In this document: positions 1 to 64,000 of the stretch, piece by piece
Layout: each line of letters begins with the position of its first letter
How positions within the stretch are numbered: position 1 is the first letter of the stretch
Virus record (IMG/VR): IMGVR_UViG_3300035703_000003
Direction: 5' to 3' (one strand)
DNA length: 64,000 nucleotides
DNA from: a virus
Lineage: Duplodnaviria > Heunggongvirae > Uroviricota > Caudoviricetes
The notes under the pieces: generated by a model
What the model saw: the letters and a program-made list of their open reading frames with translations, nothing else
Databases searched by the model: none
What the model was told of the DNA's origin: nothing
Translations under genes and position numbers: made by a program

Positions 1-71
1 TGACGGTTGGTTACGATCCAACGCTACCGAGTCCACAGCTCAGTGTGCTACCATTATCACTACATCAGGAT

Positions 72-147
72 TGGCCCTTGGGGACGGAATCGAACCGCCG
101 ACACCATGCTCTTCAGGCATGTGTTCTACCAACTGAACTACCCAAGG
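72..147 (-). tRNA. tRNA-Phe (anticodon GAA), CCA encoded
   Basis: Hand-folded cloverleaf on the reverse complement: acceptor CCTTGGG/CCCAAGG, D-arm GTTCAGTTGGTAGAAC, anticodon loop CTGAAGA, T-loop TTCGATT, 3' CCA. Confidence 0.8.
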
Positions 148-154
148 ATAAACT

Positions 155-240
155 GGTGGGGATGGATGGATTCGAACCAACTCACCTCTACAGGAACGGA
201 TTTACAGTCCGCCGCGACTCTCCAACTTCGCCGCATCCCC
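155..240 (-). tRNA. tRNA-Tyr (anticodon GTA), long variable arm, CCA encoded
   Basis: Acceptor GGGGATG/CATCCCC, anticodon stem GCGGA/TCCGT with loop CTGTAAA, about 14-nt variable arm, T-loop TTCGAAT. Confidence 0.75.
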
Positions 241-254
241 AAATTTAAACAGTA

Positions 255-470
255 ACCTTTTGCACCTGCACGATGTTGAATCGAACTCATCGTTTAGGGA
301 CTCGAACCCTGCTTCATTTACTCTCTTGCACCAGCAAGATCCAACTTATAGTTGGTCTAAAATGCTACTCCTGGTGGGGAACGATCCCACACGGAAAGTC
401 TCGAACCTTTCCGTAACCTCTTGCAGGAGCGGGCCTTGGGACTTTCGAGATCCTTTAGGCTTTGTCTATT
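255..470 (-). ncRNA. Unresolved tRNA-like or structured RNA region (1-2 elements)
   Basis: Two T-loop-like motifs (GGGACTCGAACCC at 297-309; TCTCGAACC at 399-407) and an AACGATCCC hairpin (376-390), but I could not close canonical acceptor stems by hand. Confidence 0.3.
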
Positions 471-546
471 TGGTGCTTCTAGGAAGAATCGAACTTCCTT
501 CTAGACGCTTATCGGGCGCCTGCCTTTCCATTAGACAGTTAGAAGC
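471..546 (-). tRNA. tRNA, anticodon GAT (Ile) as folded; C at position 33 is atypical
   Basis: Acceptor GCTTCTA/TAGAAGC, T-arm GGAAG-TTCGATT-CTTCC, anticodon stem GGCGC/GCGTC with loop CCGATAA, CCA encoded. D-stem register is irregular. Confidence 0.5.
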
Positions 547-551
547 ATTAT

Positions 552-628
552 TGGTCCCGCATACGGGTTTCGAACCCGTTTCTCCGACTTGAAAGGCCAG
601 CGACCATCACCGAGTAGTCCTATGCGAG
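552..628 (-). tRNA. tRNA-Glu (anticodon TTC)
   Basis: Acceptor CTCGCAT/ATGCGGG (one G-U), T-arm ACGGG-TTCGAAA-CCCGT, anticodon stem CTGGC/GTCGG (two G-U) with loop CTTTCAA, CCA encoded. Confidence 0.6.
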
Positions 629-635
629 ATATATT

Positions 636-711
636 TGGTTGTCCAGGGTGGGATTGAACCACCGACCCCAGTCTTATCAGGACTGTGCTACTACCACTGA
701 GCTACTGGACA
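636..711 (-). tRNA. tRNA-Ile (anticodon GAT)
   Basis: Acceptor TGTCCAG/CTGGACA, D-arm GCTCAGTGGTAG, anticodon stem CAGTC/GACTG with loop CTGATAA, T-arm GGTGG-TTCAATC-CCACC, CCA encoded. Confidence 0.75.
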
Positions 712-1045
712 ATAAACTCTATTTTTACAAAAGGCAGCGAGGGGATATGCTCCGGGTCCCTAAACCTGCTCCTCTTTTCGTTACACTAGGGAATGTAACT
801 ACTTCTGCTTACTTGCTCTGCCTATTCTAGAAATAGAGTAATTGGTAGCGACATTTGGTAACGCTCCAAATCTTCAGCCTTATGAGAGCCGAGTCGGCAC
901 TTGCCGTGTCGCCAAAATATTATTAGCTTGCTGCTAGATTTTTACTCTGCCGTTATCGCCGGACATTTCATCTTCTAACACGCCCATTTGAGTTTGTTTA
1001 TAGTGGTTACTCGCAGTCTCGTTCCGCATTTCCACTTTAGCCTAA

Positions 1046-1079
1046 TAAAAAACCCTCCTAGTATCTCTACTGGAGGGTG
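1046..1079 (-). terminator. Rho-independent terminator (minus orientation)
   Basis: CCCTCC...GGAGGG hairpin followed by a T-run on the minus strand (A-run on plus), downstream of the 1290..2051 gene. Confidence 0.5.
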
Positions 1080-1289
1080 TCATTGCGTTTATGTGTATCT
1101 ACACTTATCCGCTATAACCCTCCGAGAACTCAAAGAGATACTCGTGGCGTTCAAAACGCTTAATGCTAATCATGTGTTTAGTATTGTGAGTCATCTCTTG
1201 ATTTCCTTTTGCTTATGTTAGTAATATAGTGCTTTTATTTATCATCGTCAACCGTTTTCTTTGACAATTTAGACGTATTACAAAAAAAA

Positions 1290-2051
1290 TTAGTCTTCTG
1301 TTTGAACAAAACTTGTTCTGCATATCCTAGGGTAATTTGTTAAATTTTCATAGGCTTCGTGTGGATCAGTAAGAAGTTTGCCGACAGTTATAGGTCCGTA
1401 GTTAGTGATACGTTTAGAATCTATATTATACCCTTTGTCTTCTATTGCTTCTCTATTATCAGTTACAAATTTTACAAATTCTTTGTCCCTGTTCCAATCA
1501 TGAGTAATCGCATTACCTCGCAGAGGAAATTGAACAAAAAACTTAGGTAAAACTTCGCCTCTTGTACTTGCGTTTGCTAATAGTGATATGTCTTTCTCGT
1601 CATATGCATTGGTTATATTAGATCCATAAGGGTTTGTCGATATTATGTTTTCATACATGTAGATACACAGATCTCCAAACTCGGCTTCTCCATTACAGTG
1701 TTCATAATCGTCGTCTGTGAACTTTTTTATTAAATCCTTACTTACAGGTAATAAATTAATATAAGAAACCGACAAACTATATTCTGTAAATTCCGGGTAT
1801 AACTTGTACGGTGTTTCGTTGATGCGAATCATACATAAATGCGGGACTCTAATAATTTTTTCCCACAATGGAATAATGTTTTGTATTGCATCCATACTAG
1901 TGTCAATTCGCCATTCAATAGTTGCTTTTTCAATGTCAGTAGTAGGACGTCTAATATTATAATTTACACTATCAGATACATCGCTAGGATTGTCATATAT
2001 AAAACCGTCGTAATCAACTATATCTGTTAATCCAACTACGAATTTTAACAT
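1290..2051 (-). CDS. Hypothetical protein, paralog of the adjacent 2055..2858 gene
   Basis: 253-aa ORF. Shares N-terminal K(F)V(V/I)GLTD and a central EKATIEW(R/Q)(I/L)D motif with the neighbouring ORF. Confidence 0.6.
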   Translation of the reverse strand: MLKFVVGLTDIVDYDGFIYDNPSDVSDSVNYNIRRPTTDIEKATIEWRIDTSMDAIQNIIPLWEKIIRVPHLCMIRINETPYKLYPEFTEYSLSVSYINLLPVSKDLIKKFTDDDYEHCNGEAEFGDLCIYMYENIISTNPYGSNITNAYDEKDISLLANASTRGEVLPKFFVQFPLRGNAITHDWNRDKEFVKFVTDNREAIEDKGYNIDSKRITNYGPITVGKLLTDPHEAYENLTNYPRICRTSFVQTED

Positions 2052-2054
2052 AAA

Positions 2055-2858
2055 TTAATCCTCTACTATATCAATTCGACAAACTTTATTATAAGTTTGT
2101 ATTTTTTCAAATGCGTCCTCATAATTACCAATTAAATCTCCTATAACAAGACCACCTGTTTTTGTTTTGTTATCTGATATATAGTATCCTTTAGATTCCA
2201 GAACGTCGTTGTTACTCAGCATCCAACTTTTCTGACTAATTGACATTGTCTTAGTTGGTGTTCTCGCAGAATTAGAAACAAAACTTATCGTAAATGCAGG
2301 GTATACTACACGTTCTGCAGGACTGTCTGATAACAAGTCTGTTGTGTTCATAGTTTGTGCATAGTCTAATGTGCTACGTATATTTATCCCATTACGTTCA
2401 TATGAACTTACACTATCGAGTTCTAAACTACCGTAGACTGGGATTCTATCTGTTGATATATTATCGTAGTCGGTATCTGTATATAATGGAAAATCAATGC
2501 CTGTAACAGGAATCAGCGTTGTTAGTTCTACAAAAATATCTGCATTTACTAATCTAGTTTCAGAAGAAATCCAGCTAGTATAAATCACTGACATCATATG
2601 CAACCTATTAGATTTAATGATTTTGTATACATTTATTAAGTTAGTAACAGCAGGTAATGTGTAGTCTAACTGCCATTCAATAGTTGCCTTTTCGATTGAT
2701 AATTCGATATTATTCATTAAATTATACGCATCTCGATCAGGATTTAGATCATCTAACTCAGGTCTAGCTGATTCATCTAGTAACCTATAATTAGGAATAA
2801 AACTTTCACTTTCTAAATCTGTCAGACCTATTACAAACTTCGCAGACATATTTTTCAC
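2055..2858 (-). CDS. Hypothetical protein, paralog of 1290..2051
   Basis: 267-aa ORF abutting 1290..2051 with the shared motifs listed above. Confidence 0.6.
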   Translation of the reverse strand: MKNMSAKFVIGLTDLESESFIPNYRLLDESARPELDDLNPDRDAYNLMNNIELSIEKATIEWQLDYTLPAVTNLINVYKIIKSNRLHMMSVIYTSWISSETRLVNADIFVELTTLIPVTGIDFPLYTDTDYDNISTDRIPVYGSLELDSVSSYERNGINIRSTLDYAQTMNTTDLLSDSPAERVVYPAFTISFVSNSARTPTKTMSISQKSWMLSNNDVLESKGYYISDNKTKTGGLVIGDLIGNYEDAFEKIQTYNKVCRIDIVED

Positions 2859-2886
2859 CTTTACTGTTTAGTAAATGTATTTAGTA

Positions 2887-2960
2887 TGGTGCCGGTAGAG
2901 AGAATCGAACTCCCGTCAGCTGATTACTAATCAGCTGCTAAACCACTCAGCTATACCGGC
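2887..2960 (-). tRNA. tRNA, anticodon loop TTAGTAA (anticodon AGT as read, Thr-type; A34 unusual)
   Basis: Acceptor GCCGGTA/TACCGGC, anticodon stem AGCTGA/TCAGCT, T-arm GGGAG-TTCGATT-CTCTC, CCA encoded. Confidence 0.5.
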
Positions 2961-2965
2961 ATTAT

Positions 2966-3040
<75 letters not shown>

Positions 3041-3124
3041 AATGCCTACGCCCGAAAGCGTAGGGTGCTGGTCCTCTGTGTTCTTATCTTGGGATCACAG
3101 CGGGGGTGTTAAACTTATACAAGT

Positions 3125-3637
3125 TTAATTCTCGTATAACGATTCGTAATCATCGTCTGATTCGTAATCGTCGTTGTCGACGTATTCTTGCTCTTCTGGA
3201 GCAGAACCATACGCTTTGTAATAGTCTTCATTTTCTTTTAGTATACGAAGATCAGTACCAGTTAATGCAAACTTAAGTTGAAAAAACTCATCGTAATTAT
3301 ACAACTCAGTGATAAACCAAAGTGTTCCACAACCTCCACCTGCTTTTTTAATAACACCTGTTTCGATTGATAGATCTTCAATGGCTCTTTTTAACTTAGC
3401 ACCATAGCTAGTAATGATACGTAAAAATTGTTTCTTACTTCCTAGCTTGTTCTTATCTTCTTCTGTTAATGGTGTGATGATTGCAGTGTTAGAATCATCA
3501 ATTACTACTAAGCAGTTTTTAACTTTGATACTGCCTTTAGTGTGGTTGCTATCTGGAGTTTCTTTGGTAGTCCAAGGAACGCTACAGTTTACGTGGTTTA
3601 CATAAAATGTTTCGCCACGGAACTTAAGAACCCACAT
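3125..3637 (-). CDS. Hypothetical protein with strongly acidic C-terminal tail
   Basis: 170-aa ORF. C-terminus is EEQEYVDNDDYESDDDYESLYEN. No recognisable catalytic motif. Confidence 0.55.
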   Translation of the reverse strand: MWVLKFRGETFYVNHVNCSVPWTTKETPDSNHTKGSIKVKNCLVVIDDSNTAIITPLTEEDKNKLGSKKQFLRIITSYGAKLKRAIEDLSIETGVIKKAGGGCGTLWFITELYNYDEFFQLKFALTGTDLRILKENEDYYKAYGSAPEEQEYVDNDDYESDDDYESLYEN

Positions 3638-3741
3638 AGGGATAGTATCATCTTCTAAGTGTTTTTTGTTAAAATGAAAAACTACATCTTTACAAGCATA
3701 TTCAATCTACGACATTTTATTCTCCTAATTGTTCGTATAGT

Positions 3742-3816
3742 TGGTGCGCTCTACGGGTAACGATCCCGTCTACTAAGGGTTAGAATCCTCTGACAATCCA
3801 TCTTGTCCAAGAGCGC
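3742..3816 (-). ncRNA. Atypical tRNA-like element (T-loop ATCGTTA; anticodon arm ambiguous, CUA or UCU)
   Basis: CCA encoded, acceptor GCGCTCT/AGAGCGC pairs perfectly, D-arm GACA-AGATGGAT-TGTC, T-stem ACGGG/CCCGT. The T-loop is non-canonical and the anticodon stem has two mismatches whichever register is used. Confidence 0.4.
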
Positions 3817-3822
3817 AAATAA

Positions 3823-3896
3823 TGGCGAGGGTGCAGAGAGTCGAACTCTGGCTTGCGGTTTTGGAGACCGCCGTGCTACCATAACACTTCACCGAC
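3823..3896 (-). tRNA. tRNA-Trp-like (anticodon CCA); acceptor stem has two mismatches
   Basis: T-arm CAGAG-TTCGACT-CTCTG, anticodon stem GCGGT/ACCGC with loop CTCCAAA, D-arm GTGT-TATGGTA-GCAC. Acceptor is GTCGGTG vs CACCCTC (T.T and C.C at pairs 2 and 3). Confidence 0.5.
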
Positions 3897-3902
3897 ATAA
3901 AT

Positions 3903-3978
3903 TTGGAGCGGGCGAAGGGGATCGAACCCTCGACAATCTGCTTGGAAGGCAGGAGCTCTACCGCTGAGCTACACCCGC
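3903..3978 (-). tRNA. tRNA-Gly (anticodon TCC)
   Basis: Acceptor GCGGGTG/CGCCCGC, D-arm GCTCAGCGGTAGAGC, anticodon loop CTTCCAA, T-arm GAGGG-TTCGATC-CCCTT, CCA encoded. Confidence 0.7.
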
Positions 3979-4272
3979 ATTGAATCTCTATATAAACCGG
4001 TTACTATCATCCGGAGTTACTATTTCGTTGCAACAGATTAGTTTTAGACGTTAAACGACACTCCATGTGGATTTTGTTTCGGTAACCACTCAACCATATC
4101 CCCAACTTCTCTGACCCCGGAATGCACGTCGCAGGCAGCTGGCCCTTTTCGCTAGGTCTAAACTAGTTTACTTCAGTAGTCTTGTTTGGCAGTTGCAACA
4201 AACGGTCCCGCTTACCGAAAGTAGTAGACCGCTTTAGCAGTCTTGTTGTCGTTGCTCAACACTACAATTTAT

Positions 4273-4349
4273 TGGTCCGAGTAGCAGGATTTGAACCCAC
4301 GACATCCTGGTCCCAAACCAGGCGCTCTACCAAACTGAGCTACACTCGG
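4273..4349 (-). tRNA. tRNA-Pro (anticodon TGG)
   Basis: Acceptor CCGAGTG/TACTCGG, D-arm GCTCAGTTTGGTAGAGC, anticodon stem CCTGG/CCAGG with loop TTTGGGA, T-loop TTCAAAT, CCA encoded. Confidence 0.75.
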
Positions 4350-4357
4350 ATACATTT

Positions 4358-4436
4358 TGGTCTGGGTGAAAGGATTTGAACCTTCGACCTCTCGCTTCCA
4401 AGGCGAGCACTCTAACACAGGCTGAGCTACACCCAG
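4358..4436 (-). tRNA. tRNA, anticodon TGG (second Pro-type copy)
   Basis: Acceptor CACCCAG/CTGGGTG, anticodon stem CTCGC/GCGAG with loop CTTGGAA, T-loop TTCAAAT, CCA encoded. Confidence 0.65.
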
Positions 4437-4443
4437 ATATTAT

Positions 4444-4519
4444 TGGCTGGGAAGGTAGGATTCGAACCTACAACCAACGGATTCAAAGTCCGCTACTCTA
4501 CCAATTGAGCTACTTCCCA
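4444..4519 (-). tRNA. tRNA-Gln (anticodon TTG)
   Basis: Acceptor TGGGAAG/CTTCCCA, D-arm GCTCAATTGGTAGAGT, anticodon stem GCGGA/TCCGT with loop CTTTGAA, T-arm GTAGG-TTCGAAT-CCTAC, CCA encoded. Confidence 0.75.
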
Positions 4520-4527
4520 TCAACCTT

Positions 4528-4604
4528 TGGTGCGGATGGAGGGACTCGAACCCCCAACATCTGCGTTCTAAGCGCAGCGACTCTACCAATTGGCCTACAT
4601 CCGC
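4528..4604 (-). tRNA. Class-I-shaped tRNA with anticodon TAG (Leu codon CUA), short variable arm
   Basis: Acceptor GCGGATG/CATCCGC, discriminator A, D-region GGCCAATTGGTAGAGT, anticodon stem CTGCG/CGCAG with loop CTTAGAA, 5-nt variable loop, CCA encoded. Confidence 0.6.
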
Positions 4605-4610
4605 ATAATT

Positions 4611-4694
4611 TGGAGGTCGGTGCGTGAATCGAACACGCTACTTTTCAGTGCTATGGATTTGCAATCCAACCCCTTACCATCCGGGCCACCGACC
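4611..4694 (-). tRNA. tRNA (84 nt, long variable region); anticodon loop probably TTGCAAA (GCA), assignment uncertain
   Basis: Acceptor GGTCGGT/ACCGACC pairs perfectly, T-arm GCGTG-TTCGATT-CACGC, CCA encoded. Internal arms could not be folded unambiguously. Confidence 0.45.
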
Positions 4695-4702
4695 GTTGTA
4701 TT

Positions 4703-4777
4703 TGGTGCTGGTAGAGAGAATCGAACTCCCAATCTACTCATTACAAGTGAGTTGCCTTACCATTGGGCCATACCAGC
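4703..4777 (-). tRNA. tRNA-Thr (anticodon TGT)
   Basis: Acceptor GCTGGTA/TACCAGC, anticodon stem ACTCA/TGAGT with loop CTTGTAA, T-arm GGGAG-TTCGATT-CTCTC, CCA encoded. Confidence 0.75.
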
Positions 4778-5011
4778 GATATATTCGTATACTTCTTCGT
4801 ATGTCTTAAACATACGTGTTCCGTGTTTGCTAACAACTCTTACAGAGGAGCCAAAGCACTGAACTAAACCAAAACCAGGAAACCTACCGTTGCCTGGTCG
4901 TCTGTTATTCCATCTATTACGTTTACGCACAGGTTGTGTATAAACGTGTTCTATTCCTAATAGTTCTCCACATCTTGTGTAAAACTGTTCTTTTTCTTCT
5001 GATGTTTTCAT
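4757..5011 (-). CDS. Small basic hypothetical protein inside the tRNA cluster (3' end overlaps tRNA-Thr)
   Basis: 84-aa ORF rich in R/K/N (RKRNRWNNRRPGNGRF). Its context is otherwise non-coding, so the call is tentative. Confidence 0.3.
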   Translation of the reverse strand: MKTSEEKEQFYTRCGELLGIEHVYTQPVRKRNRWNNRRPGNGRFPGFGLVQCFGSSVRVVSKHGTRMFKTYEEVYEYIAGMAQW

Positions 5012-5062
5012 ATTGTCCTCTCACATATCTTTACGGTTTTAATGGCTTAACCGAAAACCTAT

Positions 5063-5137
5063 TGGAGCGGGTAACGGGATTCGAACCCGTGACCTGGTGC
5101 TTGGCAAGCAGCCGCTCTACCCCTGAGCTACACCCGC
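5063..5137 (-). tRNA. tRNA-Gly (anticodon GCC)
   Basis: Acceptor GCGGGTG/TACCCGC, D-arm GCTCAGGGGTAGAGC, anticodon loop TTGCCAA (one C.C in the stem), T-arm ACGGG-TTCGAAT-CCCGT, CCA encoded. Confidence 0.65.
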
Positions 5138-5144
5138 ATTTATT

Positions 5145-5220
5145 TGGTGGACCCTAGCGGGATCGAACCGCTGACCTACGGCTTGCAAAACCGTCGCTCT
5201 CCCAACTGAGCTAAGAGCCC
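5145..5220 (-). tRNA. tRNA-Ala (anticodon TGC)
   Basis: Acceptor GGGCTCT/AGGGTCC (two G-U), D-arm GCTCAGTTGGGAGAGC, anticodon stem ACGGT/GCCGT with loop TTTGCAA, T-arm AGCGG-TTCGATC-CCGCT, CCA encoded. Confidence 0.7.
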
Positions 5221-5659
5221 GTATTCTATTTATAAACTACGTTTAGAAGATACACATAAACTTAGCATAACGCTCTCCGGACTAAGCCTCTGTTAGTATA
5301 TATGTGTATCGTCAAAACGTAATGTTTTGCCTAGCTTGAGATTACAGCGTAGGACGGGAGCCTTTGAGCATTACCGTTGGCCTTGCGAGCCACGTTCTCT
5401 CGTTATCCACAGAAGCCTGTTACGGTCATCCTGTATCTCCCAATGGTGCCTTTTTTGGAGAGTGGCGTTTCTCTCGTCGCACGTTGCTACTCGTCCTTCT
5501 ATCCTTCGTCTGCCTTGCGAGCAGTTCAGAGTCGCTAAACCCTTACGCTATCTTTCCGAACAACTACATCAGCCTTGCGAGCATCCGTAGACCACATTCT
5601 CTTTCGAGTGTGGCATTAACCACCTTTCACAACGTACCGGGACAGTCTTTCGCTTTTGT

Positions 5660-5730
5660 TTCAATAGTAGGAGTTGAACCTACAATCCATCGTTCTGAAT
5701 ACGATTGCATTACCGTTATGCAATATTGCG
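5660..5730 (-). ncRNA. tRNA-like element with anticodon loop ATTCAGA (anticodon UCA, would read UGA); acceptor weak, no CCA
   Basis: T-arm GTAGG-TTCAACT-CCTAC, 5-nt variable, anticodon stem ATCGT/ACGAT perfect, D-arm GCAT-AACGGTA-ATGC. Only 5 of 7 acceptor pairs form. Confidence 0.35.
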
Positions 5731-6181
5731 AACCTACTTCGATGTGCTGTCCCAGTTGCACCATATCTTGTTAGATACAGTATACAACACACCGACTGTC
5801 TTTTGCCTTGCGGGCTACTCAACGTCACTTCAAGTATCCGGGGCCTAACCCTTCCACTCTTGTAATGCTACTACGCCTTTCCTTGCGGGGTCAGACAGTG
5901 TAGCTACCTGTTAGTATTCTCCATTCGTTGCTTTGGCTGTATGCTGTTCGGGCGCCAACCCTCTTACTACTCACCGACCGGCTCTGTAGCTATCCTTTCG
6001 GACAACACACGCAACTTACTGGATACCGCCTTTCTACGGACGGGACTTGCTTTCGCATTGCGAGTCAAGTCTAACCCAGGCTTGTATAGCTGGACCATTG
6101 CTGGCGCAAGTTTATAGGAAACCTTGCTTTGGGTGCATTGCTGCACTTACCCTTAAGTTGGACGCTATACCGCCCATATAA

Positions 6182-6292
6182 ACTGTGTTTAAAACTATAC
6201 ATTGTGGAATCGAACCACCGAGCCGACCACAAGGTCGACCTGTTCCATAACATCGGCGTGGCCTACGCCTTATGTATAGTTTAAAACACAGT
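6182..6292 (-). ncRNA. Structured element: 22-bp perfect inverted repeat enclosing about 65 nt with a T-arm-like hairpin and two further hairpins
   Basis: ACTGTGTTTAAAACTATACAT (6182-6203) is the exact reverse complement of 6270-6291. The interior contains GTGG-AATCGAA-CCAC, CGACC-ACAA-GGTCG and GGCGT-GGCCT-ACGCC. Confidence 0.5.
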
Positions 6293-6346
6293 CATTACTA
6301 AATTTTCAAAGAGCGTATAAGCAACTTGTTTGCTGCTTATGTTCTT

Positions 6347-6375
6347 AATATAGTATGTGTTGCTGTCATTGTCAA
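6347..6375 (-). promoter_or_regulatory. Sigma70-type promoter TTGACA-N17-TATATT, minus strand, reading into the ncRNA locus
   Basis: Reverse complement reads TTGACAatgacagcaacacatacTATATT. It belongs to the repeated promoter-leader element 6301-6380. Confidence 0.6.
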
Positions 6376-6575
6376 CACCTTTTTTTATCTTTTTTTATTT
6401 AATTACTTGAGCCTGTTGCCACAACATCAACAGCATTATCTACAAATTTTCGGCCGTGTAGTTATGGACTTGCGTCCTTGGGGTAAGTCATTACAGTTAC
6501 TTGGAAGGATGCATTTCCTTTGTTACTACAGCCGCTAAACCGTAGCACCTTTCACTTACTGACACTCAAGTATTT

Positions 6576-6649
6576 TGGCGACCCTACGGGGACTCGAACC
6601 CCGTTCACCAGGTAGACAGCCTAGTGTAATACCCATATACCATAGGGCC
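6576..6649 (-). tRNA. tRNA-Asp (anticodon GTC)
   Basis: Acceptor GGCCCTA/TAGGGTC, anticodon stem CTAGG/CCTGG with loop CTGTCTA, T-arm CGGGG-TTCGAGT-CCCCG, CCA encoded. Confidence 0.65.
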
Positions 6650-6655
6650 AATTTA

Positions 6656-6746
6656 TGGCGGACACTCAGGGATTCGAACCCTGGGACGCCTTTCGACGCC
6701 GTCGGTTTTCAAGACCGGTGCAATAATCCATCTCTGCCAAGTGTCC
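6656..6746 (-). tRNA. tRNA-Ser (anticodon TGA), long variable arm
   Basis: Acceptor GGACACT/AGTGTCC, anticodon loop CTTGAAA, variable-arm hairpin GGCGTC-GAAA-GGCGTC, T-arm CAGGG-TTCGAAT-CCCTG, CCA encoded. Confidence 0.7.
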
Positions 6747-6749
6747 GTA

Positions 6750-6835
6750 TTGCTTTAGACTGGGCTGTTTGCAGCTTTAACCCGGCTGGTTACGGGTGCG
6801 TTCCTCACAAGGGCCGATTATATCACAGTCTAAAC
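6750..6835. ncRNA. Short inverted-repeat-bounded element (9-bp IR, TTTAGACTG/CAGTCTAAA), possible small RNA
   Basis: IR flanks about 63 nt lying between two tRNA genes. No tRNA fold was found. Confidence 0.25.
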
Positions 6836-6836
6836 T

Positions 6837-6912
6837 TGGTTGCGTTGGGTGGGACTCGAACCCACGATCTTTTGGTTATGAGCCAAACGAGATGCCGCTT
6901 CTCTACCCCGCA
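6837..6912 (-). tRNA. tRNA with anticodon CAT (Met, fMet or Ile2 type); acceptor has two G.A mismatches
   Basis: T-arm GTGGG-TTCGAGT-CCCAC, anticodon stem TTTGG/CCAAA with loop CTCATAA, D-arm GAGA-AGCGGCA-TCTC. Acceptor is TGCGGGG vs CAACGCA. Confidence 0.5.
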
Positions 6913-6927
6913 ATAGTCCTATTATAA

Positions 6928-7015
6928 TGGCGGAGCGACTGGGAGTCGAACCCAGTGAGGGATTGCTCCCTCTACAGATTAGCAATCTGCTGCATTACCA
7001 TCCTGCCCCCGCTCC
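6928..7015 (-). tRNA. tRNA-Ser (anticodon GCT), long variable arm
   Basis: Acceptor GGAGCGG/TCGCTCC, anticodon stem GCAGA/TCTGT with loop TTGCTAA, variable hairpin GAGGGA-GCAA-TCCCTC, T-arm CTGGG-TTCGACT-CCCAG, CCA encoded. Confidence 0.7.
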
Positions 7016-7022
7016 GTATATT

Positions 7023-7098
7023 TGGCTCCCTGACGTGGGCTCGAACCACGGACCCGATGATTAACAGTCATCTGCTCTACCAACTGAGCTATCAGGAA
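7023..7098 (-). tRNA. tRNA-Asn (anticodon GTT)
   Basis: Acceptor TTCCTGA/TCAGGGA, D-arm GCTCAGTTGGTAGAGC, anticodon stem GATGA/TCATC with loop CTGTTAA, T-arm CGTGG-TTCGAGC-CCACG, CCA encoded. Confidence 0.75.
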
Positions 7099-7329
7099 AC
7101 ACTATGCTTTTGGCTCTACTCAGCGTCATCCAGAGCGATTTAACTAGAGGGGTGCTTTTCTCCAGTACCGTTATTCTTGTGGCTTACGGAGTTATCCTCC
7201 TGCACTAGTTTATTCTATAAATACACGATGATAAAAAAGACTTGGTCTATTATATTACCGTGTATTATTGTTGTCAGCTTTTTTCTAGCTGTAAGCAATC
7301 TTTTTACCACATGGCATAATCATCAAATG

Positions 7330-7697
7330 CTGTTGGAAATACTTCACAGCACTGAATAATTCAATTGCTCGTTCTACTTACACATACACCCCAGCATTTC
7401 TGCGTAGTCCGCAAAGTGTTGGGTGGCCTACCCTCATTCACAGGATGTATGTGAAAATAGAATCGTTGTCTCTACTTACAAGTATGTTAGTCTGTCTTTG
7501 AAACAGCGAGCGCCCGTCGGCTTTTTACATAGGTCAACCCAACCACGCACGGAGTCGAACCGTGCTACTCCCATTTCTAACATACATGTAAGTAGAGATT
7601 TGATAATGTATGTTGGTTGCATACATCGTCTACTTACAATCCCTATCATCGCTTTCGCTAAGGAATGTGATAAGCTATAATAGCTTACCGTAATACG
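7330..7697 (-). ncRNA. Second structured non-coding locus downstream of the duplicated promoter-leader element (T-arm-like CACGG-TTCGACT-CCGTG, nested hairpins)
   Basis: No credible ORF. Inverted repeats are TGTAAGTAGAG/CTCTACTTACA and ATGTATG...CATACAT. It lies downstream of the 7698-7777 element, which is homologous to 6301-6380. Confidence 0.35.
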
Positions 7698-7777
7698 TCT
7701 AAATTGTCAAAGAGCGTGTAAACAACTTCTTGCTTACTGTGTTAACTTAGCGTCTTGTTTTTGCTTTGTCAACAACT
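7698..7777 (-). repeat. Promoter-leader repeat, copy 2 (homologous to 6301-6380)
   Basis: Shared blocks are CAAAGAGCGT(A/G)TAA(G/A)CAACTT...TTGCT...GTCAACA. Reverse complement gives TTGACA-N17-TAAGTT. Confidence 0.5.
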
Positions 7778-7836
7778 TTTTTCTTTTTTGTTTGAGTGCT
7801 TCAATCTTTGTTACAAGTTTCTGCGTCCCTTACTAG

Positions 7837-7868
7837 TTATATATAGTGTATGATGTCTTGCCTGTCAA
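7837..7868 (-). promoter_or_regulatory. Sigma70-type promoter TTGACA-N17/18-TATATA (minus strand)
   Basis: Reverse complement reads TTGACAggcaagacatcatacacTATATA and shares the ...ACACTATAT core with the other early promoters. Confidence 0.5.
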
Positions 7869-7875
7869 GTATTAT

Positions 7876-7935
7876 TTTGTCTTTTTTTTTGCCATTAAAA
7901 AAGCCCCGCAGCTTTCGCTTGGGGCCTTGGTGTTC
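7876..7935 (-). terminator. Terminator-like GC hairpin with flanking T/A runs
   Basis: GCCCCGCAGCTTTCGCTTGGGGC hairpin. On the minus strand it is followed by TTTTTTAATGGCAAAAAAAAA. Confidence 0.4.
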
Positions 7936-8294
7936 GAACTTTATAAGTTGTTCAGCTACCTCGGCCCGCCTGCACGGAATCGACACTAGGATTGCCCCCT
8001 AGTGACCATGTATTCTGTGCTGTGGTTCCGCATGTAATCATTGAACTGTTTATTCCTTATATAAGTTTATTTATCATCTGAGATAAAATTATCTTACACT
8101 TTTATTTATCATCTTGAAAATATTTAGTCTGCGTCCGGCAACTGCAAAGCCTGAGAAAGCGTTTATCGGTTTTACCAGCAGTGTTAGGACTTCTTACTTC
8201 GAATTATCTTATCGGTCCATTTTTACGCCTTAAGTAGAGAATCTCAATTATAAACTACAAGACGCAGACTAAAACTTTGGTGCCCTAAGGCGTG

Positions 8295-8735
8295 TTACAT
8301 TCCTAGTTTATACGAGCTGTTGCTCACAGTAAACGATTGCTTCCAAGACCATTCGTCTAGAACAAGTTGGTTAAACACATCGTCTTCAAGTTCGATTACG
8401 TCTTCAACACTTAGTTCAAGCATACGAGCTGCACGATTGTAATCACTTTCGTAACTACGTGGTGCAGAAGGGATACCTTTAATCTCTTTAATTTTTTCTA
8501 GATCACCTGTGTTTGCTAGTTTTGCATTTTCTTTTGTGATCTTAACAGTAAGTGTTTTGTAATCGTTAACTGCTTCATCGTATTCAGCAATGTGCTTAAT
8601 CTTGTTTTGACGAACAATCATTAGGAGCTCGTCTTTTTTCATCTTTACACTACGCATAGCGTTTCTCCCATTCATACGCATATTAAACTTCCTTAAAAGA
8701 ATATTTGGTGCCCCCGGTCGGACTCGAACCGACAC
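8295..8735 (-). CDS. Hypothetical protein
   Basis: 146-aa ORF in the minus-strand gene series, ending next to a tRNA. Confidence 0.55.
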   Translation of the reverse strand: MSVRVRPGAPNILLRKFNMRMNGRNAMRSVKMKKDELLMIVRQNKIKHIAEYDEAVNDYKTLTVKITKENAKLANTGDLEKIKEIKGIPSAPRSYESDYNRAARMLELSVEDVIELEDDVFNQLVLDEWSWKQSFTVSNSSYKLGM

Positions 8736-8782
8736 TATGCGGATTTTGAATCCGCCGACTCTACCAATTGGCCTACAGAGGC
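8706..8782 (-). tRNA. Class-I-shaped tRNA with anticodon CAA (Leu codon UUG)
   Basis: Same scaffold as 4528..4604 and 10426..10502: acceptor 3' strand CGGGGGC, discriminator A, D-region GGCCAATTGGTAGAGT, T-arm GTCGG-TTCGAGT-CCGAC. Anticodon stem GCGGA/TCCGC with loop TTCAAAA, 5-nt variable loop. Confidence 0.6.
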
Positions 8783-9069
8783 GATATTAAAACAGAGAGG
8801 AAAGAGTGAGTAATAAAGTTCTAGCAAAGTGCATGTAGCGTGGTATACAGACCTACTTTTGCAAAAAACAAATCGCAATCTACAATGCTTATATTTCCGA
8901 TTATCAACATGCAGTGTCAATTAAGACGAATATAATAAAATCGGAACACATAGCTGGAGACCATAAACGATCATGTTATGCAAGTAACGCTTGCCCGCCT
9001 CTATTCTCTTTTCTCTTTCCTACTCTGGGTAGTTTCGGGCAAGTTGCCTTGCCCTGGGTCTACCAAAAC

Positions 9070-9669
9070 TTATTCTACAATACCTGCACGAGCAAGGAAA
9101 TGCTCTGCTTCATCGTCAAGCACAATTGTAGTGCTTACGTTAAGCTCTAGCAACGAGTCTTGCAGTGCAGTCTTTACTCGCTTTAGACGAGCGAGTTCGG
9201 CTTTGAATTCTTCGATCTTCTCTTTATCGAAGATGTTAGTAGTGACAGTGTCGTCACCGAAACGACCGTAAACGTCTGCTTTGTCACGACCTTTAATCTT
9301 GCCTAGCTTACCGACAAGAACATCGTTAGCTACTGCAGGCTCTAGCTTGCTTAGACGCCCGTATAGCTGCATGTCTTTGTCTAGCATTGCTACATCAGCT
9401 AGCAAGCTATCAATACCGGAAGCGGCGTTAGCATGGGCTACTGCCTTGCGAATTTCGTAAAGAACGCCTAGCAGCTTGCCACGAGTAGCAAGATGTGTCT
9501 CAAAGCGGTTAGTAGCTTCGGACACCTTTTCGCTAGGCTTTTCGAATTCGTTAACCGAAACTTCTGTGCCTAGATCTAGTGTGCCTAGCATTTCATTAAT
9601 TGCGTGTTGTAGTGCGTTTGCTTTACGAAGTGAGATTTCCATTACTTTGTCCTTTGTGTTCGTTTTCAA
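9070..9669 (-). CDS. Hypothetical protein
   Basis: 199-aa ORF with overlapping genes upstream and downstream, consistent with operonic packing. Confidence 0.55.
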   Translation of the reverse strand: MKTNTKDKVMEISLRKANALQHAINEMLGTLDLGTEVSVNEFEKPSEKVSEATNRFETHLATRGKLLGVLYEIRKAVAHANAASGIDSLLADVAMLDKDMQLYGRLSKLEPAVANDVLVGKLGKIKGRDKADVYGRFGDDTVTTNIFDKEKIEEFKAELARLKRVKTALQDSLLELNVSTTIVLDDEAEHFLARAGIVE

Positions 9670-10246
9670 TTTTCTTTGCGATTACTTTGTGTAGACCTGG
9701 ATTAATAACTAGCATTTGTGTTACAACGTTTTCACGAATATAGTTTCTAATGTATGAAGTGTCAAGATTTGATTTGTCTTCAACCCAACTTACATTTTTT
9801 CGTTTACACCAATCAACAAACTCGTGCTTTCTGTTTAACCTAAACGGCCTAATAACGTTTTCATTTTGGTAAGGAATAATTTTACCCTCACCGTGCATAC
9901 TTGACCAAATCCACGTTTCTACACAATCATCCAAATGATGACAAGTGATAACAGGCTTTTGCCAGGCATTTAAAACTTTATAACGTTCGTTCCTCCAGTG
10001 TTCTTCTTGGCTTACGCCCTTAGGAACAACAGTGTTGATATACGAAGTGTATAGTTTTAGTTTAGTATCGTCTGCATACTGCAAAAGAAACTTGTGTGCT
10101 TGTTCACTTGTTTCTGTGCCGTGATGCACAAATTGTAGAGTAATACGATGATTTCTTTTTAGAAAATCAACAATAGCCATACTATCAACGCCGCCACTGC
10201 AAGCAATTACAACGTCTCTGGGTAGTTTGCTTTGGACTTTAATCAT
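9623..10246 (-). CDS. tilS: TilS-like tRNA(Ile)-lysidine synthetase catalytic domain (PP-loop ATPase)
   Basis: PP-loop SGGVDS near the N-terminus. Blocks FVHHGT, CHHLDDCVETW and WVEDKSNLDTSYIRNYIR resemble the TilS N-domain motifs (HVHHGL, QHLDDQCETF, WIEDESNQDDSYDRNFLR) as I recall them. It lies immediately downstream of two CAU tRNAs. Confidence 0.7.
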   Translation of the reverse strand: MIKVQSKLPRDVVIACSGGVDSMAIVDFLKRNHRITLQFVHHGTETSEQAHKFLLQYADDTKLKLYTSYINTVVPKGVSQEEHWRNERYKVLNAWQKPVITCHHLDDCVETWIWSSMHGEGKIIPYQNENVIRPFRLNRKHEFVDWCKRKNVSWVEDKSNLDTSYIRNYIRENVVTQMLVINPGLHKVIAKKIENEHKGQSNGNLTS

Positions 10247-10262
10247 CGCATTACTCTAGTTT

Positions 10263-10338
10263 GGTGGAAGGACTGGGACTCGAACCCAGATAGTTACGTT
10301 TATGAGACGTATGCATTCACCAATTATACTATCCTTCC
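10263..10338 (-). tRNA. tRNA with anticodon CAT (copy A; Met, fMet or Ile2)
   Basis: Acceptor GGAAGGA/TCCTTCC perfect, anticodon stem TACGT/ACGTA with loop CTCATAA, T-arm CTGGG-TTCGAGT-CCCAG, CCA encoded. Confidence 0.7.
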
Positions 10339-10342
10339 GATT

Positions 10343-10419
10343 TGGTAGGGGATACCGGACTTGAACCGATAACCTGCCGATTATGAGTCGGACGCTCTAA
10401 CCAATTGAGCTAATCCCCC
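10343..10419 (-). tRNA. tRNA with anticodon CAT (copy B; Met, fMet or Ile2)
   Basis: Acceptor GGGGGAT/ATCCCCT, D-arm GCTCAATTGGTTAGAGC, anticodon loop CTCATAA, T-arm ATCGG-TTCAAGT-CCGGT, CCA encoded. Confidence 0.7.
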
Positions 10420-10425
10420 TAACTT

Positions 10426-10502
10426 TGGTGCCCCCGGTCGGACTCGAACCGACACTACGCAGATTTTAAGTCTGCTGACTCTACCTATTGGCCTACAAGG
10501 GC
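10426..10502 (-). tRNA. Class-I-shaped tRNA with anticodon TAA (Leu codon UUA)
   Basis: Same scaffold as 8706..8782 (acceptor 3' strand CGGGGGC, D-region GGCCAATAGGTAGAGT, identical T-arm). Anticodon stem GCAGA/TCTGC with loop CTTAAAA, 5-nt variable loop. Confidence 0.6.
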
Positions 10503-10509
10503 GTAGTTC

Positions 10510-10592
10510 TGGTGCGGGCACCCGGACTCGAACCGGGACGCATTGAGCAAGAGATTTTAAGTCTCTCGTGGCTACCATTTCACCATGCCCGC
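10510..10592 (-). tRNA. tRNA-Leu (anticodon TAA), class II with long variable arm
   Basis: Acceptor GCGGGCA/TGCCCGC, anticodon stem AGAGA/TCTCT with loop CTTAAAA, about 11-nt variable region, T-arm CCCGG-TTCGAGT-CCGGG, CCA encoded. Confidence 0.65.
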
Positions 10593-10605
10593 ATAAGTTG
10601 TTTTT

Positions 10606-10682
<77 letters not shown>

Positions 10683-10697
10683 AGCAAAAAACAACTT

Positions 10698-10991
10698 TTA
10701 TATCTGAACAGGTAATCGACCAGTTACGCTATACATTTTCTTGATAATAGCATTAACGTCGGATTCTGTCAAGTATCCACGAACACCTTTGTTACCGGTA
10801 ATTCCAGGAAGCTCAACAAATCCAAATTCAACTCCATCATCGGAGCCGTAAGTCGCAATTTCAAAGAGATCTGAGTCTTTGCCCATACCGTCGTCAATGA
10901 CACTTAGTTGGTAGGATCCAAAACCAAGTAGAACTTGATTTCCGTTCCTCCATTTATCTTTTTGAATCATTGTAAAGTCTGACAGTTTCAT
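10698..10991 (-). CDS. Hypothetical protein
   Basis: 97-aa ORF. Confidence 0.45.
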   Translation of the reverse strand: MKLSDFTMIQKDKWRNGNQVLLGFGSYQLSVIDDGMGKDSDLFEIATYGSDDGVEFGFVELPGITGNKGVRGYLTESDVNAIIKKMYSVTGRLPVQI

Positions 10992-11385
10992 TTTGTATCT
11001 CTTGTTACAGTATTATTTATATCTTAATTTTCACGGTTTGTCAATATTATTCTTCTGTAACAGTAACTTTTTTATCTTTTGTTTCAGGATCGAACGTCAT
11101 ACTTTGTACAATTGCCTTTACATCATTTTTATCTGTTGCAACTACTACAACTTCATTATCAACACGAATGTAATATGCCATTAGTTTGACTCCTGACCGT
11201 AAGGGATGAACTCAACAGTCCACTTACCATCAGACCAAACGTTAAGGTACTTCATCCAGTATTTGTGCATACCGTATTTGTTTTTGTGAAGCCGAGTGAG
11301 GTAGCTTAGTGTGCCGCTGTGAATCATCTTGTTCATCCTCTGTTTTCTACTCTATATACATAGCACGTAGGTTGAGTGCTGTCAA

Positions 11386-11601
11386 TCAAAAAGGTTCTGG
11401 TTCTTCCACCTGGACGTATTCTTCTTCGGTCAGTCCTGCGATGTAGCTTTCGATGGTGTCCGAAAGGTGCATTTCGATGTCTTCCTGTAGGCTTTCCAGT
11501 GTGTCTTTGGGGAACTCAGGCAGTCCCGCTCTTAGTGTGTTCATAGCACTTTGGACCGCAAGGTCTACCAGAGTGTTGAGTCGTTGTTCAGAAACTACCA
11601 T
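11386..11601 (-). CDS. Small acidic hypothetical protein
   Basis: 71-aa ORF, acidic (EEEYVQVEEPEPF). Confidence 0.4.
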   Translation of the reverse strand: MVVSEQRLNTLVDLAVQSAMNTLRAGLPEFPKDTLESLQEDIEMHLSDTIESYIAGLTEEEYVQVEEPEPF

Positions 11602-11616
11602 TTTGGTTATCCTTTT

Positions 11617-11991
11617 CTACCATTTAATTCCAAGAGCCGCAAGTTCAGCTGGCGAAAGTTTGCTGATAGCGGTCAGCCGCAGATCAGCCTTACGCTTTTC
11701 GGCAGCTTCACGAGCAAGTCGCACAGCATCTTCTTTCTTATGACGTTTCCACCATGCTTCAACGTGTCCACGCTTTACACCAGCTTCTTTCCAGTCGATC
11801 CGTGCCAGCAGCCCATCAAGACCGCCAACAATCACACCTTCTTCGGCAGCAGTGAAGACGCCGCAAAGTGTAGCTTCGAAAGATTCGATATCCATCCCGT
11901 GGCGGGTTTCTTTACGAGGGGCATCCCAATCATCAGATCTGCAAGGCATTTTGTATCTCCTTATTTCGTATAGACGAAGTGCTTGTTCCAC
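11617..11991 (-). CDS. Hypothetical protein
   Basis: 124-aa ORF. Confidence 0.45.
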   Translation of the reverse strand: MEQALRLYEIRRYKMPCRSDDWDAPRKETRHGMDIESFEATLCGVFTAAEEGVIVGGLDGLLARIDWKEAGVKRGHVEAWWKRHKKEDAVRLAREAAEKRKADLRLTAISKLSPAELAALGIKW

Positions 11992-12374
11992 CGACCAACT
12001 TTGATGTCAGTGTAGAACGCAATGTGGAAGTAATCAGTCATGCTGTCGCTCTCGTCGAACCAGTCCGTGCCACGCATTGCAGCAAGAAGTTCGTTAAACA
12101 TCGAGCGGATCTTACCTTTGTAGTGGTCGTTGATCCAGTAAGTGTTAACACTGTAATGACCGTCGACAGGGTAAAAACGCTCATTGCGGCGTTCAGCAAC
12201 TTCGAGGTTAGACTTGTTAGCTTCACCAATAAGGTCAAGTTTGCCTTCAGTGATCGTCACAACAAGCGAGGAATGGTTATCAACACTGATCGAGCCTTTC
12301 ATGCCATACTTTTTCAGCACAGCTTTGATGGCCGGAGCCTTAGCACGTTTCATCTCTTGCGACACATAAGCCAT
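11961..12374 (-). CDS. Hypothetical basic protein
   Basis: 137-aa ORF located directly downstream of the promoter at 12409-12437. Confidence 0.55.
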   Translation of the reverse strand: MAYVSQEMKRAKAPAIKAVLKKYGMKGSISVDNHSSLVVTITEGKLDLIGEANKSNLEVAERRNERFYPVDGHYSVNTYWINDHYKGKIRSMFNELLAAMRGTDWFDESDSMTDYFHIAFYTDIKVGRWNKHFVYTK

Positions 12375-12408
12375 TTTTGAAGTCCTCTTCTTTACTGCCT
12401 ACATTTAT

Positions 12409-12437
12409 AATATAGTGTAAGACGTCTTGGTTGTCAA
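12409..12437 (-). promoter_or_regulatory. Sigma70-type early promoter TTGACA-N17-TATATT with AAGACGTCTT palindrome in the spacer
   Basis: Reverse complement reads TTGACAaccaagacgtcttacacTATATT. Confidence 0.65.
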
Positions 12438-12440
12438 CCT

Positions 12441-12662
12441 TTATTTAAACTGACGATTTAGTTTCGACAACGCTCGGCGCTCTGCATTGATACGCAAGCG
12501 AACTGCACCGCGAGCTTCGTTCAACAACCAGTCCCACTCACGTTGCTTGCCTTCTGGCGTATGGTTGGCCCAACGAATCCAAAACAAGCTATCTGAATCA
12601 GGACGACGACCGTATGCTGCTTCAACTAGGTCAGCTACTTTCGAATCATTGTAAGTAAACAT
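12441..12662 (-). CDS. Small hypothetical protein
   Basis: 73-aa ORF downstream of the promoter at 12689-12717. Confidence 0.5.
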   Translation of the reverse strand: MFTYNDSKVADLVEAAYGRRPDSDSLFWIRWANHTPEGKQREWDWLLNEARGAVRLRINAERRALSKLNRQFK

Positions 12663-12688
12663 TTTTGGTCTCCTTGTTGTTACATGTA

Positions 12689-12717
12689 TAATATAGTGTA
12701 AGAGCTCTTGAATGTCA
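12689..12717 (-). promoter_or_regulatory. Sigma70-type early promoter TTGACA-N17-TATATT with AAGAGCTCTT palindrome in the spacer
   Basis: Reverse complement reads TTGACAttcaagagctcttacacTATATT. The 16-bp stretch TTCAAGAGCTCTTGAA is a perfect palindrome. Confidence 0.65.
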
Positions 12718-12725
12718 ACCGCTTT

Positions 12726-13109
12726 TCAATAAGAAATTGCACTTTCTCGCATTTTATCTCCGTAAAATTTGACACCTTTTTCCTTCACAAGATCAACAAG
12801 AACTTGTGGAGTAATATCGGCAATTTCACGGAGCATATCCTCGGTGATATCATCGTCAACGTTAATCCCCCAAATTTGTGGGAATCGTTGAGGATTAAAC
12901 CGAGCTCGCATACATAGCATATTGTATGTCGAACCGATATTGTGTGGTTCAGGTTCCCCTGACAACTTAGCTACTAAGTTTTCGTTACGCCATTCGCCGA
13001 TAGGAACAATAGATTCGATTCCGTTTGTATCCCAAGAGATAAGGAATTCTGACATGTTAGCACCAATATACTGGTTCTTCGTATTCTTCGTCGTTATCTT
13101 TTTGCTCAA
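12726..13109 (-). CDS. Hypothetical protein
   Basis: 127-aa ORF. Confidence 0.5.
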   Translation of the reverse strand: MSKKITTKNTKNQYIGANMSEFLISWDTNGIESIVPIGEWRNENLVAKLSGEPEPHNIGSTYNMLCMRARFNPQRFPQIWGINVDDDITEDMLREIADITPQVLVDLVKEKGVKFYGDKMRESAISY

Positions 13110-13331
13110 GCAGATGCCGCTCGAACTCCAAGTATTCTTCGAGTGTCATGTCCATGTTATTCTCCATTGATTTTATCACACATGCCAGTGATCGCAGCCA
13201 TTCCAGCACCTTTACCGAGTGCAAACGCATACCAGCCGCATTTGGAAAAGGTGTAGGCTGTGGTGCTAATCCCTAACAACAATACAAAGCCAAACATTGC
13301 AAAAAAAGCAAAACGGTTCATGTTGTTCTCC

Positions 13332-13631
13332 TTACACCCGGATTACGTTGATATCACGATTTTCTGCTTCGTAATCAGCATCAACTGTGCCGCTCACAAA
13401 GTAACGCCGACGAGTGCCATCGGATTCAAACCCTATCTCGGTGGCATAATTTTCTTTGGGCAAGTAAGCAAACCCACGATAGTTACCGGTTTCAAACAGC
13501 ACTGCTTCGAGCAACGAAGCAACTGCTTCACGCTCGTCTGCGTTGGTATTTTTTGCAGCAAGGAAAGTATTTGCCATCTTGAGCATCTTACCAACTTCGA
13601 TCGTCTTACGAGCAGTTTTCGGCATCGGCAT
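13332..13631 (-). CDS. Hypothetical protein
   Basis: 99-aa ORF downstream of the promoter at 13655-13683. Confidence 0.5.
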   Translation of the reverse strand: MPMPKTARKTIEVGKMLKMANTFLAAKNTNADEREAVASLLEAVLFETGNYRGFAYLPKENYATEIGFESDGTRRRYFVSGTVDADYEAENRDINVIRV

Positions 13632-13654
13632 TCTCCTCTATCGCCTACATCTTA

Positions 13655-13683
13655 TATATAGTGTAAGAGCTCTTGAATGTCAA
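13655..13683 (-). promoter_or_regulatory. Sigma70-type early promoter TTGACA-N17-TATATA with AAGAGCTCTT palindrome
   Basis: Reverse complement reads TTGACAttcaagagctcttacacTATATA. Spacer is identical to that of the 12689-12717 promoter. Confidence 0.65.
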
Positions 13684-13690
13684 TCTTTTT

Positions 13691-14143
13691 TTAGAGTTTA
13701 TCTAATCTTTTTTGGTGACGACCACCTTCAAACTGTGCAGTAAAAAATGCATCTACAATAGCATATGCTTGCTCGGCAGTTGTTTGTCTACCACCTAGAC
13801 ACAATACGTTAGCGTTATTGTGCTGTCGAGTAAGTGCTGCAGTTTCTGCGTTATAGCAAAGACCTGCCCTAATGTGACTGTATCGGTTTGCTGCAATACT
13901 AATACCAATACCTGTGCCACAGATAAGGATGCCAAATTCATTACCACCTTCAGTAATAGTTTCACATACTGCTTTTGCATAATCTGGATAATCTACACTA
14001 GCAGTGTCATGACAGCCAAAATCTTTAACGACTACAGAATATTTGTCTGTAAAAGGATCTTTACTACGCAAATATGAAACAATCGCTTGTTTAAGTTCGT
14101 ATCCGCCATGGTCACAACCAATGGCAATTTTAAAGGCTGACAT
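13691..14143 (-). CDS. rpiB: RpiB/LacAB-family sugar-phosphate isomerase (ribose-5-phosphate isomerase B-like)
   Basis: 150 aa. The N-terminus KIAIGCDHGGYELK and overall length are typical of RpiB. Confidence 0.7.
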   Translation of the reverse strand: MSAFKIAIGCDHGGYELKQAIVSYLRSKDPFTDKYSVVVKDFGCHDTASVDYPDYAKAVCETITEGGNEFGILICGTGIGISIAANRYSHIRAGLCYNAETAALTRQHNNANVLCLGGRQTTAEQAYAIVDAFFTAQFEGGRHQKRLDKL

Positions 14144-14585
14144 CTTCTAATCCTGCTGCTCTAAGTTTTACAATGTTATTGATTTGGAATTGCTTTGCAT
14201 CAAGTGCTTTAATCAAGCCCATGAACTTGTTTCGTATAAGTGCAAATTCATTCACGATATGTTGTTGGTCCACAACCTCTTGAACGCCGTCTACATATTT
14301 TTCAGCATCACGACTAGTCAATGCACGATTGTAGTGTTCGAGAAATTTCTTGTAATGTTCTGTTCGTTTTTTGCGAAGTTCGATATTCAAGTATTCTAAT
14401 ATTGCTTCAATTTCCTGCAATTGGTTAAAACGATGTTCGACTATACCTGGCATGTCACGGCTGTGCTTTTCAACATTGCCTTTAAGGCCACACTCTATAC
14501 GAGCTTGTGCTAGCTGATTTTCGTAATAATCAATTGCAGGAATAATTTGAGATATGTCCTGACGGATTTCTCTAAACCAGTTCAT
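14130..14585 (-). CDS. Hypothetical protein
   Basis: 151-aa ORF. Translationally coupled to its neighbours. Confidence 0.5.
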   Translation of the reverse strand: MNWFREIRQDISQIIPAIDYYENQLAQARIECGLKGNVEKHSRDMPGIVEHRFNQLQEIEAILEYLNIELRKKRTEHYKKFLEHYNRALTSRDAEKYVDGVQEVVDQQHIVNEFALIRNKFMGLIKALDAKQFQINNIVKLRAAGLEDVSL

Positions 14586-14588
14586 TAC

Positions 14589-14879
14589 TTACCATTTATC
14601 TTCATCTTCAGAGTCATAATCTTCATAGCTGTCGCTATCAATATATACTTCTCTCAAGACTCTGTCAAGTGTGCTATCATATCCTACCCATTCGTCTGCA
14701 GTTTCAGATAAGTCGCAAACATTCTCATTAATAATGTCTAAAAACTTTTGACATGCAGTTTCTTTTTCTTTAGGGTTTAAATATGTTTTCATTGACATCC
14801 AAATGTCAACGTATGTTTGTATTTCAGATTCGTTTAGTTTCATAGTTAGTTTAGGCCTCCAAGATGTTTTGGGTATCAT
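14589..14879 (-). CDS. Small acidic hypothetical protein
   Basis: 96-aa ORF with an acidic C-terminus (DSDSYEDYDSEDEDKW). Confidence 0.45.
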   Translation of the reverse strand: MIPKTSWRPKLTMKLNESEIQTYVDIWMSMKTYLNPKEKETACQKFLDIINENVCDLSETADEWVGYDSTLDRVLREVYIDSDSYEDYDSEDEDKW

Positions 14880-15948
14880 CTTGGGTATTTAGTTCTTCCA
14901 CTACAGAATCTGTGTCGTGATCATTCCACTGTTGCATAATCAAATCCAATACTCCTTCTTCGTTAGATTCCCATGCTTTGCGGAATTTCAGAATCGCTTC
15001 ACCGGTTTCTTTGTTGATGTATTGTAGTCGGTTGCCGCTTTTAGTTAAAACAGATTTTGCTTCACAAAAGTCTACAAGCCCGCTATATGGGCTCATACCT
15101 GTTTCATACGGAATTTTTACTTGGACAGATTCAAACGGCTTCGCATAACGTGTTTTCATAATTTTACAAGAAGCACGAATACCACGCACTTCTGAAATCT
15201 TATTGCCATCTTCATCTTCTTTAAGTTTCAACTTACGCATAGCAACAACAATACTTGAAGCATAGATAAAGCCAGCGCCGCCTGAAATCTTATCGTCTGG
15301 ATCAAACATGTCTTGCGATGCATACGTATGGTTAGTTGCAACTAACCCGATATTATAATCGCCAAACATGTTAACACAATTTCGAACAAGTGCTGTAAGT
15401 GCTTTAGGCTTACGACCCATATCACCTTTAAGATCGCCTTTGCTAAATTGGTCAACATCTGTTGGAGTTAGCAACATACCAAGTGAGTCAATTACAAATA
15501 GTATTTTAGGTCTATCTGTATCTGCACTGTCTGAATATTCTTTTTTGTAATCTACCATGAGATCGTTGATAATTTTTGCAACATCATCAATCATAGCAAC
15601 GTTTAGCTTAAGAAGTTTTTCTGGCGATGTATCAACTTCCAACGCTTTGAGCCACTGCTCGTCAAGAGCGTTTTCTGTATCAACTAGAACAACAAAAATA
15701 CCTTGACGTTGTGCTTCACGAACCAAGTTGCCTGAACAAATAAATGATTTACCTGCGCCAGACTCGCCTGCAAACACTGTTACTTTACCAAGTGGAACAC
15801 CGCCGTCGAACCGACCACTGATAAGTTTATTTAATGTATAATTTCCTGTGCTAATCCAAGTATCAGGGTCTCTAAACCCGATGCTCATGCCAGGAACACT
15901 TTTAGTAATGCTCTTGCGGAATTTACTAATATCAAAAGGCTTAGCCAA
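14851..15948 (-). CDS. uvsX: RecA-family recombinase, UvsX-like
   Basis: Walker A GESGAGKSF. Blocks VFVIDSLG, ATNHTY and PYSGLVD match the RecA/UvsX core. It sits next to the gp32-like gene. Confidence 0.8.
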   Translation of the reverse strand: MAKPFDISKFRKSITKSVPGMSIGFRDPDTWISTGNYTLNKLISGRFDGGVPLGKVTVFAGESGAGKSFICSGNLVREAQRQGIFVVLVDTENALDEQWLKALEVDTSPEKLLKLNVAMIDDVAKIINDLMVDYKKEYSDSADTDRPKILFVIDSLGMLLTPTDVDQFSKGDLKGDMGRKPKALTALVRNCVNMFGDYNIGLVATNHTYASQDMFDPDDKISGGAGFIYASSIVVAMRKLKLKEDEDGNKISEVRGIRASCKIMKTRYAKPFESVQVKIPYETGMSPYSGLVDFCEAKSVLTKSGNRLQYINKETGEAILKFRKAWESNEEGVLDLIMQQWNDHDTDSVVEELNTQDDTQNILEA

Positions 15949-16013
15949 AATTTATCTCCTATAGAAAGACATATAGGGCAGCTGGTGCCGCCCTATATAT
16001 TTTCAGATTTTTA

Positions 16014-17039
16014 TTAGTTTGAGCCTCTAGCACGAATCGCTGCTAGAATGTCTTGTGCGCTGGGTTTAGCGTCACTAGTAGCCGGTTTTACAATCGGCGC
16101 ACTGGGCTTTGGAGCCGATTCCTCAAAAGGGATTTCGTCGTCTTCATCTGGCGTAGGTGCAGAGCGCACTGGTGGTTGTGCTACGCTCTTTGCCGCTGGC
16201 TTAGGCGCACTGTTATTTGCTGCACTATTGCTAGTGTCAATTTGAACACCCGACGGACGATAGAAGTTACCCCAACGTTCCGGATCATACAATTGTCCGT
16301 CTACACTAGCTTCAAACATTTCTTGAATAACACGAAGTTCTTCATCGTTTGGTTGCTTTGGTAGATAATCGTTAAGATTGAATAGACCGAACTTTTCAAT
16401 ACTTGCACGTTCTTCGCTATTTAGACTACGTTCACGACGAGCCCAAGTGCTAGTGCTATAGTCAGCATATTGACCTTTTTGTGACTTAGTCAACCGGAAG
16501 TCAGTGCCTGCTTCGTAATCTGTTGGGATATTTTCGAAGTCTGTATCCATAAGCGCACCTTTGATAATCTTAAAGATGCTAGGATTAATAATGAATCTGC
16601 GGATTGGATTCTCCGGAACAGATTCTTCTTGTAGGCTGTTTTCTGTTACAAAACCTTGGAACACGTAGCTCTTTTTCTTCCAGTATTTGCGACCAAGTTC
16701 TTCTAGGTTAGGATCTTTAAACCACCCACGAACTTCGCTAAGAACTGGGCAACTTCCTACAGGACCCCACATTTCATTACATGGAACGTTTACTGTAACC
16801 TTACGGCTATCAGGTTGACCTTTAACTCCGTTAAAGTCAATACGGATCATTTGACGTTCACGCCAAAAATAAGTGTTTGATGCGTCTCCATCTGGAAGGA
16901 AACGAATTACACTTGTTGTATTTTCTGGGATATTCCAAAATGGGAAGATAGCGTTATCGCTTGTTCCACCTGTAGATGCTCCTGATGAGCGAGCTTCTTG
17001 TTCTTTTAGTTTTGCACGAATTTCTGCCAATGTAGCCAT
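16014..17039 (-). CDS. ssDNA-binding protein, gp32-like
   Basis: The SVIRFLPDG block resembles T4 gp32 AVIRFLPSK. The acidic C-terminal tail (DEDDEIPFEES) is typical of gp32. Confidence 0.7.
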   Translation of the reverse strand: MATLAEIRAKLKEQEARSSGASTGGTSDNAIFPFWNIPENTTSVIRFLPDGDASNTYFWRERQMIRIDFNGVKGQPDSRKVTVNVPCNEMWGPVGSCPVLSEVRGWFKDPNLEELGRKYWKKKSYVFQGFVTENSLQEESVPENPIRRFIINPSIFKIIKGALMDTDFENIPTDYEAGTDFRLTKSQKGQYADYSTSTWARRERSLNSEERASIEKFGLFNLNDYLPKQPNDEELRVIQEMFEASVDGQLYDPERWGNFYRPSGVQIDTSNSAANNSAPKPAAKSVAQPPVRSAPTPDEDDEIPFEESAPKPSAPIVKPATSDAKPSAQDILAAIRARGSN

Positions 17040-17126
17040 AGTTGTTTCTCCTTATATGTGCCTATATTTTTTTGTGCCTAAGTATACCTCAGTGGCCAAA
17101 TACTTATTAACCACTAATGTAACGTA

Positions 17127-17140
17127 TTTTATTTATCATG
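17127..17140 (-). promoter_or_regulatory. Conserved GATGATAAATAAAA-type motif (late-promoter-like, compare T4 TATAAATA) upstream of the gp32-like gene
   Basis: This is one of four copies of TTTTATTTATCAT(C/G) on the plus strand (1233-1246, 8066-8078, 8100-8113, 17127-17140). Confidence 0.3.
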
Positions 17141-18505
17141 TCAATTGAAAAGATTATTTAAATTGTAACCGTTGAACACTTTTTTAATTTTACTTTCAAC
17201 AGTTGTAGTAATCGGATTTCTTTCAACAGATTCATTACCACCTTGCTGTAGCTTAGGCATCAGAGCTTTAATAGCATTTGCTGATTTCACTAGCATAGCA
17301 CGGTCTGTAATATTGTCAACCAAATCACCCATTCTTGCTAGGGTAACTGATAATTCGTCGTCGTCTTTGCCACCGGCAATAATACCGCTTAAGTATTCAA
17401 AGACAGCACCGAGTTGTTGTTGATATGGTGCTTTTGCTAAGGTAGCATTATTCATTGGATTTTCAGGATCTGATTTAATATCAACTCCTGCTTTTAAGTT
17501 TACTTTAGATATTCTATTAACTAAACCTGTTAAATTGTTCAATGTTTCTTGTGCAAAATCATCACGTTCACGAACTGCTTCCATTTCTTTAATAAGTGCG
17601 TTTACATATGGTAATGCACTATCAAGACCTTCGTCAAATGATCTAACGGTGAACTTATCTTTGATACTAGCAATATCATCTTCATTGATAGTTTGTTCCT
17701 CGGCGTTAAATTCTTCTGCCATACGAGCATAACCTTTGCTGCCTTTGCTTTTATTTAATTTCTCACGGACTGAATTTATACGAGATGACACTGCTTCAAT
17801 GATATCAAACGTATCTTCGCTTACTAAATTATTACGCAGGCTGTAACGCTTAAATTCTTTTAGTTGCTTTAATTCATCGCACATTTCAATAATGTGTTGT
17901 CCAAGTTCATCATATGGATTACCACCTTCTTTAACATGGCGCAGCATTGCACGGCCGCCAGCTAGATTGTTACTTGGAAACTTATAACGTTCGCCATCCG
18001 CATTTTCAATATAGATAGCACTAATGTTACGACTACGGCTTCCACGCTGTTCTTCATTAACTGCCTTTTTATGCTTGATAATGAGTTTTGCATTTTCTAA
18101 TTTTTGGTAGCTGCTTTTTGTGCTGCCATATGCTGCACCGATGGATTCTTGAACGTTCATATCTCTAACTTTCTGTGCTTGGTAATCAAAGTCTTTTGGA
18201 GTAATTTCTTTTGTAAATGTTTTTAAAGTATATTCAATAATACTTTGATTTGCTAAGGTTTTAAGTTGCTTGATAAGATCCCTGACTTCTTCCATCTGAG
18301 TGCCAGCACTTAAGCTAACTTTAATCTCACGCTTACTATCTGTTTCATCTAAGTTTACCATAGTGAAAGTATTAGGTATATAGAAACGACGAGCATCTTC
18401 TGGATCTACTGTGTTCTTTCCTTCGTCGGTAAACAGCTCTACATTAAAGCCATTACCTTTAATGATTTTAAAAATCTTTTCTGCAACTGATTCTGAACTT
18501 AGCAT
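17141..18505 (-). CDS. Hypothetical 454-aa protein
   Basis: Long ORF between the terminase and gp32-like genes. No motif recognised. Confidence 0.6.
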   Translation of the reverse strand: MLSSESVAEKIFKIIKGNGFNVELFTDEGKNTVDPEDARRFYIPNTFTMVNLDETDSKREIKVSLSAGTQMEEVRDLIKQLKTLANQSIIEYTLKTFTKEITPKDFDYQAQKVRDMNVQESIGAAYGSTKSSYQKLENAKLIIKHKKAVNEEQRGSRSRNISAIYIENADGERYKFPSNNLAGGRAMLRHVKEGGNPYDELGQHIIEMCDELKQLKEFKRYSLRNNLVSEDTFDIIEAVSSRINSVREKLNKSKGSKGYARMAEEFNAEEQTINEDDIASIKDKFTVRSFDEGLDSALPYVNALIKEMEAVRERDDFAQETLNNLTGLVNRISKVNLKAGVDIKSDPENPMNNATLAKAPYQQQLGAVFEYLSGIIAGGKDDDELSVTLARMGDLVDNITDRAMLVKSANAIKALMPKLQQGGNESVERNPITTTVESKIKKVFNGYNLNNLFN

Positions 18506-18527
18506 TTACATTATTCCTTTGTTATAT

Positions 18528-20093
18528 TTATGTTAAAAACACAAAAGGCATAGGAGCAAGATCTTCGTCTTCGTCAAATGTATCTTTTAGTTCGTTGTAT
18601 GTTGTTTCATCATACTGTGCAACATGTTGGGCAATACGAACTACTAGTAATAATGCCATTACTAAGTCATCTGTTTCACCATCCTTTGCAGAAAAACTAC
18701 TAGCACGGGCAACGAATGTTTTTAATTCTCTAAGTAATGCGCTACTTGATATCTCTATCTTGTTGCCTTCGACCCAAGTTTTTAATTTACTACATGCACT
18801 AAGTTTTGATTTATTAGTTGTAGTAAATCCTTTCCTATGAACACGCCCTGCAGTTTTTGGCTGACTTATAAAAGTCCCTGGAATATTATCTTCTCCGACT
18901 TCGTTAATAACAACTAACGCCGCTTCACCTAATGTATTATTCTCTACGCTCCAGTAAATTTCTGCATCTGGTGCTTCTTCTTGTACAGTCTGTAGTATAC
19001 TTTTTAATATACGTATTTGTTCAGTAATTGCTGTTTTGTTATGTTTCCACTCTGCAACTTGCTTCATACCTGGCAATTCATATACTTGTATTGCAGCATT
19101 ATCGCCGCCTGTTCCGAGACTTGGATCTAGCCCTGCTATATATGTTTTGCCTTTTTGTATGTTTTTATACCATCTAACTTGCCCGGTGCGCTTATATGGA
19201 TCTCTACCTTCCATTACACTTAACTTAAGACTACTAATAAGTGTTTCGTCTGCAGTGATGAATTCACAACCGTGTTCACGTCTAAAACGTTCTTCGCCAA
19301 TCTTACCTTGTTCTTCTGCTGCCCACTTTTCATCACGATCTGGGTGTTCACGCCAATCGACAAGTATACTCTTAAATCCGTTAACACCTACCGGAGTTTC
19401 GTTACCGTATTCGTCTTGTGTCTTGTTTGCTTGCTTCCAAATCTGAGCAAACTGGTCGTTGTCTTGGTTGGGAGTAGATGTAATAAAACACTTACCACCT
19501 GTGCTTAATGTTGGCGACAGCGAAGTCCAAAACTCGCTAGCAATACGTGGAGGGACGAACGCAAATTCGTCTAAGTAAACAAGTGTAAGAGACAAACCAC
19601 GACCGGTGTTTTCAGTTGTTGCTTGTGCAATAATTCTGCTACCGTTATCAAACTCAAGCGAGCCTTTATTGTATGCTGTAGAACCTGCACGTATGTGGTT
19701 AGGACAACATTCATACATAAAACGTATACGTTGCATAATTTCTTGAGCACCGCTCATTTTGTGTGCTGCAATTAAAATTGTGCTATCTGGTTTAAACATT
19801 GCGTACCATAGCAAGTATGCTGCGGCACAAGTTGACTTACCGGTTTGTCTAGGCAACATTGCTATACTGTAGCGATAGTTATGATAAACATCTACTAGAC
19901 GTTCTTGATATCCGAACAATTCGAATTTCATCCTACCTTTAGTAGGATGCTGAATATAACAAAATTCTTTGATAAAATATTGAGGATCTACAGCCGACAT
20001 TGCTAATTCTTGCAACTGTTGCGCTGTGAACTTTTCTTTACTATAGGGTTTTTTAACTAAATTTGTATCAACTGACATACAACTACTTATCAA
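18528..20093 (-). CDS. terL: Terminase large subunit
   Basis: 521 aa. Contains an ATPase core (ILIAAHKMSGAQE, LVYLDEFAFV Walker-B-like) and a C-terminal nuclease-like region. Confidence 0.8.
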   Translation of the reverse strand: MISSCMSVDTNLVKKPYSKEKFTAQQLQELAMSAVDPQYFIKEFCYIQHPTKGRMKFELFGYQERLVDVYHNYRYSIAMLPRQTGKSTCAAAYLLWYAMFKPDSTILIAAHKMSGAQEIMQRIRFMYECCPNHIRAGSTAYNKGSLEFDNGSRIIAQATTENTGRGLSLTLVYLDEFAFVPPRIASEFWTSLSPTLSTGGKCFITSTPNQDNDQFAQIWKQANKTQDEYGNETPVGVNGFKSILVDWREHPDRDEKWAAEEQGKIGEERFRREHGCEFITADETLISSLKLSVMEGRDPYKRTGQVRWYKNIQKGKTYIAGLDPSLGTGGDNAAIQVYELPGMKQVAEWKHNKTAITEQIRILKSILQTVQEEAPDAEIYWSVENNTLGEAALVVINEVGEDNIPGTFISQPKTAGRVHRKGFTTTNKSKLSACSKLKTWVEGNKIEISSSALLRELKTFVARASSFSAKDGETDDLVMALLLVVRIAQHVAQYDETTYNELKDTFDEDEDLAPMPFVFLT

Positions 20094-20138
20094 GATAAGA
20101 GGCAGTGTTAATACACTGCCTCTACCTGTAAACTAACC

Positions 20139-20681
20139 TTAAATGCCTGCGAGTTTTTTAAGGTAATCTAATCCTTCATTTGTTGCGCCTAGGTTATCCA
20201 TTACTTGTTTAACCATTATGCTAATATCACTTGAGCCGAGTTCTTCTGCATCATCGTGAAATGATGCAACATCGTCTATTGCTGCTTCTACACGATCTAA
20301 GCCATATTGTGTTAGAAGATCTGCCATATTGTATTTTACACTTAGCCTCTGCATGATTGCATCTTTAACTGGGTTGTCTTCTTCGGGGTATGGTGTTCCG
20401 ACAGCGCCCATAAACATACCGCCTTCACCTTCTGATGTATTTTCAACTGATTCTTCTTGTGAGTCTAGGTGCGCTCTTGCACCCATATCTGCTTCGTCGA
20501 TTGCGCTGTATACTGCGTCTAATGCTGTTTTAATATCGTTTAGCCAGGCTGGGTCGCCACCAAGTTCGTCAATCGATCTCCACAGTGCGCCGTTTTCTCT
20601 AACAACGCTGGAATACTGATCAATTGTCTCTCTCATTTTATCAAAAGTGTTTGCAATTTTCTGTTCCGACATATTATGCAA
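20139..20681 (-). CDS. Hypothetical protein with C-terminal LDYLKKLAGI motif (putative head-internal protein)
   Basis: 180 aa. Its C-terminal motif is shared with the 20674..21606 product and with the scaffold protein. Confidence 0.55.
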   Translation of the reverse strand: MHNMSEQKIANTFDKMRETIDQYSSVVRENGALWRSIDELGGDPAWLNDIKTALDAVYSAIDEADMGARAHLDSQEESVENTSEGEGGMFMGAVGTPYPEEDNPVKDAIMQRLSVKYNMADLLTQYGLDRVEAAIDDVASFHDDAEELGSSDISIMVKQVMDNLGATNEGLDYLKKLAGI

Positions 20682-21606
20682 CTCCTGCTAATTTTTTAAG
20701 ATAATTCAATGATTCGTTTGCCTTTGTTTCTTCTTTATCTTTAGCCGCTTTTTTCATCGGCTCCTTCTTATCCCCATCGCCATCAATGTCAATATAATCT
20801 GGTTTTGCTGCTTCGCCAACCTGTTTTTTATCTTTTGCTGCCTTTTTCATTGGCTCTTTTTTGTTGCCATCTTTGTCTATATCAAGGAAGTCTGGTTTTG
20901 CGCTTGCTTCATTAGTTTTTTTGTCAGCGTAATAGCCGATACCACGCTTTCTCATTAGATTTTTTTCTATCCATCTATATGCGTCGTAGTAATAGCTATT
21001 ATCACCACGCTCGCCCTGTGACTGGGCTAAAGCGTCTAGATGGTCATACAAGAAATCAATGAAATCATCTGAATATCTATTCCAGTCAATCTTGTCAATA
21101 TTACTCCAGTTGTTATCAATGCCCTCCGGTGGATCTTTCTCCATTAGATCGGATAATATATCATAATGATCTAATTCATTGATACCTTCTTCGTTAACTG
21201 CTTTTGCAATATCATGTGCTTTTTTAATTGTTGATTTCTTAAGTGGTGGTTCATCACCTGTTGATTTCATTGCCTGTGCCATGCCAACTGCATATGGATT
21301 TTTTGCCTTTTCTGCAAATGCTTTGTATGATTCTGCTACATCCTCAACTGCATAATCTGGATAAATGTCCTCGTCTACAGTTACATGATCGCCTCTTGCT
21401 TTTAAATAACGGCGTAAGCTAGTATCACTAACACTGCCTAGTGTGCTAATGCCGTCTGGAAATTCTGCTGGGTTTGGTTCTGTTGTAGCTTCATCAAAGC
21501 CTGCGCCCTCTGATTCTCCCATCCCGTCACCGCACGATGGTTCACTGCTTACTTGTTGTGATTGAACAGCGATGCCTGCTAATTTTAATAGATCCATTAA
21601 GTCCAT
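20674..21606 (-). CDS. Hypothetical protein with tandem KPD(F/Y)(L/I)DIDxDGxKKEPMKKAAKDK repeats and C-terminal LNYLKKLAGVA motif
   Basis: 310 aa. Two near-identical 25-aa repeats (DxDxDG-like) near the C-terminus. Confidence 0.55.
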   Translation of the reverse strand: MDLMDLLKLAGIAVQSQQVSSEPSCGDGMGESEGAGFDEATTEPNPAEFPDGISTLGSVSDTSLRRYLKARGDHVTVDEDIYPDYAVEDVAESYKAFAEKAKNPYAVGMAQAMKSTGDEPPLKKSTIKKAHDIAKAVNEEGINELDHYDILSDLMEKDPPEGIDNNWSNIDKIDWNRYSDDFIDFLYDHLDALAQSQGERGDNSYYYDAYRWIEKNLMRKRGIGYYADKKTNEASAKPDFLDIDKDGNKKEPMKKAAKDKKQVGEAAKPDYIDIDGDGDKKEPMKKAAKDKEETKANESLNYLKKLAGVA

Positions 21607-21607
21607 T

Positions 21608-22105
21608 TTATTTTACCTTATACTCTTTTGACAACTCAGTTTTTGGTAAGTTTTTTAAAAACTTGTTAACAAATCCATTGCCATAATAATCATCATGCTT
21701 TACTTTTGCAGAATCACTATAGTCTGCATCCGCTAACACGCTTTTTGAATCTGCAGGCTCTTCTTGAACTGCACTAATATTTTCATCTTCTAGTTTGTTA
21801 CGAACTAGAATTGCTTGCATTGGCAAGCCGGTTGCTTTTGAAATCTCTTCATGAAGAACATTACTTGTTACCGGTAACTTTGCTGTAATATCAAATATAT
21901 AAACTTCTGCAGGGCCCCATTCCGCAAAACCATACGGAGCCTTTTGCATAATAGTTTTTTTCGGAGCGCCTACGCTCTCAACGTTATACTTTAACAAATG
22001 TTGTTCTAACTTGTCAAGTTGTTCACTTGACATTTCGACTACTGTGCGAATTCTAAATTCGTAGCTTTTTTCATTTTCTGCCAAATAATGTTTTAGACTC
22101 TTCAT
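21608..22105 (-). CDS. Hypothetical protein
   Basis: 165-aa ORF, translationally coupled. Confidence 0.5.
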   Translation of the reverse strand: MKSLKHYLAENEKSYEFRIRTVVEMSSEQLDKLEQHLLKYNVESVGAPKKTIMQKAPYGFAEWGPAEVYIFDITAKLPVTSNVLHEEISKATGLPMQAILVRNKLEDENISAVQEEPADSKSVLADADYSDSAKVKHDDYYGNGFVNKFLKNLPKTELSKEYKVK

Positions 22106-22132
22106 GATAATCCTACCTGTTGTAATTATTTA

Positions 22133-22654
22133 TCACGCTTTGCCTGTTTTCATACGTTCGATAACAGCATTGATTAAACTATTTCTATCTTCAAATTCTT
22201 CTGCTTGACCGTCAATAGGATCATCTTCTTTTTCTTTAAGTGCATCATTTACTTTGCGTGTGTCGAGATCAAGTTTTGCTTTACGCATTTGTAACTCGAT
22301 CATTTTTAATTTTTTATCTAACTTTGTTTGTTTAGCAGTAATAGCATTGCTCATCATTTTTCCTGCAACATCAAAAATTGCAGCGGCATTTCTGTCATCG
22401 ACGTTTTGACCTAAGTCCATCAAGTCTTTAAATGCCTTCATTGCTTCGTCTGCATACTTGTCCATATCTTTGTCTAATGTTTCTAAGTCACGAACAACAG
22501 GCAGTGCCTGATCTATCTTATCAGCCACATCTAATGTATGCTGTAGTGTCGATAAGTCGAACCCGGTTTCTTCTTCAGCAATTAGTTGATCCACTTCGTC
22601 GTCTACTTCATCATTTGGTGGTAAATTAAAAACTTCTTCTATTTTTCTTGACAT
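22133..22654 (-). CDS. Hypothetical acidic coiled-coil protein
   Basis: 173-aa ORF. Confidence 0.5.
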   Translation of the reverse strand: MSRKIEEVFNLPPNDEVDDEVDQLIAEEETGFDLSTLQHTLDVADKIDQALPVVRDLETLDKDMDKYADEAMKAFKDLMDLGQNVDDRNAAAIFDVAGKMMSNAITAKQTKLDKKLKMIELQMRKAKLDLDTRKVNDALKEKEDDPIDGQAEEFEDRNSLINAVIERMKTGKA

Positions 22655-23085
22655 TATCTTTTTCCTGGATTGTTAAAGAGTTCATTCTCAGTTAAAACTC
22701 TAAAACCTACTCCTTGTTTTTCTGCAAATGTTTTTGCAGCTTTCCATTTTGCTTCATTCACAATCGCTTGTGCCTTTTGCTGCTGGCTCTTTGCTTTACC
22801 TAAAACTTGACCAGCTGGTTTGATTTCGATAAACTCTGCATGACGTTGTCCTGTTTTATCTTGATAAATCATAAAAAAATCAGGAACATAAACAGTTTGT
22901 CTGTTAGTGAGAGGATTAAAATAAGGAATACGATGACTTTCGCTTGCCCACGCTAAAACATAAGGATGTGCATCTAAAACTCTCATAAATTTCAACTCCC
23001 AACTTGACCGATATCTCGGTGTGTGTTTACCTATATACTTAGTTGGATTCTTTGGTTGAAATATGCCTTGTTGAAACTTGGACAT
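22654..23085 (-). CDS. Hypothetical protein
   Basis: 143-aa ORF. Start overlaps the upstream stop. Confidence 0.5.
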   Translation of the reverse strand: MSKFQQGIFQPKNPTKYIGKHTPRYRSSWELKFMRVLDAHPYVLAWASESHRIPYFNPLTNRQTVYVPDFFMIYQDKTGQRHAEFIEIKPAGQVLGKAKSQQQKAQAIVNEAKWKAAKTFAEKQGVGFRVLTENELFNNPGKR

Positions 23086-23783
23086 TATTGCCCTATAGCA
23101 TTTGAAGTCGGAGAAGTCGATGACACTCCGTTGCTATTGATAACAACAGCAACAACGTTAACTTGTTCTGGCTGGAATTGAACTTGCCATGTTACCGGAT
23201 TGCTATCGCTATAATTTACCATGTCATGGTTAACACTTGATATTGTGCAGTTAAAGCAAGTAATTTCTCTGCCCGCAGTTGCTGTATCTCTTGTTCGTAT
23301 TCGTATAAAATCAAAGAAATAACGAGTAGCATTGGTCAATACTTTAGTGCCGTATACATTGACACTTTGGTCCGACAATGCATCATAGTTAAACACATTA
23401 TTAGGTTGTAAATTAGCACCATGAAAATAGTGATGATTATATGATTCTAATATAGTTTGAAACATGTTGTCTCTTGTATCATAGAACACAACATTAAACG
23501 GTGTAGGTGTCATTCTTGTCGGAACATAACGTATCCTGTTATACTGATTAACAGGAACTACGTTATGTTGATAATCCGGCAATGAAACTGATTGAACTCG
23601 ATGAAATACAAAGTTTTCGGCTTTTAAATCATCTAAACCTGGAATACTAATAGATGGGTTAATACCCAATTGAAGTTGGAACTGAAAACGCTGCCTTGGC
23701 ATGAATATTTGCGGATCTGAATCTGCACCATATACTGCGGCGGCGGCGTTAAAAGGGCCAGTATTAAAAATTGCTCCAACCAT
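23085..23783 (-). CDS. Hypothetical protein, probably tail-associated (by position, distal to the tube gene)
   Basis: 232-aa ORF. Confidence 0.45.
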   Translation of the reverse strand: MVGAIFNTGPFNAAAAVYGADSDPQIFMPRQRFQFQLQLGINPSISIPGLDDLKAENFVFHRVQSVSLPDYQHNVVPVNQYNRIRYVPTRMTPTPFNVVFYDTRDNMFQTILESYNHHYFHGANLQPNNVFNYDALSDQSVNVYGTKVLTNATRYFFDFIRIRTRDTATAGREITCFNCTISSVNHDMVNYSDSNPVTWQVQFQPEQVNVVAVVINSNGVSSTSPTSNAIGQ

Positions 23784-23799
23784 TGTTTAAATCTATCTA

Positions 23800-24390
23800 T
23801 TAACCTGTCGCCAATCCTGCAGTTTGATCTATTGTTGCACCAGTTAGTGTTGGTAGACCTGCTGCATCATAGATTTCTGCGTTGTCGTAACGAATACTAA
23901 TTTGTATCGCAACCTGGTCACTTGATGCATAGTTCATGTCACCGTATGAAATACTGCTAATATAGCATCCTGATAATTCATATCTGTTAAGTACACCTGG
24001 GGTTGGACTTGCACCGTCTAAGTTTTCAACAACAGTTGTGAACTTATATGCAGATCCTGCTCTTGGGCTCGACTGATTCGCATGGTCAATTTGACGATTC
24101 ATTTGAGCATTTAATTCTTTTACAATAATTCCGTCGATATCATCTCTTAACATGATACCTACTTCTTGCCATGTGTGCTTACCTGCTAGATATATTCTGC
24201 TGTTATAAGCATCTAATTGAACTGGATCGTGTTGCAGTGATGGACGTCCTGCGCTAATAACGCTACGAGTAGGTGTTGCGGTAAATGCACCGCCGATGAA
24301 TGTTACACGGAAGCGGTATGCTAGTTTTGGCATAAGTGTTGTAGTGTTACCTGTGTTATCAGGAACGCCTAGTGTTGTTAAAACTGCCAT
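23800..24390 (-). CDS. Tail tube protein (gp19-like)
   Basis: 196 aa, immediately downstream of the sheath gene as in T4 genes 18-19. Assignment is by position and size. Confidence 0.55.
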   Translation of the reverse strand: MAVLTTLGVPDNTGNTTTLMPKLAYRFRVTFIGGAFTATPTRSVISAGRPSLQHDPVQLDAYNSRIYLAGKHTWQEVGIMLRDDIDGIIVKELNAQMNRQIDHANQSSPRAGSAYKFTTVVENLDGASPTPGVLNRYELSGCYISSISYGDMNYASSDQVAIQISIRYDNAEIYDAAGLPTLTGATIDQTAGLATG

Positions 24391-24437
24391 TTTAATCTCC
24401 TTTTAATACTGGCTGTATGTATTTATTAAAATTTAGT

Positions 24438-24472
24438 GAAAAAAAAATGGGCGACCTAATCGCCCATTTTAT
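24438..24472. terminator. Bidirectional rho-independent terminator between the sheath and tube genes
   Basis: GGGCGA-CCTAA-TCGCCC hairpin flanked by an A9 run and a TTTTAT run. Confidence 0.65.
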
Positions 24473-24491
24473 ACTATGTTAATTTTATATA

Positions 24492-26987
24492 TTATACTGT
24501 AGTTGCAAGTGTTCCAGTATTGACGATACGAATTGGAATGTAGATAAATTCAACTGCTTTTGCTGGTTCAATTGCTACGTCGATCCACAGTTCGTTACGA
24601 TCAATTCTAGCAGGTGTATTGTTTGATTCATCACAAACAACCACATAGTCATACACACCACGCTTTGCTAAGATATCGGCTAAGAACTTTTCAAATACTA
24701 GTTTTGCTCTTTCTCTTGTTTGTGCATCATTAAGTTCAAACAAGAATGGACGAGCTAGTGCATCAAAACGCTCTCTTAGATATGCAACAAGTCTAGCAAC
24801 GTTTACACGATCGAGCGCACTAGTTGAAGTATGTAGTGTCTTTTGTCCGTATATTACTGTTCCATTGCCAACGAATGTTGCAATAGGATTTAGCTTGTTT
24901 TGATACATCGCATCACGTTGACCTTGTGTTAGAGAAATTGCTTTGAACTCATTCTCTGTGGTTAAATAACCAACTGCACTTGCGTTTTGTACTACGCCAC
25001 GTGTTGTTCCTGCTGGTGGGAACCATACGTAGCTAATGTTATCGTTATATGCATATGTGTATAGTGCAACATGGCTAGGAGGAACAACAACTGTGTTACC
25101 ATTTAATGGTTCTGTAGTTGTTGCTGCAGGATAGTAAACTGCACTGTATGTGTTGTTAGTTACTAAGCCGTCTTCGCCGTTCTCGGTTGCAACGTTTGCG
25201 TTTTGAGCCCATTGAACAACTTGTGTTGGATTTTTACGCATTGGCGCATCGATAATAATAAACGCAGTTTCACCACGATCACTGTTTAGTGTTACTAGCT
25301 CGTCTGTCAGTTCAGGATAACCTGGTGCTGCAATTAAGCTAAAAGTATATTGTGGATCTCTGAGATCTTCGCCAGATGCAACAGCTTGCATTGCATTTAC
25401 TACGTATTGGCGTTGTGCAAATCGACCAAATCGACCACTGCCATCTGCGTGATTGCTTACTGCATTTCTCCATGCACTTGCAGTAGAATTATATGCACGA
25501 ACTGTATTTTTACTTTGTGCCATGTTAATAACAATCATACCGTTCGGATAAATGTCTGGATCTGGTGCACCTGTAATTAGTGTTGTTGCATCACCTAATG
25601 TATCTGTAATGTCAGCGAATAAAACACCACGATCAGTTGATTGATCTGTATTGTCGTATGTGATCCAACCTAGCGCACCTTTGTATACTTTTACAACTGG
25701 ATATGCACGTTCATTCGCTTGACCAAAACCTGCATTTGTTGTGTCGATCCAAACGTCATCAGTTGACGGACTAGCAGGTGCAGTTGTTCCATACGTTGGA
25801 GTTACTGCATCATAAGCGCCACTGTTAACAACATATACATCAAGTTCGTCTATTGTATTATCGAACCAAAGCTGTCCGTTTGATGCAACTGCAGATGGTT
25901 GAGATATTTGTGCATACTTCGCAACAGTAGTTCCTAATGCTTCGGGCGCTTTTGCTGTGCTTACTTTTTGTATTAAAATTAAACCTTTAGTATTAACATC
26001 AAGGTCTAATAGTATATCTCCTGTAGTAGCAGTTGAACTTGTTAGTGCAGAAACAGAACTACCGTCCTGTGGATAGAAATCTCCGATGCTAGTGCTTGCG
26101 CCTGCAGTCAATGCAGTTGTTACACCCTGAACACCGATTCTAACAAAATCGGCAAGAGATGATGAATATCTATGTGCAACTAAATCAAGTCCATTACCAG
26201 CTGATGTAGTTTTGATCCAAACATCGCCGTCGCCTGGACTTGCAGGAACGCTAAAGTGTCTTGCCCACGTAACTGTATCGCCGCTGCTCAATGTAGAATC
26301 ACTGTCTAGTTCTTCCCATGACCCGCCGATACCCTTAAAGTATTGTATAGAAACACCACCTGTTTGATTTAAGTGGAACACAACTAGATAAGTCCCGTTA
26401 ACAACAGTAGTTGAAGGTACAAATAAAGCGTCACCTGCGCTGTTTAAACCGTTTACTTCGTTTGCAACAGCATTATCGTTTACTTCAATTACAGGGGTCT
26501 TTACAACCCATGTACCTGTTGTAGTGCTATATTCATGAATACCGTATGAAGTTTCGTCTGTGTCGAACCACCAAGTGTTCGCTGTGCTAATTGCAGATGT
26601 TGGTTCAGTTGTTGTAGCTATTAGCTGAGACAAATCAACGTTTGCACGAACAATAAATGCTTGACTACCTTGACCTAAATAGCTGTATGCTGCCATCAAT
26701 CCGTATTCACTTGTTTCAGAACCTTGAATTACGCTTGAACCACTAGTAGTGAATTGTGGATTACCGAAATACTGTGTTAGTTCACGCTGTGATGTAACTC
26801 TAACTACTTCACCTGCACGAACTGACTTTGTATACAATGCAATGCCGTCAGTTTCACTACCAGTAGGATCTACTTTGTCTTGTTCGGTAGCAATTACTAG
26901 TAGTGGAATTGTGCCTGCACCTGGTGCGCCGTATGCACTTTCATCAACTACTGTAACCGATACGCCTGGGGATACTAAAGTTACCAT
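24492..26987 (-). CDS. Tail sheath protein (gp18-like)
   Basis: 831 aa. N-terminus MVTLVSPGVSVTVVDES resembles T4 gp18 MTLLSPGIELKETTVQ. C-terminal YDYVVVCDESNNTPARIDRNELWIDVAIEP matches T4 YEYRVVCDTTNNTPSVIDRNEFVATFYIQP. Confidence 0.9.
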   Translation of the reverse strand: MVTLVSPGVSVTVVDESAYGAPGAGTIPLLVIATEQDKVDPTGSETDGIALYTKSVRAGEVVRVTSQRELTQYFGNPQFTTSGSSVIQGSETSEYGLMAAYSYLGQGSQAFIVRANVDLSQLIATTTEPTSAISTANTWWFDTDETSYGIHEYSTTTGTWVVKTPVIEVNDNAVANEVNGLNSAGDALFVPSTTVVNGTYLVVFHLNQTGGVSIQYFKGIGGSWEELDSDSTLSSGDTVTWARHFSVPASPGDGDVWIKTTSAGNGLDLVAHRYSSSLADFVRIGVQGVTTALTAGASTSIGDFYPQDGSSVSALTSSTATTGDILLDLDVNTKGLILIQKVSTAKAPEALGTTVAKYAQISQPSAVASNGQLWFDNTIDELDVYVVNSGAYDAVTPTYGTTAPASPSTDDVWIDTTNAGFGQANERAYPVVKVYKGALGWITYDNTDQSTDRGVLFADITDTLGDATTLITGAPDPDIYPNGMIVINMAQSKNTVRAYNSTASAWRNAVSNHADGSGRFGRFAQRQYVVNAMQAVASGEDLRDPQYTFSLIAAPGYPELTDELVTLNSDRGETAFIIIDAPMRKNPTQVVQWAQNANVATENGEDGLVTNNTYSAVYYPAATTTEPLNGNTVVVPPSHVALYTYAYNDNISYVWFPPAGTTRGVVQNASAVGYLTTENEFKAISLTQGQRDAMYQNKLNPIATFVGNGTVIYGQKTLHTSTSALDRVNVARLVAYLRERFDALARPFLFELNDAQTRERAKLVFEKFLADILAKRGVYDYVVVCDESNNTPARIDRNELWIDVAIEPAKAVEFIYIPIRIVNTGTLATTV

Positions 26988-27079
26988 ATATTTTTACTCC
27001 TCTGGGTTTAACTATCTAAATATATTTATTAAAACCACTATATATTTCGGCGATTACGGACATTAACTACGTATATAAT

Positions 27080-27108
27080 AAAAAAAGACACCGGTAAGGT
27101 GTCTTTTA
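27080..27108. terminator. Bidirectional rho-independent terminator
   Basis: GACACC-GGTAAG-GTGTC hairpin flanked by A7 and TTTTATT runs. Confidence 0.6.
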
Positions 27109-27130
27109 TTATAAAGGTTTTATCTTAATT

Positions 27131-27661
27131 TTAGTTTAACGTTCGTCTAGGACTATCCAGATTTAACATGTTTGTCATTAACTGACTTGTGTTAAATTCA
27201 AGTTCTGCTAACGTTCCGTTATTATCGATAGTAAAATCTGCCATCCAATGTTCAAGACTCATGCTGTCTTTAGATTCTAAAGGAAGATGATCGCTTCGAT
27301 CTACCCAGACTGCAACATCAAACACACCCGTGTTCTTCATAGCAAAAAATTCACGTTTATTACGGAGACCGCAGTATATGTCGTGTGCTTTGAAAATTTC
27401 TCTGCCTAGCCTAGCTGCATCAGGAACATTATAATCGCAGATAGCATCATACCATTCTGCTCTGTGATTATGCCGGTCAGCATAACATTCTTCTTCATTA
27501 GCATAACCATATTTGTCCTTAAGATCATTAAAAATGAATAACTTACTACAAAATTTGCTACTGCTTTCAAAACTAAATCCGTAGTTGTCTCTTAAAATTT
27601 CGCAGACAGTATCTTTGCCATGGCGACCATGACCAATTATTAACAATTTAGGTAATTTCAT
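27131..27661 (-). CDS. P-loop (deoxy)nucleoside monophosphate kinase-like protein
   Basis: N-terminus MKLPKLLIIGHGRHGKDT resembles T4 gp1 dNMP kinase MKLIFLSGVKRSGKDT. Confidence 0.5.
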   Translation of the reverse strand: MKLPKLLIIGHGRHGKDTVCEILRDNYGFSFESSSKFCSKLFIFNDLKDKYGYANEEECYADRHNHRAEWYDAICDYNVPDAARLGREIFKAHDIYCGLRNKREFFAMKNTGVFDVAVWVDRSDHLPLESKDSMSLEHWMADFTIDNNGTLAELEFNTSQLMTNMLNLDSPRRTLN

Positions 27662-27712
27662 TTAGAACTCTTTTATATATTAGTTAGTTTGTAACATATT
27701 AGGCTATTATTG

Positions 27713-28456
27713 TCAACCTATTATAATTCCTAATCCTATACTACCATCAACATAAGTCTTAAGTTCGTCGTCGAGTTTATCAATTGATGCTTGTGCATCC
27801 GATCTTAGCGCATCGGCATTCAATGAAGTACCACCTTGTGGACCTGCAATAGTATTAAACTTACCTCTTGCTTCTGCTAACATTAATTTTGCATATGCAA
27901 GTGAAAGTTCTTTAATCCACGGTGCGCTATAAACATCCATTAATAATTCTTCATCTGTTCTATATTTGAAAACATGCAAAAAAACAGTGTCACTTGCTTT
28001 AACACGGCGGTGTAACAATAATTTCTTAGACACATTGTTCCAAGAAAACATAAACTTTTCACCAAATATCCGCCCCAATGCTTCTCTATTTTGTGCAAGG
28101 AAGTCATATGTAGCCATGCCGCCCGGACGACCTTGATATAATAAAAAGTTGTTTAAGTATGCAGTCTCAAAGGGTTCAATGTCGCCACCACTACTACTAT
28201 TGAGTGTTCCGCTTGTTCTGCGGTATAAGTCTTTTACATCGATAACTTCGTCTGGTAAAGTGTATTCAACTTGATCTTCTACGATGTCTAACGGTATGAA
28301 TCCTTCTTCAACTGAGTTTTCTGCTCGTTGACGATATTTCTCTACTGCTTTTTGTATAGACAACTCGTAATGTTCGGGGTCAAGTTCGACATCGACCATT
28401 TGACCGCCTAACCGGAGCTCTATTTCTTTGATGAGTGATTGCTTTTTGTTTGCCAT
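27713..28456 (-). CDS. Hypothetical protein
   Basis: 247-aa ORF. Confidence 0.5.
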   Translation of the reverse strand: MANKKQSLIKEIELRLGGQMVDVELDPEHYELSIQKAVEKYRQRAENSVEEGFIPLDIVEDQVEYTLPDEVIDVKDLYRRTSGTLNSSSGGDIEPFETAYLNNFLLYQGRPGGMATYDFLAQNREALGRIFGEKFMFSWNNVSKKLLLHRRVKASDTVFLHVFKYRTDEELLMDVYSAPWIKELSLAYAKLMLAEARGKFNTIAGPQGGTSLNADALRSDAQASIDKLDDELKTYVDGSIGLGIIIG

Positions 28457-28464
28457 GCTAATAT

Positions 28465-29160
28465 TTATACCTTAAAATAGTCAGCAACATACTTGAGTAG
28501 TTGCTTTATTTGTTTCGAGTTTGCTGGAAATATCTGACGGAATCTGTCATACGATGGCAACTCATCTCGATATCGTTCTGGATTACGCAATGCTGCTTCT
28601 GGATTGTCGGTGTCTTTCATTTCATCTGCGATGTCACGCCCATATGCCATAAGCTCATGTGGATCACGCAAATAACTACGCATCAGATCTCTATCAGTGC
28701 CGCCTGCTGCTTTTTTTTCGACGCCCTTCATATATCCGCTTTTATGCTTAGATAATACTGCAGGATCAATCTTGTCGTATTGATTCCAATGCACTGTTTC
28801 ATGTGCTAACATTCGCATTATTGTTTTTTTGAATGTTTCTGGACCCCATACACGTTCTAAATTCTTAGCGTGAAGGAAAACACGAATGCTTTTACCTTCC
28901 TTAGGGTCCCAATCTGCTGCGGCACTAACCCACTCGTTCGGATCTTTACGTGGGCTGTAGTCTGCTATGAAATCGATTGGTAGTTCATCAACGTTATTAG
29001 AGTTTAGTATTTCCTCTAACTCGTTGATGTCATCTTCGTCATCGTTGTCTTGCAAGTATTCTTGATACTCTGCAATAGAATCATCGACGATCTCCTCTAC
29101 TTGAGAAAGGAAATCGTCGTCTGGTTCTATCTTTGCTTCTAACAGTTCATGTAATCTCAT
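28465..29160 (-). CDS. Putative zinc metallopeptidase (HExxH) with acidic N-terminal region
   Basis: HETVHW motif within LAHETVHWNQ. N-terminus is extremely acidic (DNDDEDDINELEE). Confidence 0.4.
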   Translation of the reverse strand: MRLHELLEAKIEPDDDFLSQVEEIVDDSIAEYQEYLQDNDDEDDINELEEILNSNNVDELPIDFIADYSPRKDPNEWVSAAADWDPKEGKSIRVFLHAKNLERVWGPETFKKTIMRMLAHETVHWNQYDKIDPAVLSKHKSGYMKGVEKKAAGGTDRDLMRSYLRDPHELMAYGRDIADEMKDTDNPEAALRNPERYRDELPSYDRFRQIFPANSKQIKQLLKYVADYFKV

Positions 29161-29168
29161 GCATATAT

Positions 29169-30329
29169 TTATTGAAATACTTTGAGAATCACAATGTCTT
29201 CGTTGAAGCGGCCGTTCATCTTAGTATCAGTTGTCTTAAGGTAACCAAACTGTGTATCGACTTTGTGTTTAGTTACTTTCTTCCAGTGAGGTAGGATCTC
29301 TTCCGGCTTTCGAATCGTTTTTTGAACACTCTTGGTTTCATCGAAGAACTTCAACGAAGTCCCACTTACTTGGAATGTGCAATTAGCTTCAGCATAGTAT
29401 ACACCTAGCTTTCGATTTTTAGCGTTAAACACTACGGCAACAGTTGCACCAATCAAGTCTGCAGGGTTTACACTGGCAATACCATACTGTGGTTCGCTAG
29501 CTTTGAACTTGAGTTTCTTAACAAGCTCTGCAGCACTCTTTTGTTTTACTTTACGTGGTGCTTTGACTTGCTTCTTCTCTGCACGAAGAATTTCTACGGC
29601 TTGCATAACACGGGTGTAAAACTCGTAGAGTTCTTTTTGTTGCAGTTTAGTAAACCGATTATACCCTTCAGCGAGTTGTTTTTGCATCTCGTCTTGCTTT
29701 GCAGGAGTAGGAAGGTTAACTAGTTCTTCCATTTCTTCAAACGAACCTTTATACCACTCGTTAATGAAGCGGGCGTGACCAAGGTTAATCTCTTTTGCTT
29801 TGAAGTATGTTAGCGGATGCTTGTCCTTTAGCGGGTTGGCTTTAGGATCACGTAGGAAATCATCAATCCACTGCTCGAGCTCTTCGAGTTTTTCTTCAGT
29901 TGCTTCTCGCAAACGCTCTTGAATGGTAGGAACATACACTTCTTTTTTAGAAGTAGGCTTTTCACTTTGAATAACTTGTTTGCCTTCTTCTACAAGTTGG
30001 GCAAGATATTTTTTAAAGCCGTTAGCATACACTTCTGGCACAGGGTGATCGAACAAATACATCTGTGCTGTAGTAGCCCAATGACTTCCGAAGCTAAGTT
30101 TGCTTTCAGGTAGTTTGTTAATTGCAACTTGATCTTGCTTGGACATGAATTTCTTCACGTAAGCCTTAACAGCCGCACCCCATTCACGACTTTCAACTTC
30201 GTAATGGACATAAAACTTTGCTTTTTGAAAATCACCAGTAGGCATTGCTGCCATACCAGTGACTCGCCGTGATGCACGGACTGTTTTCTTTTTTCGGGGC
30301 GTTAGTGTTTTTGCAACCGCTTTAGCCAT
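29169..30329 (-). CDS. Hypothetical basic protein
   Basis: 386-aa ORF with a K/R-rich N-terminus. Confidence 0.5.
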   Translation of the reverse strand: MAKAVAKTLTPRKKKTVRASRRVTGMAAMPTGDFQKAKFYVHYEVESREWGAAVKAYVKKFMSKQDQVAINKLPESKLSFGSHWATTAQMYLFDHPVPEVYANGFKKYLAQLVEEGKQVIQSEKPTSKKEVYVPTIQERLREATEEKLEELEQWIDDFLRDPKANPLKDKHPLTYFKAKEINLGHARFINEWYKGSFEEMEELVNLPTPAKQDEMQKQLAEGYNRFTKLQQKELYEFYTRVMQAVEILRAEKKQVKAPRKVKQKSAAELVKKLKFKASEPQYGIASVNPADLIGATVAVVFNAKNRKLGVYYAEANCTFQVSGTSLKFFDETKSVQKTIRKPEEILPHWKKVTKHKVDTQFGYLKTTDTKMNGRFNEDIVILKVFQ

Positions 30330-30554
30330 TTAGCATTCCTCAAATTCAACACCGCCGTATTGGCCGATGTAATAAAGACCACGTTCGAACAGAGAAGCAG
30401 CATTTTTTGCAACTGTTTCTGTTTTGTAATAGTGACGGTCAACTAGATCTTCGTCGCCGTCTACAAAGAACGCAACTTCCCAAGACCACCCTTCGGTCTT
30501 GCTACTTCCAAAACCAACTTCGCCCCATTCTTTCGTAACAATAGCTTCACGCAT
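30330..30554 (-). CDS. Small hypothetical protein
   Basis: 74-aa ORF abutting the upstream gene. Confidence 0.45.
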   Translation of the reverse strand: MREAIVTKEWGEVGFGSSKTEGWSWEVAFFVDGDEDLVDRHYYKTETVAKNAASLFERGLYYIGQYGGVEFEEC

Positions 30555-30556
30555 CT

Positions 30557-30673
30557 ATTTACTCCTCAAAGTAAACTGAATGTTGGAACCCTGCGTTTTT
30601 ACCGTATGCGTAGGCATGGTCGACAGTATCAAAGTGATACTTTGTCCCGATGTTGTAGAAGTGACATACCCAC
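30557..30673 (-). CDS. Small ORF (about 38 aa, MWVCHFYNIGTKYHFDTVDHAYAYGKNAGFQHSVYFEE) not in the track
   Basis: Hand translation of the minus strand. Lies in an operonic position. Confidence 0.25.
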
Positions 30674-30685
30674 ATTAGAGCGTCT

Positions 30686-30832
30686 CCAGCAATTTTTCAA
30701 AATCAGCCTTCATACCTTGTGCGGCCTTCAGCGCACGTTCACGCTCAACTGTATCCTCGATGAGCATATAATTGGCAATATTAGTATCACACGCTTTGAT
30801 GTAGTTTTCAATCATCTCACGCATCTGTCTCT
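30686..30832 (-). CDS. Small ORF (about 48 aa, MREMIENYIKACDTNIANYMLIEDTVERERALKAAQGMKADFEKLLETL) not in the track
   Basis: Hand translation. It lies 20-25 bp downstream of a consensus promoter. Confidence 0.35.
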
Positions 30833-30852
30833 CCGTCGCTGCCTACATTATT

Positions 30853-30881
30853 AATATAAGCAAAGTGTCTTGGTTTGTCAA
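30853..30881 (-). promoter_or_regulatory. Sigma70-type early promoter TTGACA-N17-TATATT
   Basis: Reverse complement reads TTGACAaaccaagacactttgctTATATT. Confidence 0.6.
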
Positions 30882-31240
30882 TAACTATTTTCAAGTTTTT
30901 CGATAATCTTTTTTTCTCTGATGTATTCTGCATAACGAGTTCGACGACCGTCTTTGTCAGAACACCAGTCTTTAACACGCTGATAGCTACCGATCGAACT
31001 CTCGGGCATGTTTACAACAACAGTATGAGCAATATCTGCCAAATTCTCTCGGTTCCATGTATCTGCACGGCCCGCAGCAAGATACAAGTCATTTGCCAAA
31101 ACGCTTGTCAAAAAGCCGCCAGGTTCGAACCCATGAATAAGATAGTTTTCCACAGCTTCATCAACATAGTTATTACCAAGCGTAAAATCTATATATTTCA
31201 TTTGCGGTCTCCTTGACGTTACAATAAGACAGTAATACAT
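30878..31240 (-). CDS. Hypothetical protein (true start probably the internal Met, MKYIDF...)
   Basis: 120-aa ORF. Its 5' end overlaps the promoter, which suggests a shorter real protein. Confidence 0.4.
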   Translation of the reverse strand: MYYCLIVTSRRPQMKYIDFTLGNNYVDEAVENYLIHGFEPGGFLTSVLANDLYLAAGRADTWNRENLADIAHTVVVNMPESSIGSYQRVKDWCSDKDGRRTRYAEYIREKKIIEKLENSY

Positions 31241-31294
31241 ATTGGTTTTGAAGTCAAGAGAAAAGGGCCCGTAGGCCCTAATCCTTTTTAATTA

Positions 31295-32704
31295 TTACTT
31301 TGCTGGTGTAGCAGCAATAGTCGGGTCAACTTGCAGATCCTTTGCAGTCTTAACCATCAGCATCTGCATGAAAGTATCAACAGTGCCAAGTGCATTTCCA
31401 GCTGAACCGTTTTCTCCGCCGATTACAGTAGCAGGAACATTGATTCTAGCAGCCGCATCTGCCCAAACTTTCTGTGCTTCTGTCCATGCAGCTAGTTTTT
31501 GTGCTAGAGCACCATCAGCAAGTAGAATTGCTTCTTTTGCGTAGGCTTCAGCATCAGCAGCAACAGTTACAGCTTCAGCATCAATTCGGGCTCGGTCTAG
31601 ATTGATTGCAGCCGTTTGCTTGGCAATTTCTGCTTCTTCACGAACACGCTCTGCTTCGATTAGTGCCAACTTCTTGGTAGTTTCAGCATTAGTAGTCTTT
31701 TCAATCTGCTCAACCTTTGCTTCTGCTTGACGCTTGGCAATGTCAGTTTCACCTTGTTGGATCGCAAGCAAACGCTGTTCTTCTTGTTCTAGACGCTGTT
31801 CACGTGCCACAACTCGGCGGCTTGCAGCTTTTTTACGTTCGCCAATTTGACGTTCGTATTCGTCGTCAGGATCGATGTTTTCAAGAATAGCACTTGCTAC
31901 AGTAACGCCAATTTCAGTAAAGTCATGCGGTGTACGAACATCATTGCCGTTTGCGTCAGTAATTTTCTCCATCAATACTTTGCGAACTTCAGTGTCACCA
32001 ACTTCGCTAGTATCTTGTGCAGCATCACTATCACTAGCAGCAACACGATTTCGAATTACACCGCCAGCTTGGTTAAGACTGATCTGTCGAACCTGGGCAC
32101 GACCTTTTTCAATAGCATCTTTGAATTCGCTTTTGAACTGGTCACGCTTACCACCCGAGTAGTATTCTTCCATGGTGAACATGTTAGATACTGAGTCAAG
32201 CGATGCAGTAACAGCAGGCTTTAGAGTAGTATTGATTAGACGCTCTGGAGTTCGGAAAGTGCGAGCCATTTCTAGGAATTGCGATTGTTCCTGCGGAATG
32301 CCAAACCGTGTAGTTTGTGTTACATCACCGGTCCAGTTGTCTGCAAGTCGAACACGATATGGTTCAGCAATCGAACCTTGAAAGGCTGTGCCAGAATTTT
32401 CACCTGTAGCATCGAGTGTGTGTGCTACAGTAATATAATGTGGCCATGCAGTGCTATTACCCCAACCTGCAAAATACCAACCAGTTTCACAAGTCGAAGT
32501 TTCGTTGCCAAAAATAGTACGAACATGTTGACAGAAGCCAGCATCGTTATAATTAAAAGTACCCCAAAGTGCAGCAACAACGCCAAGCACACCAGTTGCA
32601 GTGCTGACAAGAGTGCGAACAGGACGTAGTTCTTCCGCTGTAAGAACAGCACGAATGACAAAAGCACTGATTACAAGAATAAGACCAAGAATAAGACCAA
32701 ACAT
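31295..32704 (-). CDS. Membrane-anchored SPFH/band-7-like protein with long C-terminal coiled coil
   Basis: 469 aa. N-terminal TM helix (ILGLILVISAFVIRAVL) and an E/A/K/Q-rich coiled coil reminiscent of HflK/C or flotillin. Domain call is by composition and architecture only. Confidence 0.35.
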   Translation of the reverse strand: MFGLILGLILVISAFVIRAVLTAEELRPVRTLVSTATGVLGVVAALWGTFNYNDAGFCQHVRTIFGNETSTCETGWYFAGWGNSTAWPHYITVAHTLDATGENSGTAFQGSIAEPYRVRLADNWTGDVTQTTRFGIPQEQSQFLEMARTFRTPERLINTTLKPAVTASLDSVSNMFTMEEYYSGGKRDQFKSEFKDAIEKGRAQVRQISLNQAGGVIRNRVAASDSDAAQDTSEVGDTEVRKVLMEKITDANGNDVRTPHDFTEIGVTVASAILENIDPDDEYERQIGERKKAASRRVVAREQRLEQEEQRLLAIQQGETDIAKRQAEAKVEQIEKTTNAETTKKLALIEAERVREEAEIAKQTAAINLDRARIDAEAVTVAADAEAYAKEAILLADGALAQKLAAWTEAQKVWADAAARINVPATVIGGENGSAGNALGTVDTFMQMLMVKTAKDLQVDPTIAATPAK

Positions 32705-32778
32705 TTATTTCTCCTTTTGTTAGGCCGAAGTAGTTATAAGTAAACAAAACATAGCACCGTTAAGTGCTATGTCAACTC

Positions 32779-33438
32779 TTAGTTTTCGATTGCTTCAGTT
32801 ACAATCTTAACACCATCGAAATACTTGGTAGCCTTTTCGCTCTTAGTGTCAACTGCAGTAACCTTAGCAACTGTGATACCTTTGCTATCAGTTTTTAGCA
32901 ACAGGTCGCCAATCTTAACGCTGCCTTCCTTGCCTAGATAGCTGTATTCAGTGCCGGTCCCGTTGAACTGGACACTAAAAGTGAACGGCATAACAAGTTC
33001 AACATCTTTCTTGTGATAAGCAACAAGATCGCCAGTTCCCTTCATTTCGAGAACATACTCGCCTTTGCTGTTAACCGCAAGACCAACGCCAAAAGCACCG
33101 TCTTTAGTTTGAAATAGTTTACCCTTCATTTTTCCATATCCTTGTTCAGTTTCTGTTTTGTGTTCGTCCAATAGAACAACATGCCTTACATCTAGTCGTC
33201 CTGTGCTTGCACCACTATGAACATAACGTCCATAGACAGTGCTTCCATATTCTTCTGTAACTTCGATGACTTTTGTTCCATACTTTTTACGAACTAAGTC
33301 ACCCTTTTGTAATTTCTGTGTCATTGTTTTACTCTTCGTAGGTTGTTGTTTTTGTATCCTAGATCTATTGCCCCAATATCCGTCTATCAAATGGTTTACA
33401 TAATCGTCAACCCAACTGCTATCGGTCCATTGGATCAT
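32779..33438 (-). CDS. Hypothetical protein
   Basis: 219-aa ORF. Confidence 0.5.
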   Translation of the reverse strand: MIQWTDSSWVDDYVNHLIDGYWGNRSRIQKQQPTKSKTMTQKLQKGDLVRKKYGTKVIEVTEEYGSTVYGRYVHSGASTGRLDVRHVVLLDEHKTETEQGYGKMKGKLFQTKDGAFGVGLAVNSKGEYVLEMKGTGDLVAYHKKDVELVMPFTFSVQFNGTGTEYSYLGKEGSVKIGDLLLKTDSKGITVAKVTAVDTKSEKATKYFDGVKIVTEAIEN

Positions 33439-33749
33439 TCAACAGTCACCGTTGCACCATCATACGGAACAAAAGTCATTACTTCTGGGGTAGACATCCG
33501 ACCAAGCCCAAACAGACCTGCCACGTTAGTCCATGAACCAACATATGCAGTGTAACTACCAGATGCGTCCTTGCACAGAACGTCGATCTGGTTAACAGCA
33601 CTGTCGCCATTGCCTGTAGACACTTCTACAGACAAGATTTCTGCACACTTGTCTTTGGGGTAGTATACAGTTTCGGCACTCACACCGCTATACATGAGAA
33701 TCAGTGCAAGCGTTGCAGCAACACGGTGAATTTTAGTTTTCAGTTTCAT
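33435..33749 (-). CDS. Small secreted or periplasmic protein (signal peptide)
   Basis: 104 aa. N-terminus MKLKTKIHRVAATLALILMYSGVSA is signal-peptide-like. Two Cys residues. Confidence 0.5.
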   Translation of the reverse strand: MKLKTKIHRVAATLALILMYSGVSAETVYYPKDKCAEILSVEVSTGNGDSAVNQIDVLCKDASGSYTAYVGSWTNVAGLFGLGRMSTPEVMTFVPYDGATVTVE

Positions 33750-33789
33750 GTCGTGTAATCCTTTATCGACGTTCCTACCTTACTAACAT

Positions 33790-33850
33790 AGTGAGTCGAC
33801 GCACTGTTGTCAAGAACATTTTGTCAATTTTATAGATAAATATATACATC
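33790..33850 (+). promoter_or_regulatory. Candidate plus-strand promoter region for the 33851..36785 gene block (TTGTCA, TTGTCA and GATAAATATATA elements)
   Basis: Divergent intergenic region. ATAAATAT resembles the T4 late-promoter core. Confidence 0.3.
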
Positions 33851-34942
33851 ATGCCAAGACTCAGATCATATTCACCATTCAAAACAAACGACTACAACTT
33901 TTTAGACCGTAACATCGGTGAGCAATTTAACATCGGCGGCGTTGGTGTTATTGTCCATAAGTATGTCGGACCTGCAGCGCAAGTAGACAAGGGAGACAAA
34001 AGCCAACCCAACTATATCGATGGCAGAGAGGTAGACCCACTTAGCGGAGAATTTATTAATCTCGAAGGTATTATCAACGAAACAAAAATACAAGATTTGT
34101 TGTTCTTAGAGAACCGAGATCGCAAATATGATCCTGATGTATACGAACTACGTGGTGTATATAACGTAAGCGACAACGACTTTGATTTAACACAATTTGG
34201 TTTATTCTTAAGTAACGATCAATTTTATATAACATTTCATATAAACACAATGGTAGAGATACTTGGCAGAAAACTTTTAGCTGGCGATGTTTTAGAATTA
34301 CCTACATTGCGTGAAGAATTTCCATTAGATGCCGACAAGCAACCTATTAGTAAATTTTATGTTGTGAATGATGCATCTAAAGGTGCAGAAGGTTTCAGTC
34401 AAACATGGTATCCACATATATGGCGTGTTAAGCTAAGTCCAATCAATGATAGCCAAGAATATTATGACATACTCGGTAATGCTCAGGACACAGGAAGTCT
34501 CAAAAATAACATTAGCACATATAAAGAAGAATTTAAAATCAGTGACGCTATTGTTGGTGCTGCAGCCGACTTGGATCCAGATGGCACTATGAACTTAGAT
34601 CACTTATTTGGTTATAGCTATGCTACATCAGGAGGGACTGTAAATGACAATAGTTCTTACGATCATGGAGAAACTGTAGATAGTGGGCCTACTTTCCCAA
34701 CAACCCCTTCCGAAGGACAATACTTTATCAGAACAGACTTTAATCCTGACAGAATGTTTGTTCGCAGAGGTAATAAATGGGCAAGAGTAACCGAGTATGG
34801 TGCAACAAAAACATGGTCTGACAGAACATATAATGCAAGCACATACATTAATAATGAAGACAACGTTACTGTTGTGAACAACCAAGAGTTAAGCGAAAAA
34901 CAAGCACTAAGCGAAGTGATTTTACCTAAGGCTGATGTATAA
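33851..34942 (+). CDS. Hypothetical structural protein (baseplate or tail region?)
   Basis: 363-aa ORF. First gene of a plus-strand block. Confidence 0.5.
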   Translation: MPRLRSYSPFKTNDYNFLDRNIGEQFNIGGVGVIVHKYVGPAAQVDKGDKSQPNYIDGREVDPLSGEFINLEGIINETKIQDLLFLENRDRKYDPDVYELRGVYNVSDNDFDLTQFGLFLSNDQFYITFHINTMVEILGRKLLAGDVLELPTLREEFPLDADKQPISKFYVVNDASKGAEGFSQTWYPHIWRVKLSPINDSQEYYDILGNAQDTGSLKNNISTYKEEFKISDAIVGAAADLDPDGTMNLDHLFGYSYATSGGTVNDNSSYDHGETVDSGPTFPTTPSEGQYFIRTDFNPDRMFVRRGNKWARVTEYGATKTWSDRTYNASTYINNEDNVTVVNNQELSEKQALSEVILPKADV

Positions 34943-36327
34943 TGTCAAATATAACTGCAGTTCCATATTTTTACGATAAACAACTACGCAAATACATTCA
35001 GCAATTTATAAGACTATTTGCAGGATTTCAGTTTGTTATTAGTCAAACCGATTCAGGTGAACCTATATATCAAACAGTCCCTGTTCGTTACGGAGACATG
35101 AACAGAGTAGCTGCACACATTTTAAAACAAAATAGTGAAAATGTTGTCAATACGGTTCCTTTCATTAGCTGCTATGTTATGAGTTTACAAATAGATCCTA
35201 ATAAACGTTCGTATAGTCAATTTGAAGACAGTGTTTCAGTAATCGAAAAAAAGTTCGACACTGACACAAACACTTATAGCAACGAAGCTGGTGACACATA
35301 TACACTACAACGTTATCAACCTGTGCCTTATAAATTAATGATGAATTGTGATATTTGGACTAGCAACACCGAAACTAAGATGCAGTTGCTAGAACAAATT
35401 TTAGTTTTATTCAATCCAAGTGTAAACGTTCATACAAACAACAATGCACTAGACTGGAGCAACTTGGGCATAGTGGAATTAACAAATGTGCAATGGTCAA
35501 ACCGAACAATACCACAAGGTGTCGACGACATAATTGACATTTCTACTCTTACATTTGAAATACCGATATTCATCAACCCGGCAGCAAAAGTTAAACGCAA
35601 CACTGTAATACACACAATCATTGCGAACATACACGATGTTGCAACTGGTTCTGCTGCTTTTATAGAAACAGTAGATGACATTGTTCCTAGATTTACATCA
35701 TATAAAGTTATCACTCTTGAAAATTATAAAATGAGATTTACTGTTAACAGTTCTGGTGTAGCATCTGCTGTATTGCTAAACAGCACAGGCGGAACAACTG
35801 ATAGTAGCGGTAACCCGCTACTATGGTTTGACGTATTGCAAACTTATGGCGAATTTAGAGACGGCGTAACACAATTACGATTAAAACAAACGTCCGATCC
35901 AATGGACACAACCGATGATATTATTGGAACATGTGCTATGCCGGATCCGGATGTTAACGAATTAATTGTTACATTAGATGTTGACACATTACCAGCAAAT
36001 ACACAATCTCCTGTTAACAGTATAATTAATCCAGAATATAGTTATCCCGGAGACGGCACATTGCCTGCTGCTACTAACGGCCAACGCTACTTGATACTTA
36101 ACACTATACCGGTCGGGGGAGCTTGGGGTAGTGTTGTTGCAGATAAAAATGATATTATTCAATACAATGGCACTGTTTGGGCCAGAACATTTGATGCAAG
36201 TGCAACAACAGGAACACATTACACAACTAACTTAACAACACTAGACAAGTTAAAATGGACTGGATCTCAATGGATCAGTGCGTTCGAAGGAACATACAAT
36301 CCCGGGTTTTGGAGAATATACTTGTAA
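34942..36327 (+). CDS. Hypothetical structural protein
   Basis: 461-aa ORF. Start overlaps the upstream stop (ATGTAATG). Confidence 0.5.
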   Translation: MSNITAVPYFYDKQLRKYIQQFIRLFAGFQFVISQTDSGEPIYQTVPVRYGDMNRVAAHILKQNSENVVNTVPFISCYVMSLQIDPNKRSYSQFEDSVSVIEKKFDTDTNTYSNEAGDTYTLQRYQPVPYKLMMNCDIWTSNTETKMQLLEQILVLFNPSVNVHTNNNALDWSNLGIVELTNVQWSNRTIPQGVDDIIDISTLTFEIPIFINPAAKVKRNTVIHTIIANIHDVATGSAAFIETVDDIVPRFTSYKVITLENYKMRFTVNSSGVASAVLLNSTGGTTDSSGNPLLWFDVLQTYGEFRDGVTQLRLKQTSDPMDTTDDIIGTCAMPDPDVNELIVTLDVDTLPANTQSPVNSIINPEYSYPGDGTLPAATNGQRYLILNTIPVGGAWGSVVADKNDIIQYNGTVWARTFDASATTGTHYTTNLTTLDKLKWTGSQWISAFEGTYNPGFWRIYL

Positions 36328-36785
36328 TGATTACAGCAAGTGGTTGCTGCTTCCTCGCATTAGATACCGGACGAATAATGCTACAACAACGGAGTACTGA
36401 AGTAACTCATCCACTTACATGGAGTTTTTGGGGCGGCAAGAGTGAAAATACCGAACGTCCTATCGAAACACTGTTACGAGAATGTAAGGAAGAAACGGGT
36501 CCTCTGCCTGACATAGAAAAAGTTTATCCTATACATACGTTTATAAGCGACGATAACAACTTCACATATCATACTTTTTGTGTAACAGTATTCGAAGAGT
36601 TTATACCGTTATGTAATAAAGAAAGCGCCGGCTATGCGTGGATTAAACTTGGCGCTTGGCCAAAACCCTTGCATAGAGGCGCTAAACTTGTTTTAGATAA
36701 ACCAGAGATGGTCGATAAAATAAAAACTATATATGATAGACAAAAAGGAAAACTCGATCTACCGAATTGGTTAGATAGTTTTTAG
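36326..36785 (+). CDS. Nudix hydrolase
   Basis: Nudix box GGKSENTERPIETLLRECKEETG (GX5EX7REUXEEXGU). ATG overlaps the upstream stop codon (TAATGA). The track ORF 36255..36785 uses an earlier alternative start. Confidence 0.75.
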
Positions 36786-37883
36786 TTCGCTAGCTACTCT
36801 TTTATATTCTTCCGAGTCTGTTCCGTAAATTTTAGCAATTTTATCTATCTTATTTTTTAGTATAATTTCTTTTCTTGTGTCTTCTAAATCAAAATTGATA
36901 CTATTGTATTCATCAAATCTTTTATCCAATGCAATAAAATCACTAAAGTCTATATTTACGTTATTTTCTATATCAATTAATGCAAATGTTGAGCCATCAA
37001 TAGCATATTTAGATGACAGTAAGTCAGATGAGAGAGACATATAAGAAGATAGTATTTTATTTTTTTGAGATTTAGTCGAAAGCAACATTTTGTCTTTATA
37101 GAGCATACTCGATGTTGCATACGATCTAACCCATGCAAATTTTGGATCTGTTAAATCGTTCAAAACGCCAATTGGTTCGGTGCTAAGTATCGATTTCTTA
37201 ATAAGATGTGAAATTTTATCTTTTGTTTTAGCTTGTATGTGCCTAATATAATCTGTAGGTATTAACATTGCACTGTAGTCAGAGTAGATTAAACCGGTAG
37301 ATTTATGCTTAACCGGAATATAATAAATTGTATCATTGTTGTCGGGTTTGATGTTAAAATTATATCGTAAATCAATATCTACATCTAAATCTATTAACCA
37401 TATATGAGAAACATTTAGTCTGTGCAAATCTATAGAAAAAATAATCTCATCTAAATTTTGTTTAGGTCTTATTAATTTATATCTTAATTCTTTTGGTTTT
37501 TCTAATAATTTTTTTGTAATATTTCGATCAAGCATAGAATAAAAGTATACATCAGCATATGTATAGCTAGCAATTGATTTACTCCTGACTGTATTTGATA
37601 TTACATTTGTTGGGACTAGTTTTATCACGTTCCAATCTATTGGCTTTTTAGATTCAAAAAAGCATCTAGCAAACAGATATTCTGTTTCCTTTTCTTCCGG
37701 ATAAAAGTTATAGTCGAAATCGTCGATTATTTGATCTTTGTATCTTTTATTCAAAATCCAAACAAACGGTGTGTCTGTATAACGTGCTGCTATGCTATTA
37801 TCGTGAAATTCTGATTCTTCTACTTCAATAATAGGCCAACGTTTAAAATTGCGCTTAGTTAAACTAAATGCTGTTCGTAACAT
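36771..37883 (-). CDS. Hypothetical protein, AT-rich, co-operonic with the glycosyltransferase
   Basis: 370 aa, rich in N/K/I/Y. Markedly lower GC than the flanking genes. Confidence 0.5.
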   Translation of the reverse strand: MLRTAFSLTKRNFKRWPIIEVEESEFHDNSIAARYTDTPFVWILNKRYKDQIIDDFDYNFYPEEKETEYLFARCFFESKKPIDWNVIKLVPTNVISNTVRSKSIASYTYADVYFYSMLDRNITKKLLEKPKELRYKLIRPKQNLDEIIFSIDLHRLNVSHIWLIDLDVDIDLRYNFNIKPDNNDTIYYIPVKHKSTGLIYSDYSAMLIPTDYIRHIQAKTKDKISHLIKKSILSTEPIGVLNDLTDPKFAWVRSYATSSMLYKDKMLLSTKSQKNKILSSYMSLSSDLLSSKYAIDGSTFALIDIENNVNIDFSDFIALDKRFDEYNSINFDLEDTRKEIILKNKIDKIAKIYGTDSEEYKRVASELKTI

Positions 37884-38473
37884 TATATAGTTCCCAATTC
37901 AACTGTTCCTAAATGGTAACATTTTTTACTAGTATCGACATCAACGTAAAGATTATATCCACTATCAACTAATCGTCGACAAAAATATATATCTTCACCT
38001 AAATACGAACTTGTTTGAACATCGTAATCAAACATAAACCACGGTTTAGTTATAGATCTATAAACATCTATGTTTGTTAACATAAGTCCCATGCCCACGC
38101 TAGATACGTTATGAACGCCAACAGATGCAGTTAATCTGTCATTAAAATCGTGCGTTAGGAAGGCCACGTTTCTGTATGGTTTTGTTCTAGTAGAATATGT
38201 GCAAGCTACAATATCGTAATTGTGCGACGACAATCTCTGATATAAATTTTTAGGAAAAACCATATCACTATCAAGCCAAAGTATGTAATCACATTTTGCA
38301 TTTAATGCACTACTTACTAAGGCAGTTCTTTGCTCAGGTAACACACTACCGTTTTGAAAAAACAAATTATAATCTACATTTGACCTAACTAAATGAGACG
38401 TTAATTCGTTTAAGCAATACGCAAATGCAGAATGAACTGTGTCCCGAACTGGAACACAAATTGCCAATTTCAT
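37883..38473 (-). CDS. GT-A fold glycosyltransferase (family-2-like)
   Basis: N-terminal ICVPVRD, DxD-type motif ILWLDSDMVFP and GEDIYFCRRLVDSGY block are typical of GT2-like enzymes. Confidence 0.6.
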   Translation of the reverse strand: MKLAICVPVRDTVHSAFAYCLNELTSHLVRSNVDYNLFFQNGSVLPEQRTALVSSALNAKCDYILWLDSDMVFPKNLYQRLSSHNYDIVACTYSTRTKPYRNVAFLTHDFNDRLTASVGVHNVSSVGMGLMLTNIDVYRSITKPWFMFDYDVQTSSYLGEDIYFCRRLVDSGYNLYVDVDTSKKCYHLGTVELGTI

Positions 38474-38910
38474 GTCATCAAATCGTCAGGAATAATATCT
38501 TCAGATGTAACTGATCGTTCTGCTTCTTTTGAAACATGATTTAAATAAGAAGCTATTTTTGTTACTTCTGAAACACATTCTTCGAAGTGTCTTCTAGGCA
38601 ATGATGAAATTCTCCCCATAGTCAATGATGTGACTTTTCCTTGTGAGACAAGTTCAACTGCACCTTCTTTAGCTAATCGCTTAATCCAATATTCAATTTC
38701 TTTAGCTTCAGTCATGACCAATTCTTCTTTAGGATACGATGACTCGTACTCTGACTTTAGATCTCCAAGTAATTGAATTAGAGATTTATTTTTATTAAAG
38801 AAGGAACGACTATTTTCTAACGTTAAATCTTCGCATATTTTTTTATATTTGCTTGCTACAGTAGGGTAGTTAGCTAAAGTAAATGTAGTGTATTCGAATT
38901 TTGTTGTCAT
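38470..38910 (-). CDS. Hypothetical protein
   Basis: 146-aa ORF, AT-rich, 4-bp overlap with the glycosyltransferase gene. Confidence 0.5.
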   Translation of the reverse strand: MTTKFEYTTFTLANYPTVASKYKKICEDLTLENSRSFFNKNKSLIQLLGDLKSEYESSYPKEELVMTEAKEIEYWIKRLAKEGAVELVSQGKVTSLTMGRISSLPRRHFEECVSEVTKIASYLNHVSKEAERSVTSEDIIPDDLMT

Positions 38911-38930
38911 TGATTTCTCCTATGAGTTTT

Positions 38931-39092
38931 CTTTTATCGACCGCCGAAACTTGAACTTAAGCAAACAGGGTTACCTACTGTAATACCGATGATCGTGCCA
39001 AGCGCACTTAAGCACCTGGCACTACCAGACGCAAAACCGTAATATACTTGAACAGTATTGATTGTTATAAAAGTGCCTGTTGCGGGTAACGC
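38931..39092 (-). CDS. Small hydrophobic ORF (about 53 aa, MALPATGTFITINTVQVYYGFASGSARCLSALGTIIGITVGNPVCLSSSFGGR) not in the track
   Basis: Hand translation. Lies between the giant fibre gene and the glycosyltransferase cassette. Confidence 0.25.
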
Positions 39093-39142
39093 CATTTAAT
39101 AAATCCTAGATTCTTTTTATACTAACATATTTATTAGCGACG

Positions 39143-42100
39143 TCAACCGTTTAATTTACTTTCTAACTGTGCTACTCTTTCTGCTAATTCCTTGTTTTGA
39201 ACTGTCAGCTCTTTAACAGCTTCAATTAGTAAACCAACCATGTTACCATATGCAACAGTTTTTATACCGTCTTCGTTTGTGATTACTACTTCTGGAATTA
39301 CTTCTTCGACTTCTTGTGCAATAACACCCATATGGGTTTTATTATCGTCTAAGTCTTTTCTAGTAAATGTAACACCACGAAGTTTTAATACTTTTGTTAA
39401 CGGATCTGATATTATTTCAATATTATCTTTTAATGTAACATCTGAGTAAGCACACACGTCACCTGTAGCAGTAAATGTTCCGGTATAAGAACCTGTCATT
39501 GCTACAGTAGGAGACCAACCTTCGCCTGCTGTTCCTGTTACCGAGATGCCGTTACCAGCAGTAAGTCCTGCTACATAGTTACCGGTTGTATCTGTTCCAA
39601 GAGCAACACTATTTGCAGCAATAGTAGCAGTGATTGTGATATCTGCACTTCCGTTAAACGAAGCAGATCCGGTTACATCTCCACCGAGTGAAATTGTTCT
39701 TGCTGTTGTAAGAGTCGCAGCAGAACCTGTAATATTGATGCCCCAGTTGCCAGAAGCGCCAGAACCAGTTAGTGTTGGGGCAAAGGATGTGTAATTAGTT
39801 CCGTCTAATATTGTGCGCCAAGCTGTTAAAGTACCGTTATTTCTACCCCTTACTGCTAATTGACCAGTCCTATAATCGCCAAATATTTGATGAACCCAAC
39901 TAGAACTATAAGCCTGTGAATATAAAGCACCGTCTGTTTGCCCCAGAAGAGAAACCCCAGTAATATAGCCTATGCCGTTATCATTGATAGTATCTGGACC
40001 AGCTCCATTTGTAGAATTTCCGTTCCTGAATTCAATGCCATCGATTTGGCCGGCAGTGGTTGCGCTAGAAGCATTACCACTCAAGGTAGCAGTAATAGTT
40101 CCTGCACTAAAGTTTCCACTTGCATCACGTGCAACAATGGCGTTAGCAGTATTTGCATTTGTTGCAGTAGTAGCGGAGTTTGATACCTTACCTGCAGTTG
40201 AAATTGTTGCTAATTTTGTGTCAACTATACCTGCGGCGGAATTAATATCTGCGTTAACAATCGAATCTGCAGTGATAGCCGCTGATATTGCAATGTTAGC
40301 ACTTCCATTGAACGAAGTAGCAGTTCCTGTCACATCGCCGCTTATCGCAATAGTCCTAGAAGTTTGAAGTGTGGTTGCTGTAGTTGCGTTTCCGCTCAAT
40401 GCCGCAGTAATTGTTCCTGCAGAGAAGTTACCGCTACTATCACGGAATACAATTGTGCTGCCAGTGTTAGCATTAGTTGCGTTCGATGCTACTGTAAAAG
40501 TAGAACCGCTAGATTGGTTAGCAGTAAATGTTGCACTGCCGCTTAACCCGTTTCCAGAAACAGCCAATGTTAAAGTTCCGTCGTTAGGAACACTGTATTC
40601 TGCACTTGTTGGTATATTAAAGTATGTCGAACCATCGTTTGTAAACTGCCAACGATCTGTTGTTTCATTCCATATTAATGCAGTGTTAGTGCTAGTTCCA
40701 CGTTCAATTTCGATGCCTGCGTTTTGACTAGGAGTTCCGGTTTCATCGGCATTTAAGGTGATAATATTATCACCTACGTTTAATGTAGTTGTATTAACAT
40801 AAGTTGTAGTCCCTGTTACAGTTAAGTTACCATATATGTTTACTGTATTAGTTGCACCCGAAGTGCTTGACCCGATGTTAATTGCAGTTGTTGATCCACT
40901 TGCACCGCCGGTTCCGAGGTTAATGGTCTTTGTTACACCACTAGCATTTGTTCCGGTTGCAATATTAAGTGTGTGAGCAACAGTCGATCTGTCAAGAGTG
41001 ATAGTTCCGGTTTGTGAAGTGCCACCTATTGTTAATGCACCCGATGTTTGTGCAGTTGCAAAGTCGACTGCAGCGGTTGTATTGCCACCTAGTAATGTAG
41101 TTGCAACGTTGCCTGCAGTAATAGTTCCGCCTGATACAGTTAAGTTGCCGGTAACAGTTCCTGCGCCGGCAACGTTAATTAAACCGCCAACAAATAAGTT
41201 ACCGTTCATACCAACGCCGCCGTCAACAGTTAACGCACCAGTGTCAACAGTTGTTGATGCTGTAGTATTTGTGATTGCAATAGCAGTTGCAGTTGTAGCA
41301 CCACGACCTGTTACAGATGAAAGAGTATCTGCTTCTGTTCCTGTTATAGTAATTGTGTTAGCATCAGTTCTTGTTACAGATACAATACCGCTACCAACAA
41401 AAGCAACGTTATCTGTAGATGCATCGCTACCTGTTAATCTTAATACAGTATTAGTCGCAGTTTCTGCGCTTATAGTGTATGTTGTATTTGAACCAGCAGC
41501 GGTCCAAGCTAGCTGACCCGAGCCGTTTGTTTGTAGTAAGTAACCGTTAGAACCATCGGATGTTGGCCATCTTAACCCGTCGAGTTGGATGTATCCGGAT
41601 CCGTCTGGTGTGATTAAAATGTTACCGTTACTTCCTACTGCACTAACAATGCTTTGACCGTTAACATCTAAGTTACCACCAAGTTGCGGAGTTGTATCTT
41701 CTACAATATTTCCAGTTAAACCGCCCGATGTAATAAGTGCTGCACTGAAGAAAGTCCCGCTACCATCCACTGTTCCTTTTTGTAAAACTTGGCTTGTGGT
41801 GTTTGAAGTAAATACCGTAAAATCAAGATAATCTGTTGTGCCATTTAGATATATCGTTCTATTAAGATTTGGTGATTGACCGGTAGAAGTGTTAATTATT
41901 TCTTGACTTAAAGCATATGAATTTCCGTTTTTCCTAATTTGCAAATTAGTTTGATTGTTGGAAATTACACCAGCTACCCACCATGCAGATAAAGTAACAT
42001 CATAATATCCAGCAATAGTCGGAGTAAACCGTTTAGTTGTTGGGTTCCACCAACTTTGTGCATCATCATAATCCACAAAATTAATTAATGTGTCTGCACC

Positions 42101-45100
42101 AGATGTCACTGTTTGATCTGTAGATAGTATACCTATAGCTATATAAGAACTAGCGACAATCCCGCCGCCAGCAACGTTTTGGAAATTCAACTGTCCGGCA
42201 CCGTTAGTTACAAGAGCCTGACCAATGGATCCGTCTGTTGTAGGCCATTTAATTGAGTTAATATCAACACCGCCGGTACCCGAACGAATTGCTACAGATG
42301 AAGTGCTGTTAGTGCTACCAATAGTAACAGCGGTCACACCACTAGTGGTCGAGCCGGTTGCAATGTTAACGGTTTTGGTTCCTGATGTATTTGCACCAGT
42401 CGCAATGTTAAGTGTATGAGCACTAGTGCTAGGATCTATTGTCATAGTTCCTGTTTGACTAGTACCGCCGACAGTTAGTGTTCCGCTAGTTAATGCGTTT
42501 GCAAAGCTGATGTTAGTAGTTGTGTTACCACCTAGTAATGTGGTTGCAACGTTACCTGCGCTAATGTCGCCGCCACCTACAAATAAGTCGCCTCCTATAC
42601 CAATACCACCTGTTACTATTAATGCACCAGAACTAGTGCTTGTAGAGTTAGTTGCGTTTGTTATAGAGATCGCAGTTGCAGTAGTTGCACCACGACCAGT
42701 GACAGACGATAATGTGTCGCTTTCTGCAAAAGTATTTGTAATTCTGATAGCATCACTGGCTGCATCAACGTCAATATTGATACCTGAACCACTTACAAGT
42801 GTTAGTGTGTCACCTGTCGCATCTGCTACTGCGCTACCTGTTCCTGCCCAGGTGTAACCGCTATCAGTATCTGTTACAGTAATAGTTCCAAAGTCTGAAC
42901 TTTGGCTTGTTAAGTATGTTGCTGTAGTAACCGCAGTTACGTGACCCATTTCATCAACAGATATACTTGCTATACCTGCAGATCCTTGGCTACCGCTTAA
43001 TGTCGATGTGTCTGCGTGAGCGAATGTAATTGTATCGCCCGATTCTGCAATTGTTAAGCCATAAGTTGTTCCAGTTGCACCTACTGCTAGAATTATGTCA
43101 TCTGTTCCGCTACCACTGCCGCCCGCTGTTAAACGAATAATCTCACTGTATATGTCGCCCCCTGCTTCGGTGCTTACACTGTAAGTTGTGTTAGTGTTAG
43201 TGACTGTTTCTGATCCAGTTGTATACGCTGTAACGTGTCCAAACGTATCAAATGTTAGACCTGTAACATATGTTCTAGAAGTTGCGGTTAAGTTTGCTGC
43301 AGAACTAGTATCTGCGTGAGCAATAGTTGCAGCGGTTCCTTCGCCTGCCGATGCGCTTATTGTAAGACCGCTTGTTCCTGTTTGAACTCCCGGAGTTCCG
43401 TCTGCAAGAGTTGCAACATAGTTACCAGTTGTATCTGTTCCAAGAGCAACACTATTTGCAGCAATAGTAGCAGTGATTGTTATATCAGCACTTCCGTTAA
43501 ACGAAGCAGATCCACTTAAATCACCGCCGAGTGAAATTGTTCTTGATGTTGCAAGTGTTGTTGCTGTAGTTGCGTTTCCACTAAGTGCCGCAGTGATAGT
43601 TCCTGCTGCAAAGTTACCACTACTATCACGAGCAACAACTTTTGATGCTGTATTTGTAGTAGTTGCGTCGACTGCTAGCGTTAGCCCGGCGCCTTCACTT
43701 CCGCCATTACCGCCAGTGATATATGAGCCGTTTGTAATACTTGCTACGTAGTTACCGGTTGTATCTGTTCCTAGCGCAACGCTATCTGCTGCAATAGTTG
43801 CTGTTAATGTTACGTTAGCACTTCCGTCTATACTTACGTTACCAGATAAATCGCCGGCTAATGTGATAGTTCTAGCTGTTGTCCAACTTGCTGCAGAACC
43901 TGTTATGCTTGCAACATCAAGTATTCCTGTTGTTCCGCTAAACACTTCACTTGTATTAGTTGCATCTGGAATAAAAGTAAATCGACCTGTGCTATCATCA
44001 AATCCAAAGAAACCTACCTTTGCTGCACTTCCATTGTGCCAACGGAATTCGATACCACGATCTTTATTATCATCGGTACTAGGTGCAGTGTCGCCACCTA
44101 ATGTAAGTATCGGATCATCTAGTGTTACGGTTGTGCTATTAACTGTAGTTGTAGTTCCATTTACAGTCAAATTACCAGTTACTGCTAAATTGTTATTAAC
44201 TGTGACTGTGCCACCAGATGCACTACCCAAGTTTATGTTAGTTGTTGAGCCAGATGCACCGCCTGTTCCTATGTTAACAGTTTTAGTAGTTGCGTTTGCA
44301 ACTGCGCCAGTTGATATATTAGTTGTACTTGCTGCAGTGCTGTCGTAACCTAAGTTAAGTGTTGTAGTTGCACCAAATGCGTTAACTGTTGTAGCAGTTG
44401 TATCAAATAATCCCATTGTTGCACTTGCTGCAACTATACTTGTAGTAAACGACGGACTAGTGCCAAATACTAATGCACCACTGCCAGTTTCATCACTAAT
44501 TACACCGGCTAATTCAGAGGATGAAGTTGCAGCAAAAACTGAAAGTTTATTTGCAGTGACAGCTAACGTGCCGCTTGCAGGAACAGTTACCGATGACCCG
44601 CCAGCATCTGCCGTTAATGTAATATTTCCTGTGTTCAGAGTTATAGTTCTGCTACCGTTGTTAACACCGGTTCCACCATATGTTGGGCTAATAATGCTGC
44701 CATTCCATGTTCCACTAGTAACAGTTCCAACAGTTGTAGCAGCGGCGGAATTAACAGCCGCAGTTGTAACAATTTCAGTTCTTACGTTTGCAAGTGTTTT
44801 TGGTCTAATTGCACCATCACTGGCTATTTCCACATAGTAATGTGTTGCAGCGGTTGTAGTATCTGAAGCCGATGACGTGATAGTTCCTGCACTAAAGTTA
44901 CCACTTGAGTCTCTTGCAACTATCGCACTATTTGTGTTTGAACTTGTAGCAGTGGTTGCAGAATTTGATACTTTACCTGCAGTCGAAATAGTTGCTAGTT
45001 TAGTATCGGCTATTGCTGCACTTGCGTTAATATCTGCGTTTACAATCGAATCAGCAGTGATGGCTGCTGATATTGCAATATTAGCACTACCATCGAATGA

Positions 45101-47161
45101 AGTGGCAGTTCCAGTTACATCTCCGCTTATTGCAATAGTTCTTGCTGTTGCAAGTGTTGTTGCTGTAGTTGCGTTTCCACTAAGTGCCGCAGTGATAGTT
45201 CCTGCTGCAAAGTTACCGCTGCTATCACGAGCAACAACCTTTGATGCTGTATTTGTAGTAGTTGCGTCTACAGCTAGTGTTAACGTTGCACCTTCACTGC
45301 CGCCATTACCACCTGTTATGAATGAGCCGTTTGTAATACTTGCTACATAGTTACCGGTTGTATCTGTTCCAAGAGCAACACTATTTGCACCGATTGTTGC
45401 AGTTAATGTCACGTCAGCAGTTCCGTTTATACTAACATTTCCTGATAAATCACCACCAAGTGTTATTGTTCTACTATTTGCCCATGAACTAGCTGTAGTT
45501 GCATTTCCGCTTAGTGCCGCAGTTAATGTTCCAACAACTGTTAAGTCACCTCGCACATTTGCATCATTTGCAACTTCTAAAGAATTGTGTATCCTTGCAT
45601 TATTATAAACTATTAAATTATTTTTAACGTGTAAATCTTCGTCAACTATTAATCTATTTCCGGTAACTCTAGCCGATTCTGAAGTTGTATCATATTCGAA
45701 TATTTTATCATTGTCTGAACATACCACAAATACTTTGTTAGCAGTCGAGCTTAAATCAAACCCAGACGGATTGGTGGCATTAACTGTTGAAGTAATTGTG
45801 CTGATATCAACTTCATCTGCATATGCTGCAGATGTGATGTTCCAAGAAGAGCTTAAATTAAATTTAGATATAGAATCATGAACACTGTCTAATACATATA
45901 ATGTATTACCATCTGAAGTCATTTTTATTGACGTAGGCTTAGGAACATTTGCAGAAATGCTAAGTTGTTGAGAATAAGTTGCAGTAGTTATGTCCCATGC
46001 AGTTCCTAAGTTATATTCATATATCCTTGTATTTTGTTGGCCCAGTATATACATTTTTGTACCGTCTGGTTTAAAAAATAATCCATGAGGCTGTGTATCT
46101 TGTGAAGATATATCTATGCTATCAACAAATGATGCAGTAGATAAGTTCCAACCGGTAGATAAATCATATTGATGGACACTAGTGCTATCGGTACCTACTA
46201 CATAAATTTTTGTTCCGTCTGCTTTGACAAATAACGATGTTGGTGTAGTTTCCTCTGCACTTACATCAAGTGATTCAAGATAACTTAATGTATCTACTTT
46301 ATAAGGAGTGTTAAATAAATACTGGTAAACAGTAGCTAAACTTCCAGTCGATAGCAGATAAAATCCGTTTGTATTATCGATAAAAATTTCTGTTACATTG
46401 GTATCTTCAGAAGTAGTGCTAAACAAGTTTCCGTTGTATTTCCAAGAATCTGTGCCGGTAGTAGATCCAACAGATACTTCGCCAAAATCGATTGCAGTTG
46501 CAGCAATGTTTCCGTTAACATCAAGTTTAAAGCTAACACCTGGTGTTGTAGTATCGCTTTCGCCATACCCTAATCTCATACTATGAGCAACTGTAAGTTT
46601 ACCATCAGTTGTAAGTGCCATTGCACCTTGTGCAACAGTATGTGTCGAATCGCCCCACCAGAATCCTTGACTATTATTATTATCCATTTGGAAAGTCATG
46701 GCTTTTTCTGTATCAACACCACCATAAGTTACACTGTCTACTAAACCTATTGTATATGTGCTATTATTCCATAGTCTATACTTGTCTCTACCACTTGCGG
46801 CTGATAGAGTAACATTACCGCCAGATACTATTAAATTCCCCGCAACATCCAATTCACCTGTGCTTTTGATTCTGAGCTTTTCTGCGGCTGTGGCGCCAGC
46901 TGCCATTGTTTTAAATACAAAGTCAAAATCTTCACTACCTGATGTTACATCAGTTGTTACAACTTCAATCAAACCACCGATTTCATTATTAGTGTTGCTA
47001 GTTTCTGTAATAAATCGAAGTCCGGTACCTATGCCATTGGCAGGTGTCCCTGTGGTAGTATGCGTTAGCGTAATTGGATAAACTACGCTATCATTAAAAG
47101 CATCATTTTCTGTATATGTGCTAAACGCTGTATTTAAAAATTCGCTTAGATATTGCGCCAT
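39143..47161 (-). CDS. Giant tail fibre protein (2672 aa) with repetitive beta-rich core and C-terminal intramolecular-chaperone (peptidase S74-like) domain
   Basis: About 100-aa tandem repeats (ARDSSGNF(A/S)AGTITAALSGNATTATTLAT(A/S)RTI...). Conserved fibre block LDDPILTLGGDTAPSTDDNKDRGIEFRWHNGSAAKVGFFGFDDSTGRFTFIPDA. C-terminus ...CAYSDVTLKDNIEII...LRGVTFTRK...HMGVIAQEVEEVIPEVV matches the autoproteolytic chaperone domain of endosialidases and L-shaped fibres. Confidence 0.75.
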   Translation of the reverse strand: MAQYLSEFLNTAFSTYTENDAFNDSVVYPITLTHTTTGTPANGIGTGLRFITETSNTNNEIGGLIEVVTTDVTSGSEDFDFVFKTMAAGATAAEKLRIKSTGELDVAGNLIVSGGNVTLSAASGRDKYRLWNNSTYTIGLVDSVTYGGVDTEKAMTFQMDNNNSQGFWWGDSTHTVAQGAMALTTDGKLTVAHSMRLGYGESDTTTPGVSFKLDVNGNIAATAIDFGEVSVGSTTGTDSWKYNGNLFSTTSEDTNVTEIFIDNTNGFYLLSTGSLATVYQYLFNTPYKVDTLSYLESLDVSAEETTPTSLFVKADGTKIYVVGTDSTSVHQYDLSTGWNLSTASFVDSIDISSQDTQPHGLFFKPDGTKMYILGQQNTRIYEYNLGTAWDITTATYSQQLSISANVPKPTSIKMTSDGNTLYVLDSVHDSISKFNLSSSWNITSAAYADEVDISTITSTVNATNPSGFDLSSTANKVFVVCSDNDKIFEYDTTSESARVTGNRLIVDEDLHVKNNLIVYNNARIHNSLEVANDANVRGDLTVVGTLTAALSGNATTASSWANSRTITLGGDLSGNVSINGTADVTLTATIGANSVALGTDTTGNYVASITNGSFITGGNGGSEGATLTLAVDATTTNTASKVVARDSSGNFAAGTITAALSGNATTATTLATARTIAISGDVTGTATSFDGSANIAISAAITADSIVNADINASAAIADTKLATISTAGKVSNSATTATSSNTNSAIVARDSSGNFSAGTITSSASDTTTAATHYYVEIASDGAIRPKTLANVRTEIVTTAAVNSAAATTVGTVTSGTWNGSIISPTYGGTGVNNGSRTITLNTGNITLTADAGGSSVTVPASGTLAVTANKLSVFAATSSSELAGVISDETGSGALVFGTSPSFTTSIVAASATMGLFDTTATTVNAFGATTTLNLGYDSTAASTTNISTGAVANATTKTVNIGTGGASGSTTNINLGSASGGTVTVNNNLAVTGNLTVNGTTTTVNSTTVTLDDPILTLGGDTAPSTDDNKDRGIEFRWHNGSAAKVGFFGFDDSTGRFTFIPDATNTSEVFSGTTGILDVASITGSAASWTTARTITLAGDLSGNVSIDGSANVTLTATIAADSVALGTDTTGNYVASITNGSYITGGNGGSEGAGLTLAVDATTTNTASKVVARDSSGNFAAGTITAALSGNATTATTLATSRTISLGGDLSGSASFNGSADITITATIAANSVALGTDTTGNYVATLADGTPGVQTGTSGLTISASAGEGTAATIAHADTSSAANLTATSRTYVTGLTFDTFGHVTAYTTGSETVTNTNTTYSVSTEAGGDIYSEIIRLTAGGSGSGTDDIILAVGATGTTYGLTIAESGDTITFAHADTSTLSGSQGSAGIASISVDEMGHVTAVTTATYLTSQSSDFGTITVTDTDSGYTWAGTGSAVADATGDTLTLVSGSGINIDVDAASDAIRITNTFAESDTLSSVTGRGATTATAISITNATNSTSTSSGALIVTGGIGIGGDLFVGGGDISAGNVATTLLGGNTTTNISFANALTSGTLTVGGTSQTGTMTIDPSTSAHTLNIATGANTSGTKTVNIATGSTTSGVTAVTIGSTNSTSSVAIRSGTGGVDINSIKWPTTDGSIGQALVTNGAGQLNFQNVAGGGIVASSYIAIGILSTDQTVTSGADTLINFVDYDDAQSWWNPTTKRFTPTIAGYYDVTLSAWWVAGVISNNQTNLQIRKNGNSYALSQEIINTSTGQSPNLNRTIYLNGTTDYLDFTVFTSNTTSQVLQKGTVDGSGTFFSAALITSGGLTGNIVEDTTPQLGGNLDVNGQSIVSAVGSNGNILITPDGSGYIQLDGLRWPTSDGSNGYLLQTNGSGQLAWTAAGSNTTYTISAETATNTVLRLTGSDASTDNVAFVGSGIVSVTRTDANTITITGTEADTLSSVTGRGATTATAIAITNTTASTTVDTGALTVDGGVGMNGNLFVGGLINVAGAGTVTGNLTVSGGTITAGNVATTLLGGNTTAAVDFATAQTSGALTIGGTSQTGTITLDRSTVAHTLNIATGTNASGVTKTINLGTGGASGSTTAINIGSSTSGATNTVNIYGNLTVTGTTTYVNTTTLNVGDNIITLNADETGTPSQNAGIEIERGTSTNTALIWNETTDRWQFTNDGSTYFNIPTSAEYSVPNDGTLTLAVSGNGLSGSATFTANQSSGSTFTVASNATNANTGSTIVFRDSSGNFSAGTITAALSGNATTATTLQTSRTIAISGDVTGTATSFNGSANIAISAAITADSIVNADINSAAGIVDTKLATISTAGKVSNSATTATNANTANAIVARDASGNFSAGTITATLSGNASSATTAGQIDGIEFRNGNSTNGAGPDTINDNGIGYITGVSLLGQTDGALYSQAYSSSWVHQIFGDYRTGQLAVRGRNNGTLTAWRTILDGTNYTSFAPTLTGSGASGNWGINITGSAATLTTARTISLGGDVTGSASFNGSADITITATIAANSVALGTDTTGNYVAGLTAGNGISVTGTAGEGWSPTVAMTGSYTGTFTATGDVCAYSDVTLKDNIEIISDPLTKVLKLRGVTFTRKDLDDNKTHMGVIAQEVEEVIPEVVITNEDGIKTVAYGNMVGLLIEAVKELTVQNKELAERVAQLESKLNG
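39950..45360 (-). repeat. Multiple near-identical ~0.3-kb nucleotide repeats inside the giant fibre gene, also shared with gene 51217..57033
   Basis: Antisense track ORFs 43473..43751, 44877..45350 (and 39972..40367) translate to nearly identical peptides (...ASVVAVVAFPLSAAVIVPAAKLPLLSRATTFDAVFVVVASTASV...), as do 53795..54073 and 54083..54718 in the second gene. The underlying DNA is therefore roughly 90 percent or more identical. Confidence 0.7.
45660..46295 (-). repeat. Four tandem copies of an approximately 50-aa repeat in the N-terminal part of the giant fibre
   Basis: Repeats read ...FVKADGTKIYVVGTDSTSVHQYDLSTGWNLSTASF..., ...FFKPDGTKMYILGQQNTRIYEYNLGTAWDITTATY..., ...KMTSDGNTLYVLDSVHDSISKFNLSSSWNITSAAY... 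and a fourth variant. Confidence 0.5.
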
Positions 47162-47171
47162 TTATTCTTCC

Positions 47172-50087
47172 TTATGCTTGTGCTTCTGACCATCTTAGCA
47201 ACACACTTGCTCGTGCTGTACCTGTTGTTGTTCTTACGTTTATAGCTAGAATATCAGGACCGTCTGGATATTTGTAATCACCCCCTAACGGCGCTCCTGT
47301 TAATTCTTTCAATCTAGACAAGTCGATTAATCCGTCTGTTGCACCGTCTGTTGTCGACGGTGCTGTAAACGCAAAAACTTGTTCTCCGGGCAATGCTGCG
47401 CTACCAGTACTCCAAGTTACACTTGTTGCAATCTGTGCAAAGCTAGGCTGGCCACCGACTGATTCTGTGTTAAGTGCAGACCATGTTGCGTTACTAAAAT
47501 TCTTAGGATTTAATATACCTTCGATAACAGTTGCTCCCGAAGATGTACCAGAGCTAACTGCAGTACTAAGTGCTTGTAATAACAACTGACTTCTATTTAA
47601 TAAATCTTTTGCACCTAGTTGTCCTACTGCGCTGTTTGCCACGCTAGGTGCAAGTCTTATTAAGAAGAATGTTTGTGTTGTTGTGCTTATGTTAACATGA
47701 GTGCGCTGATAGTTAAAGAAGTATCCACGGTCTTCATCATATCCGCCATCTGCAATTAATGCACTACCCCAGTGTGTGAGAGTTGGACTACAAGTGTTAC
47801 TAATAATAATAGCACCTGTATTTGCAGTGTGTGTTGTTGCACTTCCCGCTGTCAAGTTGTTTATATTACCTTGTTGATATTGCACTAACGTAGCTGCTCT
47901 AGTACATCCGGTGAAATTTCCTGGGCCTGTGGTTGTACTTCTGCCAGTATATGAAACGATTTCGTTATCTATATACAATGTGCCAACATCAGGGAATAGC
48001 GTTAAATCTGCTGCCGGGACCGTAGTTTGAGATCCATTCATACTAGCTGTTAAGTATGTGCTAGGACTATCATTCTCGATACTATAACGAATAGGCAAGT
48101 TACCACTTCTCATATATGCTTCGTCATTAATATTGTTATTTTTAAATCTGTGAGCCATTACCCAATGACCATCACTTCCTCTAGCCATGAAGTCAATATA
48201 ACCTGCACCATACCAGCTATATTGAATACCCATCATTTGCATTTTATTTAAATCGATGGTGTAACCACTTGGACCTGTACCGTCCATATTATCTATATTG
48301 AAATCACCTTGTTTAACTCTAAGTTCTTCTACAAGAGATACACGAACCCCGCTAGCTGCAATACCCCTATAGTCCGGTGTTACAAATATGTTAGTATCGT
48401 CGTACACTTGAGTCACGAAGTGAATCATACCCCTAATAACAATACGGTCACCCACTCGTAATTGTTGTGTAAATCGTGTGCCGTCGCCGACTACTAAGTT
48501 GTCGTTAGGGTTAACAGTAACCGTTCCTGCAGTTTGAAATGTACTACTGCGTCTTACACAATACAAATCGATTCCGTTGAATTCCCAGAATATACCGTTT
48601 TGATCGTCAAAAACTCCAGCACGAACTGCAGCACCTTGCCAATTTTTGACATATATTTTTGTTTTACGATCTAACGCCGGTGTAGCACTACCAAGACTTG
48701 TTGTTGCAGTAACAGTAAATGTATAGTCGTCGACAATACTAGCAACTGTATAAGTTCCGTTATACCCACCTGTAGTGACACCTTGCAATTCAATTGTCGA
48801 TCCTGCCTGTAATCCATGATCTATAGCATCTGTTTCAATAGTTATAGTAGATCCAGAACTTGTGCCGCTTGCTGAAACTGATATAATACTATAATTTGGT
48901 TTAAATAAGGTACCTGTTGACCATACATATCCTTTCCCCGACTGATATCTGAAATACTTTTTAGTTTGTCGAACAACTGCAGCGCCGTATGTTGGTGTTT
49001 TAGTAGATAAAATAACACCGCCATCCATTGGTCTGTGCAAAATTGTTGCGTTTGACTGTACGTGTAATGTCACACTAGACGGACTGCTTACTGCACCGCC
49101 TGCTCTTGCGAGATATGTTAATGATGTTAAACTAGGTGTTGATAACACAACAAACGGGCCAGATGCTAATGCAGCATTAGTTCCCGAACCGACAGTAACG
49201 TGTATTAATGTTCCAGGTATTAATCCATGGGGTCCTAAGAAGTTTAATGTAATAGTACTAGGGTTGCTACCGTTGCTAGATGCACCGTTATTAGGAACGC
49301 TTGCACCGTTATAAAATTCTCCACGTTTTACTAACGTTTCGTCTGTTTTTAAACTTTGGCCGTTTGACGTTCCTACTAAGCCTCTAGCAAAATATGTTAC
49401 ACTAGTACTAGAAGGAACGCTAAACACTACAAAGTTACCGTCGGCACGACTAAATCCGGATATACCTGAATTTAGTCCGCTTACGTTCACTACTGCGCCA
49501 ACTGCCATGCCGTGTGTAGTGGTAAATGTAACAGTAATCAAACTATTAGAACTACTAGTAGTTGTATAATTTGTAGTGATGGTTGATACTTCTAAGTCAA
49601 TACCTGGCAATTCATACGCACCTGGATAACCTCTTACTGTTCCATACCCTGCCCACTTGGTTGGCTGAAGACCATATTCAAAGTCAGCGTCAATTAGTGA
49701 TTGCGGGTTAGATACTCTCATACGGTCAATTGCGTCTGTACCAAATCCCCAGGGTTTGATCGACATTGCTTCGTGATCTTTGCTTTCTAGATAGATAGAC
49801 AACCTGTCAGTTGAGCTCATTGTGCTAGTATCTGCTGCAAGAGTTAGTGTAGTGTATCCGTCTGTCTTGTATGATATACTAGGAAATACTGTTCCGTAAT
49901 TGCCTGATGTAAATGCAGTTGTTGTTCCGGCAAAATCACTATCTGCAAAATTGTAAATTATAACGTTATCAGTTGTGTTAGTTATAACTAAAAAGTCTTC
50001 TAATACATATCTTCCCGGTATTATAATTGTGCCGGAGCCAGCGGCTGCGGGAGAAAATACATATTCACTTATTCGTTTCTTTGCCAT
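47172..50087 (-). CDS. Large structural protein (971 aa), tail fibre or baseplate-associated
   Basis: Long beta-rich S/T/G/N-rich ORF within the fibre operon. Confidence 0.6.
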   Translation of the reverse strand: MAKKRISEYVFSPAAAGSGTIIIPGRYVLEDFLVITNTTDNVIIYNFADSDFAGTTTAFTSGNYGTVFPSISYKTDGYTTLTLAADTSTMSSTDRLSIYLESKDHEAMSIKPWGFGTDAIDRMRVSNPQSLIDADFEYGLQPTKWAGYGTVRGYPGAYELPGIDLEVSTITTNYTTTSSSNSLITVTFTTTHGMAVGAVVNVSGLNSGISGFSRADGNFVVFSVPSSTSVTYFARGLVGTSNGQSLKTDETLVKRGEFYNGASVPNNGASSNGSNPSTITLNFLGPHGLIPGTLIHVTVGSGTNAALASGPFVVLSTPSLTSLTYLARAGGAVSSPSSVTLHVQSNATILHRPMDGGVILSTKTPTYGAAVVRQTKKYFRYQSGKGYVWSTGTLFKPNYSIISVSASGTSSGSTITIETDAIDHGLQAGSTIELQGVTTGGYNGTYTVASIVDDYTFTVTATTSLGSATPALDRKTKIYVKNWQGAAVRAGVFDDQNGIFWEFNGIDLYCVRRSSTFQTAGTVTVNPNDNLVVGDGTRFTQQLRVGDRIVIRGMIHFVTQVYDDTNIFVTPDYRGIAASGVRVSLVEELRVKQGDFNIDNMDGTGPSGYTIDLNKMQMMGIQYSWYGAGYIDFMARGSDGHWVMAHRFKNNNINDEAYMRSGNLPIRYSIENDSPSTYLTASMNGSQTTVPAADLTLFPDVGTLYIDNEIVSYTGRSTTTGPGNFTGCTRAATLVQYQQGNINNLTAGSATTHTANTGAIIISNTCSPTLTHWGSALIADGGYDEDRGYFFNYQRTHVNISTTTQTFFLIRLAPSVANSAVGQLGAKDLLNRSQLLLQALSTAVSSGTSSGATVIEGILNPKNFSNATWSALNTESVGGQPSFAQIATSVTWSTGSAALPGEQVFAFTAPSTTDGATDGLIDLSRLKELTGAPLGGDYKYPDGPDILAINVRTTTGTARASVLLRWSEAQA

Positions 50088-50098
50088 TTTTTTTCCTA

Positions 50099-51184
50099 TT
50101 ATCCTAGTGCAATCGCTATTGCCACTGTTGTTGATATTGGTGTATCTAACCCAGAAGGTCCTGCATCACCTTCTGGTCCTGCTGCACCAACGGCAGCATA
50201 AACTTGCCAAGTTGTGCCGCTATAAACAAAATCTATTTTAATTTGACCTAAGTCTAATATAAAGTTGTCTGCAACACCTTCTATTGTGCTTCCGTTTCTT
50301 GCTATTGTTAAATTGTTTGCTTCCCAGTTATCTATATCAAACACTACCACAGTGTCGCCCGCACTGGGAGATGCAGGTAGTGTTATTGTAAAACTGCCGC
50401 CCGATGTATTTGTTAAAATCCTATCACCTGCAGATGCAGTATAGTTTGCTGTTTTTGTTAAATAGTTACCGGCTACTGCACTTTGCACAAATTGTGTTGT
50501 TGCGAGTTGTGTTGTATTTGTGCCAGATGACGCTGTAGGTGCAGTAGGTGTTCCAGTAAGTGCAGGACTTATTGAAAATACTAAATTACCTGTTCCTGTT
50601 TCATCAGAAATAACACTTGCAAGTTGTGAACTTGTAGTAGCGGCAAAAGAACCTAAATGATCTTGTAATCTAGCAAACGTTCCGTTTGCAGTAGGTAACG
50701 TTAATGTAGGTGTGCCTGCTGCAGCCGGTGCAGTTATAGTTGCAGTTCCTGAACTAGAACCTGATATTAATAAAGTTTTACCTGCCGCAAGTGCTATATG
50801 TTCACTACTAGTCCATGCATCTGTAGCATTAACCCAGTTTAATGTTTTATCTGTAGCACCTTTGAGAGTTATGCCGCCGCCGTCTGCGGTTGTGTCTGAC
50901 GGTGAAGATACCGAGCCCAATTCAATATTTTTGTCGTCAACTGAAATTGTTGTGCTGTTAACAGTAGTTGTTGTTCCGTTTACAGTTAAATTTCCTGTTA
51001 CAACTAAGTTATTGTTAACTGTTGTGTTTCCAGTGCCTGCGCCCAAAGCAATTGTGGTTGCAGCACCAAATGCGTTAACTGTTGTAGCAGTTGTGTTAAT
51101 CAAACTTAAAGTTGTAACACCAGTTGTGATATCTCCGCCCACAACCAAGCCGTTTTTGACTACAAAATTTTTATCATTGGCCAC
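50099..51184 (-). CDS. Tail fibre protein (361 aa) sharing the NNNL(A/V)VTGNLTVNGTTTTVNSTT(V/I) block with the giant fibres
   Basis: Motif shared with 39143..47161 and 51217..57033. C-terminal triple GAAGPEGDAGPSG (collagen-like G-x-x) segment. Confidence 0.65.
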   Translation of the reverse strand: MANDKNFVVKNGLVVGGDITTGVTTLSLINTTATTVNAFGAATTIALGAGTGNTTVNNNLVVTGNLTVNGTTTTVNSTTISVDDKNIELGSVSSPSDTTADGGGITLKGATDKTLNWVNATDAWTSSEHIALAAGKTLLISGSSSGTATITAPAAAGTPTLTLPTANGTFARLQDHLGSFAATTSSQLASVISDETGTGNLVFSISPALTGTPTAPTASSGTNTTQLATTQFVQSAVAGNYLTKTANYTASAGDRILTNTSGGSFTITLPASPSAGDTVVVFDIDNWEANNLTIARNGSTIEGVADNFILDLGQIKIDFVYSGTTWQVYAAVGAAGPEGDAGPSGLDTPISTTVAIAIALG

Positions 51185-51216
51185 GGTTCACTCTCCCCAA
51201 TTGGCATATATTGTAT

Positions 51217-54200
51217 TTATGCAAGGAGAAGAGTCTGAACTATTTTATATTGTGTGCTATTGGTACTTACTTGTGTTGCTAATATTCTAACATTTCCACT
51301 ACTAATGTCAACATCATATGCTGCTAAATCACTAGCGCCTGTGTTAACCATAGCATATTGTGTTGCACTAGCTGTAGTTCCGTTGTGAACAATTAACATT
51401 TCTGTTATGCTTCTTGCACCGGATACTGTATCTCTAGCTTGTATAACAACTTTGCCGCCGCCAAACGTAGTAGCACTGAATGATGCAATTGATGTTTGTG
51501 TAACGGTTGCTAATGTAGCAGTTGCACTATCTAAATTATATGTGCTATCAATTCTGATTGCACCGTCAACATGTAACTTTTCTGCTGGTGTTGAAGTATT
51601 AATACCAACATTGCCGTTTAATAATGTGTAACCTGTTCCAGTTGGAGTTAATGTTATATTTTGGTCAGAACCACCGGCTGTAATAGTAATTGCGCTCGAA
51701 CCGGTTATATTACCTACACCAGTTAAATTACCCGAAACATTTGCACTACCATCGAAGTTTTGACCCCACAGAGTTCTTGTAGTTTGTAGTGTAGTTGCAG
51801 TTGTTGCGTTTCCGCTTAACGCTGCAGTAATAGTTCCGGCAGTAAAGTTACCGCTTGAATCCCTGGCAACTATAGCACTGTTTGTATTTGAACTAGTCGC
51901 TGTTGTTGCAGAGTTGGATACTTTACCCGCAGTTGATATTGTTGCTAGTTTTGTATCAGCAATTGCTGCAGCGGAATTTATGTCTGCGTTTACAATTGAA
52001 TCAGCAGTGATAGCCGCTGATATTGTGATATCGGCGCTTCCATTAAACGAAGTAGCAGTTCCTGTGACATCTCCACTTATCGCAATGTTTCTTGCTGTAG
52101 TTAGTGTGTCTGCATTACCTGCTGTTGCAACGTTTAGATTTGAAACTCGAGTCGTTGATGTAATTACAAATGGCGCTGTGCCAGTTGCAATGGTGTTTGT
52201 TAATTGGTTGTTCATGTTAAGTGTAGTTACACTAGTAAGAGAACCTGTAACGTTAGCAGAACCATTGAAGTTTTGACCCCAAAGTGTTCTAGTAGTTGTT
52301 AGTGTTGCTGCACTACCTGTTGTGTTCTGGTTACCAGTAGTATTAACACCTGGCAAATCAATATTAGCCGATCCATCAAAACTTACACCGCCAATATTTC
52401 TTGCAGTTTGTAATGTTGTTGCTGTAGTTGCATTTCCACTTAATGCAGCGGTAATTGTTCCTGCAGTAAAGTTACCACTTGCGTCTCTAGCAACAATAGC
52501 GTTAGCTGTGTTTGCGTTTGTTGCTGTTGTTGCCGTGTTGGATACTTTACCTGCAGTTGAAATCGTTGCTAGCTTTGTATCAGCAATTGCTGCAGCGGAA
52601 TTTATATCTGCGTTAACAATTGAATCAGCAGTGATAGCTGCTGATATTGTAATATCAGCGCTTCCATTAAACGAAGTAGCAGTTCCTGTGACATCTCCAC
52701 TTATCGCAATGTTTCTTGCAGTTTGTAGTGTAGTTGCAGTAGTTGCGTTTCCACTTAATGCAGCGGTAACTGTTCCTGCGCTGAAGTTGCCGCTCGAATC
52801 TCTAGCAACTATAGCACTATTTGTATTTGAACTAGTAGCAGTAGTAGCGGAGTTTGATACTTTACCAGCTGTTGATATTGTTGCTAGCTTTGTGTCAACT
52901 ATACCTGCTGCGGAATTTATATCTGCGTTAACAATTGAATCAGCAGTGATAGCTGCCGATATAGTGATATCGGCGCTTCCATTGAACGACGTTGCAGTTC
53001 CTGTCACATCTCCGCTTATTGCAATATTTCTTGCTGTTGCTAATGTTGTTGCAGTAGATGCATTACCTACTAGAGCACCCCTAAAGTTTGCTGCTTGAAT
53101 ATCAGCAAGAGCAAAAGAGGCATGACTAGTATCAATAAATGGACTTACATCTGGCTCTGGGGTATATCCTTTAAATACTTTAAAATATCCATCACTTGCA
53201 TCCCTAAAGAAGCCGCCGTGTTGATAAGAAGTATCATAATATCCAAATGCAAAACCTAAATCCGGATTTGCATTTGTTCTTGCTCGTGCTGTTCCGCCCG
53301 AAACATATGAACCAGTTGCAGTATTTGCTATAGTAAACGAATTCGTTGCAACTGCAGTTATAGTTTGATTTGATAAGTTATACGCAGATGGATCTACACC
53401 GATAATACTTACAGACATACCCGGTGTATAATTATGAACTTCGTTGGTGGTATAAACAACGTTTGTGCCATCTCCTACTACATTGGTTATGGTTGTTAAT
53501 ATCGCCTGATTCATGTAGATCATATTATCAGTTACTGATAAATTAGCAGCGGTAGTGGTGGTAGTTGTACCACCTACAGACAAGTTACCGTCTATAGTGA
53601 CATTACCATCGAACAATCCATTATTAAATGTCACGTTTGCAGTAGTCGAAACGTCTTGTCCGATTGCAATTGTTGGAGTTGCACCTTCACCTGTGTTGTT
53701 TGATAATGTTACACCCGTGCCTGCTACAAGACTTGCTACGTAGTTACCAGTTGTATCAGTTCCAAGAGCAACACTATCTGCAGCAATTGTTGCAGTGATA
53801 GTAATATCAGCCGACCCATTGAACGAAGCAGACCCGCTCAGATCTCCTCCAAGGGAAATAGTTCTTGATGTCGCAAGTGTAGTTGCTGTAGTTGCGTTTC
53901 CACTTAGTGCCGCAGTGATAGTTCCTGCTGCAAAATTACCACTACTATCTCGAGCAACAACCTTTGATGCTGTATTTGTGCTAGTTGCGTCGACAGCCAG
54001 TGTTAGTCCAGCGCCTTCGCTTCCGCCATTGCCACCAGTGATGTATGATCCGTTTGTAATACTTGCTACGTAGTTACCAGTTGTGTCGGTGCCAAGAGCA
54101 ACACTATCTGCTACAATAGTTGCAGTTAATGTTACGTTAGCACTTCCATCAATACTCACATTACCTGATAAGTCACCACCGAGTGTTATTGTTCTACTAT

Positions 54201-57033
54201 TTGCCCATGAACTAGCCGTCGACGCATTACCGCTTAGTGCCGCTGTAATTGTTCCTGCAGTAAAGTTACCGCTTGAATCCCTGGCAACTATCGCACTATT
54301 TGTGTTTGAACTTGTAGCAGTAGTTGCAGAATTTGATACTTTACCTGCAGTTGATATTGTTGCTAGTTTTGTGTCAGCTATTGCTGCACTCGAATTTATG
54401 TCTGCGTTTACAATCGAATCCGCAGTAATACCTGCTGATATTGTAATGTCAGCACTTCCGTTAAACGAAGTAGCAGTTCCTGTGACATCTCCGCTTATTG
54501 CAATAGTTCTTGCTGTTGCAAGTGTTGTTGCTGTAGATGCATTTCCGCTTAGTGCTGCAGTGATAGTTCCTGCTGCAAAGTTACCGCTGCTATCACGAGC
54601 AACAACCTTTGACGATGTATTTGTGCTAGTTGCGTCAACTGCTAGCGTTAGTCCAGCGCCTTCACTGCCGCCGTCACCGCCGGTAATATATGAGCCATTG
54701 GTGATACTTGCTACGTAGTTACCGGTTGTATCTGTTCCAAGAGCAACACTATTTGCTGTTATTGTTGCGGTTAATGTTCCGTTTGCTAAATCAGTTAGAG
54801 TTACGCTTCCAGACAAGTCTCCTGCAAGTGTAATAGTAGGATCTGGTTTATTTAAAATATCAGACCAATCTACATTTGCATCTATTGTTCCTTTTGTTCC
54901 ACTAAACACTTCGCTCGTGTTAGTTGCATCTGGAATAAAAGTAAACTTACCTGTGCTATCGTCGAAACCGAAGAATCCTATTTTAGCACTAGTTCCGTTA
55001 TGCCAACGGAATTCTATACCTCTGTCTTTGTTATCGTCTGAGGATGGAGAAGTATCTCCACCTAATGTAATAACAGGATCGTCTATTGTGGTTACAGTTG
55101 AATTAACTGTGGTTGTAGTTCCGTTAACTGTTAAGTTTCCTGTAACAATCAAGTTGTTACCAATTGTTACGTCGTTGGGCAATCCAACAGTTATAGTTTG
55201 GCCACTAGCAACTGCTTCTATTTCATTTGTTGTTCCGGCAATAGTTAAAGTTTGTGTGCTTAAATTAACAGTCCCAGTTCCGGAAGTTCCTGCAATGCTT
55301 AATGTTTGTCCAGAAGATGCAGAGTCAACGTATGCTTTAATGCTTTGTTGAGTAGCAAGAGCAGTTGCACTATTGCTTGCCATGTTATCTTCATCTAAGA
55401 TACTATTAATAAGTGTAGTAGAATTGATTGTTAAACTAGAAGATACAGTCAATGCACCAGTTAATGCAAGTGTAGATCCGTTAAATGTTAGATTAGCACT
55501 GTCTTGTAGTTCACCACTACTACCAGCATAAACTACACGGTTTGCTGTTAGATCAGTTACGCTAGCACTTGCTAATGTAGTTTGACCAGTAACGCCTAAT
55601 GTTCCTGTAATCGCAGTATCACCAGATGCAACAGCTACAGTAAACTTATTTGTAGCAATTGCAAAAGTAGTATTGTCAAAAGTTAAATTTGCATTATCTT
55701 GTAATCTGCCTGCAGTTCCGACATATACTAATCTATTCGAAACAAGGTCTGATACTTTTAAATTTGCAACAGTTGTAGCACCATTGACATCTAGTGTGCC
55801 AGCAACTAATGTGTTACCGGTTGTAGCGTTTACTGTAAACTTGTTTGTAGCAACATCGAAGTTTCCGTCTACACCTGTTGCGCCAGTGACATCTAATGTG
55901 CCGGCAACTGCAGTATTACCAGTTGTAGCGTTAACTGTAAACTTGTTTGTAGCAACATCGAAGTTTCCATCTATGCCGGCTGCACCAGTGACATCTAATA
56001 TTCCAGCAATTGCTGTATTACCCGATGTAGCATTTACTGTAAACTTGTTTGTAGCAATGTCAAAGTTTCCATCAATACCTACTGCGCTAGTAACATCTAG
56101 TGTTCCAGCAATTGCTGTATTGCCTGAAGCGGCATTTACTGTAAACTTATTTGTAGCAACATCAAAACTTCCGTCTACACCTAATGATCCGGTTACATCC
56201 AATGCACCTGCAATTGCAGTATTACCTGATGAAACGTTTACTGTAAATTTGTTTGTAGCAATTGCAAATGTAGTTGCATCAAATGTTAAATTAGCATCGT
56301 CATCTAACTCGCCATCAACGGTTGCTATAATAATTCTATTACTAGTTAAGTTACTAACTTTAAGTTTACTTGCAATTACATCTCCGGTTCCGTTTGGAGT
56401 TATATTGATATTACCGTTTGTATTTGTGCTAGTGATAGCATTACCGTCAATTCTAATATTATCAATATTAAACTGTCCAGTAACATTAGCTGTTCCTGCT
56501 AATGCTAAAGTTGAACCGTTAAATGTTAAATTTGCGCTGTCTTGTAATTCTCCACTAGTTCCTGCATATGTAATACGATTATTTGTTAAATCGCTTATGT
56601 TAGCACTTGCTAATGTAGTTTGACCGGTAACGCCTAGTGTTCCTGCAATTGCAGTATTACCGTTAGAATTAGTTATTACAAACTTGTTTAGTAATGCACC
56701 GTATCTGAAATCACCGTTTTCGTCTATTTGTAATCTATGACTTCCATTTGTGTAAAAGTCTAAATCATTGTTATTAGCACCTGGAGCAGTTTCAGCAATA
56801 ATATACGTGTTGCCATCAACGTCTTTAACACCGCCAAGACTTGTCCAGTTTGTGTTGACATATCCTTCAAACGATTGTAGAGTAGAGTTAAATCTTATTT
56901 CACCTGAGTTAGGAGTATTTGGACGTTCAAACGTTGTTCCTGACGGAATTCTAATACTACCAGTATTATTAATAGTTATAGTCTCGGTATTAGAGCTAAT
57001 TCTATTTCGTTGGTGGTCAAAATTTAATGCCAT
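51217..57033 (-). CDS. Giant tail fibre protein 2 (1938 aa), repeat-rich
   Basis: Six approximately 34-aa N-terminal repeats (TNKFTVNA(T/S)SGNTAIAG(T/I)LDVTG...GNFD(I/V)A). Shares the conserved IDDPVITLGGDTSPSSDDNKDRGIEFRWHNGTSAKIGFFGFDDSTGKFTFIPDA block and the ~100-aa tandem repeats with 39143..47161. Confidence 0.75.
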   Translation of the reverse strand: MALNFDHQRNRISSNTETITINNTGSIRIPSGTTFERPNTPNSGEIRFNSTLQSFEGYVNTNWTSLGGVKDVDGNTYIIAETAPGANNNDLDFYTNGSHRLQIDENGDFRYGALLNKFVITNSNGNTAIAGTLGVTGQTTLASANISDLTNNRITYAGTSGELQDSANLTFNGSTLALAGTANVTGQFNIDNIRIDGNAITSTNTNGNINITPNGTGDVIASKLKVSNLTSNRIIIATVDGELDDDANLTFDATTFAIATNKFTVNVSSGNTAIAGALDVTGSLGVDGSFDVATNKFTVNAASGNTAIAGTLDVTSAVGIDGNFDIATNKFTVNATSGNTAIAGILDVTGAAGIDGNFDVATNKFTVNATTGNTAVAGTLDVTGATGVDGNFDVATNKFTVNATTGNTLVAGTLDVNGATTVANLKVSDLVSNRLVYVGTAGRLQDNANLTFDNTTFAIATNKFTVAVASGDTAITGTLGVTGQTTLASASVTDLTANRVVYAGSSGELQDSANLTFNGSTLALTGALTVSSSLTINSTTLINSILDEDNMASNSATALATQQSIKAYVDSASSGQTLSIAGTSGTGTVNLSTQTLTIAGTTNEIEAVASGQTITVGLPNDVTIGNNLIVTGNLTVNGTTTTVNSTVTTIDDPVITLGGDTSPSSDDNKDRGIEFRWHNGTSAKIGFFGFDDSTGKFTFIPDATNTSEVFSGTKGTIDANVDWSDILNKPDPTITLAGDLSGSVTLTDLANGTLTATITANSVALGTDTTGNYVASITNGSYITGGDGGSEGAGLTLAVDATSTNTSSKVVARDSSGNFAAGTITAALSGNASTATTLATARTIAISGDVTGTATSFNGSADITISAGITADSIVNADINSSAAIADTKLATISTAGKVSNSATTATSSNTNSAIVARDSSGNFTAGTITAALSGNASTASSWANSRTITLGGDLSGNVSIDGSANVTLTATIVADSVALGTDTTGNYVASITNGSYITGGNGGSEGAGLTLAVDATSTNTASKVVARDSSGNFAAGTITAALSGNATTATTLATSRTISLGGDLSGSASFNGSADITITATIAADSVALGTDTTGNYVASLVAGTGVTLSNNTGEGATPTIAIGQDVSTTANVTFNNGLFDGNVTIDGNLSVGGTTTTTTAANLSVTDNMIYMNQAILTTITNVVGDGTNVVYTTNEVHNYTPGMSVSIIGVDPSAYNLSNQTITAVATNSFTIANTATGSYVSGGTARARTNANPDLGFAFGYYDTSYQHGGFFRDASDGYFKVFKGYTPEPDVSPFIDTSHASFALADIQAANFRGALVGNASTATTLATARNIAISGDVTGTATSFNGSADITISAAITADSIVNADINSAAGIVDTKLATISTAGKVSNSATTATSSNTNSAIVARDSSGNFSAGTVTAALSGNATTATTLQTARNIAISGDVTGTATSFNGSADITISAAITADSIVNADINSAAAIADTKLATISTAGKVSNTATTATNANTANAIVARDASGNFTAGTITAALSGNATTATTLQTARNIGGVSFDGSANIDLPGVNTTGNQNTTGSAATLTTTRTLWGQNFNGSANVTGSLTSVTTLNMNNQLTNTIATGTAPFVITSTTRVSNLNVATAGNADTLTTARNIAISGDVTGTATSFNGSADITISAAITADSIVNADINSAAAIADTKLATISTAGKVSNSATTATSSNTNSAIVARDSSGNFTAGTITAALSGNATTATTLQTTRTLWGQNFDGSANVSGNLTGVGNITGSSAITITAGGSDQNITLTPTGTGYTLLNGNVGINTSTPAEKLHVDGAIRIDSTYNLDSATATLATVTQTSIASFSATTFGGGKVVIQARDTVSGARSITEMLIVHNGTTASATQYAMVNTGASDLAAYDVDISSGNVRILATQVSTNSTQYKIVQTLLLA
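51800..54730 (-). repeat. Repeat copies in fibre gene 2 homologous to those in 39950..45360
   Basis: Antisense ORFs 51914..52276, 52322..53098, 53795..54073 and 54083..54718 encode peptides near-identical to antisense ORFs in the first fibre gene. Confidence 0.7.
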
Positions 57034-57079
57034 TCTACTCTCACTTGTTTATAATATTTATCGCATTGAATACGTTCTA

Positions 57080-57808
57080 TTACGGCACTAATAACAACTT
57101 AGTATATCCACTACCAATGGCTGCAGTATTAGAACCACCATATGGATTAGCGGTTGCTTCTGCTGTTAATGCCGATGTAGGTACAATAAAGTTGCCTGTA
57201 TAAACAGCAAGTCCTTTTACTAGACGGAAGTTAGTGATAGCACCAACAAATGCTGCATTAGTTGCATAAGTGTTAGTATTTCCTACTACAAATGGAGTTA
57301 TAGTATCATTGATATTGTCGGTGTTAGAAATTGTTAATCCTAAGAGCGTTCCGTTACGATATACACTAAGAGTTGTTCCTGATCTTACTACTGCAAAGTG
57401 ATACCAAGTGTCGATAGTAGTAGCACCGGCACTATTGTAATCTGTATCAGCATCGCCGCCACTCCAGAAGTAGAACGTTCCAGTTTCAATACTGACACCA
57501 AAGTCTATAGCAGGATAATCACCAACAGTAAACACACGTTGAAATTGCGATAAAGTAGTCTGGCGACTAAACCATTCTACAGTAAAATCTCCGGTGCCCA
57601 TAGCCCAATCGACACTAGCTGGTGTTTCTATATAACTATTCACACTTGAACTAAAGATATAACTGTTACCGCCACCTGAGAATGGACTGATAGCAGATGT
57701 TGTAACTGCTGATCCTATAGTAAGTGTAGGATTAGAAAATGAAGGAGGTGCAGGTGTTATAACTTTCCTACGACCGAAACTAAAAGAACCTGAGAAACTA
57801 CTGAGCAT
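57080..57808 (-). CDS. Putative fibre-tip or receptor-binding protein with concanavalin/LamG-like jelly-roll signature
   Basis: 242 aa. Segment ...WFSRQTTLSQFQRVFTVGDYPAIDFGVSIETGTFYFWSGG...YRNGTLLG resembles lectin/LamG-type folds. Call is compositional only. Confidence 0.35.
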   Translation of the reverse strand: MLSSFSGSFSFGRRKVITPAPPSFSNPTLTIGSAVTTSAISPFSGGGNSYIFSSSVNSYIETPASVDWAMGTGDFTVEWFSRQTTLSQFQRVFTVGDYPAIDFGVSIETGTFYFWSGGDADTDYNSAGATTIDTWYHFAVVRSGTTLSVYRNGTLLGLTISNTDNINDTITPFVVGNTNTYATNAAFVGAITNFRLVKGLAVYTGNFIVPTSALTAEATANPYGGSNTAAIGSGYTKLLLVP

Positions 57809-57809
57809 C

Positions 57810-58928
57810 TTAGAATCCTGTCATCTGTCCAAAGACAGTGTATCCGCCTGAAAATGCTAAAATACTAAATGTCACTACATCGTGTCTATTGCTACTAGGT
57901 GTGGGCGTTGCATTTCCCTGCCAGTTTATGGTCTGAGCACTTCCGCCAATCTGCAGGGCATTTGGATAATAACCTGTGCCGCTTTGATCGATGATGATAG
58001 TTACCGTAGTAGCATAACCCACGCTCAAGTTCAGATTAGTTAGATTCACAGTCCAGTTAGCGTCTGGGCTTGCGTGATAGAATATGTTTCCAGCGGAACA
58101 ATCGTGTGTGACTGTGCCTGTGGCATCTGCTAGTTCCTGATACTTTTCATGTATAGCATCATCAATTTTTAATATAACTGACACTGTAGAAGTTAAGTAA
58201 GAGCTTAAATCTGGCGGAGTATATGTAAACACACCTGTTGTGTTGTTATAAGCAATACTTCCATCACCTGAAGCTGTTCCTTCTGCTCCAACACTGAAAC
58301 TAGAAAGTGTCGTTGCACCAATACCTGCTGGAGTCGGCGGAGTATATGTAAACACACCTGTTGTGTTGTTATAAGCAATACTTCCATCACCTGAAGCTGT
58401 TCCTTCTGCGCCTACGCTTAAAGAAGATAACAATGCAACTGTTCCACTTGCATTAGGCAATGTTATTGTGTTATCTGCTGTTGGATCTGTAACTGTTAAT
58501 GTTGTTTCATTTGCATCAGCAGATGATCCTTCAAACACAATACTGCTACCGTTAATGTTTAAACCTAAAAATGTCGGAGAATCTGAAACAGCCAATCCAT
58601 AAACAGATCCGGTTGCGCTTATATTACCAGCTGCGCTTAGTGTAAAATCTAAATTCAACTGACCTTGTGTAGTGGTAGTTGTATCACTTACACTAACTGC
58701 AACAGTGCCGTTTGCGTCCGGAAGAATAATGTCTCTGTCTGCTGTCACTGTTGTTGCTTGTAACTTTACTTCCCAATCGTCTGGCGTAGTACCTTCAAAT
58801 ATTAACTTAGTTCCTTGACTGATCCAGATATTTCCTTGCGGATATAATGCAATATCAGCATCGCTCTGTATATCTAAATCGTCGTTCTTTTTACCACTAA
58901 TACCTGTAGGAAATCTCGTTTCTGTCAT
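57810..58928 (-). CDS. Structural protein (372 aa) with internal tandem duplication
   Basis: SVGAEGTASGDGSIAYNNTTGVFTYTPP occurs twice, matching a ~110-bp direct DNA repeat near 58200-58420. Confidence 0.55.
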   Translation of the reverse strand: MTETRFPTGISGKKNDDLDIQSDADIALYPQGNIWISQGTKLIFEGTTPDDWEVKLQATTVTADRDIILPDANGTVAVSVSDTTTTTQGQLNLDFTLSAAGNISATGSVYGLAVSDSPTFLGLNINGSSIVFEGSSADANETTLTVTDPTADNTITLPNASGTVALLSSLSVGAEGTASGDGSIAYNNTTGVFTYTPPTPAGIGATTLSSFSVGAEGTASGDGSIAYNNTTGVFTYTPPDLSSYLTSTVSVILKIDDAIHEKYQELADATGTVTHDCSAGNIFYHASPDANWTVNLTNLNLSVGYATTVTIIIDQSGTGYYPNALQIGGSAQTINWQGNATPTPSSNRHDVVTFSILAFSGGYTVFGQMTGF

Positions 58929-58968
58929 TTCAGCTTCTCCTTGTTATACATATTTATTTAAAAATCCA

Positions 58969-59002
58969 TAAAAAAACAGGGTCCGAAGACCCTGTTCTTA
59001 TT
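58969..59002. terminator. Strong bidirectional rho-independent terminator downstream of the major capsid gene
   Basis: CAGGGTC-CGAA-GACCCTG hairpin flanked by A7 and T-rich runs. Confidence 0.7.
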
Positions 59003-59018
59003 TGTAGTTTACAAACTA

Positions 59019-60176
59019 TTAGCTGAAGCTTAGGTTTGCAGTTGTAACAGCAATCTTGCTTAGGTAGTCTGCAGCGTTACCAAGAGATGAAGCTTGGTTG
59101 CTTAGTTCTACATAACCATAACGTGTCATGAAGCTAACTACTGGCTCGAATGTGCTTGGATCTAGAACAGTTCCTGAGCTCATTAGAGGAATGTATGGGC
59201 AATAGAATGCCGCTGCGTCAGTTTCGGTTGAACCCTTATAACCAACTAGGACGTCATCGTTTGCTGCATACTGGTTTACATAAACCTTCATAGTGCCATT
59301 TAGAGTACCGACAAACTTGGTGTTAGTTGGTGCTTCGAATGGGCCTTCAGTTGTTCTTGCGAAAGCTGAAGTAGTTGCTGACTGTAGTACAGTTAGAACA
59401 GTTGGGCTAACAACTACCCAGTTACCTGCACCACGACGTGTGCGGGCTGCGATAGTGTTTGCATTCTTGTTGATTAGAACTGCTAGTGCAGCATGTTCGT
59501 CACCAACGAAAGTTGCAGTGCCGCTTACGCCAGCTTGGTTGTAAGTATCAGCTGCAGTGCCTGCTAGTGAACTTAGGCTTGCAATGATTTCCTGATCGAT
59601 TTCAGCAGTGATTTCTTGTGCAAGTGCTTGCATGATTTCTGCTTCAACGTCTAGGCCGTGCATTGCGTTAGCATCTTGAGCAGCTTCAAAAGTCCAACGT
59701 GCTGATAGCTTACGTGTTTTAGCTTCAACAGTTTGCTTTAGAACTTGGATGCTTAGTTTCTTACCAGCAACACCTTCTAGTGCGCTTGTAGAATCCGCAC
59801 GGTTAGTGCTTGCGTTACCTGAGTAACCAGTTGCAATTGCGAATGGGCTTAGAGCTTCATCGCCTGCAGTTGCTGAGTCAAATGTTTCAGCGTAACGAAC
59901 ACGTAGAGTGTGGATTTGGCCTACTGGGCCAGTCATTGGCTGCACACCAACGATCTCGTTGGCGATAACAGTTGGCATTACACGACGGATAACTGGAAGG
60001 ATAACTTTGTTAAGTGTAGCAATGTTACCAGCTTGTGTTGCACCTGAGGATGCAGATTCTGCAAGGTATCTCTTGGTATTCTCAAGAGTTGTTTCCATTA
60101 CTTTTTTCTTTGTTCCAGTAAGACCATCGGTAAGGGCTTCTTTGGTAGCTGACCAATTTTCAAATAGGTTGCTCAT
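59019..60176 (-). CDS. Major capsid protein (gp23-like)
   Basis: IANEIVGVQPMTGPVGQIHTLRVRY matches T4 gp23 IAFDICGVQPMNSPTGQVFALRAVY. C-terminal VYVNQYA...VGYKG...FYCPYIP...FEPVVSFMTRYGY matches T4 VYIDQYA...VGYKG...YYAPYVA...FQPVMGFKTRYGI. Confidence 0.9.
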   Translation of the reverse strand: MSNLFENWSATKEALTDGLTGTKKKVMETTLENTKRYLAESASSGATQAGNIATLNKVILPVIRRVMPTVIANEIVGVQPMTGPVGQIHTLRVRYAETFDSATAGDEALSPFAIATGYSGNASTNRADSTSALEGVAGKKLSIQVLKQTVEAKTRKLSARWTFEAAQDANAMHGLDVEAEIMQALAQEITAEIDQEIIASLSSLAGTAADTYNQAGVSGTATFVGDEHAALAVLINKNANTIAARTRRGAGNWVVVSPTVLTVLQSATTSAFARTTEGPFEAPTNTKFVGTLNGTMKVYVNQYAANDDVLVGYKGSTETDAAAFYCPYIPLMSSGTVLDPSTFEPVVSFMTRYGYVELSNQASSLGNAADYLSKIAVTTANLSFS

Positions 60177-60188
60177 TTTTCGGTCTCC

Positions 60189-61283
60189 TTAGTTTAGTCC
60201 GGCTAGTTTGCGAAGGTTTACAATATTGGCATCGACTGCAGCTTCTGCTACACTTTGCTTATTACCTGTGACTTCTTTTGCAGATTCGCTCAGGACCTTC
60301 TTAGTTTCTACTTTTTTAGTATCTTCCCTCAATACAGATGGTAGATACTTGTTGAATGCACTTTGCAGTTCTTTTGTTTGAACGCTTTCAAGTAATGCAC
60401 CCATTATTTCTTTATGCTGCTTTGAAAGTGGAGACATCATTTCATTCATGATGGCTTTTCTTTCTGATTTGTCTGCTACAATACGAGCATTACGTGCTGA
60501 TTCTTGTAGTTGAACATCTTTTGCAGCGATAGTTTTTGAAGCTTCATTTAGTTTGCTGCTTAGTTCGTTGACTTTTTTGTTTAGTTTTGCAGTTTCAGTG
60601 CCTTCGTTAAGCATACTGCTCATAAACTCAGCTGCAAATGTTTCAAATATCTTACGGCCGAAAGTGTTTTGCTTTGCGACATGGATATCTTCACGTAGTA
60701 CAGTAAGTTCTTTCTTGATAGTTGATTCAAGAATAGAATTTACTTTCTTTGCAGCGTTTTCAACAAACTCACGCTTTGCAGACTCGATTACAGCCTTGCC
60801 TTCTTTTATCATTTTGACTTTAGCTTCAACTAGTGAGCGTTTGTCTTCATGAAACTCGTTTAGCTCTTTGGTAAGTTGCTCAAGAACAAAACCCTCTAAT
60901 GTGGTCATATTTGCTTTTTGAGCGTTACGATCTTCGCGAAGTTCGGAAACTTCTTTACGAAGTGCTTCCATTACAAACCCATCAAGAACCTTTGCGTGTT
61001 CCATCATATGCTTGCGGTAAGCTACACGATCTTCAGCTAACTTGGATTTGTCTGCTTTGAACTCGTTAAGTTCTGCAGCAATGACATCACCTAGCATCGA
61101 ATCCATTGCTTCTACAATTTGCGACTTGTCATTTTCATAACGTTGTGCAAATTCTTCTCTAAGTTCTGCTGTGATTTGTTCACGTGCTTCACTTAGTTGT
61201 GCTTGCCATGCTTCGTTGATTGAAGATCTTACCTCTTCGGAGAGCGTCTTTGAGCTTAATAGTTCATCTATTGCGTGAGCCAT
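60189..61283 (-). CDS. Prohead scaffolding protein (gp22-like), coiled-coil, C-terminal LRKLAGLN
   Basis: 364 aa with all-helical, charged heptad-like composition, positioned between the protease and MCP genes as in T4. Confidence 0.6.
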   Translation of the reverse strand: MAHAIDELLSSKTLSEEVRSSINEAWQAQLSEAREQITAELREEFAQRYENDKSQIVEAMDSMLGDVIAAELNEFKADKSKLAEDRVAYRKHMMEHAKVLDGFVMEALRKEVSELREDRNAQKANMTTLEGFVLEQLTKELNEFHEDKRSLVEAKVKMIKEGKAVIESAKREFVENAAKKVNSILESTIKKELTVLREDIHVAKQNTFGRKIFETFAAEFMSSMLNEGTETAKLNKKVNELSSKLNEASKTIAAKDVQLQESARNARIVADKSERKAIMNEMMSPLSKQHKEIMGALLESVQTKELQSAFNKYLPSVLREDTKKVETKKVLSESAKEVTGNKQSVAEAAVDANIVNLRKLAGLN

Positions 61284-61284
61284 A

Positions 61285-61923
61285 TTAATCTCTCCTATAC
61301 TTTAAGTTGGTTATAAGTTTTGTTACCTCTTCTTGAAGGTAACGTTGTGCTTTTGCATCATGCTTAACAGCACTAGCAACATCCATTAATACATTTCCAC
61401 GTCTATGATTCATAATTCTTTCATAGATTGGATCAGGATATGCATCTGGGGCGCTCGGATTAGCAACTATGTCGACAGTGATTATTTCGAAGTCTTTGAC
61501 ATGTCCATTTTCACTTACGTTGCCGCTTCCCCGACTGGAAACGCCCAGTTTTACTCCACTTTCCAATAAGGTTTTACAAATATTTCCCATTGGAGTTGGC
61601 AGAATTTTTAGTTTACCTACACCATTAGCACCGTCGATATCCATCTCGGTGATAATGTGACTTACACGATCAAGGTTGATGTTTAAATCATCAGGGTGAT
61701 CAGCCTCACCTAAAACGCTATATCCTTTTTTGATTTTTTCATTAATAACTTTTACAGCTTTATGAATTTCATCTTTTGGATAAATGCGATTGTTTTGATT
61801 ACGCACATCACCTTCGATAAAAATACCTTTCATATACAAGCTCTTACCGCTAGCTTCGTCTATAGCTTCGGTAATAATATTTGCTTGATTAAATGTTAGG
61901 TGCTCGGTGAGTGGCTTAAACAT
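61285..61923 (-). CDS. Prohead core protease (gp21-like)
   Basis: 212 aa, the same length as T4 gp21. Blocks GEADHPDD, RVSHIITEM, LGVSSRGSG and DIVANPS match the gp21/U9-family pattern. Confidence 0.8.
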   Translation of the reverse strand: MFKPLTEHLTFNQANIITEAIDEASGKSLYMKGIFIEGDVRNQNNRIYPKDEIHKAVKVINEKIKKGYSVLGEADHPDDLNINLDRVSHIITEMDIDGANGVGKLKILPTPMGNICKTLLESGVKLGVSSRGSGNVSENGHVKDFEIITVDIVANPSAPDAYPDPIYERIMNHRRGNVLMDVASAVKHDAKAQRYLQEEVTKLITNLKYRRD

Positions 61924-61924
61924 A

Positions 61925-62668
61925 TTACTTCATCTCTCTTTTTGGTGCTGGTGCTGAACTTAGCTTTGCTCCGCCTTCTGGGCCTTTAACGCTCATTTGC
62001 TTTGCTGCTGGTGCTTTACCACCGGTTTCGACTTTAGTGTCAGTTGGGTGTGGCTTTGCATCAGTTGGACCTTTGCCGCCTTTACCTACTGGTGACTTTG
62101 CACTGTTGTCGCTACCGTCTGCCATGTTTGCTTTTACTGACTTAAGAGCAACTGATTCGCCGAATGCTTTCATGCTTTCGTCTTCATCACCTTCTTCTGC
62201 TTCTTCGTCGCCTTCTTCTGCATCACCCATTAGGTCTGCAAATGCTGCACGAAGTTCTGCAATAGCATCTTCAACATTTGCTAATGCTGCTTCTGCGTCA
62301 GAGTCGTCGCCTTCCATGTCGTCTTCTGCGCCCATGTCGTCATCAGCACCCATATCGAATGATAGTTCGTCTGATGCTTCATCGTCGTCCATTTCTTCTG
62401 CATCGAAAATTTCTTCGTTATCGATTTCTTCTTCTGCAGTTTCGATGTCGCTAAGGAAATCGTCTTCCTCATCGCTTACATCGATTGTTTCGTCTAGATC
62501 TTCGTCTTGAATTTCTTCTTCGACTTCTTCATCACTTTCAGTAATAGCTGACCAGTGATTCTTTGCTTTTTCAACAAAGATAGTGTGTAGAAGGTCAGAT
62601 GCCTTCTCACGCTCGTCGTTAACAAGATATTCAAGGACTTTAACTAGTGAATCCTTGTGATTGCTCAT
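61925..62668 (-). CDS. Highly acidic prohead core or internal protein
   Basis: 247 aa. Contains long D/E runs (DDDMGAEDDMEGDD) and a basic G/K-rich C-terminus. Position corresponds to T4 gp68/gp67. Confidence 0.55.
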   Translation of the reverse strand: MSNHKDSLVKVLEYLVNDEREKASDLLHTIFVEKAKNHWSAITESDEEVEEEIQDEDLDETIDVSDEEDDFLSDIETAEEEIDNEEIFDAEEMDDDEASDELSFDMGADDDMGAEDDMEGDDSDAEAALANVEDAIAELRAAFADLMGDAEEGDEEAEEGDEDESMKAFGESVALKSVKANMADGSDNSAKSPVGKGGKGPTDAKPHPTDTKVETGGKAPAAKQMSVKGPEGGAKLSSAPAPKREMK

Positions 62669-62830
62669 TTGTTAATCTCCTTAAAAAAATTTACAGGCTT
62701 ACCAAGATGGTTTACAGTTTTATTTAGCAACCAAGACAGTTTACCTGCTCAAATGGTAGTAAAAACAGCACTTTTTGATTAAACTACTTTGTATAAGTAG
62801 TTTTTGTGCTGTTTTACAATTTTTAAAATG

Positions 62831-63037
62831 TTATTCGGCTGCTGGTTTAGAATAGATGTCTTTAATACTTTCTATTCTAGATGCATATTCCGTAGCATGA
62901 ACTTCACGTTGTTTACGCAATCTGTTAAGATGCTTTAACGTTAATCTACTACGGCGAGTATCGTCTATTTTACGATTACTGTAATCGTTGTCTTCTGCAT
63001 CATAATACTCAATTAAAAACTCGTTACTACGCATCAT
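62831..63037 (-). CDS. Small prohead-associated protein (gp67-like by position)
   Basis: 68-aa ORF between the portal and core-protein genes. Confidence 0.4.
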   Translation of the reverse strand: MMRSNEFLIEYYDAEDNDYSNRKIDDTRRSRLTLKHLNRLRKQREVHATEYASRIESIKDIYSKPAAE

Positions 63038-64000
63038 TATAATCCTTCTTGGCCTGCTGGCGGTGTGGGAGCATTTTCAGTGCCACTGATCGGACTACCT
63101 TCTTCTGCCGGAGTTTCGTCAGGAGTCATATCTCCCATGTCAGGTGCTGTATCAAAACCTCTAACACCTACACTACCTAATCCTGGTGTGCTTTCTGAAT
63201 CAGGTGTGGTTCCTGGTTTATTTTCTTCTTCCCACATACGTTCATTTTCTATTATCTCGTCTTCTGTTAAACCGAGATACTTGCTTAATACAAAACGTCT
63301 GCTTAAGTATGGAACAGGTTCCAAGTTAGCAAATACGTTAGCACGGGCAGCATGAACTTCGATTTCTTTATATTCACTGAACGATTGTGGTTCTGTGAAC
63401 TTAAGTTCAAAAATACCACTGTCGATATTAATGCCACGATTTTTCATAAAGAGTTTGAATTCTTTGTCAAATACAGGACTAATAATATTTTGTAATCTTC
63501 TACAATACTGATTGAATCTGTATTCTTGAATAAATGCAGTTCCTACTTTGCCATCAACATATGTTGCTGTTCCGTCATCTGGACCTGTCGGTAAGTAACT
63601 TGAAGGAACACGTAACGCTCTTAACATTTTATTTGTAAAATATCTTAAATCGTCGATCTCACCTAAGTTAGTCCCACCTGGTAATACTTCTACTTTACTA
63701 CCACGTCCTTCTGCAGTTTGAGCAAAGAAATAATCTTCCATAATGCTTAAAGGATTATATGCTGCATCCATAATAGTTGTGCCGCCGCCTGTTCTACTAG
63801 GAATACGCTTTTGGTGTATTTCATTTTTAACACGCTCAACAAAACCCATCGCTTTGTTTGCAGGCATGTTACCTACGTCAACATAAAACACACGGCGTTC
63901 AGGTGCTCTTTGAACACGGTAGATAATAATACTATCTTCAAGTAATTCTTTTTGCTTGTAAGTTTTAAAGATAGGGTCTAGTATACTACTACCAAACGGA
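63037..64000 (-). CDS. Portal protein (gp20-like), C-terminal part; the gene runs off the window end
   Basis: The frame of the track ORF 63037..63891 stays open upstream to position 64000 with no in-frame stop. Position matches the T4 order 20-67-68-21-22-23. Confidence 0.55.
   Translation of the reverse strand, partial: PFGSSILDPIFKTYKQKELLEDSIIIYRVQRAPERRVFYVDVGNMPANKAMGFVERVKNEIHQKRIPSRTGGGTTIMDAAYNPLSIMEDYFFAQTAEGRGSKVEVLPGGTNLGEIDDLRYFTNKMLRALRVPSSYLPTGPDDGTATYVDGKVGTAFIQEYRFNQYCRRLQNIISPVFDKEFKLFMKNRGINIDSGIFELKFTEPQSFSEYKEIEVHAARANVFANLEPVPYLSRRFVLSKYLGLTEDEIIENERMWEEENKPGTTPDSESTPGLGSVGVRGFDTAPDMGDMTPDETPAEEGSPISGTENAPTPPAGQEGL

Follow-up and report, generated by a model that had tools for sequence, protein, structure and literature searches.

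Mosaic, most likely tail, fibre genes of an uncultivated, probably large myovirus: architecture of the cluster and signs of module gain, loss and exchange

The window (the whole stretch of DNA analysed, 64,000 nt) carries a fibre cluster on its minus strand at 39143-57033, and all features described below lie on that strand. The four genes gD, gC, gB and gA would form an operon-like cluster that encodes trimeric fibres, with transcription in this order. Two of them are intact ORFs of unusual size: gD (51217-57033; 5817 nt, 1938 aa) encodes a giant fibre protein and gA (39143-47161; 8019 nt, 2672 aa) a giant fibre precursor. gC (50099-51184; 361 aa, GTG start) encodes a short fibre protein, and gB (47172-50087; 971 aa) a non-repetitive conserved virion structural protein. 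The two giant fibre ORFs and the 361-aa ORF between them, on which the original prediction was built, are present and intact; the gene set given there was correct for gA, gC and gD, but gB, located between gC and gA, had been overlooked. Two smaller genes upstream of gD are likely further members and would belong with the cluster. They encode a Laminin_G_3 lectin-fold protein (57080-57808; 242 aa; Pfam PF13385, E=3.4e-15) and a fibre-like protein with an internal 41-aa duplication and PHROG tail-fibre matches (57810-58928; 372 aa). A 74-nt exact repeat is found in the region of this pair (57080-58928).

Genes for a portal, a protease and a major capsid protein are found upstream of the cluster; genes for a sheath protein, TerL, gp32 and UvsX are found downstream. 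TerL is 58% identical to that of the Pseudomonas jumbo phage PA5oct and 50-54% identical to those of Atu_ph07 and Phosso; the comparison with the lineage of PA5oct/Rak2-like jumbo myoviruses is one of TerL alone. The window encodes 30 tRNA genes. Contigs of more distant relatives (gB identity of about 50-60%) reach 159 and 175 kb. The full 17.9-kb span gave no megablast match among 50,697 phage records, so there is no isolate against which repeat number could be compared. Metagenomic contigs of relatives (L002, L003, L004, L021 and L022) form the comparison set.

gA opens with a conserved N-terminal domain and a beta-propeller; shaft units, two needle modules and an internal knob follow, and an S74 chaperone closes the protein. 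The beta-propeller-like region (45572-46384; aa 260-530) matches the Pfam families SGL (33.4 bits; cutoff 26.3) and Lactonase (32.6 bits; cutoff 21.7). One unit of type A (aa 551-660) and one of type B (aa 661-765) are located at 44867-45511. Their DNA is 85-86% identical to that of gD units, and neither of the close relatives L002 and L021 has this A+B block at the equivalent position. The first needle module (aa 989-1081) and the A (aa 1084-1193) and A' (aa 1194-1285) units behind it occupy 43307-44197. The internal globular insert, or knob (41729-42175; aa about 1663-1811), has no Pfam or PDB match in sequence searches and is not found in the L003 homologue (indels of 26 and 119 aa relative to L003). 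The second needle module (aa 2105-2194), a partial unit (aa 2214-2255) and a B unit (aa 2256-2360) are located at 40082-40849. The last unit, of type A' (39473-39739; aa 2475-2563), directly precedes the putative cleavage site.

The S74 intramolecular chaperone (39146-39445; aa 2573-2672; putative dyad Ser2573/Lys2578) makes up the last 100 residues of gA, straight after this A'-type unit. The Pfam profile PF13884 (Peptidase_S74) matches aa 2573-2626 (53 bits, cutoff 22; E=4.2e-14), and the same search found no S74 domain in gB, gC or gD; the earlier proposal that such a chaperone is limited to the C-terminus of the 2672-aa protein thus holds among the four cluster proteins. The C-terminus of gA also aligns to gp37 of phage S16 in PDB 6f45 (E=8e-5), the dyad region YS(2573)DVTLK(2578)DNI being aligned with SSDRRIKKDI. 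In endoNF the dyad is S911/K916, with the lysine five residues after the cleavage-site serine (PMC8326128); the spacing of Ser2573 and Lys2578 is the same. Both the S....K dyad and the terminal S74 are also found in the gA homologues of L003 and L004. The stalk that precedes S74 is probably a trimeric beta-helix. The S74 domain would trimerise, nucleate the folding of this upstream helix, then cut itself off after Ser2573 via the Ser2573/Lys2578 dyad. gA would be a precursor, with aa 2574-2672 as the predicted released fragment; self-cleavage is predicted from conserved residues only.

gD begins with an N-terminal domain and about five tandem 34-aa repeats. A needle module and nine shaft units come next, the series of units being broken by a globular insert of roughly 190 aa, and the protein ends in a beta-sandwich tip. 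The tandem repeats (102 nt, 34 aa; NKFTVNATxGNTAIAGTLDVTGxxGxDGNFDVAT) lie in the N-terminal third (55778-56287) and number about 4.7-5 copies that are 73-84% identical (repeat family D6; TRF period 102, 4.7 copies). The needle module (54874-55161; aa 625-720; NNLIVTGNLTVNGTTTTVNST ... DDNKDRGIEFRWHNG ... GFFGFDDSTGKFTFIPDA) scores 143 bits with the module HMM; at the DNA level, it and its counterpart in gA are 78% identical (family D7). Units are arranged as A, B, A, A' in the first array (53635-54879; aa 719-1133) and as B, B, degenerate, B, degenerate in the second (51508-53070; aa 1322-1842; TRF period 315). The tip (51220-51540; aa about 1832-1938) is, as modelled, an 8-stranded beta-sandwich of a kind in which tail-fibre-like proteins of cyanophages commonly end. 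It resembles domains of tail fibres, tailspikes and baseplate gp9 and is a candidate receptor-binding domain. Differences from the L002 orthologue in the sense frame of gD are distributed by codon position as 115/61/645, which indicates purifying selection.

gC combines an N-terminal needle block, common to gA and gD, with a C-terminal domain of its own; it is 89% identical in L003, and L002 gC carries a 125-aa insertion. gB is the stable anchor of the locus. It matches phrog_5838 (E=1.9e-254), is 94, 82 and 80% identical in L002, L003 and L004, respectively, despite variable flanks, and has homologues in cyanomyoviruses (for example S-CAM1, 48%); in more distant relatives its flanks are hypervariable. 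That gB acts as a hub or adaptor would be a guess. Sequence searches of the PDB with gB and gC found nothing.

The repeats of ~100 aa and ~0.3 kb that had been noticed in both giant genes are shaft units of two types: type B spans 105 aa (315 nt) and type A 110 aa (330 nt). Together the two genes contain about 16 of them (about 7 in gA, 9 in gD; HMM/phmmer domain scores up to 189 bits), and the DNA repeat families (up to 9 copies; blastn E-values from 1e-100 down to 0) are far beyond chance. gA and gD are long shafts of interchangeable modules, among which the 105/110-aa unit is the commonest. The junction between units is conserved: (V/I)VARDSSGNFxAGTITAAL followed directly by SGNATTATTLATxRTI. 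Further blocks had been quoted as common to gA, gC and gD. NNL(A/I/V)VTGNLTVNGTTTTVNST is indeed found in all three (gA, aa 990; gD, aa 626; gC, aa 58), but DDNKDRGIEFRWHNG (gA 1030, gD 666) and GFFGFDDSTG(R/K)FTFIPDA (gA 1050, gD 686) are confined to gA and gD, the gC equivalent being diverged. At least 1663 metagenomic proteins match the unit at E<=1e-5.

The N-terminal ~38 residues of the unit (NA.TA..L.TARTI.L.GD.TG...F.GS.N.T) align to residues 97-134 of Dec (PDB 6e3c; E=5.6e-8 with the unit profile, E=2e-5 with single sequences). This segment of Dec is disordered in the monomer; its published model, based on T4 gp34, is a trimeric beta-helix (PMC6449081). An AF2 monomer of the A+B block (78-sequence alignment) gave a pLDDT of 65 and no regular structure, as expected for an obligate trimer, and was unusable for fold search. 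Among ten dissected segments compared with Pfam, the propeller region alone gave a match; no family was found for the units, the needle modules, the knob, the middle insert of gD or the C-terminus of gC. Phage_fiber_2 (PF03406) does not match the A+B block or gD aa 1531-1938 at E<=1.

The assignment of these genes to fibres, made originally from the sequence, is supported by PHROG structural and tail-fibre families, including those matched by gD, and by the S16 gp37 alignment. Judged by sequence, gA and gD are most likely tail fibres, though their PHROG labels are mixed ('head and packaging: structural protein' and 'tail'). Capsid or neck fibres, that is, decoration fibres or whiskers projecting from the head or collar for reversible first contact, are an unlikely alternative. 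The major capsid protein gene (59019-60176) immediately precedes the cluster, whose best PHROG families are labelled 'head and packaging: structural protein' (phrog_697, 6002, 6005, 5838), a label that in PHROGs is nevertheless a broad bin for uncharacterised virion proteins. A 'head decoration protein' family (phrog_3018) is matched too, and the sole solved protein matching the unit is Dec, a capsid decoration protein; S74 itself is known in neck appendages, for example GA-1 gp12 (PMC8326128). Against a location on the head stand the many matches to tail-fibre families (phrog_356, 11011, 21722, 7389, 1980), the likeness of the gD tip to tail domains and the baseplate-wedge PHROG matches of the adjoining Laminin_G_3 protein.

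Copies of the unit had been described as near-identical DNA, which they are not: their identity is 70-87%, peaking at 92% over 147 nt, and the longest exact runs are 72 nt inside gA, 62 nt in a gD pair and 56 and 52 nt between gA and gD. At identical residues, codon identity between units is 0.53-0.75, against 0.40 expected at saturation; about half of the synonymous sites have diverged. The general caution that such repeats are a source of assembly collapse was reasonable, but at this level of identity, and with no exact run longer than 72 nt, collapse is unlikely in the window. That the architecture is partly an artefact of a short-read assembler, which would have collapsed, expanded or chimerised units, is highly improbable. 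Unit lengths are divisible by three, so that a collapse would keep the reading frame, the contigs of four relatives end within units (right end of L002; left ends of L003, L021 and L022) and gD of the window is one B unit short of L002 gD. However, copies that differ at 13-30% of positions would be separated by reads of 100-150 nt, both giant ORFs are uninterrupted, and L002 gD, an independent assembly, is collinear with gD of the window wherever the two align, with two clean indels. gD unit 829 (W_D829), moreover, does not show the site pattern of a simple 5'/3' hybrid of the two tandem L002 units. Both gD sequences come from short-read assemblies, and an error in one of them could in principle account for the one-unit difference.

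The reading that we consider probable is that these mosaic, most likely tail, fibre genes evolve by gain, loss and exchange of modules in an uncultivated myovirus that has a T4-like core and is probably large (jumbo-type). Comparison with relatives supports such turnover of whole modules within and between gA and gD, and the conserved junction supplies in-frame homology for unequal crossing-over and short conversion tracts. L002 gD has exactly one 105-aa B unit more than gD of the window, which has 65 aa extra; the two proteins are 93.7% identical overall (86-98% aa identity per 100 alignment columns). Between gA of L003 and of the window, blocks above 90% identity alternate with blocks of 25-40%, with large indels. 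gB of L021 and L002 is 93-94% identical to that of the window, yet their modules differ beyond aa 525 of gA. Where gD unit 934 (W_D934) and its orthologue disagree, gA unit 551 has the allele of the window gD at a ratio of 40:13 (p=3e-4); a further site pattern, 28:13, points the same way. W_D829 and gA unit 661 (W_A661) match unevenly: some 45-nt windows are 93-100% identical, others 76-84%. A run-length permutation test found an excess of long identical tracts in 4 of 21 unit pairs (p=0.0005-0.011). Three of the four longest exact runs (72 nt; the 56- and 52-nt runs between gA and gD) lie at or beside a unit junction; the 62-nt run of the gD pair lies in the N-terminal Dec-like motif. A gene for a UvsX-type recombinase is located at 14851-15948.

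In another explanation, the repeats are old duplications kept alike by purifying selection, with no meaningful recombination between gA and gD since their origin. We regard it as very unlikely. The identity of merely 70-87%, the half-randomised synonymous sites, the lack of excess long identical runs in most unit pairs and the unchanged order of orthologous units in L002 gD agree with it. It is opposed by the 40:13 allele pattern at the variant sites of W_D934, by the tracts of 93-100% identity, by the significant run lengths in 4 of 21 pairs and by whole-unit indels and module replacement among relatives whose gB is 93-94% identical. Recombination between the fibres, originally deduced from near-identity and called ongoing, is thus supported by comparison with relatives, but neither by near-identity nor as a demonstrably ongoing process: since half of the synonymous sites have diverged, exchange is recurrent on an evolutionary timescale. 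Module exchange may affect host range. A bolder proposal is distinctly unlikely: that the 105/110-aa units and their in-frame junction are a built-in recombination cassette moving modules between fibres at appreciable frequency, gA being a tunable multi-receptor fibre. If it were true, co-circulating phages of this lineage would vary in fibre length and module order, and gA would bear several potential binding domains along its shaft (propeller, internal knob, tip).

The 40:13 pattern could also stem from conversion in the L002 lineage, and the conversion-tract statistics are modest once corrected for 21 pairs. An origin of W_D829 by one unequal crossover, as a simple 5'/3' hybrid of two tandem L002 units, is not supported (mixed site pattern, 20:13, p=0.3). 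For a DGR-type mechanism there is no sign of a reverse transcriptase in the 33 window ORFs scanned with PHROGs and Pfam, a set that takes in a minority of the smaller ORFs.

Like other S74/ICA proteins (K1F endoNF, the T5 L-shaped tail fibre, K5 lyase, GA-1 gp12, S16 gp37), gA has a C-terminal S74 after a shaft. Unlike them, it carries S74 on a composite shaft of 2573 aa that includes a propeller and a knob, rather than on an enzyme or short fibre, and its cleavage is predicted. The first ~38 residues of the unit resemble the T4 gp34-type repeat and the C-terminal stalk of phage L Dec, but here this motif heads a longer unit of 105/110 aa. The remaining ~70 residues (two alternative middles and the (V/I)VARDSSGNFxAGTITAAL tail) have no solved or Pfam-described relative. 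With respect to the T4 long tail fibre (gp34-gp35-gp36-gp37/38), 'long tail fiber distal subunit' PHROG matches are found mainly at the S74 end of gA, and families of the gp34/35/36 type are absent from the PHROG matches of the cluster proteins. The best isolate matches are giant genes, for tail-fibre-like or 'structural' proteins, of T4-like cyanomyoviruses (S-SSM5, S-RIM2, S-CAM1, S-SM2; gD 41-46% over at most 41% of its length, gB 48%), which have PHROG families and the C-terminal tip fold in common with the window, whereas TerL of the window points to a PA5oct/Atu_ph07-like lineage. The phage collection contains no isolate with a collinear homologue of the fibre region, and there is no nucleotide-level match.

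As in the mosaicism of receptor-binding proteins (Smug et al. 2023, PMC10684548), whole modules are gained, lost or replaced and fragments of at least 70% identity occur in different fibre genes; here, by contrast, a defined 105/110-aa unit whose in-frame junction is conserved is among the pieces exchanged, and copy number changes by exactly one unit. The locus is a clear but ordinary case of fibre-module reshuffling, which leaves the current view of phage fibres unchanged. It is also a clean, quantifiable one, of whole-unit gain and loss and of exchange between two fibre genes, in a lineage of uncultivated large phages without a known isolate or host. The shaft unit is widespread, with a structural precedent for its first third only; with its HMM, and with gB as a conserved anchor, such fibre islands can be located and compared. 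The pattern of contig breaks is a warning that such genes are systematically truncated in short-read metagenomes.

Similar antisense peptides are encoded at no fewer than 10 sites of the cluster. The number agrees with the eight or more sites of the original prediction, but the peptides, described there as near-identical, are 60-87% identical, apart from one pair (94%). The antisense ORFs are by-products of composition and add no independent evidence of recombination. As genes they were rejected: nearly all are in one phase, whose stops need sense Tyr, His or Gln codons. gA and gD are poor in these residues (3.6-4.7%, compared with 6-11% for other genes), and between orthologues the sense frame is conserved at 93.7% of amino acids, against 86.9% for the antisense frame.

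The span at 39143-57033 holds four closely packed minus-strand genes; three were counted in the original prediction. They are gD (51217-57033; 1938 aa; giant fibre), gC (50099-51184; 361 aa; GTG start), gB (47172-50087; 971 aa; previously unmentioned) and gA (39143-47161; 2672 aa; giant fibre precursor), with gaps of 32, 11 and 10 nt in that order. T, S, A, G and N together make up 59-61% of gA and gD. Two more genes are likely members of the cluster. One, directly upstream of gD (57080-57808, minus strand), encodes a 242-aa Laminin_G_3/concanavalin-A-like lectin-fold protein (Pfam, E=3.4e-15) with PHROG matches of the baseplate-wedge type; the other, upstream of it (57810-58928, minus strand), encodes a 372-aa fibre-like protein. 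The latter protein carries an internal duplication of 41 aa (LSSFSVGAEGTASGDGSIAYNNTTGVFTYTPP). The longest exact direct repeat of the window (74 nt, at 58213 and 58336, 123 nt apart) lies in its gene, outside the 39143-57033 span.

The shafts of gA and gD contain a unit that phmmer, HMM and alignment resolve into two versions: type A (110 aa, 330 nt) and type B (105 aa, 315 nt). Both start with SGNATTATTLATxRTIxxxGDxxG..F.GSA.I and end with (V/I)VARDSSGNFxAGTITAAL; they diverge in the middle. A' is a variant of type A. Units are designated by the residue at which they start. Those of gA are 551 (A), 661 (B), 1084 (A), 1194 (truncated A'), 2214 (partial), 2256 (B) and 2475 (A'); those of gD are 719 (A), 829 (B), 934 (A), 1044 (A'), 1322, 1427 and 1635 (all B), and 1532 and 1740 (both degenerate). 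At the DNA level, the repeat families have at most nine copies, spaced by 315 or 330 nt. Other repeats are a segment of about 150 aa duplicated in gA (family D9), 34-aa tandem repeats in gD, and the needle module, present in two copies in gA and one in gD, with a diverged version in gC. The exact strings DDNKDRGIEFRWHNG and GFFGFDDSTG(R/K)FTFIPDA, previously ascribed to gA, gD and gC alike, are common to gA and gD and absent from gC.

The unit copies are clearly homologous; they are not the near-identical repeats that had been claimed. When the region is compared with itself (blastn), long matches are 70-87% identical, the best reaching 92% over 147 nt, and the longest exact runs within the span are 72 nt (gA-gA), 62 nt (gD-gD) and 56 nt (gA-gD). 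At residues identical between units, the codons coincide in 53-75% of cases, against 40% predicted from codon usage alone; about half of the synonymous signal has therefore been lost.

The argument formerly drawn from antisense ORFs does not hold. The plus strand has 29 open frames of at least 80 aa, almost all in one phase, and their peptides are indeed alike at at least 10 sites (60-87% identity; 94% for one pair). By the genetic code, a stop can arise in this antisense phase only where a codon ending in T or C comes before a sense Tyr, His or Gln codon. These three residues make up 3.6-4.7% of gA, gC and gD, versus 6-11% of the other window genes examined, including gB. Between gD of the window and that of the metagenomic relative L002, differences at sense codon positions 1, 2 and 3 number 115, 61 and 645, and aa identity is 93.7% in the sense frame versus 86.9% in the best antisense frame. 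Given the low Tyr, His and Gln content and the better conserved sense frame, the antisense ORFs are by-products and were rejected as independent evidence. Of the original reading, the recombination idea and the S74 call outlast these two corrections.

Relatives of the locus were found by scanning IMG/VR and metagenomes with gB, which is conserved and collinear among them (identity to the window: L002, 94%; L021, 93%; L003, 82%; L004, 80%; others, about 50-65%), while its neighbours vary. The gA homologue of L003 has 2887 aa and that of L004 1271 aa, gC has 361, 486 or 496 aa, and gD of L002 has 1978 aa. The comparison of repeats among relatives, suggested in the original prediction, reveals differences of whole modules. 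The two gD proteins are 86-98% identical per 100 alignment columns; that of L002 has exactly one extra 105-aa B unit, inserted 4 residues beyond a unit boundary, and in the N-terminal repeat region that of the window is 65 aa longer. The last gD unit is preceded by an A unit in L021 and by a B unit in the window. Between gA of the window and of L003, blocks of >90% and of 25-40% identity alternate, with indels of 103, 117, 119 and 200 aa. The first ~525 residues of gA are conserved; they are followed by A+B units in the window, by a 48-aa insert and an A' unit in L002, and by another module lacking A and B units in L021. Where gB identity falls to about 50-60%, the large flanking genes have little or no similarity to gA or gD; in eight such relatives (L005-L009, L028, L031, L033), unrelated genes of 650-2134 aa flank gB. 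The locus can thus be described as a hypervariable 'fibre island' anchored by gB. L009 carries two gB paralogues, of 990 aa (35% identity) and 984 aa (59%).

The allele pattern, the run lengths and the module indels argue for exchange between fibre units. Window and L002 gB are 88.6% identical in nucleotides; identity is 80-88% for orthologous units and up to 86% for paralogous ones within the window. Of the sites that separate gD 934 from its L002 orthologue, gA 551 carries the window allele at 40 and the L002 allele at 13 (p=3e-4); the same test on gD 829 and gA 661 gives 28:13 (p=0.03). The latter two are 93-100% identical in two tracts and 76-84% elsewhere. Run-length permutation gives p=0.0005-0.011 for 4 of the 21 same-type pairs, 2 of which survive Bonferroni correction. 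Of the four longest exact runs, the 62-nt gD pair falls within the N-terminal Dec-like motif, and the other three are at or beside the conserved junction of the units. We read these data as recurrent unequal crossing-over, together with short conversion events, among units within and between gA and gD; the phage encodes a UvsX-type recombinase. The exchange is placed at about the timescale of the split between window and L002; that it continues in the sampled population, as had been proposed, does not necessarily follow. Domain shuffling of receptor-binding proteins (PMC10684548) is a precedent for such module exchange.

The original prediction cautioned against assembly collapse. These repeats do break short-read metagenome assemblies: four relatives' contigs stop inside a 105/110-aa unit (right end of L002; left ends of L003, L021 and L022), so that these fibre genes are systematically truncated in such assemblies. 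Three features speak against collapse in the window: its repeat copies have diverged, the 8.0- and 5.8-kb frames are intact, and gD is collinear with that of the independently assembled L002. A unit-level error is possible there, because unit lengths are multiples of three.

Among the four proteins, Pfam Peptidase_S74 matches gA only (aa 2573-2626; 53 bits, cutoff 22), as originally predicted. The gA C-terminus aligns with the C-terminal region of phage S16 gp37 (PDB 6f45, E=8e-5), YSDVTLK standing opposite SSDRRIK. Ser2573 and Lys2578 are spaced i/i+5, like the catalytic dyad of endoNF, S911/K916 (PMC8326128). By analogy, we infer that gA folding would depend on trimerization and that self-cleavage would release residues 2574-2672. 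The same domain closes the gA homologues of L003 and L004; it has precedents in the S74 chaperones of fibres and spikes.

The unit has a single solved relative, the C-terminal stalk of Dec from phage L (residues 97-134, unit profile match at E=5.6e-8), a segment disordered in the monomer (PMC6449081); gp34/Dec-type beta-helix repeats are a precedent for the unit's start. An AF2 monomer model of the A+B block is unstructured (pLDDT 65), as would fit an obligate trimer. For the other ~70 residues of each unit, neither Pfam nor PDB offers a relative, and most of the unit has no described structure. The unit occurs widely: at least 1663 metagenomic proteins match it at E<=1e-5, and in them it is combined with S74, Collar (PF07484) and further domains annotated by Pfam, e.g. 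PF18454. gA also carries a beta-propeller (aa 260-530; 45572-46384, minus strand; SGL and Lactonase, both above threshold) and a globular insert (aa ~1663-1811; 41729-42175, minus strand), absent from the L003 homologue and without relatives detected in Pfam and PDB searches. The near-N-terminal propeller and the internal insert are unusual embellishments on a fibre shaft. The last ~107 residues of gD are confidently predicted as a beta-sandwich (pLDDT 88.7) that Foldseek matches to 'tail fiber-like' proteins of cyanophages, at their C-termini (E=1.5e-13). The family of gB is phrog_5838 (E=1.9e-254), and it has homologues in cyanomyoviruses, e.g. S-CAM1, where the gene adjoins gp13/gp14; giant structural or fibre proteins of cyanomyoviruses are a precedent for gA and gD. 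Each ingredient of gA and gD has a precedent. The proteins themselves have no close isolate homologue: the nearest isolate match for gD is 41-46% identical over at most 41% of its length, and none of 50,697 phage records matches the fibre span at the nucleotide level. The gB sequence has no exact counterpart in the public assembly index.

Portal, prohead protease and major capsid protein genes lie upstream of the cluster; genes for a gp15-like tail protein, tail sheath, large terminase (TerL), gp32-like SSB and UvsX-like recombinase lie downstream. For gA and gD, a location in the tail is favoured, with fair confidence, over one in the head or neck. The nearest TerL is that of Pseudomonas jumbo phage PA5oct (58%), followed by those of Sinorhizobium phage Phosso and Agrobacterium phage Atu_ph07, and contigs of distant relatives (~50-60% gB identity) reach 159 and 175 kb. 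Given these contigs, the T4-like core genes, the TerL affinity and 30 tRNA genes, the source is read as an uncultivated myovirus with a T4-like core, probably of the large (jumbo) type. The tRNA array occupies 72-10682 (minus strand). One member (5658-5730, minus strand), called 'tRNA-SeC' by ARAGORN, has anticodon TCA, which would read UGA, and could be opal-suppressor-like; the long ORFs of the window read normally under table 11. A NUDIX hydrolase gene (36255-36785, plus strand; Pfam, E=5e-13) has the gp15-like tail gene on one side and the fibre cluster on the other. The second gene downstream of gA encodes a 196-aa glycosyltransferase-like protein (37883-38473, minus strand; Pfam Anp1, 32 bits, cutoff 28.8; weak GT2), which might act on the Thr/Ser-rich fibres; this gene is kept in L004.
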